A stretch of 64,000 nucleotides of DNA from contig NC_090404.1 of the NCBI RefSeq assembly GCF_036365525.1, positions 5,952,001-6,016,000 on the forward strand, in the 5' to 3' direction. Source of the stretch: Heterodontus francisci. Taxonomy: Eukaryota. The notes below the pieces were generated by a model, which was not told the origin of the DNA, searched no databases, and saw only the letters and a list, made by a program, of their open reading frames with translations. The translations under genes were made by a program, and so were the position numbers. Shown piece by piece: positions 1 through 64,000 of this stretch (positions within the stretch are counted from its first letter, which is position 1; every line of letters begins with the position of its first letter).

Positions 1-249
1 GAGGAGAAATATTTGTTTGTTCTGTTTGTGGGAAAAGATTTCAAACATCAATGTGACTGGGAAAGCACTGAGACACACACACCCGAGTGAGAGCGTTCCA
101 GTGCACTGACTGTGGAAAGAACTTTAAACACTTACACAGCCTGAAATAAAATCACCATTCACATCAGGGAGAAGCTGTACACAGGATCTGTGTGTTGTCG
201 AGGCTTCAACTGATCGTCCAACCTGGAGAAACATGAGAGCACTCGCATC

Positions 250-1176
250 ATGGAGAAACCGTGGAAATGTATGGACTGTGGGAAGAGATTCAAATGCCCG
301 TCACAGCTGGAGACTCATCGACGTAGTCACACTAAGGAGAGGCCGTTCACCTGCTCCGTGTGTGGGAAGGGATTCATTCAGTCATCCCACCTGCTGACAC
401 ACCAGCAAGTTCACACTGGGGAGAAGCCGTTCACCTGCTCCATGTGTGGGAAGGGATTCACTCGGTCAACCAGCCTCGATGCACACCAGCGAGTTCACAC
501 TGGCGAGAGGCCATTCACCTGCTCTGTGTGTGGGAAGGGATTCACTTGGTCATCCAGCCTCCATACACACCAGCAAGTGCACACTGGGGAGAGGCCCTTC
601 ACCTGCTCAGTGTGTGGGAAAGGATTCACTCGGCCCTTCAATCACAAAACACACCTACGACTTCACACTGGAGTGAGGCCGTTTACCTGCCTTGAATGTG
701 GGAAGAGATTTAATACTTTAGCAAACCTCCTGTCACACCAGCGAGTTCACTCTGATAAAAGACCCTTTAAATGTTCTGACTGTGAGAAGAGCTTTAAAAG
801 CATAAAGTATTTACTGAACCACAAACGCACACACACTCGGGAGAGATCGTTCCCCTGCTCTGTGTGTGGGAAGGGATTCACTCAGTCATCCCGCTTTCTG
901 AGACACCAGCGAATTCACACTGGGGAGAGGCCATTCACCTGCACTGAGTGTGGGAAGGGATTCATTGTTTCATCGGAGCTTCTGATGCACCAGCGTGTTC
1001 ACACAGGGGAGAGACCGTTCACCTGCTCTGTGTGTGGAAAGGGATTCACTCGGTCGTCCTGCCTCACTCAACACCAACTTGTTCACACAGATAAGAGACA
1101 TTTTAAATGTTCTGACTGTGAGAAGAGTTTTAAAAGTAAAGGCAACCTGCTAAAACACGAGCGAGTTCACAAATGA
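250..1176 (+). CDS. C2H2 (Kruppel-type) zinc-finger protein, 11 tandem fingers
   Basis: 308-aa ORF with 11 CxxC...HxxxH repeats and TGE(R/K)PF linkers; 2-3 degenerate fingers with stops lie upstream (about 10-250). Confidence 0.9.
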   Translation: MEKPWKCMDCGKRFKCPSQLETHRRSHTKERPFTCSVCGKGFIQSSHLLTHQQVHTGEKPFTCSMCGKGFTRSTSLDAHQRVHTGERPFTCSVCGKGFTWSSSLHTHQQVHTGERPFTCSVCGKGFTRPFNHKTHLRLHTGVRPFTCLECGKRFNTLANLLSHQRVHSDKRPFKCSDCEKSFKSIKYLLNHKRTHTRERSFPCSVCGKGFTQSSRFLRHQRIHTGERPFTCTECGKGFIVSSELLMHQRVHTGERPFTCSVCGKGFTRSSCLTQHQLVHTDKRHFKCSDCEKSFKSKGNLLKHERVHK

Positions 1177-1329
1177 CTGAAGGGGTTGGATTCTGCTGTT
1201 ATTGCTTCTGTTAATTACATCCAGAGCTGAATCCTGACTAGAAGCCTATTTCCATCTGGTTTCCACAGGGCTCAGTGCTGACCATGTCAGCGATGTCCAC
1301 ATCCCGTGAACGAATAAAAAAAAGCTCTA

Positions 1330-4295
1330 GACACCTTGATTATTGTCGTATATTTCAATGATTTAGACTTAAATATAGGGGCCTTGATTAAGAAGTTTGC
1401 AGATGACACAAAAGTTGGTTGAGTGGTTGACAGTGAGGAAGAAAGCTGTAGACTGCAGAAGATATCAAGAGACTGGTCAGATGGGCCGAAAAGTGGCAAA
1501 TGGAATTCAGCCCAGAGAAGTGTGAGGTAATGCATTTGGGGAGGGCAAACAAGACAAGGGAATGCACAGTGAATGGTAGGATCCTGCAAAATTTAGAGGG
1601 ACAGAAGGACCTTGGAGTGCACATCCACAGATACCTGAAGGTAGCAGGACAGGTCGATAAAATGGTCAAGAAGGCATACGGGATATTTTCTTTTAGTAGC
1701 CGAGGCCCAGAGTATAAGTGGAGAGTGTTTTAAACTGAAAAGTGGGGGCAAGGGATCAAATTCGGGAAGATTTGGTAAATCAAGGACTAGAGACAAGGCA
1801 AGAGAGTAAGGTATTAATATGGGAAATGATAAACAGACAGTGACAGGAAGGGACAGAGTGGACAAATCTAAGAGTAAATCAACAGAAAAGGCTAGAGGCT
1901 ACAAACATAATAAAAAGACAAAACTAAAGCCTCTGTATCTGAATGCAGAGCATTTTAAACAAAACAGATGAACTGAGAGCACAAATAGAAATAAATATGT
2001 ACGATCTGATAGCCATTACAGAGACATGGCTGTAGGAGGACATAGATTGGGACCTGAATATTGAAAGGTACATGGCATTTAGGAAGGACAGGAAACTAGG
2101 AAAAGGTGGAGGTGTGGCTCTGTTAATTAATGACGGTATAGAGAGGGATGACCTAAGTTCAGGTAACCAGGATGTAGAAGCAGTTTGGGTAGAGATGAGA
2201 ACTCATAAAGTCAAGAAGTCACTTTTGGGAGTTGTGTACTGCCTGCCATCCATGGTTAATTAAAACAGTTAAAGATAGTATCAAACTTAAATAAAAAGCA
2301 AACAATTGCTCAAAGCTGGGTGGCAGGTCAGAAAACTGGACAGGAGATAAAAAAAACCCAGCATAGACTGTCTAAAAAATTGATAAGGGAGGTAAAATTA
2401 TAGTACGAGAGAAAGCTAGCTAGAAATATACAGACAAATAGTAAGCGTTTCTATACAGATTTAAAAAAGAAAAGTTAACAAAGTAAGCGTTGGTCCTATA
2501 GAAAGTGAATCTGGAGAATTAATAATGGACAATGAGGAGATGGCAGATGACTTGAACAGGTATTTTGCATCGATTGTCACTATAGCAGATACAAATAACA
2601 TCACAGAATTAGATGCAAGTCAGGAAATGGAAGGGAGGGAGCAACTCAAGAAAATTACAATCACCAGGGAAGTGGTACTGAACAAATTGTTGGAGCTGCG
2701 GGCTGACAAGTCCCGGGATCCTGATGGACTTCATTCTAGGGTCTTAAAAGAAGTGGCTAGTTAGAGAGTTGATGCGTTAATTTTAATTTTCCAAAATTCC
2801 CTAGATTCAGGGAAGGTTCCGCAAGACTGGAAAATAGTGAATGTAACCCCTTTATTCAAAAAGGGAGGGAGACAGAAAGCAGGAAACTACAGGCCAGTTA
2901 GCTTAACATCTGTCTTAGGGAAAATGTTAGAAACTATTGTTAAAGACTTTATAACAGGGCATTTGGAAAAATTGAAGGTAATCAGTCTGAGTCAACGTGG
3001 TTTAATGAAAGGGAAATCATGTTTAACCAATTTATTGGAGTTCTTTGAGGGAGTTACACGTGCTATGGGTGAAGGGGAATGGGTGTATGTATTGTATTTG
3101 GATTTCCAGAAGGCATTTGATAATGTGCCACATGAAAGGTTATTTCAAAAAATAAAAGCCTCTGGTGTAGGGGGTAACATATTGGCATAGATAGAAATTG
3201 GCTAGAGAGTAGGCTGGTGTGCCACGGGGATCTGTACTGGGGCCTCAACCTTTTACAATTTATATAAATGAGTTAGTTGAAGAGACCGAAGGTATCGTTG
3301 CTAAATTTGCTGATGACACAAAGATAGGTAGGAAAGTAGGTTGTGAAGAGGACATAAGGAGGCTACAAAGGAATATAGATAGGTTGAGTGAGTGGGCAAA
3401 AACCTGGCAGATGGAGTATAATGTGGGAAAATGCGAAGTTGTCCATTTTGGCAGGAGGAATAAAAAGGAAGCCTATTATTTAAATGGTGAGAGATTGCAG
3501 AGCTCTGAGATGCAGAGGGATCTGGGTGTCCTAGTGCATGAATCGCAAAAGGTTAGTATGCAGGTACAGCACGTAATTAGGGGACTTGTCATCCCGCAGC
3601 TCCAACAATTTGTTCAGTACCACATCCCTGTTGATTGTAAAGCCAATAGAATGTTTGGATTTATCGCGAGGGGAATTGAATACAAAAATAGGGATGGTAT
3701 GCTTTATTTATACCGCGCATTTGTGAGACCACATCTGGAGTACTGTGTACAGTATTGGTCTCTTTATTTAAGGAAGATGTAAAAGCGTTGGAAGCAGTTC
3801 AGAGAAGGTTTACTAGACTAATACCTGGAATGGGTAGGTCATCTTGTGAGGAAAGGTTGGGCAGGCTAGGCTTGTATCCGCTGAAGTTTGGAAGAGTAAG
3901 AGGTGACTTGATTGGAACATATACGATTGTGAGGGGTCTTGACAGCGTGGATGTGGAAAGGATGTCTCCTCTTGTGGGGGAATATAGAACTAGAGGTCAC
4001 TGTTTAAAAATAATGGGTAGCCCATTTAAAACAGAGGTGAGTAGAATTTGTTTCTCTGAGGGTCGTGAGTCTTTGGAACTCTCTTCCTCAAAAAGCATTG
4101 GAAGAAGAGTATTTGAATATTTTTAAGGCAGAGGTAGATAGATTCTTGATAAGCAAAGGAGTGAAAAGTTATTGGGGGTAGATGGGAATGCGGAGTTGAG
4201 GTTGCAATTAGATCAGCCATGATTTTATTGAATGGCAGAGTAGGCTCAACGGGCCGAGTGGCCTACTCTTGCTCCTAATTTGTATGTTCATATGG
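1330..4295 (+). mobile_element. Fragmented CR1-type LINE(s): RT fragment, then endonuclease-RT-3' end
   Basis: ORF pieces [39 protein letters not shown]; many stops and frameshifts. Confidence 0.9.
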
Positions 4296-4429
4296 GATAC
4301 TTCCCTTTATGAGCCAAGGAATGAGTATTTCCAGCATTTTCTGTTGATAAACAGTCACAGATCTGAAAATTAACTCTGCTTCCCCCTGCATTGATGCTGC
4401 CAGACCTGCTGACATTTTCTATTTTTATT

Positions 4430-5210
4430 ACAAGAGCGGGAAAGTTAAACAAGATCTGAATAAAACTCTAGCTGGACTACAACTAGAGTACTGTGTACAG
4501 TTCTGGTCACCGCATTATGAGAAAGATGTGATCACACCAGAGAGGATGCAGAGGAGATTTACAGAGGATGTGTCAGGAATGGGGAATTTAAGCGATACTG
4601 AAAGATTTGATAGGCTGGGGTTGTTTTCTTTGGAACAGAGGAGGCTGAGGGAAGATTTAATTGAGGTGTATAAAATTATGAGGGGCCTAGACTGAGTGGA
4701 TAGGAAGGACCTGTTTCCTTTAGCAGAGAGGTTAATAACCATGGGGCATAGATTAAAAGTAATTGGCAGAAGAATTAGAGGGGAGTGGAGAAATCATTAT
4801 TTAAACAGCGCCATCTTTAGTGCTGACAGCTGCCTGAACGTTGCTGACTGTGACGTTTTAGTAGAACAGGTTGCATATGCACATGTGCCAGTGCAGCGCA
4901 ACCTAGTGGTTGCATTGTCAGCAACCACAACCTAGATTTAAAATAATTGGCAGAAGCTTTAGAGGGGAGTGGAGAAATCAGTTCACTCAGAGGGTCGTGG
5001 GGGACTGGAACTCACTGCCTGAAAGGGTGGTTGAGGCAGAAATCCTCAACATATAAAAAATACACTTGGATATGCACTTGAAGTGCTGTAACCTGCAGGA
5101 CTACAGACCAAGAGCTGGAAAGTGGTATTATGCCGCATAGCTCTTTTTCGGCCGGTACAGATACGATGGGCTGAATGGCCTCCACTACTATAAATTTTCT
5201 CTATTTCTAT
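4430..5210 (+). mobile_element. CR1 3'-end fragment with an internal insertion
   Basis: Matches the 3' portion of the other CR1 copies in this window. Confidence 0.7.
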
Positions 5211-5664
5211 TCTGGCAGTTGGGGTTGGTTTCTACTGATGTTATTAACCCCTCTAACTGGTCTGGAATTTAACATTCTGGATAGATTTGAAATAAATCAG
5301 CTTTTTCAAAAACACATTCTTGTAGATTTTTGTCTTTCCCACCTGAGTGTTTAGCATCACCTGGCTGGAGCTCAGAAAGGACAATCTGGGGGAGGATCGT
5401 ACGACAGGAACAGAACTTCAGCCTAGACACAGTCCTTCAGGGCAACACTGAGAGGGACAAACGGCACTTTGGTCTTTCTTGTCTCTCTTCACTGACAGCA
5501 AAGGCCTGAGGCGTGTAAGAAATGTGTCCCAGCCGCTCTCTTCCATGGTTCAGAGCTCCTGGGCACGGAACAGAAGGCTCCTTCACAACTGTGATAAGAG
5601 TCAGGAAGAACAACGGTGAATGCTGGAAATATACTGTCAAACCAGAGATTTGTGTAAAACTGTG

Positions 5665-5712
5665 ATCTGTTCCTGACTGAAAGTCACAGTGGAAGAGACC
5701 TGAGCAAATACT
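5665..5712 (+). pseudogene. Degenerate NAR-TCR D segment (inverted paralog) with an intact-looking 3' 12-RSS
   Basis: CACAGTG(5685-5691)-gaagagacctga-GCAAATACT; spacer is identical to that of the D 3' RSS at 19383-19410; the 5' RSS spacer is deleted. Confidence 0.75.
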
Positions 5713-6035
5713 TCTGTACAATTAATATATTGACTCCCGGGCCTGGATCCTGATTTGTAGGGTTGATGTTATTATTGCTGCAATCTGGTTCAATTTTATT
5801 GTAATTTGCTCCTTTTAGTTATCTCTCTCTGACATTTTTCTCCTTTTATATGATGCGTCCATCTCCAGCCCGTGTTCCTGGGCCATTTTAGTAAGAGTTC
5901 AGGGTCCCAAAAAAAATAGTTTGTACCGACAGGGAATGTGAAACATGGCATGTTGTCTATTAATCTAAACACCCTGGAATAATTGTGCAGCGACAACAAT
6001 CTGGTAATGTGTGGCCAGCAGATTGAGGTGTTGGT

Positions 6036-6127
6036 AGTTGTTGTATCGGGGTGACTGACAGCGGTGTCACTGCGATACAATCATAAATACGTGGATGGAT
6101 CTGGGACGCTGGCGACTGTCACAGCCG
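6036..6127 (+). pseudogene. NAR-TCR J segment paralog (YNHKYVDGSGTLATVTA) with mutated 23-RSS
   Basis: AGTTGTTGT-23 bp-CACTGCG (reads CGCAGTG, CAC lost); coding 6075-6127, phase-1 donor G|GTAAGT; flanks homologous to the J at 18985-19075. Confidence 0.85.
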
Positions 6128-7581
6128 GTAAGTAACTTCAAACCCCGCAGTGTTACGCACTGTTCCAGTGAATGTTCGCCCCAGTTTATTATCGCGATCA
6201 ATATCACTTCAAACCCTTGAAAATAAAGCAGAGTGGTTTTCGAAACCAAGCTTTCCCATTGCAGTTTTAGATTCGGAATAGACTATGAACCAGGAGTAGG
6301 GTCCAGGTTTGAGTCTGGAGAGATGAGGTGAAATCCACACAGAGAAAGCTGTCTGCAGGGTGCCGACCCCATCTGGACCATCAGCAGTTTAACGCGGAGC
6401 TCGGAGAGTCCCCAAAACATCCCAAACTCTTTCTCACTCTGATCCACAATTGGTTTAAAATGAGCGCAGTTTGTCGAGACCCCAGCTTCCGCTCCCACTG
6501 CTCACTGTAACTGAGGAAACTCTGTCTGTCCCTGTCTGTATGGGAAGGGGTGACACAGCTCTCTCTGTCTTGGGTAGGATATTCCATTCTGGGCCGGGCA
6601 GTGTAAATGAGGTACCCCAACATTACAGCAACCCCTTCGATGCCTGCAGTGGCCTGTCCGATACTGACAGTTAAATATGGTACACAAAATAATCCCATTA
6701 CTAAGATAGCAAGTCTGCAAGGGTAAATCAAGGCTGTAGAGCAAAGTAGCGATTTGGTTAAATTCCAGCAGTATGAGGCAGGAACGGACAGCAGGTTTAA
6801 TAACGATAATTGGACCTGAACGACTAAGGCCACATCAGGGAAAAAAGTAAAACGTTAAAATGAAAGGCGTTACATCTGAATGCACAAAGCATCAGTAAGA
6901 AGACAAATGGATTAATGGCACAAATACAGATTAACGTATTTGATCTAGTAGCCATTACTGAGACAAGGTTATAGGGTGAGAAAAATTGGGAACTAAATAT
7001 AAAAGGGTGTGACTTTTGGAAAAAAACTAGGCAAAATGTAAAAGGAAGCGGGTAGGCCGGATAGTAGTACAATATGTCGAGGACGCTAACTATGGAATTG
7101 ACTATCTTAGATCTAGTATTTTGTCACGAGACTGTATGAACTCATAACCTTAAAGTAAAGGATCTTCTGGGGAAGAGTGATCATAAGATGATAGATATCA
7201 TATACAATTTGAGAGTAGTGTAGTTAAGCCCGAAGCTAAGGCCTTAAACTTAAAAAAAATGTGGTATGAGGGGTGTGCAGGGTGAGCTAGATTGGGAGTT
7301 TAGATTAAAATTAAAATATATAGCTCTGCTTCTCTTTCCACAGATGCTGCCAGACCTGCTGAGTGGTTCCAGCATTTCTTGTTTTTATTTCAGATTTCCA
7401 GCATCCACAGTATTTTGCTTTTATTAAAATATATAATGTTCGATAAACAATAGTAACCATTTAAATAAATAATGCCTAATTCTCAACTAACATACATTCC
7501 AATGAAGAATAGAAAACACCACTGGCAAAGTGGTATCGTCATCTATAGCTAGAAAAGTTAAAGGTCTCATTGCATTCATAT

Positions 7582-7663
7582 GTAGTCATGGCCGAGTGGT
7601 TAAGGCGATGGACTAGAAATCCATTGGGGTCCCCCTGCGCAGGTTCGAATCCTGCTGACTACG
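7582..7663 (+). tRNA. tRNA-Ser (AGA)
   Basis: GTAGTCATGGCCGAGTGGTTAAGGCGATGGACT-AGA-AATCCATTGGGG...GGTTCGAATCCTGCTGACTACG; 82 nt, long variable arm, acceptor stem GTAGTCA/TGACTAC pairs. Confidence 0.88.
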
Positions 7664-7785
7664 TTTCATATTATTGCTAAATTTAACGGGGCCTTCACCG
7701 AAAAAGTAGTTAGTTGTGTTCACGAAAATCCTTCACCGTCCAACCGCGACTGGGGTTTCTCATTAACAGCTTGCGCCATGCAAGT

Positions 7786-7873
7786 GGTTTGTTAGTCTAG
7801 TGGTATGATTCCTGTGTTGGAATTGTGGATTAAGATTTGTAAGAGGTCCTGGTTTCAAATCCCAGACAAGGTC
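7786..7873 (+). pseudogene. Degenerate tRNA-Pro(TGG)-like sequence with an intron-like insert after the anticodon
   Basis: GGTTTGTTAGTCTAGTGGTATGATTC...AGAGGTCCTGGTTTCAAATCCCAGAC resembles vertebrate tRNA-Pro; stems mismatched, about 16 extra nt 3' of the anticodon. Confidence 0.6.
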
Positions 7874-9379
7874 TCATTTTAAAGACAGAAACTTCCCATT
7901 CGTGAAAGGATGGAGAACGAGAGGGCACAGATATAATGTATTTAGTAAGAGAAGCAAAAGTGACATGAGGAAAATCTGTTTCACGCAGTGAGTGGTTAAG
8001 ATCTGGAATGCGCTGCCTGAGAGCGAGGTGAAGGCAGGTTCAATTGAAGCATTCAAAATAGAATTCGAAAGTTATCTGAAAAGGAAGAATGTGCAGGGTT
8101 ATGGGGAGAAGACAGGGGAATGGAACTGACGGAATTGCTCTTTTAGAGAGCCGCTGCAGACATGATGGGCCAAACGGCGTCCTTCTGCGCTGTAGTGATT
8201 CTGTGTTTAATATAAGAACCTTACAGAGTAGTCAGAGTAGTAAGCCTAAAGAATGGGAAGGCTTTACAAATCAGCAAAGAATGGCCACAAAATGATAAAG
8301 AGGGAGCAAATAGATATGAGAGCAAATTAGTAAGAAAAATGAGAACATATGGTAAGATCTATTGTAAGTATGTTAATAGGAAAAAAGTAAAGTAAACGTG
8401 AGCCCTTAGAAGCAAAGACTGAGAAAAATCTCTTTAAACACATATGTTGTGTCTACATTTACAGTAGAGGACACAGAGACCATAATGAAAACTGTGGAGA
8501 ATCAAATATCCAATTAGAGTGAAGAAGTTAAAGTATTTAATGTTAATAAACAAAAGACACTGGAAAAAGTAATGGAGCTAGAAGCTCACAAACTCCCTGG
8601 AACCGATTGCCTAGGCCTAGGGTCTTAAAAGAGCGATCTACAGAGATAGTAGAATTGTTGATTTGATTTCAAAATTCTCCAGATACTAGAAAGGTACCCA
8701 TGGATTGGACAGTAGAAACTGTAATCTCGTTGCTCCAGAAAGGAGAGACAGAGACAACAGAGAAATATAGGCCAGCAAGAATCAGTAATATACAAAATAA
8801 TAGAATCTATTTTTGGGGACATGGTGATAGGACAATCGGAAAATCATAATATAATTAGGCAAAATCAACATGGCTTTATGAAAAAGAAATCGTACTTGAC
8901 AAATCTATTCGCTTTTTTGAGATTTCACGAGAAGGGTCATGAAAAAGAAACCAGCGGATGCAGTATAGTTGGATTTTCAGAAGGCATTCGATAAGGTGCC
9001 ACACGGCAGGTTGTTACACAGGATTAGGACTCAGGGGATTGGGAGTATCGTATTATCATGGATTTAGGATTTGTTAAGTGACAGGAAACAGAGTGTAGGA
9101 ATAGATAGACCATGTTGGGGATGACAGGGTGTAACTAGTAGCGTTACACACTATCGATGTTTGGGCCTTAGTTATTTCCAATCTATATCAGTGACTTAGA
9201 TGAGGAACCGAATATAATACATCCAAGTTTGCTGATCATATAAAGCTGGGTGGGGAAATAAGTTGTGGGGAAGGTACAGGCGCGCTGCATGGGACATAGA
9301 TAGGTTAAGGGACTGGGCAAGAAAGTGACAGATGGAGGATATTGCGGGGAAGTGTGACATTATTACATACATAGGCTTA

Positions 9380-10470
9380 CACTGTTTATGCAGCACAGAA
9401 GCAGGCCATTCGGCCCAAATAGTTCATGTTGGTGTTCTTGCTGCACTCGAGCCTCTTCCCATCTTTCATCATCTAAATCTATCATCGTAACCCGCAATTC
9501 CCGTCTTCCTCATATGCTTATCTAGCTTCCTGTAAATGCATCTATACTATTCACTTCAACCACGCCCCATGGTAGCAATTTCCACATTCTCCCCATTATC
9601 TGAGTAAAGAAGCATCTTCTGAATTGCCCATTGGATTTATTGGTGACTATCTTTTACCGATGGCCTCTAGTTATACTTCTGCCCACAAGTGGAAACATTC
9701 TCTACTTTATCAAAACTTCCATAATTTTGAAGATCTCCATTAGTTTATCCCTCAACCTTCTTTATTGAAGAGCAATAAGACACAGCCTCTTCATCCTTTT
9801 CTGATATGTAGACCCACGCATTTCTGTTATCATCTTGTAAATCTTCTCCGCACCCTCTCCAAGTGCCTCCGAAACCTTTTTTTATAATAAGACGACCAGA
9901 ACTGCACACAATACTCTAAGTGTGGTCTAATCAAGGTTCGATACAAGTTCATCATAACTTCCCTACTTTTCAATTCTATCTCTCTAAAAATAAAGCCTAT
10001 TGCTTTGTTTGCTTTTCTTTATGGCCTTGCTAAACTATGGCTCAACTTTTAGTAATTGGTACACTTGTACTACGAGATCTCTTTGTTCCTCTACCCCACC
10101 GAGACTCGCACCTTCCAAGTAATAAGCGACCTCCTACCAAAAAGTATCATCTCACATTTATCTGTGTTGAATATTATTTGCCAATTATTTTCCCATTCTG
10201 CAAGGTCATTAATGTCTTCCTGTACTTTGTTGCAGTCTTTCTCAGTATTGACTACCACCCATCCGCACCACCACCCACCTCCCCCCACCCCGCACAGCAC
10301 CCCCACCCCATCCCATCCCATCCCCGCCAATTTGGTGTAATCTATAAATTTAAACATTGAAGTTTTGATTCCAAAGTCCAAATCGTTAATGTAAATTATG
10401 AACAGCAGTGGTCCCAGCTCTGATCCTTGGGGAAAAGCAATTCCCAGCATCTGACATTCTGATTAACTAT
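9380..10470 (-). mobile_element. CR1 RT/3' fragment
   Basis: PQGSELGPLLFIIYINDLD motif in ORF 10091-10450. Confidence 0.8.
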
Positions 10471-10814
10471 CCTTTTACTCTTGCTAAAGTTCTTTGCCAG
10501 GGTACAGGTGGAGAAAATGTTTTCAGTTATCAGTGGGTCGATAACAAAGACACATTAGGAAGAATTTATTTACATAAATAGAAGACAGAACGTGGAACTT
10601 GCTGTCACAGTGAGTGGTTGGAGAATATGGCATTGATGTACTTTAGGGGAGGCTTGAAAAATATATAAGGGAGAAAGGAATAAAGGGACAAAGAGGTCAG
10701 GATGGGAAAAGGTTATTAAAGTGGGAGGTGGCTCCTGTGGAGTATAAAATCCGGTATAGGCCATTTGGGCCGAATGGCCTATTCCTATTCTGCAGAGTCT
10801 GTATAATGTTTAAA

Positions 10815-10975
10815 TGAGAGAAACTCTGCTTTGCGAACAGGGTAACTACGCAGCCAATGGGCTGTAGGAATTGAAATTATCAGAGAGCCGGAAGAGCCAG
10901 TTCCCAGTGAGTAACAGTTAAACCACTGCGGAAACTGCACAGACTGAACCCAACCGACAACTGAGAGAGTTTGTT
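10815..10975 (+). promoter_or_regulatory. Conserved promoter-like element (inverted paralog of 14805-14960)
   Basis: CCAAT 10854, CCGGAAG 10888, GTGAGTAA 10907, AACCACT; strongly similar to the reverse complement of 14805-14960. Confidence 0.45.
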
Positions 10976-11599
10976 CGCATGATGACAGAAATAAAAAACA
11001 GCATAAAATGAGCGACTCAGATGTAGAAATAAAATGAAAATACCAGTATAAATTCGCTATTAAAGGGAAACGGAACAAAACGGTTCCCTTATTGGGAAAA
11101 AATAAACAAATAGAGCTTCAGGGAGACAAGAGCTCCCTTGAAGAGTGAAACTACAACTAAACTCTGATCTCCTTAAATACAGATGTTAAGCATCACTTGG
11201 CTCTATCATGCTCATGAATCTCACTGCTTTCTGTTGGATCTTGCTGTGCTTAGTTAAACATAACAAAACTGGCGACGATCGATCAAACATTTTGGAAGAG
11301 ATTGTCTCTGTGAGGAGGAGAGTAGACTATTGAAGGTTTCGACTGTCTGTCTTTCACAAAGAAAAGAAATGTCATAGAAATTAGAGTCTGATAGAGCACA
11401 GAATGAAGTCATTCTGTCCATCTTTCCTGTGCCGGCTCTGTGAAAGAGAGGGTCAATTAGTTCCACTTGCCCTGCTCGTTCCCCATAGCCCTGCCAAATC
11501 TTCCATCTCCAATATCGATGCAATTCCCCATTGAAAGCTATTTTCAGGCAGTGCATTCCGGATCATAACAACACGCTGTGCGAATAATTTTCCTAATGA

Positions 11600-13350
11600 A
11601 ACATGCGAACATACGAATTAGGAGCAGGAGTAGGCCACTCGGCCCCTCGAGCCTGCTCCGCCATTCAATAAGATCATGGCTGAACTGATTACTCGACATT
11701 ACCACTTACCCCCGATAACCTTCAACTCCTTTGCTTATCAAGAATCTATCTACCTCTGCCTTCAACATATTCAAAGACTTTGCTTCCACCACCTTTTGAA
11801 GAAGAGAATTCTAAGGACTCACGAAACTCTGAGAGAATAAAATTCTCCTCATCTCTGTCTAAAATGGGCGACCCTTTATTTTTAAACAGTGACCCCTGGT
11901 TTTAGATTCTCCCACAAGGGGAAACATGCTTTACACATCCACCCTGTCAAGACCCTTCAGGATCTTATATATTTCAATCAAGTCGCCTCCTGCTCTTGTA
12001 AACTGCTGATGATACAAGCCGAGCCTGTCCAAACTTTCCGCATAAGACAGTAGGCCCATTCCAGGTATTTATCTACTAAACCTCCTCTGTACTGTCTCCA
12101 ACGCATTTACAACCTTCCTTAATGAAGGAGACCAGTACTGTACACAGTACTCCAGATGTGGTCTCACCAATGCTCTGTATAGCTGAAGCATAACCTCCCT
12201 ACTTTAGTATTCAATTCCCCTCAGAATAAATGATAACATTCTATTGGCTTTCCCAATTACGTGCTGTACCTGCATACTAACCTTTTGTGACTCATGCCCT
12301 AGGACACCCAGATGCCTCTGCATCTCAGAGCTCTGCAATCTCTCACCATTTAGATAACTTCGCATTTGCCCACATTATTATCCATCTGCCAATTTGTTTC
12401 CAACTCACTGAACCTATCTATATCCCTTTGCAGCCTCCTTATGTCCTCTTCTCAACCTACTTTCCTACCTATCCTTGTGTCATCAGCAAATTTAGCAACC
12501 ATACCTTCGGTCCCTGCATCTAACTCATTCATATCAATTCTAAAAAGTTGAGGCCCCAGCACAGATCTCTGTGGCACACCACTCGTTACATCTTGCCAAC
12601 CAGAAAATGACCCATTTATGCTTGCTCTCGGATTCCTATTAGCTAATCAAGCTTCTATCCATGCCAATATGTTACCCCCGACACCATGAGCTTTTATGTT
12701 CTGAACTAACTTTTGATGTGGCACCTTATCAAATGCCTTCTGGAAATCTAAGTACATCCACCGGTTCCCCTTCATCCACAGCACATGTAACTCCCTCAAA
12801 GTACTCCAATAAATTGGTTAAGCATAATTTCCTTTTCACAAAATCATGTTTACTCTGCCTGATTACCTTGAATTTTTCTAAATGCCCTGCTATACCATCT
12901 TTAATAATAGCTTCAGACACTGGGGGCGGCACAGTGGCACAGTGGTTAGCACCGCAACCTCACAGTTCTAGGGACCTGCGTTCAGTTCTGGGTACTGCCT
13001 GTGCGGAGTTTGCAAGTTCTCCCTGTAACCACGTGGGTTTTCGCCGGGTGCTCCTCCCACAGCCAAAGACTGGTAAATTGGCCATTGTAAATTGCCCCTC
13101 GTGTAAGAAGGTGGTAGAGAATATGGGATTACTGTAGGGTTAGTATAAATGGGTTGTTGTTGGTCGGCACAGACTCGAAGGGCCTGTTTCAGTGTTGTAT
13201 CTCTAAATAAGATAAATAAATTTCCCCTAAGACAGATGTTAAGCTAACTCGCCTGTAGTTTGCTGCTTTCTGTTCCCCTCCCTTTTTGAATAAAAGAATA
13301 AAATTCGCTATGTTCTAATCTAAACGAACCTTCCCCGAATCTAGGGGAAC
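11600..13350 (-). mobile_element. CR1 LINE 3' half
   Basis: Reverse-strand RT motifs (CLTNLLEYFEGVT) and CR1 3' tail near 11600. Confidence 0.85.
12921..13221 (+). mobile_element. tRNA-derived SINE (HE1/V-SINE-like) inserted in CR1
   Basis: ggcggcacagtggcacagtggttagcacc A-box head, central tgcctgtgcggagtttgc domain, (taaa)n tail; interrupts CR1. Confidence 0.7.
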
Positions 13351-13611
13351 AACACGGGCAACTCGCAGCTGGAAGGAAGTTCGGTTTCGATTGGTTCAGT
13401 TAATGAATGGCGCATGGAGAGCTGCAGCTCCCACAGTTCTCAGCGGCTGGGAAATTTGTGGCACGGGATGCGCTGTACTGGGAGAATGGGTCCCACATGC
13501 ACAATTCACCAACCGCTTCAACAAAATAAAGCGAAAGTGCGAGAAATACTCAGCAACTCTGGCAACATCTACGCAGAGAGGCAGAGATAACGTTTATTCC
13601 CACCACGTTCA

Positions 13612-13650
13612 AGTATTTGTCCAGCTCTCTCCGTGCTCTGTATCACTGTG
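13612..13650 (-). other. Second (distal) 23-RSS downstream of the supporting V
   Basis: CACAGTG(13650-13644)-23 bp-ACAAATACT(13620-13612). Confidence 0.85.
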
Positions 13651-13674
13651 TGTCTGTAATCCTCACCATGTTCA

Positions 13675-13713
13675 GGTTTTTGTACAGCTCCCTCCGTGCT
13701 CTGTATCACCGTG
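13675..13713 (-). other. Proximal 23-RSS of the supporting V
   Basis: CACGGTG(13713-13707)-23 bp-ACAAAAACC(13683-13675). Confidence 0.92.
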
Positions 13714-14019
13714 TTATGCGCCGACTCAGTGCACAGTAATACACAGCGGAGTCACTCAGTTGCAGTTTGGAAATTTTGAACCGGCTGATTTTCTCGGCAG
13801 GATCGATAGAAGCAGAAATTCGCCCCCCTACTGCGTTTTCTTTATTCTCCTCTCCTGAAGTGTGTCTCTGAAGCAGGTATTTCGGAGCCTGCCCAGGGGA
13901 CTGACGGTACCAGTGTACTGTGTACTGACAGAACCCTGAATATTCGCAGCTTAAAGTAACAGTGTCACCGGCAGCAGAGTGTTGTACAGGCGGACTCTTT
14001 GAGACCAAGGAACTGGAAT
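13714..14019 (-). CDS. NAR-TCR supporting TCR-delta V segment (no leader exon seen; extra Cys in CDR1)
   Basis: DSSSLVSKSPP...VTLSCEYSGFCQYTVHWYRQ...SDSAVYYCALS; acceptor ttggcag| at 14020 is in phase with the J donor at 18985; 23-RSS. Confidence 0.88.
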
Positions 14020-14804
14020 CTGCCAAATAAAAGTGAATATTATTAACTATTTAGACGCTGTTTACGCGGTGAAACTTGTCAATCGCAGGAATAGTTATTG
14101 TTTTCGCGGTAACTTGCTTCATTTGAAGCCTGTTGGAAATGTATTCACCGTTATTGAGATACGAACCAGTGCGGAGATGATGTGTATTTTATTTTGCACA
14201 GCGAGCTGTTATGATCTGGAATGCAATGTCAGAATGGGTGGTAGAAGCAGATTGATATTAACTTTCAAACAGGAATTGTATAATTGTTGAACCAGGAAAA
14301 AAAAATGCACGGGATATGGAGGAAAAGCAAGGGCTGCGGGAACAATTGGACAGCATCTACAAAGATGATGGGCCGAATGGCATCCCTCCATGTTGTATGA
14401 TTCAAAGATTCTATTACATTTCTGTGTCTATTTTTCTTGGTGGAAGTAAAACTGGAGGAAAAATTTTAATATCAGTGAGAGAATCACTTTCCAAAAATTG
14501 TTTGTCCGAGAGTATCCACCTGTGTTATATCACTACGCACAGGAAGATCCAACAGAGAGTAATGAAGTTCATCTGCGCAGACTGAGCGAAACTAATAGCG
14601 AACATCGGTTGTCAAATGTCAGTCGTTTACAACAGTTCAACACATCACGATTGCTCGCATTTCACTCCATTTGTCTACTTTCATCAATGGGGCCCAATTT
14701 TCTCCATTGCTCTTTAATTTGAAAAAGAATGCAGTTAGTTAAATTTTATTTCTACATTTACTTTGTGTTGTTTGAGGTTTTTTGCCATCATGGGAACTTA
14801 TACC

Positions 14805-14960
14805 GAAGTCTCTCAGTTGTCAGTTGGGTTCAGTTTGCGCAGTTTCCGCAGTGGTTTAACTGTTACTCACTGGGAACCTGCTCTTCCGGCTCTGTGACAA
14901 TTTCAATTCCTTCAGCTCATTGGTTGATTCTCTCCCGTGTTCTCCAAGCGGAGTTTTCTC
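14805..14960 (-). promoter_or_regulatory. Candidate germline promoter/enhancer in the J to supporting-V intron
   Basis: CCAAT (14923-14919), ETS-like CCGGAAG, TGAGTAA, AACCACT, CGGAAA; conserved in the inverted paralog at 10815-10975. Confidence 0.45.
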
Positions 14961-15269
14961 TGAGCTTTCTGTTGTACAGAATCTGCAGAACAGGAACAGG
15001 CCATTCGGCCTGTCCACTCCAACCACTCCACCTGGCAGCGAGATCCACATTCTGTCCTGTCTCTTGGTAAATGTATTCTGCTTAATTCATTTATTCCATC
15101 AGTGCCATCATATATTCGTGTCTCCTTATTCTGGATTCACCCACAAAAGAAATATTTTCGCCATGTCCAGCCGTCCATAATTTAAAAGACTTCCGTGAAG
15201 TATTCATATTATTCTTCATTTTCCAGGGGATAAAAAGCACAGCCTGTTCAAAATTTGCAGATGCTTGTT

Positions 15270-17405
15270 GATTTTTTAAAAAAAATCAGTTTCTCAGTTT
15301 TTCAGGAGGAAGATACATTCCTCTAAGACACAAAAACCCAACAGGATAGATGAATTAACTATAAATAACAAAAACAGTTAAAATTTGCATTAGATCAAAG
15401 GAAGTGGCTCATAAGGTTCCAAGAAAAAGTGGTAAACCCGAGGATTGGGGGCAATTTAGAATCCAGCAAAGGATGACCAAGAAACTGGTAAAGAAAGGGA
15501 AAAGTGAATATTAATGCAAGCAAGCGAGAAACATAAAAGTAAACTGTAAAAGCTTCTTTAGGTATGTGAACAGGAGAAGATTAGCAAGGGCAAACGTGGG
15601 CCCATTACAGGCGGAAACAGGACAATTTATACTGAAGAATAGGGAAATGGTGGAGAAACTAAACAATTACTTTGTGTCTGTTCTTGCGGAGGAAGATACT
15701 GAAAATCTCCCAGAAATACTAGGGGACCAAGGGACTTGTGAAAATGAGGAACTTAGAGACATTAGTATTAAGAAAGTGGTAGCACTCGAAAAATAAACTG
15801 GATTAAAAGTTGATAAATCCCCTGGACCAGATGAACTACATCCCAGAGTGTTGAAGGAGGTGGCTATAGAGATAATGGATACATTGGGGGTTATCTTTCA
15901 AAATTCTACAGATTCTGGAAAGGTTCCTGCAGACTGGAAAGTGGCAAATGTAAACCCACTATTTAAGAAAGGAGAGAGAGAGAAAACGGGGAGCTATAGA
16001 CCTGTTTGTTTGACGTCAGTATTAAGGAAAAGGTTAGAATCTATTATAAAGAATGTGATAACCAGATACTTAGAAAATAATGTTATGATTGGGTAGAGTC
16101 AACATGGATTTATGAAAGGGAAATTATGTTTGACAAACCTGTTGCAGTTTTTGTTTGAAGATGTTACTTGTAGCATAGATAAATGAGAACCAATGGATGT
16201 GTGCATTTGGATTTTTAGAAGGCTTTTGATTAAGTCCCACACAGGAGGTTAGTAAGCAAAATTAGAGCACATGGGATTGGGGGTAGTACACTGGTATGGA
16301 TTGAAAATTGGTTGATAGAGAGAAAACAGAGAGTAGGAATAAACGGGCCATTCTCAGGATGGCAGGCTGTGACTAGCGGGGTACAGCAAGGATCAGTGCT
16401 GGGACCACAGCTGTTCACAATCTATATACATTATTTGGATATAGGGCCTAAATATAATATTTTCAAGTTTGCCGATGACACAGAAATAGGTGGGGAATCT
16501 AAATTGTGAGGAAGATGTAAGGAGGCTGCAAGGGAACTTAGACAGGCTAGATGAATAGGCAAGAACATGGCAGATGGAATATAATATGAATAAGTGTGAC
16601 ATTATCCACATTGGTAGAAAAAACAGAAAGACAGAGTATTTATTAAATGGTGAGAGGTTAGGAAGTTTGTTGACCAAAGGGACCTGGGTGTTCTGGTTCA
16701 TGAGTCACTAAAAGCTAACATACAGGTGCAGCAAGCAATTCGGAAGGCAAATGGTATGTTGGCCTTCATTGCATGGAGTTTTGAGTACAGGAGTAAAGAA
16801 GTCTTGCTGAAATTGTGCAGAGCCTTGGCGAGACCGCACCTGGAGTATTGTGTACAGTTTTGGTCTCCTCATCGAAGGAAGGATACACTTGCCATAGATG
16901 GAGTGCAGCGGAAGTTCACCAGACTAATCCCTGGGATGGCGGATTGTCTGATGAGGAGAGACTGAGGAAACTGTGCCTGTATTCTGTAGAGTTTTGAAGA
17001 ATGAGAGGGGATCTCATTGAAACTTGCAAAATTCTTACAGGACGTGACAAGGTGGATAGAGAAAAGATGTTTTCCCTAGCTGGTGAGTCTAGAACGAGAG
17101 GATATAGTCTTAGAATAAGGGGCATTTATTCATTTAAAACTGAGATGAGGAGGAATGTCTTCACTCAGAGGGTGGTGAATCTTTGGAATTCTCTACCCCA
17201 GAGAGCTGTGGAAGCTCAATCATTGAGCATGTTCAAGATAGAAATCGATATATATCTGATACTAATGACATCAATGGATATGGGGATAACACGGGAAAGT
17301 GGCATTGAGGTAGATGATCAGCCATGATCTATTCGAATGGCGGAGCAGACTCGACGGGCTGAATGGCCTACTCCTGTTCCTAGATTCTTATGCTCCTATA
17401 TTCCT
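15270..17405 (+). mobile_element. CR1 LINE, 5'-truncated and degenerate
   Basis: RT motifs [32 protein letters not shown]. Confidence 0.9.
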
Positions 17406-17439
17406 TTGAATGTAAGAAATCCAAGCTGATAATGTAAGA

Positions 17440-17960
17440 ACATCAGTAATAGGAGCAGGAGTAGACCATTTCACCTTTCAATTCTGCCCCGTCATTCAAT
17501 AAGATCAAAGCTGATCATCTACTCCATCTTCCCTCACTATCCCTAGGTCCTTTAATTCATTTAGTATCCACAAATCTATCGAACACTGCCTGGAATATAC
17601 TCAACCACTGGGCATCCACAGCTTTCTGATGTATAGAATTCCACAGACTCACAACAACGGTTTGACTGAAGACATTTGTCCTCAGCTTAGTTCTAAATGA
17701 CCGACCCCTTGTTCTGAAACTGTAACCCCAAGCTATAGACTGAGGAATCACTGCCCCAGCACCTACCCTGTCAAGGCCCTTAGGAAATTTATATGTTTTA
17801 ACCTCTTATTCTTCTAAACTCTACATAATATATGCAGTGTCTTTTCAAACTCTCCTGATAGGACTATCTCTTTATCCCAGGAATCAGCCTAGTGGAGCTT
17901 TGATTCACTCCCTCTGAAGCAAATAGATCCTTCCTTAAGTAAGGTGTTCAAAATTGTACA
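17440..17960 (-). mobile_element. CR1 3' fragment
   Basis: ORF 17557-17751 resembles the CR1 ORF2 C-terminus. Confidence 0.7.
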
Positions 17961-18984
17961 CCGCAGTACCCTGGAGAACACCGGAGTTCATCACTGCCCT
18001 TCCCTCCATAAACCTCACCCATCACTCTGGTGTCGTATTTATTTTGAACGGCTCAGAATTCGTTTAATATTTCTATCCATTTCGGTGATTTTTATTTGCT
18101 GGTTTTAAATAGATTTTCCTCCAGTCTGCAGTTATTCCCTGGAGTGTTCTTGATCTCCTTTCGAAGAACATTTGCACCTCACCCTCACTCCCTCAGTGTC
18201 CAGTATTGTTCCAATTAACACTGAACAGGTAGACAGTTAAATTAATCCAATCCAATCTCTTAAACATCAATATTCAATATATGGAGGTATCTGCAGCTGC
18301 AAACATTCGTATTTCAGTCTGAGGGCGGAAATGGAGGGAAATGATTGGATGAAGGCAATTGAAATAGATTTAATTTAAAATAGAACTAATTGCAGTCACT
18401 GAATCCCAATAATAAAATGCCATCGGCACCTCCAATAGTGTCGCTTGTATCTGAAGCCTGTTTTGTCATACTGCCGATTTTCTGCTGCTGTAGATATCGG
18501 GCCGGCCGCTGCCGTATTGTGTTCACTCTCCCACTATTCACTTTGTCCGGCACAGACTGCAATCCTCTTCCCGGGAGGGAGCTCTGTGACCCAGCTCCCG
18601 TGCTCACGAAGACATGTAACAGCGGGAGCGGGGTCAGAGTGTCGTCAAACCGACCTCATTTAAACCAGTTAGGAGTGAGGGAGAGAGAAAGTCTGGGATG
18701 CTGATGTGATGCCCCGACATGCCTGTTAAACCAATGCTGATCCAGTTGGGGTCAAACGTACCCAGGCCAGACTGCCTTCTTTGTGGGTGTCTGACATCTA
18801 CTCATTCTGGACTCACTCCCGGACCTGAGTCCTGGTTCATATTCTGCACCCCCCAATCAAAAACTGCAATGGAAAAGCTCCATTTGAAATCGCTGTTTGA
18901 AGGGGATTGAAGTGTTACTGATCATAATAATAAAGTGACGATTAATATTGTGCCTGTAACACGTCGGGGTTTGGAGTCACTTAC

Positions 18985-19075
18985 CGGATGAGACAATCAC
19001 CACCGTCCCGGATCCATCCACAGCACCAGATCGACGCACAGTGACACCGCTCCCAGTCAGGCCGGTACAAGAACT
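18985..19075 (-). CDS. NAR-TCR J segment (RRSGAVDGSGTVVIVSS) with 23-RSS
   Basis: Coding 19036-18985, G-x-G-T motif without F/W (IgNAR-J-like), donor G|GTAAGT; heptamer CACAGTG 19037-19043, 23-bp spacer, nonamer ACAAGAACT 19067-19075. Confidence 0.9.
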
Positions 19076-19382
19076 ACCGGCACCTCAATCTGCCGGCCAC
19101 ACATCACCAGACAGTCGGCGCTGTCCAATTATTCCAGGGGGTTTAGATCAATAAACAATATTTCATGTTTTACATTCCCTGTCGGTTCAAACAGTTCTTT
19201 GTAAGAGTCTGAGTTCTGAGTAAAATGGCCCAGGAACACAGGCGGGAGATGGGCCCTTCATATAAACAGAGAAACATGTCAGAAGGAGGAAATTTCAACA
19301 AAATTAAACCATTTACAGAGATAATTACATCAACCCTGCAATTCAGCACCGAGACCGGGAACTTATATTTAACTTGTACAAT

Positions 19383-19451
19383 GGTATTTGTTCAGGTCTC
19401 TTCCACTGTGACCTCCCCAAAAACACAGTATTTCAAACCAACACAAAATCC
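19383..19451 (-). other. NAR-TCR D segment (TTTTTGGGGAGGT, 19423-19411) flanked by 12/12 RSSs
   Basis: ggtatttgt-12-cactgtg | 13 nt | cacagta-12-acaaaatcc; open in all three frames (FLGR, FWGG, FGE). Confidence 0.9.
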
Positions 19452-19779
19452 CCCGGTATTTGGTAAGATGTTACATGGGACATCAGTTAAACGACGGGAC
19501 TGTGGTTCCCAGTTCCTACTGATAGATCAGGAACCCGTCCGCTGTTAGGGATTTGTAACTGGGATAGGTCATTCCCAATTGCTGTTCACTGACACCAGTC
19601 CCGGGAAAGACATTACCATCCGCACACATTCGGCATTTATAAAACTCAAGATGTTAACGGCAATAATCAAATCTCATTATAAACGAGACTGTGGAGCAGA
19701 CGGTGCGAGGCGGAACTGCGGGGTTTAACGGAGGATTAACTCCGCTTTTTCATTTGTCTCTGTAATAATCTGCAGTGAG

Positions 19780-19817
19780 AGTATTTGTACCGCGGGAAGC
19801 CGAGGCCCATCACTGTG
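19780..19817 (-). other. RSS of NAR-TCR V (22-bp spacer, 23-type)
   Basis: CACAGTG 19817-19811, spacer 19810-19789, ACAAATACT 19788-19780. Confidence 0.9.
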
Positions 19818-20290
19818 TGTTTCTGTAGTACTCAGCTTTACAGTAATAGGTGGCGGTGTCTTCAACTCTCACATCCCGAATTTCCAGCGAAAATGTCCTT
19901 TTTGCCTTTACCGTCCTCACAACGAATCGCCCTCCGCTGGAGATCCGCTCCCGCTCTCTCCCGGTCGGGGTTTGTCTGAAGAAATATCCACTGTTTAAAT
20001 TATAAGCATAACCATGTAAAACACAGGTGATGGTGAGAGACTGACACTCCTTCCTGGTCACCGTTGCCGGGGTCTGTGTCACTGACTGACTGAAAGAGCC
20101 TGGAAATTAAACACAGAGAGTTTAATGGGCCATCAGAGCCGAACCACACAACGAGTTTAAAACCCTAGACAGTGTCTGTAATTCGGATGGACTCGGGCAG
20201 TTTTATATTAAATCCACACAATGTCGGTTTGTTTGCTCGGTACTCACGGGGTAAACAGACACACAGGGTGAAAACAAGGAGGATTCCCAT
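19818..20290 (-). CDS. NAR-TCR V segment: leader exon 20290-20248 (MGILLVFTLCVCLP) plus V exon 20099-19818
   Basis: SVTQTPATVTRKECQSLTITCVL...YFFRQ...ERISSGGRFV...FSLEIRDVRVEDTATYYCKA: IgNAR-like loss of CDR2, extra FR1 Cys, canonical splice sites, open frame. Confidence 0.9.
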
Positions 20291-20793
20291 CGTTCTGCTG
20301 CCTGGAGCTGATGGTTTATATGACGGGGAGCTGGAGACTGCAGCCCTGGACTGCTCTGGGAGACTGGACCTCAGAGCTGGACTGAAATACTTGCGGGGGA
20401 TCGAGTTGATTTGCAGAGGGCAGTGTCCCGGAGATGATTGATGGGCCGCACGTTTCCCGGGTCTCTGACTGTGTGTTGTGTGAATAAGAGACAGGTTTAA
20501 AGAGGGAACCTGCAGTTTTCTGTCGCTTCATTGGGTCTGTGAGTCCGATGTGAAATCCCCTCCCACATTAGTCTGATGTGCAGGGGGTGGGGCTGGGGGA
20601 GTTGTTCTGTCAGTAGAAGCTGCCGCCCTCCTTTCCCCACAGTAATGAGCTGGGAGGTCGCTCCAAGTGTTTTTATTGGGTGGTGTTTGTTGAGGGTGGA
20701 ATGTGGGCCCAGGACACCGGGAGAATCCCCCCTCCCCGCTCTTATTCCAATAGTGCCGGGGATTCTTTAACATCTTTAACATCTTTAACAAAT

Positions 20794-21585
20794 TTTCATT
20801 GCAGCAGCTTTTTCGGGAGCAGAGTGTGAGCGAGTGAGCAGCTGGGAAGGTCAGTTTGAAAGTAAGTTTAATTTCCTTTTGTTTTTCGGCGGAGGCCAGG
20901 GGGCTGCTGGGTAAGTAAAACACTATATATTTGGGCGGTTTAAAATAACTTTCCTTTCATTGCAGCAGCTTTTTCGGGAGCAGAGTGTGAGCGAGTGAGC
21001 AGCTGGGAAGGTCAGTTTGAAAGTAAATTTAATTTCCTTTTGTTTTTCGGCGGAGGCCAGGGGGCTGCTGGGTAAGTAAAACACTATATATTTGGGCGGT
21101 TTAAAATAACTTTCCTTTCATTGCAGCAGCTTTTTCGGGAGCAGAGTGTGAGCGAGTGAGCAGCTGGGAAGGTCAGTTTGAAAGTAAATTTAATTTCCTT
21201 TTGTTTTTCGGCGGAGGCCAGGGGGCTGCTGGGTAAGTAAAACACTATATATTTGGGCGGTTTAAAATAACTTTCCTTTCATTGCAGCAGCTTTTTCGGG
21301 AACAGAGTGTGAGCGAGTGAGCAGCTGGGAAGGTCAGTTTGAAAGTAAATTTAATTTCCTTTTGTTTTTCGGCGGAGGCCAGGGGGCTGCTGGGTAAGTA
21401 AAACACTATATATTTGGGCGGTTTAAAATAACTTTCCTTTCATTGCAGCAGCTTTTTCGGGAGCAGAGTGTGAGCGAGTGAGCAGCTGGGAAGGTCAGTT
21501 TGAAAGTAAATTTAATTTCCTTTTGTTTTTCGGCGGAGGCCAGGGGGCTGCTGGGTAAGTAAAACACTATATATTTGGGCGGTTT
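20794..21585 (+). repeat. Five near-identical 161-bp tandem monomers forming the CR1 5' UTR
   Basis: cattgcagcagc recurs at 20797, 20958, 21119, 21280 and 21441. Confidence 0.93.
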
Positions 21586-24500
21586 CTGAACCCGAGACGC
21601 CACACTTGTCGTGTCTCCCACCCGCCCTCCTCCTCTAACCAAAAAAAAAGGACTCGGTGGGGTGTTTATAAGGTAAGGCTTTTTCGATTTCTCTGGTTTT
21701 ATTGTGATTGGTAAAAACTTTTCGTTCCTTTTTCATTTAACTAAGTTAAGCTTAAGATTAAAAATGGCAGGAGATCTCAGACCCGTGTCATGCTCCTCTT
21801 GCTCAATGTGGGAGCTCAGGGACATGGCTGATGTCCCTGACTCCTTCACGTGCAGGAAGTGTGTCCAACTGCAGCTCTTGTTAGACCGCATGACGGCTCT
21901 CGAGCTGCGGATGGACTCACTTTGGAGCATGCGCGATGCTGAGGAGGTCGTGGATAGCACGTTTAGTGAATTGGTCACACCGCAGATTAGGATTGCTGAG
22001 GGAGAAAGGGAATGGGTGACCAAAAGGCAGAGAAAGAGCAGGAAGGCAGCGCAGGAGTCCCCTGCGGTCATCTCCCTCCAAAACAAGTATACCGTTTTGG
22101 ATACTGTTGAGGGAGATGGCTCACCAGGGGAAGGCAGCAGTAGCCAGGTCCATGGCACCGTGGCTGGCTCTGCTGTTCAGAAGGGCGGGAAAAAGAGTGG
22201 AAGGGCTATAGTCGTAGGGGATTCGATTGTAAGGGGAGTAGATAGGCGGTTCTGTGGTCGAAAACGAGGCTCCCGAATGGTATGTTGCCTCCCAGGTGCA
22301 CGGGTCAGGGATGTCTCAGATCGGCTGCAGAACATTCTAAAGGGGGAGGGTGAACAGCCAGTTGTCATTGTGCACATAGGCACTAATGATATAGGTAAAA
22401 AACGGGATGAGGTCCTACAAGCAGAGTTTAGGGAGTTAGGAGCCAAGTTAAAAAGTAGGACCTCAGAGGTAGTAATCTCAGGATTACTACCAGTGCCACG
22501 TGATAGTCAGAGTAAAAATGAAAGAATAGTCAGGATGAATGCGTGGCTTGAGAGATGGTGCAGGAAGGAGGGGGTTCAGATTTTTGGGACATTGGGACCG
22601 GTTCTGGGGGAGGTGGGACTATTACAAATTGGACGGTCTACACCTGGGCCGGACTGGAACCAATGTCCTTGGAGGTGCTTTTGCTAACGCTGTTGGGGAG
22701 GGTTTAAACTAATGTGGCAGGGGGATGGGAACCAATTGAGGTCAGTTGACAGTAAGGAGGTAGTAACAAAAGCCTGTAAGGAACTAGATAATGAAGTCAG
22801 TGTGACTAAGGGGAAGAGCAGGCAGGGAGCAGATGATGAATATAAAGGGACTGGTGGTCTGAGGTGCATTTGTTTTAATGCAAGAAGTGTAGTAGGTAAG
22901 GCAGATGAACTTAGGGCTTGGATTAGTACCTGGGAGTATGATGTTATTGCTATTACTGAGACTTGGTTGAGGGAAGGGCATGATTGGCAACTAAATATCC
23001 CAGGATATCGATGCTTCAGGCGGGATAGAGAGGGAGGTAAAAGGGGTGGAGGAGTTGCATTACTGGTCAAAGAGGATATCACAGCTGTGCTGAAGGAGGG
23101 CACTATGGAGGACTCGAGCAGTGAGGCAATATGGACAGAACTCAGAAATAGGAAGGGTGCGGTAACAATGTTGGGGCTGTACTGCAGGCCTCCCAACAGC
23201 GAGCGTGAGATAGAGGTACAAATATGTAAACAGATTATGGAAAGATGTAGGAGCAACAGGGTGGTGGTGATAGGAGATTTTAATTTTCCCAACATTGACT
23301 GGGATTCGCTTAGTGTTAGAGGTCCAGATGGAGCATAATTTGTAAGGAGCATCCAGGAGGGTTTTCTAGAGTAGTATGTAAATAGTCCAACTCGGGAAGG
23401 GGCCACACTGGACCTGGTGTTGGGGAATGAGCCCGGCCAGGTTGTTGAAGTTTCAGTAGGGGACTACTTTGGGAATAGTGATCACAATTCTGTAAGCTTT
23501 AAAATACTCATGGACAAAGACGAGAGTGGTCCTAAAGGAAGAGTGCTAAATTGGGGGAAGGCCAACTATACCAAAATTCGGCAGGAGCTGGGAAATGTAG
23601 ATTGGGAGCAGCTGTTTGAAGGTAAATCCACATGTGATATGTGGGAGGCTTTTAAAGAGAGGTTGATTAGCGTGCAGGAGAGACATGTTCCTGTGAAAAT
23701 GAGGGATAGAAATGGCAAGATTAGGGAACCATGGATGACAGGTGAAATTGTGAGACTAGCTAAGAGGAAAAAGGAAGCATACATAAGGTCTAGGCGGCTG
23801 ATGAAAGACGAAGCTTTGAAAGAATATCGGGAATGTAGGACCAATCTGAAACGAGGAATTAAGAGGGCTAAAAGGGGTCATGAAATATCTTTAGCAAACA
23901 GGGTTAAGGAAAATCCCAAAGCCTTTTATTCATATATAAGGAGAAAGAGGGTAACTAGAGAAAGGATTGGCCCACTAAAAGACAAAGGAGGAATGTTATG
24001 CTTGGACTCAGAGAAAATGGGTGAGATTCTAAACGAGTACTTTGCATCGGTATTCACCGAGGAGAGGGACATGACGGATGTTGAGGTTAGGAACAGATGT
24101 TTGATTACTCTAGGTCAAGTCGGCATAAGGAGGGAGGAAGTGTTGGGTATTCTAAAGGGCATTAAGGTGGACAAGTCCCCAGGTCCGGATGGGATCTATC
24201 CCAGGTTACTGAGGGAAGCGAGAGAGGAAATAGCTGGGGCCTTAACAGATATCTTTGCAGCATCCTTAAACACGGGTGAGGTCCCGGAGGACTGGAGAAT
24301 TGCTAATGTTGTCCCCTTGTTTAAGAAGGGTAGCAGGGATAATCCAGGTAATTATAGACCGGTGAGCCTGACGTCAGTGGTAGGGAAGCTGCTGGAGAAG
24401 ATACTGAGGGATAGGATCTATTCCCATTTGGAAGAAAATGGGCTCATCAGTGATAGGCAACATGGTTTTGTGCAGGGAAGGTCATGTCTTACCAACTTAA

Positions 24501-25742
24501 TAGAATTCTTTGAGGAAGTGACAAAGGTGATTGAGGAGGGAAGGGCAGTCGATGTCATATACATGGACTTCAGTAAGGCGTTTGATAAGTTTCCCATGGC
24601 AGGCTGATGGAGAAAGTGAAGGCGCTTGGGGTCCAAGGTGTACTAGCTAGATGGATAAAGAACTGGCTGGGCAACAGGAGACAGAGAGTAGAAGGGAGTT
24701 TCTCAAAATGGAGACGTGTGACCAGTGGTGTTCCACAGGGATCCGTGCTGGGACCACTGTTGTTTGTGATATACATTAATGATTTGGAGGAAAGTATAGG
24801 TGGACTGATTAGCAAATTTGCAGACGACACTAAGATTGGTGGAGTAGCAGATAGTGAAGGGGACTGTCAGAGAACACAGCAGAATATAGATAGATTGGAG
24901 AGTTGGGCAGAGAAATGGCAGATGGAGTTCAATCAGGGCAAATGCGAGGTGATGCATTTTGGAAGATCCAATTCAAGAGTGAACTATACAGTAAATGGAA
25001 AAGTCCTGGGGAAAATTGATGTCCAGAGAGATTTGGGTGTTCAGGTCCACTGTTCCCTGAAGGTGGCAACGCAGGTAAATAGAGTGGTCAAGAAGGCATA
25101 CGGCATGCTTTCCTTCATCGGACGGGGTATTGAGTACAAGAGTTGGCAGGTCATGTTACAGTTGTATAGGACTTTGGTTCGGCCACATTTGGAATACTGC
25201 GTACAGTTCTGGTCGCCACATTATCAAAAGGATGTGGATGCTTTGGAGAGGGTGCAGAGGAGGTTCACCAGGATGTTGCCTGGTATGGAGGGCGCTAGCT
25301 ATGAAGAGAGGTTGAGTAGATTAGGATTATTTTCATTAGAAAGACGGAGGTTGAGGGGGGACCTGATTGAGGTGTACAAAATCATGAGAGGTATAGACAG
25401 GGTGGATAGCAAGAGGCTTTTTCCCAGAGTGGGGGTTTCAATTACTAGAGGACACGAGTTCAAAGTGAAAGGGGAAAAGCTTAGGGGGGATATGCGTGGA
25501 AAGTTCTTTACGCAGAGGGTGGTGGGCACCTGGAACGCATTGCCAGCGGAGGTGGTAGATGCGGGCACGATGGAGTCTTTTAAGATGTATCTAGACAGAT
25601 ACATGAATGGGCAGGAAGAAAAGAGATACAGAACCTTAGAAAATAGGCGACATGTTTAGAGAGAGGATCTGGATCGGCGCAGGCTTGGAGGGCCGAAGGG
25701 CCTGTTCCTGTGCTGTAATTATCTTTCTTCTTTGTTTTTTTG
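20794..25742 (+). mobile_element. Near-full-length young CR1 LINE (ORF1 zinc finger plus SGNH esterase; ORF2 APE endonuclease plus RT; few disablements)
   Basis: ORF1 21764-22687 with CSSC...CRKC and GDSIVR/HIGTND; ORF2 pieces 22712-25659 with NARS, ITETW, GDFN, SDH, YMDFSKAFD, FADDTK. Confidence 0.95.
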
Positions 25743-25967
25743 TATCTCCCTGAACGGGCTGGCGGGGCCTAGGTTAAATGTCTGATCTGAAGGACGGAGC
25801 CTCAGACCCGGCAGCTTCCCTCAGTCCAGCAACTGAGGGTCAAGTTACAATATGAGACAGTCCAGTGACATTGTCAATATTCAGGTAGAAAGACAATTTT
25901 CACAAAGAATAAAATCTCCCTGTCTTTTAAACACATGCTTCCTGCTCCGTCCCCTTCTGTGGTTTGT

Positions 25968-26830
25968 CATAGAGTCATAGAGTGATAAAGCACATTGTGT
26001 CAATGCCGGCCATCAAGCACCAGTCTATTCTAATCCCATTTTCTAGCATTTGGCCCCGTAGCCTTGTATACTACGGCGTTTCAAGTGCTCATCTAAATGC
26101 TTCTTAAATGTTGTGAGGGTTCCTGCCTCTATCACCCCTTCAGGCAGTGTGTTCCAAATTCCAGCCACCCTCTGGGCGAAATTATTTCCTCAAATCCCCT
26201 CTAACCCTCCAGACCCTTACCTTAAATCTATGCCCCCTTGTTATTGATATCCTATCAATGCCCCTCATAATTTTGTTTACCTCAATCAGATCCCTCCTCA
26301 GCCTTCTCTACTCTAAGGAAAACAACCCTAGCCTATCCAGTCTCTCTTCATAGCTGAAATGCTCCAGCCCAGGCAACATCCTGGTGAATCTCCTCTGCAC
26401 CCTCTCCAGTGCAATCACATCCTTCCTATAGTGTGGTGCCCAGAACTGTACACAGTACTCCAGCTGTGGCCTAACTAACATTTTATACAGCTCCGTTAAC
26501 CTCCCTGCTGTTATATTCTATGCCTCGGCTAATGAAGGCAAGTATCCCATATGCCTTCCTAACCACCTTATCCATCTGTGCTGCTGCATTCAGTGATCTA
26601 TGGACAAGTACACAAAGGTCTCTCTGACCCTCTGTACTTCCTAGGGTCCTACCATCCATTGTTTATTCCCTTGAGTTGTTAGTCCTCCCAAAATGCATCA
26701 CCTCACACTTCTCAGGATTAAATTCCATTTCCACAGCTCTGCCCATCTTACCAGCCCATCTGTATCGTCCTGTAGTCGAAGGCTTTCCTCCTCATGATTT
26801 ACGACACCATCAATTTTCGTGTCATCTGCC
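25968..26830 (-). mobile_element. CR1 3' fragment
   Basis: Reverse-strand similarity to the CR1 RT C-terminus; catagagt tail. Confidence 0.8.
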
Positions 26831-27271
26831 ATTTTGTATTTAAAATTATGTCTCAATCCAGTAATGATTGGTTTCTAGGTCTGTAATATTTAGAGTTTCC
26901 AGTCGCTGTGACAGAGAATGAAGCGACCGGGAAGACATTGGGGGAACTTTGTTCTTGGGGCACAGAAAGGGCAGCAAGGGAAAAAAGGCGACTTCAGAAT
27001 TACAGCAGGTTCCACAACCTTAGTCGACCGTACGTCACACTAACATGGCCGATAGTTTAAATGTCTTCCCAGCACCGCCGGATGGGCGGCCGCAGGGTCC
27101 TAATGTTCACCTAGATACAACTCTCAGCTGCTTGATCAGAAACAACTTCAAAGAGCACGCACAGTTCACTTTATATATAAATTTGCACAAGTATTTATGC
27201 AATTCACTTTTGCTTTTGAATGTTACTCTTGAATCTACTTCTACTGCCCTGCCAGGCATTCCTTTCCCGAT

Positions 27272-28335
27272 CATAGAAACATAGAAAATAGGAGCAGGAG
27301 TAGGCCATTTGGCCCTTCGAGCCTGCTCCGCTGTTCATTCTGATCATGGCTGACCATCCAACTCAGTAGCCTGTTCCGGCTTTAGCCCCATAACCTTTGA
27401 TTCCTTTAGACCTAACTCCTTCTTGAAAACATTCAATATTTTGGCCTCAACTGCTTTCTGTGGTAGCGAATTCCGCAGGTTCACCACTCTCTGGGTGAAG
27501 ACATTTCACCTCATCTCAATCCTGAAAGGTTTACCCCGTATCCTTAGACTATGACCCCTGGTTCTGAACTCCCTCACATCCTTCCTGCATCTATCCTGTC
27601 AAGTCCTGTTATAATTTTATCGGTTTCTATGAGATCCCCCCTCACTGTTCCGAACTCCAGTGAACATAATCCTAACCGACTCAATCTCTCCTCATATGTC
27701 AGTCCCGCCATCCCTGGAATCAGTCTGATAAATTTTCGCTGCACTCCCTCTATAGCAAGAACATCCTTCCTCAGATAAGGAGACCAAAACTGCACACCAT
27801 ATTCCAGGTGTGGACTCAGCAAGGCCCTGTATAATTGCAGCAAGAAATCCCTGCTCCTGTACTCGAATCCTCTCGCTATGAAGGCCAACATACCATTTGC
27901 CTTTTTACTGCCTGTTGCACCTGCATGCTTACCTTCAGTGACTGGTGTACGAGAACACCCAGGTCTCGCTGCATATTCCCCTCTCTCTGTTCAGATAATA
28001 ATCTGCCTTCCTGTTTTTGCTACCAAAGTGGATAACCTCACATTTATCCACATGATACTGCATCTGCCATGCATTTACCCACTCACTCAACTTGTCCAAA
28101 TCACCCTGAAGCCTCTCTGCATCCTCCTCACAACTCACTCTCCCACCCAGTTTTGTGTCATCTGCAAATTTGGAGATATTACATTTAGTTCCCTCATCTA
28201 AATCATTAATGTATGTTGTGAATAGCTGGGGTCCTAGCACCGATCCCTGCGGTACCCCACTAGTCACTGCCTGCCATTCAGAAAAAGACCCATTTATCCC
28301 TACTCTTTGTTTCCTGTCTGCCAACCAATTTTCGA
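27272..28335 (-). mobile_element. CR1 3' fragment
   Basis: SGVPQGSVLGP, KFADDTK, PHLEYGVQFW. Confidence 0.9.
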
Positions 28336-28599
28336 TCATAAATTGGTTGTTGCCTAAGATGCACCAAGTTGCATTCATCTAGCGCCGTTAACGCAAATGA
28401 AGAGTCCCCGCAGCAGGTAACGACACTGATCTTATTGAAATGTGAATCTTGCAGATGCCGATGTTGTTGAGAGCATATTTCACCGTCTGCACTGTCAGAA
28501 CAAGGAACATTATTATCAATATTGATATTACTCAGATTACTGCACAGCTCAATTTTAAGGGACAATAAATACTTAGAAATAATCAGAAGGGGAAAGAAT

Positions 28600-29095
28600 G
28601 ATTGAATTCATTTCAGTCCACACTTCAGGGAGGATTTCAAGGCCTTGGGGAGGGGACAGGGGGGATTTATAGAATGGGAGCAGGGTTTTGGGGCTTCAGT
28701 TCTGCCAAGAGATTAGAGAAGACGGGATCGTTCCCCTTAAAGCAGAGCGGTCTGAAGGGAGAATTCATAAAGATGATGTATTATGAAGGGTTTTGATAGT
28801 ATTGATAGTGAGATACTGTTTCCACTGGTAGAAGTGTCAACAACTGAATTGGTAAAGGAAGAAGGGAGGAGATGAGGAGTTTTCATGCAGCGAGTTATTC
28901 TGAGCTGGAATGAAGTCCCTGAAAGGGCGGTGGAAGCAGATTTCAAAAGGGAATTGGATAATTACTTGAAAAGGAAAGATTTTCAGAGTTTTAGAGAAAG
29001 ACCCTTAAAGTGGAACTGATTGGATAGTACTTTCAAACAGCCGCCACGATGGACCGAATGGCCGCCTTCTGTGCTGTTAGATTCCAGGATTCAAT
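28600..29095 (+). mobile_element. Old CR1 3' fragment
   Basis: Degenerate similarity to the CR1 3' end. Confidence 0.55.
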
Positions 29096-29819
29096 TAATT
29101 TCAATTGCATCAATCAACAGTGTAGCAATGATTGTGTTCCTGAAGTCTGTATTTGTAATATTAATATATGAAAGTTTAACAGAAACTGCATTAACCATTA
29201 TCATAAATTGTAGATGTAAAATATCACCTTAGTTCAATGAGCATTTTAATAGCAGTTTGACTAAACCAATTAGATTCTGATTTCAGAATCAGTAGATTGT
29301 GGATTCAATCTCAGCTTCAGAAGCTGAACATGTTAAGCAGGTTTCAATTGCTGCAGTGCTGAAAATGCACTATCTTTCTGGGGACAATCTGAATCAATAA
29401 TCTCTTTCCTCTATCTAGGTGGATCGAGCGGGGGAGTGGGACTGACTGAATAGCTCTGTGGAGAGCCGGCATGGACTTGATGGGCTCAATGGCCTCTTTC
29501 TGTTCTGTAAATGACTCTCTGATTCCATGACTCTATGTCTGTTGAGAAGGACATTAAAATTCCCATGGTTCCACACTGTATCCTGGTCAATATTCTTTCC
29601 CTCAACCGAGATCAACACAAATACATTCACAGGAATTGAGCCTCTTTGCTCTATTGTTGATTTTTATGCGCAGAAATTGGCCACGTTCATCTGAAAATAG
29701 CTGCACTTTAAATACACAGAGAGTAATGAGATGGTACATCATTGTAAGTTGCATTACTTTATTCAGTCTCACCATTTATCTATGTTCCTCATTTGGCAGC
29801 TTTCTCAAAGTGTACAGAC

Positions 29820-30450
29820 AGGCACAGGGCTGTTTTATAGCGGACGGCCTCACTCAGCTCAAATCTTTTAACAATTGAGAGCAGACGGGCACTGAGCTGA
29901 TGTACCGCGGGTAGGTGGGATTGGGAGGTGGTGGGTGCTTACTCATCATTCTGCACAAGAAAATTGCTCAGGTATTTAATCAGAGATAGGATTGGCCCAA
30001 TGAGGAGACTCTCACTCAACTCCACATGCAAAAATCTCAGATCACTAATTATTGAGACCAGGCAGGTACCAAGCTGCTCCACTGTGGGGAGCCTCACTCA
30101 TCTGCGTAGGGAATTTGATCAAAACTTTAAAGATTGAGAGCAGACATGCACTGAGCTGATGCACAGAGAGGGCCGCATTCACCCACCTGTACAGGTACAT
30201 TGCTCGTATCGTTAACCATCGAATGTAGAGAGTCAGTGAGCTGATCTACCGTGGGGAAACTCACTGATCTGCACAGTTACATTGTTAAGATTATAAACCA
30301 TTGAATACAGACGGTATCTGGGTTGATGCAGAGGGGACCTTACTCACCTGCATAGGAACGTTGCTCAGATTTTAAACATTGAGTACTTCCAGGGATAAAA
30401 CATTTCCACTGTTGGGGTCTCACTCACTTCCGTTGGTACATTGCTCAGAT
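29820..30450. repeat. Degenerate tandem repeat (ttgagagcagac...cactgagctgatg units)
   Basis: Recurring actgagctgat and ctcactca motifs. Confidence 0.5.
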
Positions 30451-31189
30451 CTACCTTTCGTTTCACACTTCATGTTTAATTTTCTGCTCCATGTCTACAG
30501 CTTTTTAAACCTCTATTTAACCCCATATTTCTGTTTTTCTCCCCTTTTCTTCCTATTTCCAGAATTTAATTCACAATCCCCAGGTATGTCCATTGTCATA
30601 AACATATAGGAAAATACATTTCAAAGAGATGTTGAAAAAACAGACAGGTAACAGAAAAAACAAAGAACAGGTTAAAATAAAACAATTATTTGTATGAAAT
30701 AGGACAATGCAAGTGATTGAATGAAAGGAAGATCTGATCAATGATCCTGTGTAGGTGAGTGTGAATTCCATTAGTGGATCAGCTCAGTGCGTGTTTATGC
30801 TCAATTGTCAAAAGATGATCCCCACATCGCAGCTTTAGACTCAGTTCCCAGCGGCGGAGAGCTTATAGAGGTCCAGGAAGGAACTATTCAGGACACTGGC
30901 ACAGGGCAGAAGCCACTGCCCGGCCCTTCACCACCACCATCACTCTGGATGCAGGCGCCTCCCCTTGGACTCTTCCACACCTAGGGGCGGGGTCTGTGAT
31001 GCAGACAGCTATGACGTGGTAGCTAAGAAGCGCTGGTCTGGGCACAGTAGGATTTGAGTGACAAGCCTCTGCTATATTATGGGAAAGCAGAGTCACTGAC
31101 CTGCAGTCAGATTGATAAATATCTCTGTATCTTTAAACTTCCTGACTCACTGCACAGGTACTGAAAATGTATCGTAGGACCGTGGATTA

Positions 31190-31445
31190 TAAAGAGAGGC
31201 ATGGTCTGGTGAAGTAATAACTGAGATAGGGCCCAATGTAATATAAAAAGAAAGGATCTAGTGTAGTATAAACAGAGACATGGTCTAGTGTAATATAAAC
31301 TGAGGCATAGCCGACTGTAGTAATTAGTGAAGTAGGTCCTCATGTAATATAAACAGAGACCCATTATAGTGCAGTTTAACTGAGACAGTAATTCAAACAG
31401 AGACATGGTCTAGTTCCATAATAATTGGCGCATGGCCGAGTGTAA
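31190..31445. repeat. Degenerate minisatellite of about 28 bp (gtaatataaacagagacatggtctagt)
   Basis: Multiple imperfect tandem copies. Confidence 0.55.
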
Positions 31446-32478
31446 AATACGACTGTATTTACTGTGTCTACTGCATTAATAGCTGAGACCGACCCAAAGA
31501 TAACCCTGTGTGAAAAGATACTTCTTATGGTGCGACTGCAGTTCCCACTTCTTACCAGATCATCTTAAACCTGATTGCGGCGGCATTGACAGAATGGGTG
31601 TTTGAAATTGTAGAACCGCCCAGAATCTGTATTTTTTATGCAGGGACCATCGAGTGGGATGGAGACAGGCTGGAGGATCCACTCCCCAGAGGACAGATGA
31701 ACTCATTTATCCGAGTGGGTTCTCGGAACACAGTAAGATTTGAAACCACGGAGTTTCTGATAGACAGATCGTAGACCTGCCAATGGGTGTAGCTATCTCC
31801 AGGAGCCTTAGCTTAGTAGTTAATGACCGACTCTGTGTGTGACCTGTATAATCCTGGCAGAGATCAGCTTTTCCAGACAGAAGCTGCAGGGTGATCACTG
31901 CCGCTTTGTTGCAATAAATCAGCATTTCTCCACCAGAAATGTTTCCTTCAATCGGAGAATTATTGTTTTGGAGTTCATTTTGTAAGACATTGAGAAGGAG
32001 ACTGAACTAAAATGTCCGTCATAATGAAATAATTAGTAAAGGACAAAGCACCGTTAACAGGTCAGATTGCTAAGGATCTTACCAGCCAAGGCAACAGATA
32101 CGGTAGAAGTGACAGGACCCGTTCCCACTGGAGCAGTTTTGATCTCTTGTTCTTACACTGTCACAAACTCTTATCTTTCATGTTTTTCGAGCTTTTATGT
32201 GTGGTACATCTTATTGTCTTAGTCATAACTTGCTGACATGATAACATGTAGATGTATTCAACTTATTGTTAATTAATACTAAGTGCGTTAATTAAATGAT
32301 ACCATTTTCTTTAGTGAATCGCGCGCCATTTTCTATCTTTGTGCAATGCCCTTTGCACTAACGCAACATTTTTGCTACTTTTCATATTAGCCGTTTGTAT
32401 TCAGTCGGTCTTCTGGCCATCTGGCCCGGTGCCTAGAACACATCACACCTGTCCTTACAGATTATTAGTCCATTAATT

Positions 32479-32788
32479 CACTGTGAGACTCGGTGCACAG
32501 TAATAGACCGCGGTGTCAGACAGCCGCAGCTCCGAGATGGTCAATCAGTACAACTTGTCTGACTGCTGGACTGTATCAGAAAACCGGTCCTGAGCGAAAT
32601 CCGCCTTCAATTCATCACCGCCGCTCTTGTACCTCCGGACTGCAAACTCGAGCTGTCTGCCTGGGTATTGGCGAAACCAGAATAGGGTACCAGGGTACCG
32701 GGATAGGTGCAGGTTAAAGCGACATCTTCTCCCTCTGTCTGTGTGAGGGAGGATTCCCGCTGAATAACAGAATCTCCATCGCTCAGAT
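32479..32788 (-). pseudogene. TCR alpha/delta-type V pseudogene
   Basis: DSVIQRESSLTQTEGEDVALTCTY / frameshift / LFWFRQYPGRQLEF...KLY*LTISELRLSDTAVYYC; heptamer CACAGTG 32485-32479 with no nonamer at 23 bp. Confidence 0.85.
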
Positions 32789-33069
32789 CTGGAACACACG
32801 GATAAGTAAAGCGTGTATCGGCAGGGTAAGTTTGATGTCAGATCCACGGAGAGCAAACACTGTCAATTCAAACAGTTATATTGCTGCCTTTATCCTGGTC
32901 CAAAGCAACAGAGAACCGGCCTGGGAAACCTTGAGACTCAACTCCATACCCTGAGTTACACCGCCTCAGTAACTATCTTGGAGCTCGACGGAAAATAAAG
33001 AGAGTGTTATAGAATTGCCAGCGCTCTGTTAACTGCACAGGCGACGCAGGGTCAGGACCAGCCCCGGCA

Positions 33070-33586
33070 GGTTTGTGTACGGTCCCCACTGATCTTTGCT
33101 GCACTGTGCCTCCATCGCACAGAAATAGGTGGCAGTGTCTGTCACTCGAGTGTCACTCACAGTCAGAGTGCTGCGCTTCTCTGCTGCAATGAACCGAGCC
33201 GTGATCCTGTTCTGATCACTGGTACCGCTCGCCAGGTGCTGCACGGTTCGGTCCCGGTATTGTCTGTACCAATGTAGGATCAGTCCTCCGACTGTGGTGG
33301 AACAGGTCAACGATGCAGTGTCTCCCTCGATAACAGCCACTGACTCAGGAGACTGTGATACCTCTTCACTGCCAGCGGCATCTGAGAAAAAATATGGAAA
33401 TATAATATATAATTTATATAATAGAACACAATGTAACATAACGCAATAAAATACAACAGAACAGAATTCAATATAATATATAAATGTGTAAAATATTCCT
33501 GACAAACAGAGATAGTGACCACACTCACACAGAGGACAGAGTAAGAAATCCAGGGAGATAATAACTAAAGTGAAGTTCAGCTTCAT
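33070..33586 (-). CDS. Intact TCR alpha/delta-type V segment: leader 33586-33529, V exon 33381-33109, 23-RSS 33108-33070
   Basis: MKLNFTLVIISLDFLLCPL | EEVSQSPESVAVIEGDTASLTC...LHWYRQ...DTATYFCAME; CACAGTG-23-ACACAAACC; in-phase GT/AG. Confidence 0.88.
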
Positions 33587-33892
33587 GTCGGATCCAATCC
33601 ACTTGTGTAAAGTAACTGTCGGCAGATCCAGTCGGAGAGAGGCTCCCGGAGAAGGCAGCGCTGTTTTGTATCAAAGTGAACCCGACACCAGGACACTGTG
33701 TCCGCGGGTCGCTCTTGTGATCACAAAGTGAAGAGTGAGGGAAGTTCAGGCTCAGCAATGAGGGAGGGTGGGAGGAAAACTCATGCGTCAGAGCATCAGC
33801 GCGTCACCCGGAATCAAACCCGGAAATGGAAACAGAGAGAACACAAATAGTGAACAATGTCTGTGAGATCCGCTCAGGGAATTCTTTAAAAC

Positions 33893-33911
33893 CGGCCACC
33901 AGATGGCGCTG
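33893..33911 (+). promoter_or_regulatory. CTCF consensus site upstream of the intact V; TGACGC half-CRE motifs at 33784-33807
   Basis: CCACCAGATGGCGC fits CCASYAGRKGGCRS. Confidence 0.6.
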
Positions 33912-35208
33912 ACAGGCCGCTGTGTCCCACCACTGATCATGTTAGCACAACGAACACTGACTAACATTAGTTTTTATAAATTAACAAGAGACTGATTTTC
34001 AACTCTTCGGTTTGTACTAACTAATATTATATTTTCAATTACACTACAACAATTTCACACATTACTTGACTGCAAATGAGCTGGTCAGGTCATGCTGACA
34101 ATTTCGAAATAAAATACATTTGCCATTGAGAATTGCAATTCGGAATAGGTTGGGATTTTTCTGTGTCATTCAACATCTGCTTTTACCCCCATAGCTTAAC
34201 CCAGCTGAATGGTGAAGTTATTTGTAGCTAAACAATAACGGTGCAAATCCTTTTCCCAGCCTGGGAGCAACACGGTTCTTATAGAGAAGTGGCGTTGCAT
34301 CATTTTCGATGAGTACATTACTACTGAAGTAATTTCCTCACACTTTTATTTTCTGTGTACTGTACAGATCAATGCTGCAAACAGTGGCAACAGATATTAT
34401 ATCCCGTGACACTGTCGATGTGAACATCCCCTGTAAAGAGACCTCCGAGTCATACGAGTGTCCCAGTGTTCTCCACTGCATTCCTTGCAAATCAGATCGC
34501 TTTCCAAGTCACCCCTAGCTATTTCAACACCACTCGAGTATTCTGCATTTTCTCCATTATCCTTACTTCTATACAATATTTTACAGGTTGTTACATTAAT
34601 CTGCTGTAAACAATTGTATTTTTTCCCCCTCGAGCGGGTTCAATGGGACCGGTAATGTTAATTTCTCCATTGTATTCGCTAGCCCGAGTGCCTTATAAGG
34701 TAAACGTTCTGACACATCGCTCACTCCGGTCAGCCCCACCAGAGAAGGAAGCCTCTGTCCCATTTGCCTGGATCAGATTTCAACACAGAGGCCAAGAGGC
34801 TGAAAGGTTGGCCGCGGACACAATGCGAGGAAATGGCTCCCTGCCATAGTGAACAGACAACAATCGCTTTTGACTTTCACCAAGTCCAACCAGATGAAAT
34901 ATTGGGTGTGTCGGTGAGAAACACGTCAGCCGTCTGATTATTGGATACTGAAGAGCAAACCTGGAAGAGGCGGCCGCCTTTGCCAGGTGCTGGCAAATTA
35001 AAATGTCGAGAAACGACTTACTCAGTGATGCAGGCAGATTCTGAAATAATTGATATTACCGTGATTTCAAAGCGGAATATCCTGAAATGCGATACATCCA
35101 TTTGGGACATTCAACATTTGATTCTCATGGGGCTATTCTGAATTAAGAAGGCTGGGTCGGAAAATAAAGCTTTTGCGAGTTTTCCATGTTTGTGTGTTGC
35201 TTTCACAG

Positions 35209-35510
35209 GGGTCCGTGGATGAGGGCGGGATATCCCGAACCAAGCACGTGACGGCTGTGGAGGGGCAAGCGGATCAAATCCGTTGCGATGCCATCACCCG
35301 ACACAATGTTTGGAATACCTGGTACCGTCAGTTACCGGACCCGGTGACGGAATTTATAATCTCAATCTATCAAGGTATAACAACTGACGAGAGCTGACAG
35401 TTTGGAGTGTTTCTCGACAGAAACAAAAGTTATAACACTTTCGGACGCCTGGGTGTATTACTGTGGGAAGATGTAAATTGCGGACAACGATGAGGCATCC
35501 TGTACAATTA
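35209..35510 (+). pseudogene. TCR-type V pseudogene
   Basis: VTAVEGQADQIRC...WYRQLP...FIISIY, stop, deletion, then SDAWVYYC; RSS degenerate. Confidence 0.7.
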
Positions 35511-35844
35511 TCTCTAATGGCTCTCAATGATCGAGTCCAGTACTTTCACCCTCACCATCTCGAGTGTACCCTTAGAGTAAAAAAAAGAATTGCAATATTG
35601 TGTAGTGATACCTGACAAAGATCTGAATGTTAATGGTGCCATTACTTTAGGTAGACACATTTGTAGGAATCCCACACGATATGGGGTTACCAGCCAACAG
35701 TGATTTTACCAGGTGAAATATAATGGGTTGCCTTTAAAAAAAAACTCAATTAAGGAAGTTTAGATAGTCATCAGGGGCAGGTAAGGATGGCCAAATAATG
35801 TCGGCATTGCCAGAGACAGCAGCATCCTCAGACCGAGTTTACAA

Positions 35845-36030
35845 TAAAAACAGGAAGTGCTGGAAATACTCAGCAGGTCTGGCAGCATCTGTGGAGAGAA
35901 AAAGAGAGCTAATGTTTCAGGTCTGTGAACTCCGCTTCTCTCTCCACAGATGCTGCCAGACCTGCAGAGTATTTCCGGCATTTTCTGTTTTTATTTCAGA
36001 TTTCCAGCATCCGCAGCATTTTGTCTTCTT
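35845..36030. repeat. Short interspersed repeat in an inverted (hairpin) arrangement; related copies near 7322, 39575, 46572, 51820, 60401 and 63460
   Basis: gctggaaatactcagcaggtctggcagcatctgtggagag followed by its reverse complement. Confidence 0.7.
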
Positions 36031-36815
36031 ATTGAGCGTCATTTCAAATCAAATAGATGAAAATGGAAGTTACTACAATATTCGTATCAGTGGTGGGTTA
36101 ATCCATACCCCCAGTAAACATCTCGCCACGACAAATAAATCGAAATATTACAGATGATTTCGGGAGCGAATATATTGTTCGTTAAATTTGGCAAACACGC
36201 AGTTAGCAGAAGCCACCACCAGGCGGCGCGCCTGTCCGGTCTGCACTTTCCACATTGATGCTGGATTTAAAAGGACAATCAGAAATTGCAGTTTCCGTTT
36301 GTTTCGTACAGTAAATCCACAGTGACCAGAGAATATAGGGACATCACGTTAAATATAAAGTGAACAAACAAGGGAAGGAAATATGAAGTTATTATTCTTT
36401 TAAAGGAGTAAGCAATGAGAAAGATTGAGGAGTTCATATAAATAAGGTTTGCAACAATGCTGTAAAATTCTATGATTTCAGACTACACGAAAGAAATAGA
36501 CCGAGATCAAATCATCCTGAACTATTTAATTGGTCACTACTCAGCGCAAGAAGAGAAATTCCTTCCAAGTGATGGTTCAAGAATATTTGTTGTTTTGAGA
36601 AACAGCCAATCCCTGAGAGGCACAGTGAATGACGTCTGGGGGTGACACCATCCCAGAATAGTCCGATTGGTGAAAGCCGCCCATCAGTCTCACACTGTCC
36701 GAGGAGAATGTAAAGTTCCTCCCCCTCCTCACCATTGAGAGTCTGGGACTCGGCAGCAAGTCCTAGTCTGGAAATCAGACCCTGATTGATCCGCCTTTTG
36801 TCCATCTTCACCGTC

Positions 36816-37263
36816 ATGAACAGAAACCTCCGCAAAAACCGGGTTCCAGTTGGAGTTCTGGTGCTGCTGATGTTGTGTGAGTTTATTTATCTGATCAGAG
36901 ACTTTGTTTCACCAATCTCTTAATACCTTATGGTTGTTGAGTGATTTTGTTTTGTTCACAGCCGTTCTTTGTGAGGATCAGAGTTCACACCCTGAGCAGG
37001 TGGTGTCTCGGGAAGGGGAACGGGTTGAACTGGACTGCCGGCTCTCCATTGCTGCTGGGGATACAGTCGGCTGGTACAGAGAAACACTGACAGGGGCACC
37101 GACATTTACCAGGAGACTGAGACTACAGGACGCTAGACACCGTGCTTGGACCGAGTAAAATAGGTCTAACACCATCTCGAAAGATGACACCACAGCCCAA
37201 GACTGTATCACTGTGCCATGGGGACACAATGAGGCAAAGAGCGGATCCAGCTGCACAATATCT
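36816..37263 (+). pseudogene. TCR-type V pseudogene with leader (36816-36876) and 23-RSS (37225-37263)
   Basis: MNRNLRKNRVPVGVLVLLML|gtgagt; EQVVSREGERVELDC...VGWYRE, then frameshifts; CACAATG-23-ACAATATCT; CCAAT and TGACGTCT upstream (36606-36637). Confidence 0.75.
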
Positions 37264-37579
37264 TGCTAAGTGCCATGTCTCCGCTGCACCGTTAACCTTT
37301 CCCCAAACCAAGCCCTTTGGAAGTGTTGGTGATATTCAGAAATGTTATTGGCTCGTGTTTAAACTTCCCTCTGGATAAAGTTACATCATTCTATAGCTGT
37401 TACTACATATACAGTCTATCGAACCATATTAACAAAGATATTCTATGTTTAATTGCACAGCATACAGAATAAATACATGGACAGACATTGAACACTGCCT
37501 CTCACACAGAGGTATGTGGATAAATAGAACAAGAGGGAGGGAGGTAGATTAATATATAGAACAAGAGGGATCGATATAG

Positions 37580-37670
37580 GTAGGTGGATAGATAGATAGT
37601 TATACCGATTGATAGACCGACAGGTAGGTAGATAGATCTATAGATAGATCGATAGATAGCTATGTAGATT
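37580..37670. repeat. (GATA)n-type microsatellite
   Basis: Imperfect tagatagataga run. Confidence 0.7.
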
Positions 37671-37739
37671 AGTCCATTTTTCCTGTAATAATTCTCTTTG
37701 CATATATCATTTTGTTAATTATTGATCTTGCTTTAACAG

Positions 37740-38053
37740 CTGTTCCTTGTCACTCGGAGACATTCCAGATGTTGGTGCATCAAGGAACCGAAGGACAAAC
37801 CATTTCACTTCATCACAATGCTACTTTCACTACAGGTGATTCTATATTCTGGTACCGACAGTTCTCCAATCAAGCTCCCCAGTATCTCCTCTCCACATAC
37901 AGAGATGAGAGAGTTGAGGGAAGGTTTAAAATATCTGTGGACAGTGAGAAAGGCTCCACCACTCTCACCGTTAGTACGGCTCGGCTGTCAGATGCTGCGG
38001 TGTATTACAGTGCAGTGAGATACGGTGAAACAAAGTAATGATGTACAATTACT
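37740..38053 (+). pseudogene. TCR-type V with an open frame but both canonical Cys lost and a defective RSS
   Basis: EGQTISLHHNA...IFWYRQ...APQYLL...RLSDAAVYYSAVR; TACGGTG-17 bp-ACAATTACT. Confidence 0.8.
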
Positions 38054-38177
38054 CACTGGGCATGGGGACTGAGGAGAGAACCAGTTCACAGGTTCCAGCG
38101 CGTGGGCGATACAAGAAAAACCAGTAATAATGTAATTATAATGCGCAACAACATTATCAGAGTTATTATTTTAACAT

Positions 38178-38896
38178 AGACAGGATTCTTGGTAGTGTGG
38201 AGGAACAGAGGGATCTTGGGGTCCACGTCCATAGATCCCTCAAGGTTGCCACCCAAGTTGATAGGGTTGTTAAGAAGGCGTATGGGGTGTTGGCTGTCAT
38301 TAACAGGGGGATTGAGTTTAAGAGCCGCGAGGTTATGCTGCAGCTCTATAAAGCCCTGGTTGGACCACACTTGGAATATTGTGTTCAGTTCTGGTCGCCT
38401 CATTATAGGAAGGATGTGGAAGCTTTAGAGAGGGTGCAGAGGAGATTTACCAGGATGCTGCCTGGACTGGAGGGCATGTCTTATGAAGAAAGGTTGAGGG
38501 AGCTAGGGCTTTTCTTATTGGAGCGAAGAAGGATGAGAGGTAACTTAATAGAGGTGTACAAGATGATGAGAGGCATAGATAGAGTGGGTCGCCAGAGACT
38601 TTTTCCCAGGGCGGAAAGGGCTATCACCAGGGGGCATAATTTTAAGGTGATTGGAGGAAGGTTTCGGGGAGATGTCAGAGGTAGGTTCTTTACACAGAGA
38701 GTGGTGGGTGCGTGGAATGCGCTGCCAGCGGTGGTAGTAGAAGCAGATACATTAGGGGCATTTAAGCGACTCTTGGATAGGTACATGGATGATAGTAGAA
38801 TGAAGGGTATGTAGGTATTTTGATCTTAGAGTAGGTTAAAGGGTCGGCACAACATCGTGGGCCGAAGGGACTGTTCTGTACTGTTCTATGTTCTAT
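38178..38896 (+). mobile_element. 5'-truncated young CR1
   Basis: Uninterrupted 205-aa ORF2 C-terminus; (gttctat)n tail. Confidence 0.92.
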
Positions 38897-39879
38897 AATG
38901 AAATAATACTTACTGTTTACTTGGAATTACATTTAGTTTGTCACCATTCCGTGCCTCATCGGGCCCGATGCAGGCAGAACCTCGCTGCATATTATCTCGT
39001 GCTGTATCTACTCTTTGAGTGTTTGATGAGACAGTTTTGAAGAAGCTTTACACTGTATCTATCCTGTGGTGTACTTATCCTGGGAGTGTTTGATGGGATG
39101 GTGTAGAGAAAGCTTTACCCTGTATCTAACCCATGCTGTACCTACTCTGGGAGTGTGTGAGTAGGCAGTGCAGAGAAAGCTTTGTTCTATTCTCAACTCC
39201 TGAAGTTCCCGACTGGAATTGTTTGATATGCAATGTACTGTTTGAACAGACAGACTAGATCTCAATAGCAAAATATTAATCACCTTCGGGTCATGGAGTT
39301 AATGAATGTTACTTGATTATTCGAGAGGTTAATATACTTCTATTTTTACGAAATTATAAATCTAATCAGCAGAACTGGGGAATTATTAATGTGGTCTTTG
39401 TAATGTATGCAAATGCACATGTAATGTGTTAGTGACTGGGGCACAACAGAAAACTGAGGCCAGAAATTTCAGAATTCATGTAAAATAGCAATGGTAGTAA
39501 GAGCAAAGCAATAAAATGGCAGCAGTTAAAACAATAATAAAAATGAAACAATGACAACTATAGTACTCTAACATAATAAGAGTTCCGAAGAAGGGTCACT
39601 GACCCGAAACGTTAACTCTGTTTCTCTTTTTACAGATGCTGCCAGACCTGCTGAGTGGTTCCAGCATTTCTTGTTTTTATTTCAGATTTCCAGCATCCGC
39701 AGTATTTTGCTTTTATTATAATAAGAGTTGAGCATGATCATGGTAAATTGAAAATACAAATGTTTTACAGGCAGGATTTCATTTACAGCCTGACGCCACT
39801 AGATGGCGGTCCAGGACCTCATTTTTGGCCAAAACTTGCAGAGCTGTCAGTTTAGTGATTTTACAGGTGACCGCTGGAG

Positions 39880-40110
39880 ATTACAGGAAATATTTCTGTG
39901 TGGCACACGGCGGTATATTCACAGCAAGAGTGCGTTACAGGTATAAACAGTGAACTGTTGGGATCATTGTTTTTCATTAATCCAATGTCACTGTATTGTC
40001 TGCAGAAGAAGGATAACAGTTCTTCAAAATGGTACTTCAATGTGTTATAAACAGACAGATAGGCAGGATATTGTTTTATTATTGATGATAAATTGGAATT
40101 ATCTAGAATG
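39880..40110 (-). pseudogene. Possible highly decayed V relic
   Basis: IIKQYPAYLSV...FFCRQY...NSSLFI...YTAVCH in V-like order; CTCF-like site at 39796. Confidence 0.3.
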
Positions 40111-40539
40111 TATCTGGATTTCCAAATCCCTTCACATCCACAAGACTCAGAGTGACCAAAGCCTTCTGTCAGTGAATTAAATATTCTCACCTCACTCTGT
40201 CTAAATAATATTTCCTGCATTGGAACAGCGACGACACCTGAAAAGTATTTCCTTGGCTGTAAGGCGCCTTTGGACGTACTGAGGCCGGTAAAGGTGAAAC
40301 AGAAATAAAAGTCTGTCACTTTCTATTATAAATGTGTATTTGCTTCATTGTGATTTATCAATCGAGGGGTTAAATTTATCATCTGCCTGTTTCCACAGGG
40401 GGCAGTAGAGTTTCTACTTTCCATTTCTTTGGTTCAATCCGTGTTTGTTTGATGATCGGTCACCATCTCCTGTGAGGTCCCGGATTTCGTTCCCAATCTG
40501 CTCAAAGACTTTGTCCGCTCAATAGGGCACCCGCAAACA

Positions 40540-41770
40540 GTTTTTGTTTCTATTCTTCTATGGGATATGAGGGTCTCTGGCCAGACCAACATTGGCTGCC
40601 CATGCCTAATCGGCCTTGTGAAGGTTGTAGTGAACTGCTTCATGAACCGCTGCAGTCTGGCCGGTGTAGCTACCGCCACAGTGCTGTTAGGGAGGGAGTT
40701 CTAGGTTTCAGACAGAGCAAAAATAAAGGAACGGCGAAATAGTTCCAAATTAGGATGGTGCGCGGCTTGGAGAGGAACTTGCAGGTGGTGGCATTCCCAT
40801 GTGTCTGCTGCCCTTGTTCTTTTAGATGGTAGACGTCGCAGGTTTGGAAGGTGCTGTCGAAGGAATCTTGGTGAGTTGCTGAAGTACACACTGCTGCCAC
40901 TGTATGCCAGTGGAGGAGGGAGTGAATGGAGTGCCGATCAAACGGGCTGCTTTGTCCAGCATAGGGTTGAACCTTTTGAGTGTTGTTGGAGCTACACTTA
41001 TCCAGGCAAGCAAACAGTATTCCATCATACTGCTGACTTGTTCCTTATAGATGGTGGACAGGCTTTGGGGAGTCAGGATGTGAGTTACTCACCACAGAAT
41101 TCCAAGCCTCGGACCTGCTCATACAGCCACAATACTGAACGCCAAGGGAAGATGGTTCGATTCTCTATCGTTGGAGATGGACATTGCCTGTAAATTATGT
41201 AGTGCGAACTTTACTTGCACTTATCGGCCCAAGCCTGAATGTTGTCCTGCTTTGTGTGTGCAGGACGTACCTGGGCAAGTTTCTGCATTGTAGGGTGGAT
41301 GCCACTGTTGTAGCTGTAATGGAACAGCTTTGCTAGAGGTGCAGCCAGTTCTGGAGGAGAAGTCTTCAGTACCACAGCCGGAACGTTTTCAGGGCCCATT
41401 GACATTTCTGTATCCAGTGCTTGCAGCTATTTCTTAGCGGAAGAATCGAAATGGCTGAAGACAGGCTTCTGTGATGCTGGAAACCTCAGGAGGAGGCTGA
41501 GATAGATCATCTACTCCGCATTTCCAGCCGAAGATGGCTGTAACTAGTTCAGCCTTGTCTTTTACACTGACATACCGGGCTGCCCCTTCATTGAGGATGG
41601 GGATGTTTTTAGTGCCTTCTCTTGTGGTTAGTTGTTTAATTGTCCACCATCATACCTCACTGGATCTGACAGGACTGCAAAGCTTGATCTGATCCGTTCG
41701 TTGTGGGATTGCTTAGCTCTCTCCATCGCATGCTGCTTTTGTTGGATAGCATGTATGTAGTCTTGTTATG
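40540..41770 (-). mobile_element. Deleted copy of the LINE family seen at 50518-53893
   Basis: MGPENVPAVVLKTSPPELAAPLAKLFHYSY and DNIQAWADK match that element. Confidence 0.85.
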
Positions 41771-42319
41771 TAGCTCCACGAGGTTGGCACCTCATTTTCA
41801 GGTCTGTTGCGACCACCAACCCAGGCAACTCCCGCTGGAAGAAGGTTGGGTTTGTTTCACTCATGTAATGACTGGGCCATGGGAGACAGCGGCTCCCACA
41901 AGTGAACGCGCTGGGAAAGGCCACAATCTGCGGCACGGGCCGCGCCTTACCTTGGGAGGCAGGACTACACATGCGCACATCCACAACTGCCTGTTACATT
42001 CTCGCGCGGACCAAACTTTCTCTTTTATAGATTAAGCTCGAGCGTTTGATGTGATGCAATCTGAAACCGGGTTTCCTTTCAATTGAATTTCTTTGAAATA
42101 AACGGCAAATATGAGTAGCGGATCCCTGGAGTGATGGTCAGCGAGCTCTGGGAGATGGAATCGGAGGGATGAAACGGGTATTAAGATCCCAGGGATGGTG
42201 TCAGGGAGTTCAGAGAGATGGTGTCAGAGAGAATGGAGCAGGGAGGGAGGATCCCTGGGGTGATGTTCTGTGAGTTCAGAGAGATGGCATCCTATAGGAA
42301 CATAAGAAATAGAGTCAAA

Positions 42320-45300
42320 GAGTCATATAGTCGTACAGTCCCTTCGGCCCACCGCGTCCATGAGAACCATAATGTCTATCTATACTAATCCCACCTACCT
42401 GCATTAATTCCATATCCCTCTATGCCTTGCTCATTCAAGTACCTGTCCAGATGCCTCTTAAATTTCGCTACTGTTCCTGCCTCCACCACCTCCTCAGGCA
42501 GCTCATTCCAGATACCCACTAATTTTTGTGTGAAAAATTTACCCTTTTGATCCCCTTTAAACCTCCTCCCTCTCACCTTAAATCTATGCCCTCTAATTTT
42601 AGTCATCCCTACCATGGGAAATAGACTCTGGCTATCTACCCTATCTATGCCTCTCATAATTTTATATACCTCTATCATGTCCCCTCTCAGCCTCCTTCGC
42701 TCCAGGGAAAACAGACCTAGCCTATCCAATCTCTCTTTATAACTCAAGCCCTCCAAACCAGGCAACATCCTTGTGAATCTTTTCTGCCCCCACTCTAGCT
42801 TAATCACATCTTTCCTGTAGTGCGGAGACCAGAACTGCACACAGTACTCCAAATGCGGCCTCACCAACGTTATGTAGAACTGTAACATGACGTCCCAACT
42901 CTTGTACTCAATGCCTCGGCCGATGAAGGCAAGCATGCCGTACACCTTATTCACCACCCTATCTACCTGTGTCGCCACTTTCAGTGAACTATGTACTTGC
43001 ATCCCAAGGTTTGTCTGCTCAACAACAGTCCCCAGGGCCCTGCCATACACTGTATATGTCCTGCCCTGGTTTAACTTCCCAAAATGCATCACTTCACACT
43101 TGTCTGCGTTAAATTCCATTTTCCAATCCCTTGCCCACTTTCCCCGTTGATCTATATCCTGTTGTAACCTTAGACAACCTTCTTCACTGTCCACTATACC
43201 ACCAATTTTGGTGTCATCTGCAAACTTACAAATTATGCCCCTTACATTCACATCCAAGTCATTAATATATATGACAAACAACAGAGGGCCCAGCACCGAT
43301 CCCTGCAGCACACCACTGATCACTGGCCTCCAATCTGAAAAACAACCCTCCACTACCACCCTCTGCCTCCTATCACCAAGCCAATTCTGTATCCAATTTG
43401 CTAATACACCCTGGATCCCATGTGCTCGAACCTTCTGGACCAGCCTACCATGCGGGACCTTGTCAAAGGCCTTGCTAAAGTCCATGTAGACAACGTCCAT
43501 CGCCCTGCCCTCGTCAATCCTCTTGGTCACCTCCTCGAAAAACTCAGTGAAATTCGTGAGGCATGATTTCCCACGCACAAAGCCGTGCTAACTATCCCTA
43601 ATCAGACCATGTCTTTCCAGATGCATATACATCCTGTCTCCCAAAATCCCTTCCAATAACTTTCCCACCACTGATGTAAGGCTCACTGGCCTGTAGTTCC
43701 CTGGCTTATCCCTGCTGCACTTCTTAAATAAAAGCACAACATTAGCTATCCTCCAGTCTTCTGGTGACTAACGATGATACAAAAATCTCTGCCAGGGCGC
43801 CAGCAATCTCCTCCCTTGCTTCCTATAGCTTCCTAGGATACACCTGCCAGGCCCTGGGGATTTATCCAGCTTAATGTGCTTCAAAACCTCCAACACCTCC
43901 TCTTTTGTAATGTCGATGTGCTCCAGGATATCGCTGTTCCATCCCTTGAACTCACTAGCTTCTATGACCTTCTCCACGGTAAATACGGACGAGAAATATT
44001 CATTTAAGACCTCGCCCATTTCCCGTGGCTCCACACATAGATTGCCACACTGATCCTTAAGGGGGCCTACTCTCTCTCTAGCGACCCTTTTACTCTTAAT
44101 ATACTTATAGAATCTGTTAGGATTCTCCTTTATCTTATCTGCCAGGGAAATCTCATGGCCCCTTTTCGCCCTCCTAATTTCCTTCTTACGTGTAGTCCTA
44201 CATCCCCTTTGCTCCTCGAGGGACTCGCTCGATCCCAGCCACCTATACCTGACATATGCCTCCTTCTTCGTCCCGACCAGACCCTCAATATCCATCGTCA
44301 ACCAAGGTTCCCTAAACTTGTCAGCCTTTCCCTTCCATCTAACAGGAACATGCCGGCCCTGAACTCTTCCGATCTCACTTTTAAAAGCCTCCCACTTTCC
44401 AGACGTCCCTTTACCTGTAAACAGCCTCTCCAATTCAACTTTTGAGAATTCCTGTCTGATGCCATCGAAATTAGCCTTCCCCCAATTTAGGACTTCAACC
44501 TGAGGACCAGTCCTATCCTGTTCCATAACTATCTTGAAGCTAATAGAGTTATGGTCACTGGTCCCAAAGTGCTCCCCCACTGACACATCAACCACCTTCC
44601 CATGCTCATTTCCTAAAAGGAGGTCGAGTGTAGCCCCTTCTCTCGTAGGGCCATCCACATACTGCTTCAGAGAACTATCCTGGACACACTGAACAAATTC
44701 TTCCCCATCTGATCCCTTAGCACTAAGGCAGTCCCAGTTAATATTAGGGAAGTTAAAATCACCTATTACAACCCTATAATTCCTACACCTATCTGTGATT
44801 TCCCTACATATATGCTCCTCCACTTTCCTCTGCCTATTGGGGGGCCTATAGTATAATCCCATCAAAGTGATCACCCCTTTCTTATTTCTAAGTTCTACCC
44901 ATATAGCCTCACTGGACATTCCCCCGGGGATATCCTCTCGAAGTACTACCGTGCTGTTCTCCCTAATCAATAGTGCAACTCCCTCTCCTCTCTTACCTCC
45001 ACCTCTGTCACGCCGGAAGGATCGGTACCCCGGAACATTGAGCTGCCAGTCCTGCCCATCCCTCAACCACGTTTCCGTAATAGCTACAATATCACAATCC
45101 CATATTCCGATCCATGCTCTGAGTTCATCTGCCTTACCTGTAAGGCTTCTTGCATTAAAGTAAATGCAGTTTAGCCTATCAGGCCTTCCACGCTCCCTGT
45201 CCTGCCCCTGCCCGGCCTGCCTACTGGACTTGCTTGCTTTAACCTCAACTATCTCTTCAGAGAGACTACTACTTTGGGTCCCACTCCCCTGCAAGACAAG

Positions 45301-46000
45301 TTTAAACCCTCCCGAGTAGTACTAGCAAACCTCCCCGCAACGATATTGGTCCCCTTCCAGTTTAGATGCAACCCATCCTTCTTGTACAGGTCACCTCTGC
45401 ACCAGAAGAGATCCCAATGATCCAAGTAGCTGAAGCCCTCCCGCCTACATCAGCTCTTCAGCCACGCATTCATTTGCCTAATCCTCCTATTCCTACCCTC
45501 ACTAGCACGTGGCACAGGGAGTAATCCTGAGATTACAACCCTAGAGGTCCTGCTTTTTAACCTTCAGCCTAACTCCCTATATTCACTTTGGAGGACCTCA
45601 TCTCTCTTCCTACCTACGTCGTTAGTACCAATATGGACCACGACCTCTGGCTGCTCACCCTCCCCTTTCAGAATGTCCTGCAGCCACATAGAGACATCCT
45701 TGATCCTAGCACCAGGGAGGCAACATACCATCCTGGAGTCTCGTTTGTGACCACCGAAACGCCTATCTGCACCCCTTACGATAGAATCCCCTACCACTAT
45801 AGCTCTTCCAACCTTTTTCCTCCCCTGCTGTGAAGCAGAGCCCCCCCATGGTGCCACGAACTTGGCTGTTGCTGCATTTCCCCCCAACAGTATCCAAAGC
45901 GGTGTATCTGTTTGAGAGGGGGATGGCCACAGGGGACACCTGCACTACCTGCCTGCGCCTACTACTCCGTCTGGTGGTCACCCATCTCTTTACTGCCTGT
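42320..46000 (-). mobile_element. Near-full-length CR1 (esterase ORF1 remnant, endonuclease, RT)
   Basis: ORFs 45564-45887 (GDSIVR, HIGTND), 43768-45294 (APE endonuclease), 42385-43578 (RT). Confidence 0.93.
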
Positions 46001-46009
46001 GCAGCAAAT

Positions 46010-46570
46010 AGATCCAAATGTCAGCCATGCGGCCCCACGAGTCTGCTCTGCCATTCAATAAGATCATGGTTGATCTGATCTTGGCCTCAACTCCATTTTC
46101 CTGTCTACTTCCCATAACTCTAAACTCCCTTTAGATCAAAAATCCGCCTATCTCGGCCTTAAATATATTCAATGGTCTCGCTTCCACTGCTCTCTGGTAT
46201 GGAGAATTCCAAAGATTAACGATCCTGTGGGACAAGAAATTCCTCCTCATCTCCGTCTTAAATGGAAGCTCCCTTATTTTGAAACTGGGTCCCCTAGTTC
46301 TAGATTTCCCCACCACGGGAAACATCGTCTCAGCATCTACCCTCTCAACCACCTTCAGAATCTTATTTGTTTGAATATGATCACCTCTCATTCTTCTAAA
46401 CTCCAATGCATATAGGATCAACCTGCTCAACCTTTCTTCATAAGGCAAGCCCTTCATCTGAGGAATGAGCCTAGTGAACCCTCTCTGAACTGCAGAACAA
46501 AACTGTGCACATTACTCTAGGTATGGTCTCACCATTGCCCTGTACAGTTTTAGCAAGACATCCTGCTTTT
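46010..46570 (-). mobile_element. CR1 3' fragment
   Basis: ORF 46131-46457 (LPYEERLSRL...RGDH...NLWNS). Confidence 0.85.
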
Positions 46571-47899
46571 ATAAAAGCAAAATACTGCAGATGCTGAAAA
46601 TCTTAAATAACAACAAAAAGTGCTGGAAATATCCAGCAGGTCTGGCAGCATTTGTGGCGAGAGAAGCAGAATTAACGTTTCAGGCCAGTGACCTTTCATC
46701 AGAACTGGCAAAGGATAGAAATGTAATAGGTTTTAAGCAAATAAAGCGGGCTGAGGCAAAAGAGAACAAAAGGGCAGAGGGTCTCAGTGAATAATTGACA
46801 AGGAGGTCATGGGGCAAAGGCAAAGCGTATTAATGGTGTAGTGAAAGACAACGCGTTAGTGTAGAGAGGGTGTTAAATGATCGCATTATGAACAGCCCTA
46901 GCCAAAAGCACAAACATGAAAAAAAAAACAGTGGGCAGGCACATATTTAAAAAACAATTGGTGTTGACCCCATGTTGACTCTGCCTGATTGCCTTGAGTT
47001 TTTCTACATGCCCTGCTGTAGCGTCTTTAATAATAGCTTCTACCATTTTCCCTAAGACAGATGTTAAGCTAACTGGCCTGTAGTTTCCTGCTTTCTGTCT
47101 CCCTCTCTTTTTAAATTTGCTATTTGTTTAGTTTCTCCCGCATTTCCCTATTCTGCATTATAAATTCTCCTTTCCTGCCTGTTATGGGCCCACATTTGTC
47201 CTTGCTAATCTTTACCTTTTCACATACCAAAAAAATCTTTTCAGTCCGCCTTTATTTTTCTTGCTCGCTTGCATTCATATTTTCTTCTCTCTTTCTTTAT
47301 CAATTTCTTGACCACCATTTGCTGTCTTTCTGTGTAAATAATATACTGCTTTTTCTATTTGTAATATTTTGAGAATTTCATTGCACATATTGTTCACTTG
47401 AGGCTATCCTGTACACATGAACTAGCAGAGAGAGCTGAAAGAAAAAGTGAAAGTAAAGCAGAATAAAGAAGACCCCATTATGTTCAATAGCTTGCTGCCT
47501 CTGTCTCTGTCTTTGCCCAATATTTCTTACTAAACTCGGCTAAACCTTGCTCCAATCCCGAGAGCATCACACTCCTTCCAAAGTGGAAAACCTCACATTT
47601 TCCCACATTATAATCCATCTTTAAAATTTCTACACAGTTGCAACACTTAGTGTCCTACTCACAACTTGCTTTCCTACCTATCTATGTATGTCCGCAGATT
47701 TGGCTAAATACAGCTATCCATGATAATATATTGCCCCGAAAATGGCGAGCTCTTATGTCATCTAGTAACCTTTTATGTGGCACCTTATCGAATGCTTTTG
47801 GAAATCCAAGTGCACTATATCCACTCGTTCCCCTTTATCCATCCTGCTTGTTACATCCTCAAAGAGCTCTAATAAATTTGTCAAACACAATTTCCCTGC

Positions 47900-50800
47900 C
47901 ATAAGCCATGTAACGGGGCAACGGGTACAGCAGAAAAGGTGGAGAAAGAGAGTCCACATGTGCATAACAGCAAAGTGGAGTGTGTGTGTCTGGCACAACA
48001 GGTGGAGAGAGTGGGGTTTGTGTGTAGAAGAGAAAATGTGAAGATTCTGGACATCTGCTAAGGGCTGGACAGGAACCTGGAGTGGGAAGGGGCGGGGATC
48101 CAGTTGTTGTCGTCCATGTAGGTACCAACGACATAGGTAGGACCAGCAAAGAGGTTCTGCTTAGACCGTATGAGGAGCTAGGCAAAAACCTGAAGAGCAG
48201 AAGCTCAAGAGTAATAATCTCTGGATTATTAACTGAGCCACGTGCCAATTGGCAGAGGGCACATAAGATTATTGAAATGAATACGTTGTTCAAAGACTGG
48301 TGTGAAAGAAGTAGGTTTCGGTTCGTGGTGCATTGGCACCAGTAATGGGGAACGTGGGAGCTGGACCAATGGGACGGTCAGCACCTGAACAGTGCTGGGA
48401 CCAGTGTTCTAGCAAACTGCATAACTAGGGAAGCAGAGAGGGCTTTAAACAAACAAGAGAGGTGAGGGATCAAGCTTCAGTAGATGTAGCAAACAAGGGG
48501 TAGAGTCAAGACAGGAGAGCAGAATAATAATATGGGAAATGAAGGTCAGAGAATGGCGGGAAGGGCAGAGAGGAAAAAAACTAAGAACAGACCAACAGTC
48601 AAGACTGGATGTTACAAAGAAAACAAAAAGACAAAACTAAACGTTTTGGATCTGAATGCACATAGCATTCATAACAAAATAGACGAACTGAAATCGCACA
48701 CTGAAGTAAATAAATATGATCCTGATAGACATTACGGAGACGTGGCTGCAGGATGACAAGGATTGAGTCCTGAATATTGAGGGGTATATGACATTCAAGA
48801 ATAGGAAGCTAGACAAATGTGGAAGGGTAGCACTGTTAATCAGGAATGGCATTGGTGCAATAGTTAGAAATGACCTTGGTACAGGAGATCAGGATGTAGA
48901 ATCGGGTTGGGGAATAGTAGGGGAAGGAAGTCACGAGTGGGAGTGGTCTACAGGCCCCCTAACAGTAACCACAACGTAGGACGAAGTATATAAGAAGAAA
49001 TAGTGGGTGCTTGTAATAAGGGGACGGCAATAATCATGGGTGATTATAATCTGCATATTAACTGCAAAAATCAGATTAGCAATAGCACCCTGGATGAGGA
49101 GTTCATAGAATGCTTTCGAGATAGTTTGTTAGAGCAGCACGTTCTGGAAACAACCAGAGAGCAGGTTATATTAGACTTGGTATTGTCTAATGTGACAGGA
49201 TTAATTAATGACCTATGAGTGAAGGCACCTCTAGGTAGCAGCGACCACAATATGATTGAAGTTTACATCCAGTTTGAAGGAGAGAGGAGTGGGTCTATAA
49301 CTAGTATTTCAAACTTAAATAAGAGCAACGATGTGGGCATGAAAGCTGATCTAGCTGAAGTGAACTGGGTTCCTAGGCTAGGAGATAGATCAACAGAGAA
49401 GCAGTGGCAGACAATAAAGGGGATATTTCAGAATACTCAGATTAAGTATATCCCTACTATAAAGAAAAATTCTAAGGAGAGGACCCACCATCCGTAATTA
49501 ACTAAAGAGGTTAAGTAAAGCATCAAAATTAAGGAAAACGCATGTAATTGTGCAGAGATGAATGGCAGGTCAAATGATTGGTCAGAATATAAAGAACGGC
49601 AGGGAATGACTAAGAGGTTAATGAGGAGAAATAAATTAGAGTATGAGAGGAAACTAGCTAGAAATATGAAAACGGATAGCCAAGCGTTTCTACGGGTATT
49701 TAAAAAGGAAAAGAGTAAGTAAAGTAAGTGTTGATCCTCCAGAGAGTGAGAATGAGGAGTTAATAGTAGATAGTAAGGAAATGGAAAGATGAAATGAACA
49801 AATATTTTGCTTCTGTCTTCACTATAGAGGATACAAAATGCATTCCAGTAATAGTTGTAAATCAGGAGGTGGAAGGAAGAGAGGAACTTGGTGAAAGTCC
49901 AATCACCAGGGAAGCGGTACTGAGCAAACTGATGGAGCTGCGCGAAAACAAGTCCCCGGGACCTGATGGAATTCATCCCAGGGTCTTAAAAGAGGTGGCT
50001 AATGAGGTAGTCGATGTTAATTTTTCAAAACTTGCTAGATTCTGGAAAGGTTCCATCAGACTGGAAAGTAGCAAATATAACCCCTCTATTCAGGAAGGAA
50101 CGGGGTGGAGGGGGGGGGGGGGCGCGGGGTGGTAGGTGGTGGTGGTGGTGGGGTAGGCAGAAAACAGGTAACGATAGGCCAGTTAGCTTGACGTCTGCCA
50201 TGCGGAATGTTTTAGAATCGATCATGAAAGTGATTAAAGCTGGGCACTTAGAGAAATTCGAGATAATTGGGAATAGTCAGCATGGCTTTGTGAAAGGGAG
50301 ATCATGTTTCACCAATTTATTGACGTTCTTTGAAGGCGTAACATGTGCTGTGGCTGAAGGGGAGCCTGTTGACGTACTGTACGTGGACTTCAGAAGGCAT
50401 TTGACAAGGTGCCACATGAAAGGTTATTGCACCAAGTAGAGCTCATGGTGTAGGGGGAAACTTATTAGCATGGATAGAAGATTTGCTGGCTGGCAGAAAA
50501 CAGATGAGACAAATATAGGTAGGCAGTGGCGTAGTGGTATTATCACTGGACGAGTAACCCAGAGACCCAGGGTATTTCTCTGGGGACATGGGTTCGAATC
50601 CCACCACAGCAGAAGGTGGAATTTGAATTTAATTAATAAATCTGGAATTAAAAGCTAGTCTAATGATGGCCATGAAACCATTGTTGATTGTTGTAAAAAA
50701 ATATCTGGTTCACTAATGTTTAGGGAAGGAAATCTGCTGTCCTGACCTGGTCTGGCCTACATGTGACTCCAGACCCACGGCAATGTGGTTAACTCTTACA

Positions 50801-53800
50801 TGCCCTCTGAAATGGCCCAGCAAGCCACTCAGTTGTACCTAACCGCTATGAAGTCAATAAAAAGGAATGAAACCGGACGGACCACCCGGCATCCACCTAG
50901 GCACTGGAAACGACAACGGCAAACCCAGCCCTGTCGACCCTGCAATGTCCTCCTTGCTAACATCTGGGGGCTTGTGCCAAAGTTGGGAGAGCTGTCCCAC
51001 AGACTAGTCAAGCAACAGCCTGACATAGTCATACTCACGGAATCATACCTGACAGACAATGTCCCAGACATTGCCATCACCAGAGGTGGTGGCACAGTGG
51101 TATATAGTAGGGAGGAAGTTGCCCTGGGAGTCCTCAACATCGACTCTGGACCCCACGAAGTCTCATGGCAACAGGTAAAACATGGGCAAGGTAACCTCCT
51201 ACTGATTACCACCTACTGCCCTCCCTCATCTGATGACTCAGTACTCCTCCATGTTGAACACCACTTGGAGGAAGCACTGAGGGTGGCAAGGGCACAAAAT
51301 GTACTCTGAGTGGGGGACTTCAATGTCCATCACCAAGAGTGGCTCGGTAGCACCACTACTGACCGAACTGGTCGAGTCCGAAAGGACATAGCTGCGAGAC
51401 TGGGTTTGAGGCAGGTAGTGAGGGAAGCAACATGAGGGAAAAACATACTTGACCTCGTCCTCACCAATCTGCCTGCCACAGATGCTTCTGTCCATGACTG
51501 TATGAGTAGGAGTGACCACCGCACAGTCCTTGTGGAGCCGAAGTCCCGCCTTCACATTGAGGATACCGTCCATCGTATTGTGTGGCACTACCACGGTGCT
51601 AAAGGGGATAAATTTCGAACAGATCTAGCAATGCAAAACTGGGCATCCATGAGGCGCTGTGGGACATCAGCATCAGCAAAATTGTACTCAACCACAATTT
51701 GTAACCTCATGGCCCGGCATATCCCCCATTCTATCATTACCGTCAAGCCAAGAGACCAACCCTGGATCAATGAAGAGTTCAGGAGGGCAGCATGCCAGGA
51801 GCAGCACCAGGCATACCTATAAATGAAAGCAAAATACTGCGGATGCTGGAAATCTGAAATAAAAACAAGAAATGCTGGAACCACTCAGCAGGTCTGGCAG
51901 CATCTGTGGAAAGAGAAGCAGAGTTAACGTTTCGGGTCAGTGACCCTTCATCAATGAGGTGTCAACCTGGTGAAGCTACAACACAGGACTATCTGCGTGC
52001 CAAACTGCGTAAGCAGCATGCGATAGACAGAGCTAAGCGATCCCATATCCAACGGATCAGATCTAAGCTCTGCAGTCCTGCCACATCCAGCCATGAATGG
52101 TGGTGGACAATTAAACAACTAACTGGAGGAGGTGGTTCCACAAATATCCCCATCCTCAATGATGGGGAAGCCCAGCAAGTCAGTGCAAAAGATAAGGCTG
52201 AAGCATTTGCAACAATCTTCAGCCAGAAGTGCCGAGTTGATGATCCATCTCAGCCTCCTCTTGAAGTCCCCAGCATCACAGATGCCAGACTTCCGCCAAT
52301 TTGATTCACTCTGCGTGATATCAAGAAATGACTGAAGGCACTGGATACTGCAAAAGCTATGGGCCCTGACAATATTCTGGCAATAGTACTGAAGACCTGT
52401 GCTCCAGAATTTGCCGCGGCCCTCGCCAAGCTGTTCCAGTACAGCTACAGCACTGGCATTTACCCTGCAATGTGGAAATTTGCCCAGGTATGTCCTGTAC
52501 ACAAAAAGCAGGACAAGTCCAACCCGGCCAATGACCGCCCCATCAGCCTACTCTCAATCACCAATAAAGTAATGGAAAGTGTCATCAACAGTGCCATCAA
52601 GCGGCACTTGCATAGCAATAACCTGTTCAGTGACGATCAGTTTGGGTTCCGCCAGGGCCACTCAGCTCCTGACCTCATTACAGCCTTGGTTCAAACATGG
52701 ACAAAAGAGCTGAACTCAAGAGGTGAGGTGAGAGTGACTGCCCTTGACATCAAGGCAGCATTTGACCGAGTATGGCATCAAGGAACCCTAGCAAAACCGA
52801 GGTCAATGCGAATCAGGGGGAAAACCCTCCGCTGGCTGGAGTCATACCTAACGCAAAGGAAGATGGTTGTGGTTGTTGGAGGTCAATCATCTGAACATCA
52901 CTGCAGGAGTTCCTCAGGGTAGTGTCCTAGGCCCAACCATATTCAGCTGCTTCACCAAAGACCTTCCTTCAATCATAAGGTCAGACGTGGGGATGTTCGC
53001 TGATGATTGCACAATGTTCAGCAGCATTCGTGACTCCTCAGTTACTGAAGCAGTCCATGTAGAAATGCAGCAAGACCTGGACAATATCCAGGCTTGGGCT
53101 GATAAGTGGCAAGTAACATTCGCGCCACACAAGTGCCAGGCAATGACCATCTCCAACAAGAGAGAATCTGACCATCTCCCCTTGACATTCAACGGCATTA
53201 CCATCGCTGAATCCCCCACTATCAACATCCTAGGGGCTACCATTGACCAGAAACTGAACTGGAGTAGCCATATAAATACTGTGGCTACAAGAGCAGGTCG
53301 GAGGCTAGGAATTCTGAGGCGAGTAACTCACCTCCTGACTCCCCAAAGCCTGTCTACCATCTACAAGGCACAAGTCAGGAGAGTGATAGAATACTCTCCA
53401 CTTGCCTGGATGGGTGCAGCTCCAACAACATTCAAGAAGCTCAACACCATCCAAAACAAAGCAGCCCGCTTGATTGGCACCCCATCTACAAACATTCACT
53501 CCCTCCACCACCAACGCACAGTGGCAGCAGTGTGTCCCATCTACAAGATGCACTGCAGCAATGCACCAAGGCTCCTTAGACAGCACCTTCCAAACCCGTG
53601 ACCTCTACCAACTAGAAGGACAAGGGCAGCAAATACATGGGAACACCAACACCTGCAAGGTCCCCTCCAAGTCACACACCATCCTGACTTGGAACTGTAT
53701 CGCCGTTCCTTCACTATCGCTGGGTCAAAATCCTGGAACTCCCTCCTAACAGGACTGTGGGTATACCTACCCCAAATGGACTGCAGCAGTTCAGTAATGC

Positions 53801-54795
53801 AGCTCACCACCACCTTCTCAAGGGCAATTAGGGATGGGTAATAAATGCTGGCCTAGCGAGCGATGCCCAGATCCCTGAATGAATCAAAAAAAAAGGAAGG
53901 TATTATGTGAAGAGGATATAAGGAGTTTATAGACCGATATAGATAGGTTGAGTGAATGGGCAGAAATCTGGCAGATGGAGTATAATGTGGGAAAATGTGA
54001 AGTTGTTCACTTTGGCAGGAAGATTAAAAAAGCAGTGTATTTCTTAAACGGGGAACGACTGCAGAATTCCGAGGTGCAGAGGGATCTAGGTGATCTAGTG
54101 CATGAGTCACAAAAAGTTAGCATGCAGGTACAGCAAGTAATAAAGAACTCTAATTTAATGCTGTCCTTTATTATGAGATGAATTGAAAATACTAGTAAGG
54201 ATGTTATGCTTCAAAGATTGGTGGGACCACATCTCGAATACTGTATGCAGTTTTGGTCTCCTTATTTAAGGAAGGATTTAAACGCCTTGGAGGCATTTCA
54301 GAGGAGATTGATACCTGGTATGAGCGGATTGTCTTATGAATAAAGATTGGTCAGACTGGGCTTGTTTTCACTGGAGTTTCGAAGAGTGAGCGGAGACTTG
54401 ATTGAAGTATATCAGACCCTGAAAGGCCTTGATTAGGTGGATGTGGAAAGGATGTTTTCCTGATTGAGTCCAGAACTCGGAGGCACTGTTTTAATATTAG
54501 GGATCGCCCTTTTAGGACAGAGATGAGGAGATTTTCTTTTCTTTCAGAGGATTGTGCGACTTTGGAACTCTTTGTCTCAGAAGGTTGTTGAGGCGGGGTC
54601 ATTGAATGTATTTTAAGGCGGAGATAGATAGATTCTTGTTAGTCAAGGGAATCAAAGGTTTACGGGGGTAAATGGAGTGTTGACCTCGCAACAAAAACAT
54701 ATTAGACATAATCTTATTGAATGGTGAAGCATGCTCAAGGGAATGGCCTATTTCTACCGAATGGCCTACTTCTGCTCCTAATTTGTATGTTCGTA
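47900..54795 (+). mobile_element. Degenerate full-length CR1 interrupted at about 50518-53893 by another LINE
   Basis: HVGTNDIG esterase, endonuclease (GDYN, SSDH), RT; resumes at 53894 (EWAEIWQMEYNVGKC). Confidence 0.85.
50518..53893 (+). mobile_element. LINE (CR1/L2-superfamily-like, APE plus RT) with a tRNA-derived 5' head
   Basis: A box TGGCGTAGTGG and B box GGTTCGAATCC at 50528-50602; ILTESYL, GDFN, SDH, RPISLLS, DIKAAFDRVWH, FADDC; A-rich 3' end. Confidence 0.88.
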
Positions 54796-55149
54796 TAGAG
54801 TTACTGTTTTTGACAGGCTTCAGACCCCGGGAATCATTCCCACAGTGTGTGCTCTCTCTTGAGTCAGTTGGGACCCAGGCTCTTGGAATCAACCCAAGAA
54901 TTGTGCCACCTTGTTTGTCACAAGGGCTGCAGGCTTTGGAAATGATTTCCAGGGGTTGTCCTCTTAGGTGTATTAGACAGGCCGAGGCTGTGGGTTCATT
55001 CCTCGGGGTTGTGCTCCCTGTTGTGTCAGATGCACTCCAGGCTCATGGATTAATTCCCAGCATTTTGGGCTCGATGATATCTTGTGCCAGCTATGCACAA
55101 GTCTCTCGGAATCATTCCCAGGATCTGTGCTCCCTCATGTGTCTGTGTT

Positions 55150-55565
55150 ATATTTAACCTGTGCTGCACCTGGCCTTGGAGTGTTTGATGGGACAGTGAC
55201 GAGGGAGCTTGCTCTGCATCCAACCTGTGTTGTACCTGGCCTTGGAGTGTTTGATGGGACAATGAAGAGGGAGCTTTAGTCTGTATCTAACCTGTGTTGT
55301 ACCTGGCCTTGGAGTGTTTGATGGGACAATGAAGAGGGAGCTTATTCTGTATCTAACCTGTGTTGCACCTGGCCTTGGAGTGTTAGATGGGACAGTGAAG
55401 ATGCAGCTTTACTCTGTATCTAACCTGTGTTGTACCTGGCCTTGGAGTGTTTGATTGGACAATGAAGAGGGAGCTTATTCTGTATCTAACCTGTGTTGTA
55501 CCTGGCCTTGGAGTGTTTGATGGGACAGTGAAGAGGGAGCTTTACTCTGTATCTAACCTGTGCAT
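55150..55565. repeat. Minisatellite, 66-67-bp unit, about 6 copies (degenerate copies also at 39000-39250)
   Basis: tggccttggagtg at 55171, 55237, 55304, 55370, 55437 and 55503. Confidence 0.9.
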
Positions 55566-56371
55566 GTCCTGGAAAAAAATGATGGTACAGTATTCTTCCA
55601 TGTTCTATACCGAATTAGGCAGTGTTGGAGCAGAGCACTGCGCTTTAATATGATCTGGCATGTGATTCTGAAAGACCATACGATGGGAGAAGTCAGTGAA
55701 GTGCTCCTGGTCGCTGTGCGGCCATTCTGCATCTGGGGATTAGCATAATGAGGCAGAGGGAAAGGTGTCTGTACTCTGATAGGGCTCTGGATGACGCAAC
55801 GGCTCCTTCACTGAAAGGCCTTGTGTTTAAATAGAACCCGGCAGAACTGGTGAAAAATACCGAGCAGGAAAGGGGGAAAAGTGTAATAGGGAAAATAGAA
55901 CGGTGTCGCCGTTGGGGCAAGGTATTCAGCAAGTCCAAGTTAGTCCATTTATTTTTCAAGATTTTTAAAAACAATTTCATAAGGATCATTTTACAGAGAA
56001 GTCTTTAAAAAACAGGTCCAAACTGAATATAACAAGTGTGCGTCACATTGAGAACAGAACACGTGCGGTCTGAGCTGCCAGCTGTCTGTAAGACTGTAAC
56101 AGAGCAGAGAGAGAAAACAGGGGCACAACATAAAGGGAAGAAAACAATTGTGACTAAAAAATAGTTAATTATTTACACATGAAGTTCAAACAACGGTGAA
56201 ACTCGAAGACACATTTACATTATATCCACAATTATCTCATACATTTCAAACAGAAAAACTGAAATCATGTTTATGATCCATAAACTGAAGGCATTTTACT
56301 TTTACAGTTCGTTTGGTAATACAGAGAAGTTAAAAAATGAGGAAAATCCAGGGCGGCCGAAATTCAATCGA

Positions 56372-56654
56372 TCACTTGACCTGTAAAAGAGGAATAAAAG
56401 AATGAAGCAGAGATATCGTGGTACGGGAAATTCATCTCAGAGTATTTTCTTTGATCTATGAAAGTTTTAGAGATTTGTTTAACAGCTTATGTCAAATTGA
56501 AGTGTGAGTGGATTGAATATTCTCACCTTCACCAGAGTGACGGCAGCGCTGTAGAAAATGCTCAGGAGGAACAGGATGATGAATGTGGAAGCAGTTGTCC
56601 AGATGTTGCCGCTCTCTTCCTCATTGTCTTCAATCCAGATGTGGTCTGAGGAAT
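56372..56654 (-). CDS. IGHM: IgM transmembrane exons TM1 (56654-56527) and TM2 (56380-56372)
   Basis: DSSDHIWIEDNEEESGNIWTTASTFIILFLLSIFYSAAVTLVK | VK*; antigen-receptor TM motif; canonical splice sites. Confidence 0.9.
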
Positions 56655-57239
56655 CTACCGGGATGTAGAGGAGGAAATATATTTAGATTGTTTATCAATC
56701 CAGGATATAAGATTATGCTTTTACATTCGCAGTTTTCTTCCTTCATCTATTATTTTTGTTCTTCAATTTAATTTTCAATGCATATCTATTGTTAAGTTAT
56801 TCACGCTCAGCAATCTATCTCTGTTATTAAATCCACAGTTGTTCTTCCTTTATCATCCTCGTCCAGGCCGTGTTGGAAAATATGTCAGTTTTTTTCTTCA
56901 GTGTCAGGCGCTATTTTATTTTGGATTAATTTCGTTCTATCATTAGGGAATATTATGTCGCGATTTCGAGGGAGGTTGACTGATCGATACAATTATTTTG
57001 AAGATAGGTTCAGATAGCTACTTATTTGGAGATTGTCAGTGGTGCTGGGCAAGGGATCAGATGTGAATTCCAATCTTGCTTGTTTATTTGTGATGAAACT
57101 AGTTGGTAAAACATTAATTTATCGCAGTTTCTAAATGAGAACATTGCTTCGTTGTGATTGCAGTCCAACATGTATGAGGGAAATTGTTGGAGACGGTGTC
57201 TATTGAAATATCACCTTTAGATTCTGCTTTTGTCTATAG

Positions 57240-57500
57240 TCTGGCGTTTTTGTTTGTGTGCCTTGGTGCTTGTGTATGTGTGTATGAGTATCTTTTGCTT
57301 TGCATTTCTCTGTGTTTGTGCATCCAAGTGTGCGTGTGTGTGAGTGTTAATGAGTGTGTTTGTTTGTTTGTGTACACAAGTGTGGGTGTATTAATGTTCT
57401 TGTTTCTATGTTGATGGCTTGGGTATGTGTCCATTCATGCTCATGTGTGTTAAGGTGACAATGTGCATTGATGTGTGTATTCAACTGACCGCATGTGTGT

Positions 57501-57538
<38 letters not shown>

Positions 57539-58190
57539 TGTGTCGATCTGTCGATATGTGTATGAGCGTGTCAATATCTGTTTGTGTGTGTTTGTGTCCC
57601 GATGAGTTTGCTATTCTGTGTTGATGGATGCGTTTATGGGTCCCTGTAATTTAGTGTGTGTTTATCTGTCAATACATGTATATGGGTGCTTTAATGTGTT
57701 TGTTGAGATGTGTTTGTGTCCCCATAAGTGTGATAATGTGTATGTTTATGCGTTGATATCTGCATTTATGCATTAATGTGTATGTTATTTTGTGGTTATG
57801 CGCACATGTGTGTTATTGTATGTGTTTATGTGTGTGTTTGTGTATATATGTGTGTGTGTCAGTATATTGATGCTGGTGTTTATTTGTGTGTGTGAGTGCG
57901 TTAATGTGTCTATTTATCTATGTATTTGCGTGTACGTGTGTGTGTCTGTTAATGTGCGTCCATCTATATGTCAATGTGTTTTTTAGTGTGTGATTTTATG
58001 TCAATGTTTTTGTGTACGTGAGACTGTACTCAGATGTGTGTTTATGATTATGTTTATGTGTGTGACGGTGGGAGCATTTATATCAGCGTTTGTGCCTGTT
58101 CCCGTGTGTAGGTGTATGTGTGTGTTTCTGCATGTGAGCGTGTTTATGTATATGATTGTATCTGTGTGCCTCTGCATTTTTGTTATTTTT
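57240..58190. repeat. Degenerate (TG)n-rich tract in the CH4-TM1 intron
   Basis: Long imperfect GT dinucleotide run. Confidence 0.9.
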
Positions 58191-59209
58191 CAATTTTCCA
58201 CAGAGAACCAATAACCGGGTCTGGCCTTGGACGATGTGCTTGTAGAGAATATTCTTCACCGTTTAGTGTATAAATGTATTCTGTGCGAGATGCAATGTGA
58301 CATCAGCTGAATACACGCAGCAATGCAACTGATGGGCCTCAGAAACGTCAGGAACACAAGTGTGAATAAAAGAGGAGGATTCTGTCATCAGTTAGATTTG
58401 GATTATTCGAATTCGATCTGTTCGCATAAGATTAACAGGGAAAAGTTTAAAGATATTGTATTGCATATATATTTTACAATATGATTCCCACGTGGAAAGC
58501 TTAAAATCTTCGCACAGTGAGCTGGAAGCCGACTTTGTACGGATGGCCATTGAGTCCATGTAATGGAGAGTTGCCTTCTCATCTCTTTGTCGGGTGAGTG
58601 GGAATGGGTTAACAAATATCTTTGCTCCTTCCTCAGTTGGAGAAATTGGGGAGAGGGGCTACAGTCGGTTCACAATTGCATTTTCCCCCTCTCTATTGGA
58701 GAATTGGAGTTACAGTGGATGAACTATTGCCCTTTTCCTGTCTCTGTTTAGGAAGTGGGGTCACAGTGGGTTAACAATTTGCTCTTTCCACTCTTTCTGT
58801 TAGGCGATTAAGGGTATAGTTCATATTCATGTGTCGCCTTCACTTCAGTTCCCAGTGCTTCATATGCTGCAACTTTAAACTGATCCCAATTCTTAAGGGA
58901 TGTACAACACGAGAAACAGGGACACCGAGATCGAAATGCCTGTGTTTGTTGGAAAAGGGAAAATTTCAGACATCGCCCTACGGAGGAAAAGTTACTGAAG
59001 TTACTCGACGGAATCCTCACACGAATCAGCTTTCCTCTGTCGCTCACCTGTGGTGTATCTGAGCTGGGAGCACTGGTTGTACAAGACTTGGGCCGGAAAT
59101 CTGCAAATAGATGAATAGACCTATCTTTAAAAATGTGGAAAGCAAAATTAATTGAGCGGTTGTGTATTTAAATCATGATTTGAAAGAAGAGGTCTTTACT
59201 GGTTTTTAT

Positions 59210-59601
59210 TTAAGATTGAAATGCAATCGTGTCCAACAGTGCAAGGGAAATGTTCACAAAACTCGGTTTACCACTGGATTTATTAACTGTTCTGTTGATG
59301 ATCTTCAAGGGGATCGCTTCATGTCCCACCACACAGGAGTAAGAAGCGCCGCTGGTCCACTCCTCCGCTGCAATGGATAACAGGCTGTAGATGAAGAAGG
59401 AGCTCTTGTCGTTCTCCGCCATCACCTCGGTGTTCTTGTAGTTGCCAGGATTCACCGACTTGTCATTGACGGTCCACTTGACGAAGATCTCTCGGGGGGA
59501 GAAACCTCTCACTAAGCAGGTGAGGGAGAGGAACCTCTGAGCGGAGACTTCTTCTGCCGGGGGCAGGAGGACAGACACGGACGGCTCCCGCAGATTTTCA
59601 A
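59210..59601 (-). CDS. IGHM: IgM CH4 exon plus secretory tail (tail Cys absent)
   Basis: [38 protein letters not shown]...[11 protein letters not shown]...SG|[19 protein letters not shown]; internal donor G|GTAAAC at 59272; AATAAA overlapping the stop. Confidence 0.92.
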
Positions 59602-60102
59602 CTGCAGAAAAATTAAAATAAGTGTCAATAAACTGGAGAATTCCAGAGACAATAAAATCGGTGGTTAGATGTGAGAGGAATATGATTTGTGCTGAATTTT
59701 TAAAGGTTTTCCTCTTCCCCTCTGGGGTCTGCCCTGTTGTCCAGCCCGGAACAGAGGCGGATGCAACCCTTCTCTCTGAGAACTTAAGGGGTTAGACTGG
59801 AAAATTACATAGCATTTGCAGCACAGGAACAGGCCATTCGGCCCAACTAGCCTGTGCTGGTGTTTACGCTTCACACGAATCACCTTCCACATTACTTCAT
59901 CTCTTTCTATTCTTTTTCTCTCATTCACTTATCTAGTTCCCCCTTAAATATATCACCTCTGGTTCCAGAGGGCTTCCTTAATAAACATACAATTAAATTA
60001 TCAGAGGAATCCATTGGACCACTTAATAGATCGAATCGGTCCTTGCACAAACAAAGGAAATACGTACAATCTCTCACTTATTGCTTCAATCTCACCGCTC
60101 AC

Positions 60103-60400
60103 CTCCTTCCTTGTGGATGGATTGAGAGGGGTCGGCAGATCTTGATGGCTCACCACGCAGAAGAACTCAGCCCCACTCAGCCAAGCTTGTGTCGAGATGC
60201 TAATGGTGCTGATCACACTGTCGAGATCCTCCCCGGGTTGGACGGCAATCTCTGATTCCAAAGGCTCCTTTTCTTGTGTCCAGGACACGTTAATTCCATA
60301 AAGGAGCATTAAACACGACGCAGGTTAACGTCATCGCCGCCGCCAGTAAGACCTGTTCTATTGATGCTTGCAGTTGAGTAATTACTGGGTCACTGCACAG
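60103..60400 (-). pseudogene. IGHM: IgM CH3 exon, frameshifted, 5' end abutted by a repeat insertion
   Basis: CSDPVIT...SIEQVLL...[10 protein letters not shown] / +1 / [10 protein letters not shown]...[20 protein letters not shown]; repeat at 60401-60570. Confidence 0.85.
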
Positions 60401-60684
60401 TGTTAACATTTCAGGTCCGTGACCTTTCATCAGAACGTTCAATGAAAGGTCACAGACCTGAAAGGATATATCTGTTTCTCTCTCCTCAAATGCTGCCCGA
60501 CCTGTTGAGTATTTCCAGTACTTGCTGTTTTATTTCAGATTTCCAGCATCCTCAGTATTTTGTTTTTATTTCAATTTGCTGGTGCCTTGTTACGATATTT
60601 GCGGAGATGAAAATGTGTAGGAACCAGTCACCTCATGTGTAAGTCTGGAGTCAGAAGGAGACCTGACCATCGGGCAGTAACAGC

Positions 60685-61245
60685 AACATAGGAAAAAGGA
60701 ATAGGCCATTCAGCCCCTCATGCCTGTTCCGCCATTCAATTAGATGATGGCGAACTCGATCGTATTTCCATATTTCTCCCCTTAATAACTTTGCCTAACA
60801 AACATCTACCAATCTCAACATTGATATTTTCAATTGATGCCAAACTTCAAGAGCGACGTGGGGGAGAGAATTCCAGATTTTCGCTACCCACTGTGTGAAT
60901 AGTTACTTCCTGAATGACCTTGGTCTCATTGAAGGTTATGTCCCCTTGTTCTGGAGACCCACACCAGAGGAAATATTTTTCTCCATTTACTCCATCAATT
61001 CCAGTAACCATCTTAAACATCTCAATTAGATCACCCTTTAGTCTTATATACTTGAAACCTGTCCTCATAATTAAACCCGTTCAGCTCCGCTATCATTCTA
61101 GTGAAGCTGCTTTGCAACACCCCCATGCCAATATATTCTTCCTGAGCTCCGGAGCCCAGAACTGAACACAGTTTTCTAAATAGGGTAGATGCTCTTTTTG
61201 GTACTTGATCCCAAGGCTGTTGCCAGTAATGGGTTCCAGACACCT
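60685..61245 (-). mobile_element. Old CR1 3' fragment in the CH2-CH3 intron
   Basis: RLKGDLIEMFKMV motif. Confidence 0.7.
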
Positions 61246-61504
61246 ATTGCCGCTCCGTCCGCTCAGGATAAACCTGATATCAAGGTCACCTCACTCGATA
61301 TCTAAGTAGAGGAAACATGTGATGTGATGACATGCTCAGCCGTGAGCAATCCTAATTCAGTACCTACAGCGGAATGAAGCATAAAAACTGCATGATGGTA
61401 AATTGGACATTATTCTGTGCTTCGTCCGAATGCCAGTATATTCATCTCTTTGATTAACATGGAGCACAGAATGATCTGGAGCTTTCTCAGTTTGTGTCTC
61501 TTAC

Positions 61505-61823
61505 CCGGAGATCCGGTGATGTTTCGGCTTTGGGTGACCCCTTGATGGGAGACCTGGCAGGTATAGACCGTGTTGGTGAACCATTCCCCAGCGGGGACTG
61601 TCAGCCGACTGGTCGCTGAGATGTTCCCGTTCACTTCAAAGGCAGAAGAGGTGACGAAGCCCGAATCCATGGGTTGTCCATCCTTCAACCAACTCACGGT
61701 TATTGGCTCTGGATGGAAATCGATGATTTGAACACACGACAGTTGCAAATCTGCTGCTTGTGATTTCTTCACTGGAACTCAGGGTGAGGATAATAGTTTG
61801 ATGGACGATATCACTTGGAAGAT
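61505..61823 (-). pseudogene. IGHM: IgM CH2 exon, frameshifted
   Basis: [21 protein letters not shown] / +1 / [17 protein letters not shown]...[37 protein letters not shown]; donor G|GTAAGA. Confidence 0.88.
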
Positions 61824-61974
61824 CTTCAAGAAACACACATTAGACAATCATTGCAGAAGATGTTAGTAAGTAATGCAAACTGTTATATTTTAACTGATTG
61901 TTTGCTGTCAAGCAGACACCAACTAGAATTTCCAGGGATCAGAACTGTGCACATTACTCGAAGTGTGGTAAAGG

Positions 61975-62640
61975 CACACTTCCTCCAATTTCATACTGAT
62001 ACTCCTTCTTCCTCCCTCCAATTTCATACGGACAGTCCTTCCTCCTCCCTCCACATTTGCACTGACACTCCTTTCCCCTCCCTCCAATTTCATACTGACA
62101 CTCCATCACCTTCCCTCCATTTCATTCTGACACTCTTTCTCTCCCTCCAATTTCATATTAACACTCCATCCCCTTCCCTCCAATTTCATATTGATACTCA
62201 TTCCTCTTCCCTCCAATTTCATACTGACACTCCTTCCTCTTCCCTCCAATTTCATACTGACACTCCATCCCCTTGCCACCAATTTCATACTGACACTCCA
62301 TCCTCTTCCCTCCAATTTCATACTGACACTACTTCCCCTTCCCTCCAATTTCATACTGACACTCCTTCCTCTTCCCTCCAATTTCATACTGACACTCCAT
62401 CCCCTTCCCACCAATTTCATACTGACACTCCATCACCTTCCCTCCAATTTCATTCTGACACTCTTTCTCTCCCTCCAATTTCATATTAACACTCCATCCC
62501 CTTCCCTCCAATTTCATATTGACACTCCTTCCTCTTCCCTCCAATTTCATACTGACACTACTTCCCCTTCCCTCCAATTTCATACTGACACTCCTTCCCC
62601 TTCCCTCCAATTTCATACTGACATTCCCCCTCCCTCCAAT
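61975..62640. repeat. 33-bp minisatellite (ctccaatttcatactgacactccttcctcttcc), about 20 copies
   Basis: atactgacact period of 33 bp (e.g. 62221, 62254). Confidence 0.92.
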
Positions 62641-64000
62641 AAAACTTAAAAACAGAAGAAATAGCAGGAGTAGACCTTTCAGACCTTAGATCCTGCTCCA
62701 CCATTCAAAGAGAACATGGCTAACCTTCTATTGCAACACATTTTCCCGCACAATCACACATTCCTTGATGTTTTTACTATGTAGAAATCTATCGATCGCA
62801 ATCTTGAACATGCTCAGTTTCATGCTGACACTTCTTCCCTCTCTCTCCAATTTCACACTGATACTCCTTCCCCTCCCTCCAATGTCACACCGACACTCCT
62901 TCCCTCTCCCTCCAATATCATTCTGGAATTTTCCTGCTGTCACTACGGTTTCCATCTCCTGCCCCTTCAATGTCTCCACCATTGTTCTGCCTTCTTGATG
63001 TGCTTTAAGTGATTGAATGTCACGGTAAACTGTGTGACAGAATTCCCGCATACAATGCATAACCGTGTTTAATCACTTAATACAGTAACAACAATATGCA
63101 GGGACCAGCAATGGTGGGCGGGGTGGGGTTGGGCACTGAAGAGCAGGAAGAGGCCAGGAGCTGTTCTGAGGGGGCGAGGAGCAGCTGGCAATGGTACTTC
63201 ATGTATGTGGGCCCGTTATCCCATGATCATGGGACAGATCTGAACTTTGGGAAATAGTTTGACCATCCCTGGTCTCAGAGGCAAACATTTCCCTGTATCT
63301 CGGTATCTCCGGAGACCTTTGCTCATTGATATCGTACAAAAGCTAGGAGCAGTTGAGTCCTTTTGTGCACTTGATGGGTATTGATTTTAACTGACTTAAA
63401 AGCCTCTGGATTTCAATGTTACAACAAGAATATGTTTGAGAAGAGTTAGAAAAGAAATCACGAATACTGGAAAACTGAAAAGAACACAGAAATGGGGAAA
63501 TACACCGCAGGTCAATCATCATTTGAAAGAGATAAATCGATGGCTAATGTTTTAGGTGGGACTCCTTCAAGAATGAATACCTCCTGCAACATAGGAGATC
63601 TCAGCTTCATTTTCACTTGCTAAACAGTTGCAAATATTGCACTGTACTCAGTAATCTCAACTCCCCCCAACCCCCCATCCATTCTCCATAGCAATTCCTC
63701 TACCAATCAGAGTTCACTTGCCAACCAATCAGCACTCTCTTCTCATACAGTATAAAGTTGTTGTTTTCTCTTACATTGGTATTCTTGTGGGTTGTCCTGA
63801 TGAGTACAAGACGAAAAGCTTCGGAAACATGTCTCTATTTTCAGCAATACTCAAGTGTTATATATCATGCTGCATGAAATAGCTTACAGACAACTTTAGG
63901 AACAAAGTCTGAATACTTGAGATGGAGAGATATAAAGCAGACGGGAAATGGGCTGAGAAAAAGTATAGGGAAGAAAATAATCAGGAAAAATACAAGTGAA

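Follow-up and report, generated by a model that had tools for sequence, protein, structure and literature searches.

A segment of the genome of the shark Heterodontus francisci, lying within the 64,000-nucleotide (64-kb) window that was analysed, places an IgNAR-like variable segment, a D and a J ahead of a second variable exon that lacks a leader, and so raises two questions: to which receptor system does the locus belong, and is this copy of it used? The first can be answered plainly. The locus is an unrearranged germline NAR-TCR cassette composed of a leader, an IgNAR-like V, one D, a J and a leaderless supporting V; this identification, made in a first-pass annotation, is confirmed by the agreement of anatomy, splice phases, homologs and published hallmarks. 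On the second question, we consider it fairly probable that this cassette of the shark TCR locus rearranges twice, giving a delta chain with two variable domains. Inspection of the sequence places all elements of the cassette on the minus strand with coordinates unchanged from those first noted, and its exons, segments and signals as far as the supporting V are as follows.

20248..20290, minus strand: leader exon (MGILLVFTLCVCLP), 43 nt, ATG at 20290, phase-1 donor CCC/GTGAGT
19818..20099, minus strand: NAR-TCR V exon, IgNAR-like, without CDR2, FR1 Cys (KECQ), Phe at the canonical Trp (sequence, VNAR alignment, homologs)
19780..19817, minus strand: RSS of V, 22-bp spacer, CACAGTG / ACAAATACT (RSS scan)
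19424..19451, plus strand: 5′ RSS of D, 12-bp spacer, CACAGTA / ACAAAATCC (RSS scan)
19411..19423, minus strand: single D segment, 13 nt, open in three frames (sequence)
19383..19410, minus strand: 3′ RSS of D, 12-bp spacer, CACAGTG / ACAAATACC (RSS scan)
19037..19075, plus strand: RSS of J, 23-bp spacer, CACAGTG / ACAAGAACT (RSS scan)
18985..19036, minus strand: NAR-TCR J, DGSGT motif, phase-1 donor (sequence; a transcript contig with zero differences)
14020..18984, minus strand: intron between J and supporting V, 4,965 nt, with interspersed repeat fragments (splice sites, leader scan)
13714..14019, minus strand: leaderless supporting V-delta exon, CDR1 Cys in GFCQY (sequence, homologs)

The leader and the NAR V are separated by an intron of 148 nt that ends in the acceptor TTTCCAG/GC at 20099 (minus strand). 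Residues 5-88 of the V aligned to residues 3-86 of solved VNAR domains with no gap (best E 1.4e-19), the best PDB matches of the V being mostly shark VNARs, and this gapless fit confirms the absence of CDR2 that was claimed for it together with a 22-bp-spacer signal, which begins at 19817; the N-terminal V is thus of the IgNAR type and has a normal leader by alignment, leader exon and splice. The D described as having 12-bp spacers on both sides is indeed a 13-nt segment (19423-19411) between two such signals, and a relaxed scan between V and J gave no further D flanked by a matched pair of RSS. The J, for which a 23-RSS and a DGSGT motif had been reported, carries both (19036-18985, spacer of 23 bp), reads ...VDGSGTVVIVSS and ends at the donor TCCG/GTAAGT. 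The supporting V was said to lie about 5 kb downstream, in phase with this donor, and the acceptor TTGGCAG/ATTCC at 14019 bears this out, as the 4,965-nt intron joins the two exons in phase as TCC G/AT TCC. A leader scan of the same intron returned three candidates and no convincing leader exon: the best, located within a repeat and followed by a weak donor, had a hydropathy of 2.04, whereas the two true leaders score 3.09 and 2.76. By phase and leader scan, the supporting V-delta is therefore leaderless and continues the frame of the NAR J, and lacking a leader it would be expressed only behind a rearranged NAR VDJ. Upstream of the coding sequence, the leader ATG is preceded at about 30 nt by a TATAAA motif, and the region 20218-20450 (minus strand) is strongly conserved in contigs of other organisms, with 4 differences in 123 nt (run X3) and 8 in 232 nt (run X4).

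The recombination signals are far too dense to have arisen by chance. Six RSS with two or fewer mismatches to the general RSS consensus occur in 13550-20450; 300 first-order Markov simulations gave 0.007 on average and never more than 1. The cassette has open frames, in-phase canonical splice sites and, at every segment, 12/23-compatible signals, and the separate sets of RSS that two V(D)J events call for in NAR-TCR are present.

Homologs place the cassette within its family. A search with the NAR V among longer proteins gave 58 matches from 128 candidates, at 56-81% identity, 56 of them bearing shark or ray names, and in 57 of the 58 a supporting-V-like domain follows the NAR V in tandem; the supporting V, used as a lone query at near lengths, gave 3 matches among 7 candidates. 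The extra cysteine pair and the replacement of Trp by Phe to which the first-pass annotation drew attention (RKECQ, GFCQY, YFFRQ) are all seen in the sequence, and they recur across these proteins. The FR1 Cys (KECQ here) is found in 57 of the 58, the remaining one being not aligned at that position; Phe stands at the canonical Trp in 58/58, as in the YFFRQ of this copy, where the Trp of WYRK is absent; and the CDR1 Cys of the supporting V (GFCQY here) is present in 55 of 57. DGSGT was counted by script in 38 of the 58. The available part of PMC1845163 lists the hallmarks of NAR-TCR in nurse shark and elephant shark as an IgNAR-like V that has a leader, carries a Cys in the a-b loop and lacks the WYRK Trp, followed by a leaderless supporting V with a CDR1 Cys, and the cassette agrees with all of them and shows no defining difference from the NAR-TCR of cartilaginous fishes as set out there. 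Since both added cysteines and the loss of Trp are published and family-wide, their occurrence here is no surprise. NAR-TCR has been described before and sits in the TCR delta locus, as stated in the accessible portions of PMC5931798, PMC3149040 and PMC6795676; the cassette is a member of that known family, and its layout is ordinary for sharks.

Most of these homologs are automatic gene models whose V-J links often run through RSS DNA, so that they document the germline layout of the family rather than its expression. Two of them, P0039 and P0046, resemble chains after full rearrangement, having two junctions and continuing into a J and the start of a constant region; the predicted fold of P0039 has a mean pLDDT of 79.4, in an output of confidence and secondary structure that holds no distances. 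The gene models (P0001-P0058) are misnamed or blank, appearing as Down syndrome cell adhesion molecule-like, Ig gamma-1 heavy chain-like or uncharacterized. In nurse shark, germline blocks of V-D-J plus supporting V have reportedly been mapped.

This copy is probably functional, as the first-pass annotation had held; the same annotation had it use an IgH-like 23-12/12-23 RSS logic with a single D. The logic itself (22 to 12, 12 to 23) and the one D are directly visible; the claim of function is less secure, since the spliced and joined V contigs are paralogs, the NAR V is unusually diverged and neither a J-delta nor a TCR constant exon was found in the window. The reading that competes with it accepts a true NAR-TCR cassette and holds that the copy, at the edge of the locus, is rarely used or decaying, being transcribed unrearranged, drifting and contributing little to the repertoire. 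We regard this reading as unlikely, yet it accommodates several observations, the foremost of which is the end branch of the NAR V, which is 0.32 long in the tree against a median of 0.088. Such a branch could equally reflect diversifying selection on an antigen-binding domain or the lack of a close ortholog among the sequences, and the supporting V has a normal branch (0.051, median 0.058, in a quick tree); the copy falls in no starred group of either tree, these having been built without an IgNAR outgroup and, for the supporting V, by the quick procedure. Rare residues point the same way as the long branch: P44, R47, V63 and R67 of the NAR V are each found in 0-2 of the 58 homologs, F80 of the supporting V in 0 of 57, and the J ending VVIVSS is absent among the 60 J ends tallied. 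The diverged NAR V and this J ending are what is specific to the copy relative to other NAR-TCR. The rare residues touch no canonical Cys, splice site or signal CAC. More broadly, none of the cassette segments has a stop, a frameshift, a lost canonical Cys or a broken splice site, and all of its recombination signals keep CAC, which argues against decay; the neighbourhood, with its four broken V segments and inverted D-J relic, argues for it.

Transcript contigs bear on the same choice. They came from four runs presumed to be RNA (X1-X4) and representing three samples, with nearly all of the cover in one, which weakens the support that they lend to a decaying copy. In three of the four runs (X1, X2 and X3), contigs lack the leader-V intron, with its GT-AG ends where they were predicted. 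At the listed V positions in 19898-19958, all contig depth in X1 and X2 differs from this copy, an X2 contig that stops at 19828 differs from it at 21 positions over 158 nt, and the contigs that carry the leader-V splice and the V-J joint are about 87% identical to this V; because their letters differ from those of the window, the V contigs derive from paralogs, as would be expected if this copy contributed little. The contig match to the leader and UTR of this copy is common to paralogs as well. In contrast to the V, an X1 contig (record 6) matches the D-J interval and the J over 18985-19386 with 0 differences and ends at the J donor.

A single V-J joint was found among the 15 of 173 joints listed. 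It occurs in X1, runs from 19828 to 19021 with 27 letters between, has a depth of 47 and is in frame. Its junction peptide, DGTGVDTRY, occurs twice in the genome gene model P0002 (XP_067869961.1), and for that reason the joint may not be somatic; it possibly represents the germline-joined, invariant NAR-TCR V of a paralogous cassette, or it may be a cryptic splice or a filled model. The D core of this cassette was rejected as the source of the junction, with a match of 5 bases at most by eye. Among the papers listed, none reported a germline-joined NAR-TCR by title or abstract opening. A joint from J to the supporting V was absent from the same 15 of 173 joints, in tables swamped by intron repeats, which speaks neither for nor against such a splice, and contig cover falls to near zero at 18632-18862, just behind the J donor, a gap in contigs that carries no weight.

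A different identity altogether is barely credible and largely refuted, whether the segments are taken for the V-D-J of an IgNAR cluster or the downstream V for a separate, conventional V-delta that has a leader of its own and stands beside the V-D-J by chance. It draws on the VNAR-like V and on IgH constant exons in the window. Against it, IgNAR clusters have three D segments in the available text of PMC4279169 where this locus has one; the IgH exons are found upstream, and no constant exon was found behind the J; the identity of the V to double-V proteins is 56-81%, as opposed to about 46% (39/84, counted by eye) to the best VNAR structure; and the three leader candidates in the intron are all poorer than true leaders. 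The resemblance to IgNAR lies in a V fold without CDR2 and in a V-D-J minicluster. In an IgNAR cluster, as far as that text describes it, the three D segments are followed by a J and IgH constant exons, whereas here one D and a V exon after the J mark a NAR-TCR cassette; the FR1 Cys and the Phe in place of Trp are further features in which the locus is unlike IgNAR.

The wider window contains other immune gene segments. Two IgH C1-set constant exons lie at about 61.4-61.8 kb and 59.2-59.6 kb (minus strand), about 40 kb upstream of the cassette, the latter having a secretory-type tail and matching the terminal domains of IgM and IgA. This tail ends in TIAFQS and has no cysteine; IgM tails carry a penultimate Cys. 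The position of the two exons near the cassette fits the linkage of IgH and TCR alpha-delta described in the available part of PMC12227049. An intact L-V of the conventional TCR type, short in its CDR1 and CDR2 regions, is located at 33109-33586 (minus strand), with a 23-RSS at 33108, and a stray heptamer stands upstream of it at 33700. The four broken V segments, with stops, frameshifts or lost cysteines, are found in both orientations, at about 32.5-32.8 kb (minus strand) and at 35.2-35.5, 37.0-37.2 and 37.7-38.0 kb (plus strand). The inverted NAR-TCR D-J relic (5683-6493, plus strand) is 72% identical to 18621-19412 and retains the 3′ 12-RSS of D and a DGSGT J with its donor, while the J heptamer is broken (CGCAGTG); no V or supporting V was found at the relic, and no J-delta or TCR constant exon in the 64-kb window. 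A tandem array at 20794-21585, 500 nt upstream of the leader, comprises 4.9 copies of a 161-bp unit with 99% matches. Another, at 327-1136, has 9 copies with a period of 84 bp, a spacing that we take to be typical of C2H2 zinc fingers.

The end of the cassette holds a feature that was at first overlooked. The span had been drawn to start at 13612, and this coordinate is a real RSS end; the RSS in question is the second of two tandem 23-RSS behind the supporting V.

13675..13713, minus strand: first 23-RSS of the supporting V, CACGGTG / ACAAAAACC, containing an in-frame TGA (RSS scan, translation)
13612..13650, minus strand: second, tandem 23-RSS, CACAGTG / ACAAATACT, 63 nt behind the first

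The heptamer of the first signal is non-consensus. An assembly artefact was rejected as the source of the pair, the 63-nt units being identical at merely 50 of 63 positions. Because of the TGA inside the first signal, a join made at the second would be expected to yield no productive chain and to leave the first still usable. Gene models of other species were compared at the level of peptides rather than DNA, most of them ending at the first signal and hence uninformative. In a first test of 25 gene-model tails against RSS-only peptides, the second signal appeared in 1 (P0036) of the 9 tails that show the first. For a follow-up, 11 tails that read through the first signal were picked, 8 of them long enough, and scored by uncorrected p values from shuffled tails: P0035 (Pristiophorus) matched the linker and second RSS of the window with p 0.0005 and in the exact 21-codon register, P0036 (Stegostoma) with p 0.0005 and P0047 (Hemiscyllium) with p 0.0085, followed by P0030 and P0058 at about 0.03 and by P0041, P0042 and P0052 at 0.06-0.12. 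On these peptide matches, the doubled signal is likely shared by other sharks. The read-through peptide of the pair, used as a query in a weak search, met 1 candidate and nothing at E up to 10. The tandem arrangement might be an old, conserved device of elasmobranch NAR-TCR, in which a first join at the outer signal would be non-productive, or that signal would recruit RAG, and the inner one stays available, so that the second rearrangement would be ordered or given a second chance; we hold this to be quite improbable, and the slow evolution of shark sequences could preserve an RSS duplication without selection. Primary locus papers aside, none of the papers listed on tandem RSS in sharks or on NAR-TCR and RSS reported such a pair by title or abstract opening, and the topic is not covered in the available parts of PMC3457774 and PMC2275272.

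Returning to the reading of a cassette that rearranges twice, we propose the following course of events. Under the established 12/23 rule, RAG would join the D to the J (12 to 23) and the V to the D (22 to 12) within the cassette; the first 23-RSS of the supporting V would then serve to join this V to D-delta and J-delta segments that lie beyond the window; and splicing would connect leader, NAR VDJ, supporting VDJ and constant exon. The tip of such a chain is viewed in the literature, to the extent that the sources were available, as an unpaired, single-domain antigen-binding structure with a proposed interdomain disulfide, and ligand binding by NAR-TCR is still unknown to the field according to the accessible text of PMC7615758. 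A comparable plan is seen in TCR mu of marsupials and monotremes, which in the portion of PMC3457774 available likewise has three extracellular domains and a V-D-J in tandem with a supporting V. The likeness is convergent, the V genes of TCR mu being VH-like, and the marsupial supporting V is germline-joined, whereas that of sharks is split and has RSS.

The cassette opens no new biology, NAR-TCR having been known, reportedly, since a discovery paper of 2006. Its value lies partly in annotation, where automatic models call such cassettes uncharacterized or misname them, and partly in the clean germline map of RSS, single D and splice phases, which enables junction analysis in this species. A functional role for the tandem RSS of the supporting V, if there is one, would be relevant to the way in which a single allele coordinates its two V(D)J events.

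What the first reader, a model, noticed from the sequence alone, without database searches (positions are those of the whole stretch)
13612..61823. IgM constant exons physically linked to TCR alpha/delta V segments and NAR-TCR, in the same orientation
Seen: IgM CH2-CH4 and TM exons end about 18 kb from the nearest TCR-type V and about 36 kb from the NAR-TCR V, upstream of it on the same (minus) strand. Known: sharks make IgH V-TCR-delta chimeric rearrangements, and IgH segments have been reported inside the shark TCR alpha/delta locus. Inference: this is a disabled IgM cluster embedded in a TCR V array. Its VH/D segments (expected beyond position 64000) could be donated in cis to TCR-delta, making this a hybrid B/T-cell receptor locus.
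Basis: partly seen in the sequence, partly recalled or inferred. Interest (0 to 1): 0.8.

Follow-up and report, generated by a model that had tools for sequence, protein, structure and literature searches.

The report
Dead IgM gene beside shark TCR V genes
A broken shark IgM antibody constant-region gene lies on the same DNA strand as, and 18-36 kb from, T-cell-receptor V gene segments including a complete NAR-TCR unit; this mixing of antibody and T-cell-receptor genes is real here but was already published for other sharks and rays in 2025.

Summary
IgM CH2, CH3, CH4 with secretory tail, TM1 and TM2 lie on the minus strand at 61823-56372. The nearest TCR-type V ends 18.3 kb away. A complete NAR-TcR cassette lies 36 kb downstream on the same strand.

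The IgM gene is dead:
- a 1-nt insertion in CH2, absent from expressed paralogs;
- a frameshift in CH3;
- a SINE-like repeat replacing the native 5' end of CH3;
- loss of the tailpiece cysteine.

No CH1, VH, D or JH lies in the window, and no RNA contig shown carries this copy's own letters.

Seven V-type segments are present. Three are intact, all on the minus strand: NAR V, its leaderless supporting delta V, and one classical TCR alpha/delta V. Four are pseudogenes.

The proposed cis donation of VH to TCR delta could not be tested, because the flanks were out of reach.

Close linkage of IgM, IgW and IgNAR clusters to TCR alpha/delta, with TCR-type V exons between the IgH clusters, was published in 2025 (PMC12227049). 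This scan has already noted several similar places elsewhere in this genome. I read this as a further local example, of low interest.

The parts
61505..61823 (-). IgM CH2 exon, frameshifted. It has one extra base in the A-run 61727-61729, just after the first Cys codon (61734-61732).
   Evidence: Two reading frames are needed. Pfam C1-set 1.4e-14. At 61727 one letter is left out in 1 DNA contig and in 25, 22 and 6 RNA contigs of three runs.
60096..60397 (-). IgM CH3 exon remnant. A frameshift at about 60301-60303 is followed by a stop at 60292-60290. The native acceptor and first codons are replaced by the end of a repeat.
   Evidence: Frames. Alignment with the CH3 part of P0005. A DNA contig lies on 60075-60431 with 0 differences. 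The RNA loose end at 61507 shows that paralog CH3 starts differently.
60403..60571 (-). SINE-like repeat abutting the 5' end of CH3.
   Evidence: Six other copies in the window at 82-86% identity. DNA contig depth is 70,000-145,000 against about 9 for unique sequence.
59210..59601 (-). IgM CH4 exon with secretory tailpiece. The ORF is open, but the tail lacks the penultimate Cys. The cryptic TM donor is at about 59272, and a polyA signal overlaps the stop.
   Evidence: Pfam C1-set 2.2e-21. PDB C-mu-4 plus tailpiece. All 4 homologs that reach the C-terminus end in ...VN(S/A)CQ, while the window ends ...IAFQS. Paralog reads diverge at 59229.
56527..56654 (-). IgM TM1 exon, open.
   Evidence: Translation. 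RNA joints 56655 to 59274/59277 and 56378/80 to 56525/27.
56372..56380 (-). IgM TM2 exon (two codons and the stop).
   Evidence: RNA joint in three runs.
61982..62627 (.). 33-bp minisatellite, 19.7 copies, directly 5' of CH2. No CH1 lies between it and the window end.
   Evidence: TRF score 919. No C-domain hit in 61.9-64 kb.
19780..20290 (-). NAR-TcR leader (20290-20248), V exon (20099-19818) and RSS with a 22-bp spacer.
   Evidence: It has a Cys in the a-b loop and Phe in place of the canonical Trp.
19404..19451 (-). NAR-TcR D (19423-19411), flanked by 12-bp-spacer RSSs on both sides.
18985..19075 (-). NAR-TcR J (19036-18985) with a 23-bp-spacer RSS and a phase-1 splice donor.
13612..14019 (-). 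Leaderless supporting TCR delta V (14019-13714). It has a splice acceptor, a Cys in CDR1 and two tandem 23-RSSs (heptamers at 13713 and 13650).
   Evidence: Pfam V-set 4.3e-17.
33070..33586 (-). Intact TCR alpha/delta-type V: leader 33586-33529, V exon 33381-33109, heptamer CACAGTG, 23-bp spacer, nonamer.
   Evidence: Pfam V-set 1.2e-11.
32479..32790 (-). TCR-type V pseudogene (frameshift and in-frame stop). The heptamer is kept and the nonamer is poor.
35200..35470 (+). V pseudogene (stop and frameshift, no RSS).
36816..37235 (+). V pseudogene with a leader (stop, truncated FR3).
37742..38020 (+). V pseudogene with an open frame but both canonical Cys lost and a degenerate RSS.
   Evidence: Pfam V-set 6.7e-8. 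Its full-length PDB alignments are to TCR alpha chains.
42385..45887 (-). LINE (endonuclease and reverse transcriptase) in the interval between the V segments and the IgM exons.
   Evidence: Pfam Exo_endo_phos and RVT_1.
50785..53601 (+). Second LINE in the same interval.
   Evidence: Pfam RVT_1.

Best explanation
This is a decayed relic of a shark-type IgM heavy-chain cluster: CH2, CH3, CH4/secretory tail, TM1 and TM2, with CH1 and V-D-D-J not in the window. It sits in the large chromosomal neighbourhood where cartilaginous fishes keep IgH miniclusters interleaved with TCR alpha/delta-type V segments.

Downstream on the same strand lie one rearrangeable classical TCR alpha/delta V and one complete germline NAR-TcR unit (leader-V, D, J, then a leaderless supporting delta V). 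These would join by deletion to TCR D/J/C elements lying beyond the window's low-coordinate end.

Shown here:
- the anatomy, orientation and distances;
- the lesions of the IgM gene;
- the intactness and RSS geometry of the TCR elements.

Inferred: the IgM relic is inert, a product of birth-and-death turnover of IgM clusters. It plays no part in the neighbouring TCR segments' recombination.

Neither shown nor excluded: that a VH upstream of it can still be used by TCR delta.
For: IgM identity: Pfam C1-set on all three C ORFs. CH4 plus tail aligns to C-mu-4 plus tailpiece. It is 60-84% identical to shark and chimaera IgM fragments.

Lesions:
- CH2 needs two reading frames. Expressed paralogs lack one base at 61727.
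- CH3 needs two frames and runs into a stop. That site and the repeat/CH3 junction stand in a 357-nt DNA contig with 0 differences.
- A repeat with six other copies in the window ends 5 nt from the CH3 remnant.
- The tail Cys is present in 4 of 4 homologs that have a tail and is absent here.

No sign of expression:
- RNA-contig depth is zero in the introns.
- At 56370, 56568 and 56593, in each run that shows the difference, every contig carries the other letter (X7 shows none at 56370). At 59356 about 99% of the depth does.

TCR side:
- The RSS scan found 8 sites against a mean of 1.06 (maximum 4) in 50 shuffles. Seven of the 8 flank the annotated NAR-TcR, supporting-V and classical-V segments. 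None lies in 56-64 kb.
- All NAR-TcR hallmarks listed in PMC1845163 (passages read) are present.

[quoted passage not shown] IgM pseudogene clusters are known in nurse shark (PMC5192425 passage).
Against: - All laid runs come from one sample, probably the one the assembly was made from, and all are contigs. The lesions are therefore not confirmed in an independent individual or technology.
- For the CH2 site, no unique-depth DNA contig spanning it was among the pieces shown.
- No laid contig shows the CH3 indel relative to paralogs. That frameshift rests on reading frames and one homolog alignment.
- Contigs cannot prove absence of transcripts.
- CH1 could lie beyond 64000, so 'relic without V-D-J' is not established.
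- A scan note places an IgM VD-J gene 17.5 kb beyond the window end. Its strand is unknown to me, and it might belong to these C exons.
- The word search for relatives of the intact V found nothing. Its TCR alpha/delta typing rests on PDB matches alone.
Confidence: 0.8

Rival explanations
1. The C exons belong to a functional IgM cluster. On this view the frameshifts are assembly or consensus errors, and V-D-D-J-CH1 lie just beyond the window.
For: - CH4, TM1 and TM2 are open.
- Exon identity to expressed paralogs is 95-99%.
- Both frameshifts sit in short homopolymer runs.
- A scan note reports an IgM VD-J gene 17.5 kb beyond the window end (unchecked).
Against: - The CH3 frameshift site and the repeat junction are reproduced in a separate contig assembly of reads.
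- The tail Cys loss is a substitution, not an indel.
- The native CH3 5' end is replaced by a repeat.
- No RNA contig shown carries this copy's letters.
- Four independent lesions are unlikely to be errors.
Confidence: 0.07
2. The juxtaposition is an assembly artefact: IgM-cluster sequence and TCR V sequence were joined through the LINE-rich 38-56 kb interval.
For: The interval holds at least two long LINEs and several fragments. No long-read tiling was done here.
Against: - There is no N in the window.
- The same kind of juxtaposition is noted at many other places of this genome by this scan (unchecked).
- It is also published for four other species (PMC12227049).
Confidence: 0.03
3. The relic is still used. 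On this view a VH upstream of it on the minus strand joins by deletion to TCR D-delta, or to the NAR-TcR D/J, so the locus works as a cis donor of Ig V domains to TCR delta.
For: - Same-strand order: IgM, then TCR V, then NAR-TcR.
- The NAR-TcR D carries 12-RSSs on both sides and the J a 23-RSS. Any V with a 23-RSS is therefore formally compatible.
- IgM/IgW V to TCR delta rearrangements are reported in nurse shark (cited in PMC5931798 and PMC12227049 passages).
Against: - No VH, D-H or JH in the window.
- No TCR D-delta, J-delta or C-delta in the window.
- No chimeric transcript was examined.
- The C gene being dead suggests a decaying cluster whose V may be gone too.
Confidence: 0.1

Closest known systems
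Elasmobranch antigen receptor complex: IgM/IgW/IgNAR miniclusters linked to TCR alpha/delta (Flajnik et al., Sci Adv 2025, PMC12227049)
   Same: IgH constant exons and TCR alpha/delta-type V exons lie on one contiguous stretch. TCR-type V segments lie next to IgH clusters, and NARTCR V is in the same region.
   Different: [quoted passage not shown] It never uses 'pseudogene', 'orientation', 'Heterodontus' or 'horn shark' (0 occurrences each).
- Its coordinates are in table S1, which I could not see.
- Here the IgM member is a dead relic, and exon-level anatomy and strands are given.
NAR-TcR, the doubly rearranging TCR delta of cartilaginous fish (Criscitiello et al. 2006; features as listed in PMC1845163)
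   Same: - Leader plus NAR-type V with a Cys in the a-b loop and no canonical Trp.
- Its own D and J.
- A leaderless supporting delta V with a Cys in CDR1.
   Different: Nothing essential. The J-to-supporting-V intron is about 5 kb and holds LINE fragments, and the supporting V has two tandem 23-RSSs.
Shark IgM pseudogene clusters (three in nurse shark, per the review PMC5192425)
   Same: An IgM cluster member inactivated by frameshifts.
   Different: Here only CH2-TM is visible. CH1 and V-D-D-J are not in the window, and a repeat has replaced the start of CH3.
TAILV / VH segments inside TCR delta loci (Deiss et al. 2019, known to me only through its citation in PMC12227049)
   Same: Ig-derived sequence inside TCR alpha/delta territory.
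   Different: TAILV are Ig-like V segments used by TCR delta. Here the Ig-derived part is constant-region exons, and no VH-like V was found.

Membership tests
Shark IgM heavy-chain cluster gene | Four C1-set constant exons, CH1-CH4 | tested here: inconclusive
   CH2, CH3 and CH4 were found. No CH1-like hit lies in the 2.2 kb upstream of CH2. CH1 may lie beyond the window.
Shark IgM heavy-chain cluster gene | CH4 followed by a secretory tailpiece with a penultimate Cys | tested here: not met
   The tailpiece is present and aligns to IgM tails. Cys is replaced by Phe, whereas 4 of 4 homologs with a tail keep it.
Shark IgM heavy-chain cluster gene | TM1/TM2 exons spliced from a cryptic donor inside CH4 | tested here: met
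   Donor, TM1 and TM2 are present. RNA-contig joints fall at these sites, though from paralogs or this copy.
Shark IgM heavy-chain cluster gene | Open reading frame through all C exons (functional member) | tested here: not met
   Frameshifts in CH2 and CH3. It is therefore filed as a pseudogene.
Shark IgM heavy-chain cluster gene | Own VH-D1-D2-JH upstream | not testable with these tools
   There is none in the window. The flank could not be fetched.
NAR-TcR | NAR-type V with a leader, a Cys in the a-b loop and no canonical Trp (PMC1845163) | tested here: met
   for the sequence; the best hits are VNAR domains.
NAR-TcR | Own D and J with RSSs, and a J ending in a splice donor | tested here: met
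NAR-TcR | Associated delta V without a leader and with a Cys in CDR1 | tested here: met
   the splice acceptor directly precedes FR1, a Cys lies in CDR1, and a 23-RSS follows.
TCR alpha/delta V gene segment | Split leader, V-set domain with both Cys, 23-bp-spacer RSS, closest to TCR V-alpha/delta | tested here: met
   Met for the segment at 33586-33070. Not met for the four pseudogenes. No named shark homolog was found.
IgH/TCR alpha-delta antigen receptor complex (PMC12227049) | IgH cluster genes and TCR alpha/delta V on one chromosome stretch | tested here: met
   Both lie in one gap-free 64-kb window.
IgH/TCR alpha-delta antigen receptor complex (PMC12227049) | Linkage to TCR alpha/delta constant genes and PSMB5 | not testable with these tools
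   Neither is in the window, and the flanks are out of reach.

The most novel reading that the evidence does not exclude
The NAR-TcR cassette here has Ig-type RSS geometry: a 22/23-bp-spacer RSS on the V, 12-bp-spacer RSSs on both sides of the D, and a 23-bp-spacer RSS on the J. It lies downstream, on the same strand, of IgM-cluster DNA.

A VH surviving upstream of the dead C exons could therefore join by simple deletion to the NAR-TcR D/J instead of to its own D. It would then be spliced onto the leaderless supporting delta V. The product would be a two-V TCR delta chain capped by a VH rather than a NAR V.

On this reading the dead C gene would be the footprint of an IgM cluster being converted into a V donor for TCR delta.
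Probability: 0.04. Interest if true: 0.6.

Novelty: new member of a known kind. Interest (0 to 1): 0.2.

Why it matters
This locus adds one exon-level example of how IgM clusters decay in place inside the shared IgH/TCR alpha-delta region of cartilaginous fishes. It shows a complete, apparently usable NAR-TcR unit within 36 kb of Ig constant exons on the same strand. That fits the published idea that proximity allowed V-domain traffic between Ig and TCR delta.

It opens no new question. Whether physical linkage actually drives VH-to-TCR-delta joining still needs repertoire data mapped to individual clusters.

Tried and rejected
- **Named shark homologs of the intact V.** The word search found no candidate and the Atlas could not read the sequence. 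The typing rests on PDB matches.
- **Flanks.** I tried to fetch them through the look-up of encoding contigs, using the zinc-finger ORF. CH1/VH to the right and TCR D/J/C to the left therefore remain unseen.
- **Papers.** I tried to read Deiss 2019, Criscitiello 2010 and Criscitiello 2006. None is held. What I say of them comes from citations in other papers or from recall. Supplementary table S1 of PMC12227049 (gene coordinates) was not seen and could bear on how close IgM and NARTCR V lie in other species.
- **First reading of the CH2 lesion.** I first took it for an extra T after the Cys codon. The read alignment places the extra base in the following A-run, and I adopt that.
- **Tail end.** I considered that it was frameshifted. 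Comparison with the paralog read ends shows substitutions plus a missing codon instead.
- **CH1 hidden in 61.9-64 kb.** tblastn with CH2-CH4 found nothing there at E below 1, although it cross-detects CH2, CH3 and CH4 among themselves at about 1e-4 to 1e-5.
- **Big protein search.** I did not run the search of protein representatives. The family scans left nothing open.
- **Spliced model.** The spliced IgM model was never joined. Exons were searched apart.
- **Species.** Other agents' notes name horn shark. I could not check this, because organisms were coded.


Full report
**What is there**

The window is 64,000 bases without any N. Three ORFs on the minus strand between 61.8 and 59.2 kb are immunoglobulin C1-set domains. 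Their Pfam E-values are 1.4e-14, 6.2e-4 and 2.2e-21.

The last ORF carries a secretory tailpiece. Against solved structures, its residues 4-118 align to C-mu-4 plus tailpiece of IgM chains, with a best stretch of 100.8 bits. The first ORF aligns best to the second constant domain of mu and epsilon chains.

Two small exons follow downstream. They encode a typical IgM membrane anchor: TM1 at 56654-56527 and TM2 at 56380-56372.

The word search returned 8 proteins among 30 candidates. They include fragments from Chiloscyllium punctatum and an 'immunoglobulin heavy chain IgH' of Callorhinchus milii. I aligned 5 of the 8, and they are 60-84% identical to the CH4 exon.

**State of the IgM gene**

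It is broken in at least four ways.

1. CH2 needs two reading frames. Laying contigs of one DNA run and three probable RNA runs on 56300-62299 shows one letter left out at 61727. This is seen in 1 DNA contig and in 25, 22 and 6 RNA contigs. Expressed paralogs therefore lack a base that this copy has, in the A-run just after the first Cys codon.
2. CH3 also needs two frames and runs into a stop at 60292-60290. The domain's Cys-to-Trp spacing is restored only if one base near 60301-60303 is ignored, as the CH3 part of P0005 suggests. A 357-nt DNA contig of unique depth (9.9) lies on 60075-60431 with no difference. The lesion is therefore not an artefact of the assembly's consensus alone.
3. RNA contigs that end at the CH2 donor continue into a CH3 start that differs from the window (loose end at 61507). 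In the window, the bases just upstream of the CH3 remnant are the end of a repeated element at 60571-60403. That element has six other copies in the window and a DNA contig depth of 70,000-145,000. The native acceptor and first codons of CH3 have been displaced.
4. The tailpiece ends ...IAFQS. All 4 aligned homologs that reach the C-terminus end ...VN(S/A)CQ. Read ends from paralogs diverge from the window at 59229. The cysteine used for polymer formation is lost by substitution.

CH4, TM1 and TM2 remain open.

**Expression**

RNA-contig depth is huge on the exons and zero in the introns (56700-58899 and 61100-61299). At 56370, 56568 and 56593, in each run that shows the difference, every contig carries the other letter. 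X7 shows none at 56370. At 59356 about 99% of the depth does.

The signal therefore comes from paralogs. I saw no sign that this copy is transcribed.

Caveats:
- Contigs drop rare variants and cannot prove silence.
- All four runs are from one sample, probably the assembly's own.
- No laid contig shows the CH3 indel relative to paralogs.
- No unique-depth DNA contig over the CH2 site was among the pieces listed.

**Upstream of CH2**

The 2.2 kb up to the window end holds a 33-bp minisatellite (61982-62627, 19.7 copies, with a short second block at 62818-62920) and LINE-tail sequence.

It holds no C-domain hit and no RSS. Within the window there is thus no CH1, JH, D or VH.

Unchecked notes of this scan place an IgM VD-J gene 17.5 kb beyond the window end and IgM TM exons 34 kb beyond it. 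The spacing fits a separate plus-strand cluster better. I cannot exclude that the VD-J belongs to the C exons here.

**The TCR side**

I found seven V-type segments. Three of the 7 are intact, all on the minus strand.

- **Classical V.** A split-leader V at 33586-33109 has a perfect heptamer, a 23-bp spacer and a good nonamer. Its best single-domain PDB hits are TCR V-alpha chains and a TCR delta chain.
- **NAR-type V.** The leader is at 20290-20248 and the exon at 20099-19818. Its best PDB hits are VNAR domains, at 4.3e-19.
- **Supporting V.** A leaderless V at 14019-13714 is entered through a splice acceptor.

Between the last two lie a 13-nt D (19423-19411) with 12-bp-spacer RSSs on both sides. 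A J (19036-18985) follows, with a 23-bp-spacer RSS and a phase-1 donor.

The hallmarks listed in PMC1845163 (passages read) are all met:
- a leader on the NAR V;
- a Cys in the a-b loop;
- no canonical Trp;
- an associated delta V without a leader;
- a Cys in the CDR1 of that delta V.

This is a complete germline NAR-TcR unit.

The other 4 of 7 V segments are pseudogenes:
- about 32790-32486 (minus): frameshift and stop;
- about 35200-35470 (plus): stop and frameshift;
- 36816-37235 (plus): stop and truncation;
- 37742-38020 (plus): both Cys lost. Its full-length PDB alignments are to TCR alpha chains.

My RSS scan found 8 sites against a mean of 1.06 (maximum 4) in 50 shuffles. Seven of the 8 flank the intact segments named above. 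One, at 33700, is unassigned.

**Distances, order and the interval between**

From the end of TM2 (56372) to the nearest V (38020-38035) is 18.3 kb. To the NAR leader (20290) it is 36.1 kb. The IgM exons lie upstream of the NAR-TcR unit on the same strand.

The interval 38-56 kb is rich in LINEs, with endonuclease and reverse-transcriptase ORFs. I did not test its contiguity with long reads.

**How it most likely works**

The intact minus-strand TCR elements carry the RSSs needed to join, by deletion, to D/J elements lying beyond the low-coordinate end of the window. This is inferred, because no TCR D-delta, J or C is in the window.

The IgM relic has no RSS-bearing element in view and a dead coding region. 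I take it to be an inert remnant of cluster turnover.

It is formally compatible with the strand order and with the 12/23 rule. Nothing here supports it directly.

**What is known**

PMC12227049 (Sci Adv 2025; abstract and sections 6 and 15 read) reports the following:
- Some TCR alpha/delta-type V exons lie between the IgH clusters.
- NARTCR V is mapped in its Figure 1.
- The proximity 'easily supports' IgM/IgW VH to TCR delta rearrangements.

IgM pseudogene clusters are known in nurse shark (PMC5192425 passage).

The paper's main text never uses 'pseudogene', 'orientation', 'Heterodontus' or 'horn shark'. Its coordinate table is a supplement that I could not see.

This scan's own notes describe several similar IgM/TCR-V juxtapositions elsewhere in the same genome. 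One is another IgM constant-region relic about 2.6 Mb away (unchecked).

**Verdict**

The arrangement is a further example of a published layout.

I rate the interest low (0.2) and the novelty as a new member of a known kind.

Noticed in passing
window 250-1176 (+): An open 308-aa ORF made of about eleven C2H2 zinc fingers (Pfam zf-C2H2 3.2e-62) lies at the left edge of the window, next to the TCR V region. I did not determine whether it is a gene or part of a larger model.
   Followed up: no
window 61982-62627 and 62818-62920: A 33-bp minisatellite (19.7 copies, 86% matches) lies directly upstream of the IgM CH2 exon. DNA contig depth there is about 1,100-1,300 against about 9 for unique sequence, so the unit recurs elsewhere in the genome.
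   Followed up: partly
window 19404-19451 and 18985-19075 (-): The NAR-TcR D carries 12-bp-spacer RSSs on both sides and the J a 23-bp-spacer RSS. By my recollection this is the geometry of shark IgH clusters rather than of classical TCR delta.
   Followed up: partly
window 13612-13713 (-): The supporting delta V is followed by two tandem 23-bp-spacer RSSs, with heptamers at 13713 and 13650. Another note on this window records the same thing.
   Followed up: partly
window 33700 (-): A perfect heptamer with a 22-bp spacer and a weak nonamer lies about 110 bp upstream of the intact V's leader. No V-like coding sequence is in front of it. It may be chance or the last trace of another V.
   Followed up: partly
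window 21704-25659 (+) and 42385-45887 (-): Two long LINE copies carry largely open endonuclease and reverse-transcriptase ORFs. The first also has a GDSL-esterase-type ORF1. They may be young elements.
   Followed up: no
window 57200-58200: The CH4-to-TM1 intron holds about 1 kb of CA-rich low-complexity sequence. Contigs appear cut at 57489-57545 and 57816-57867.
   Followed up: no
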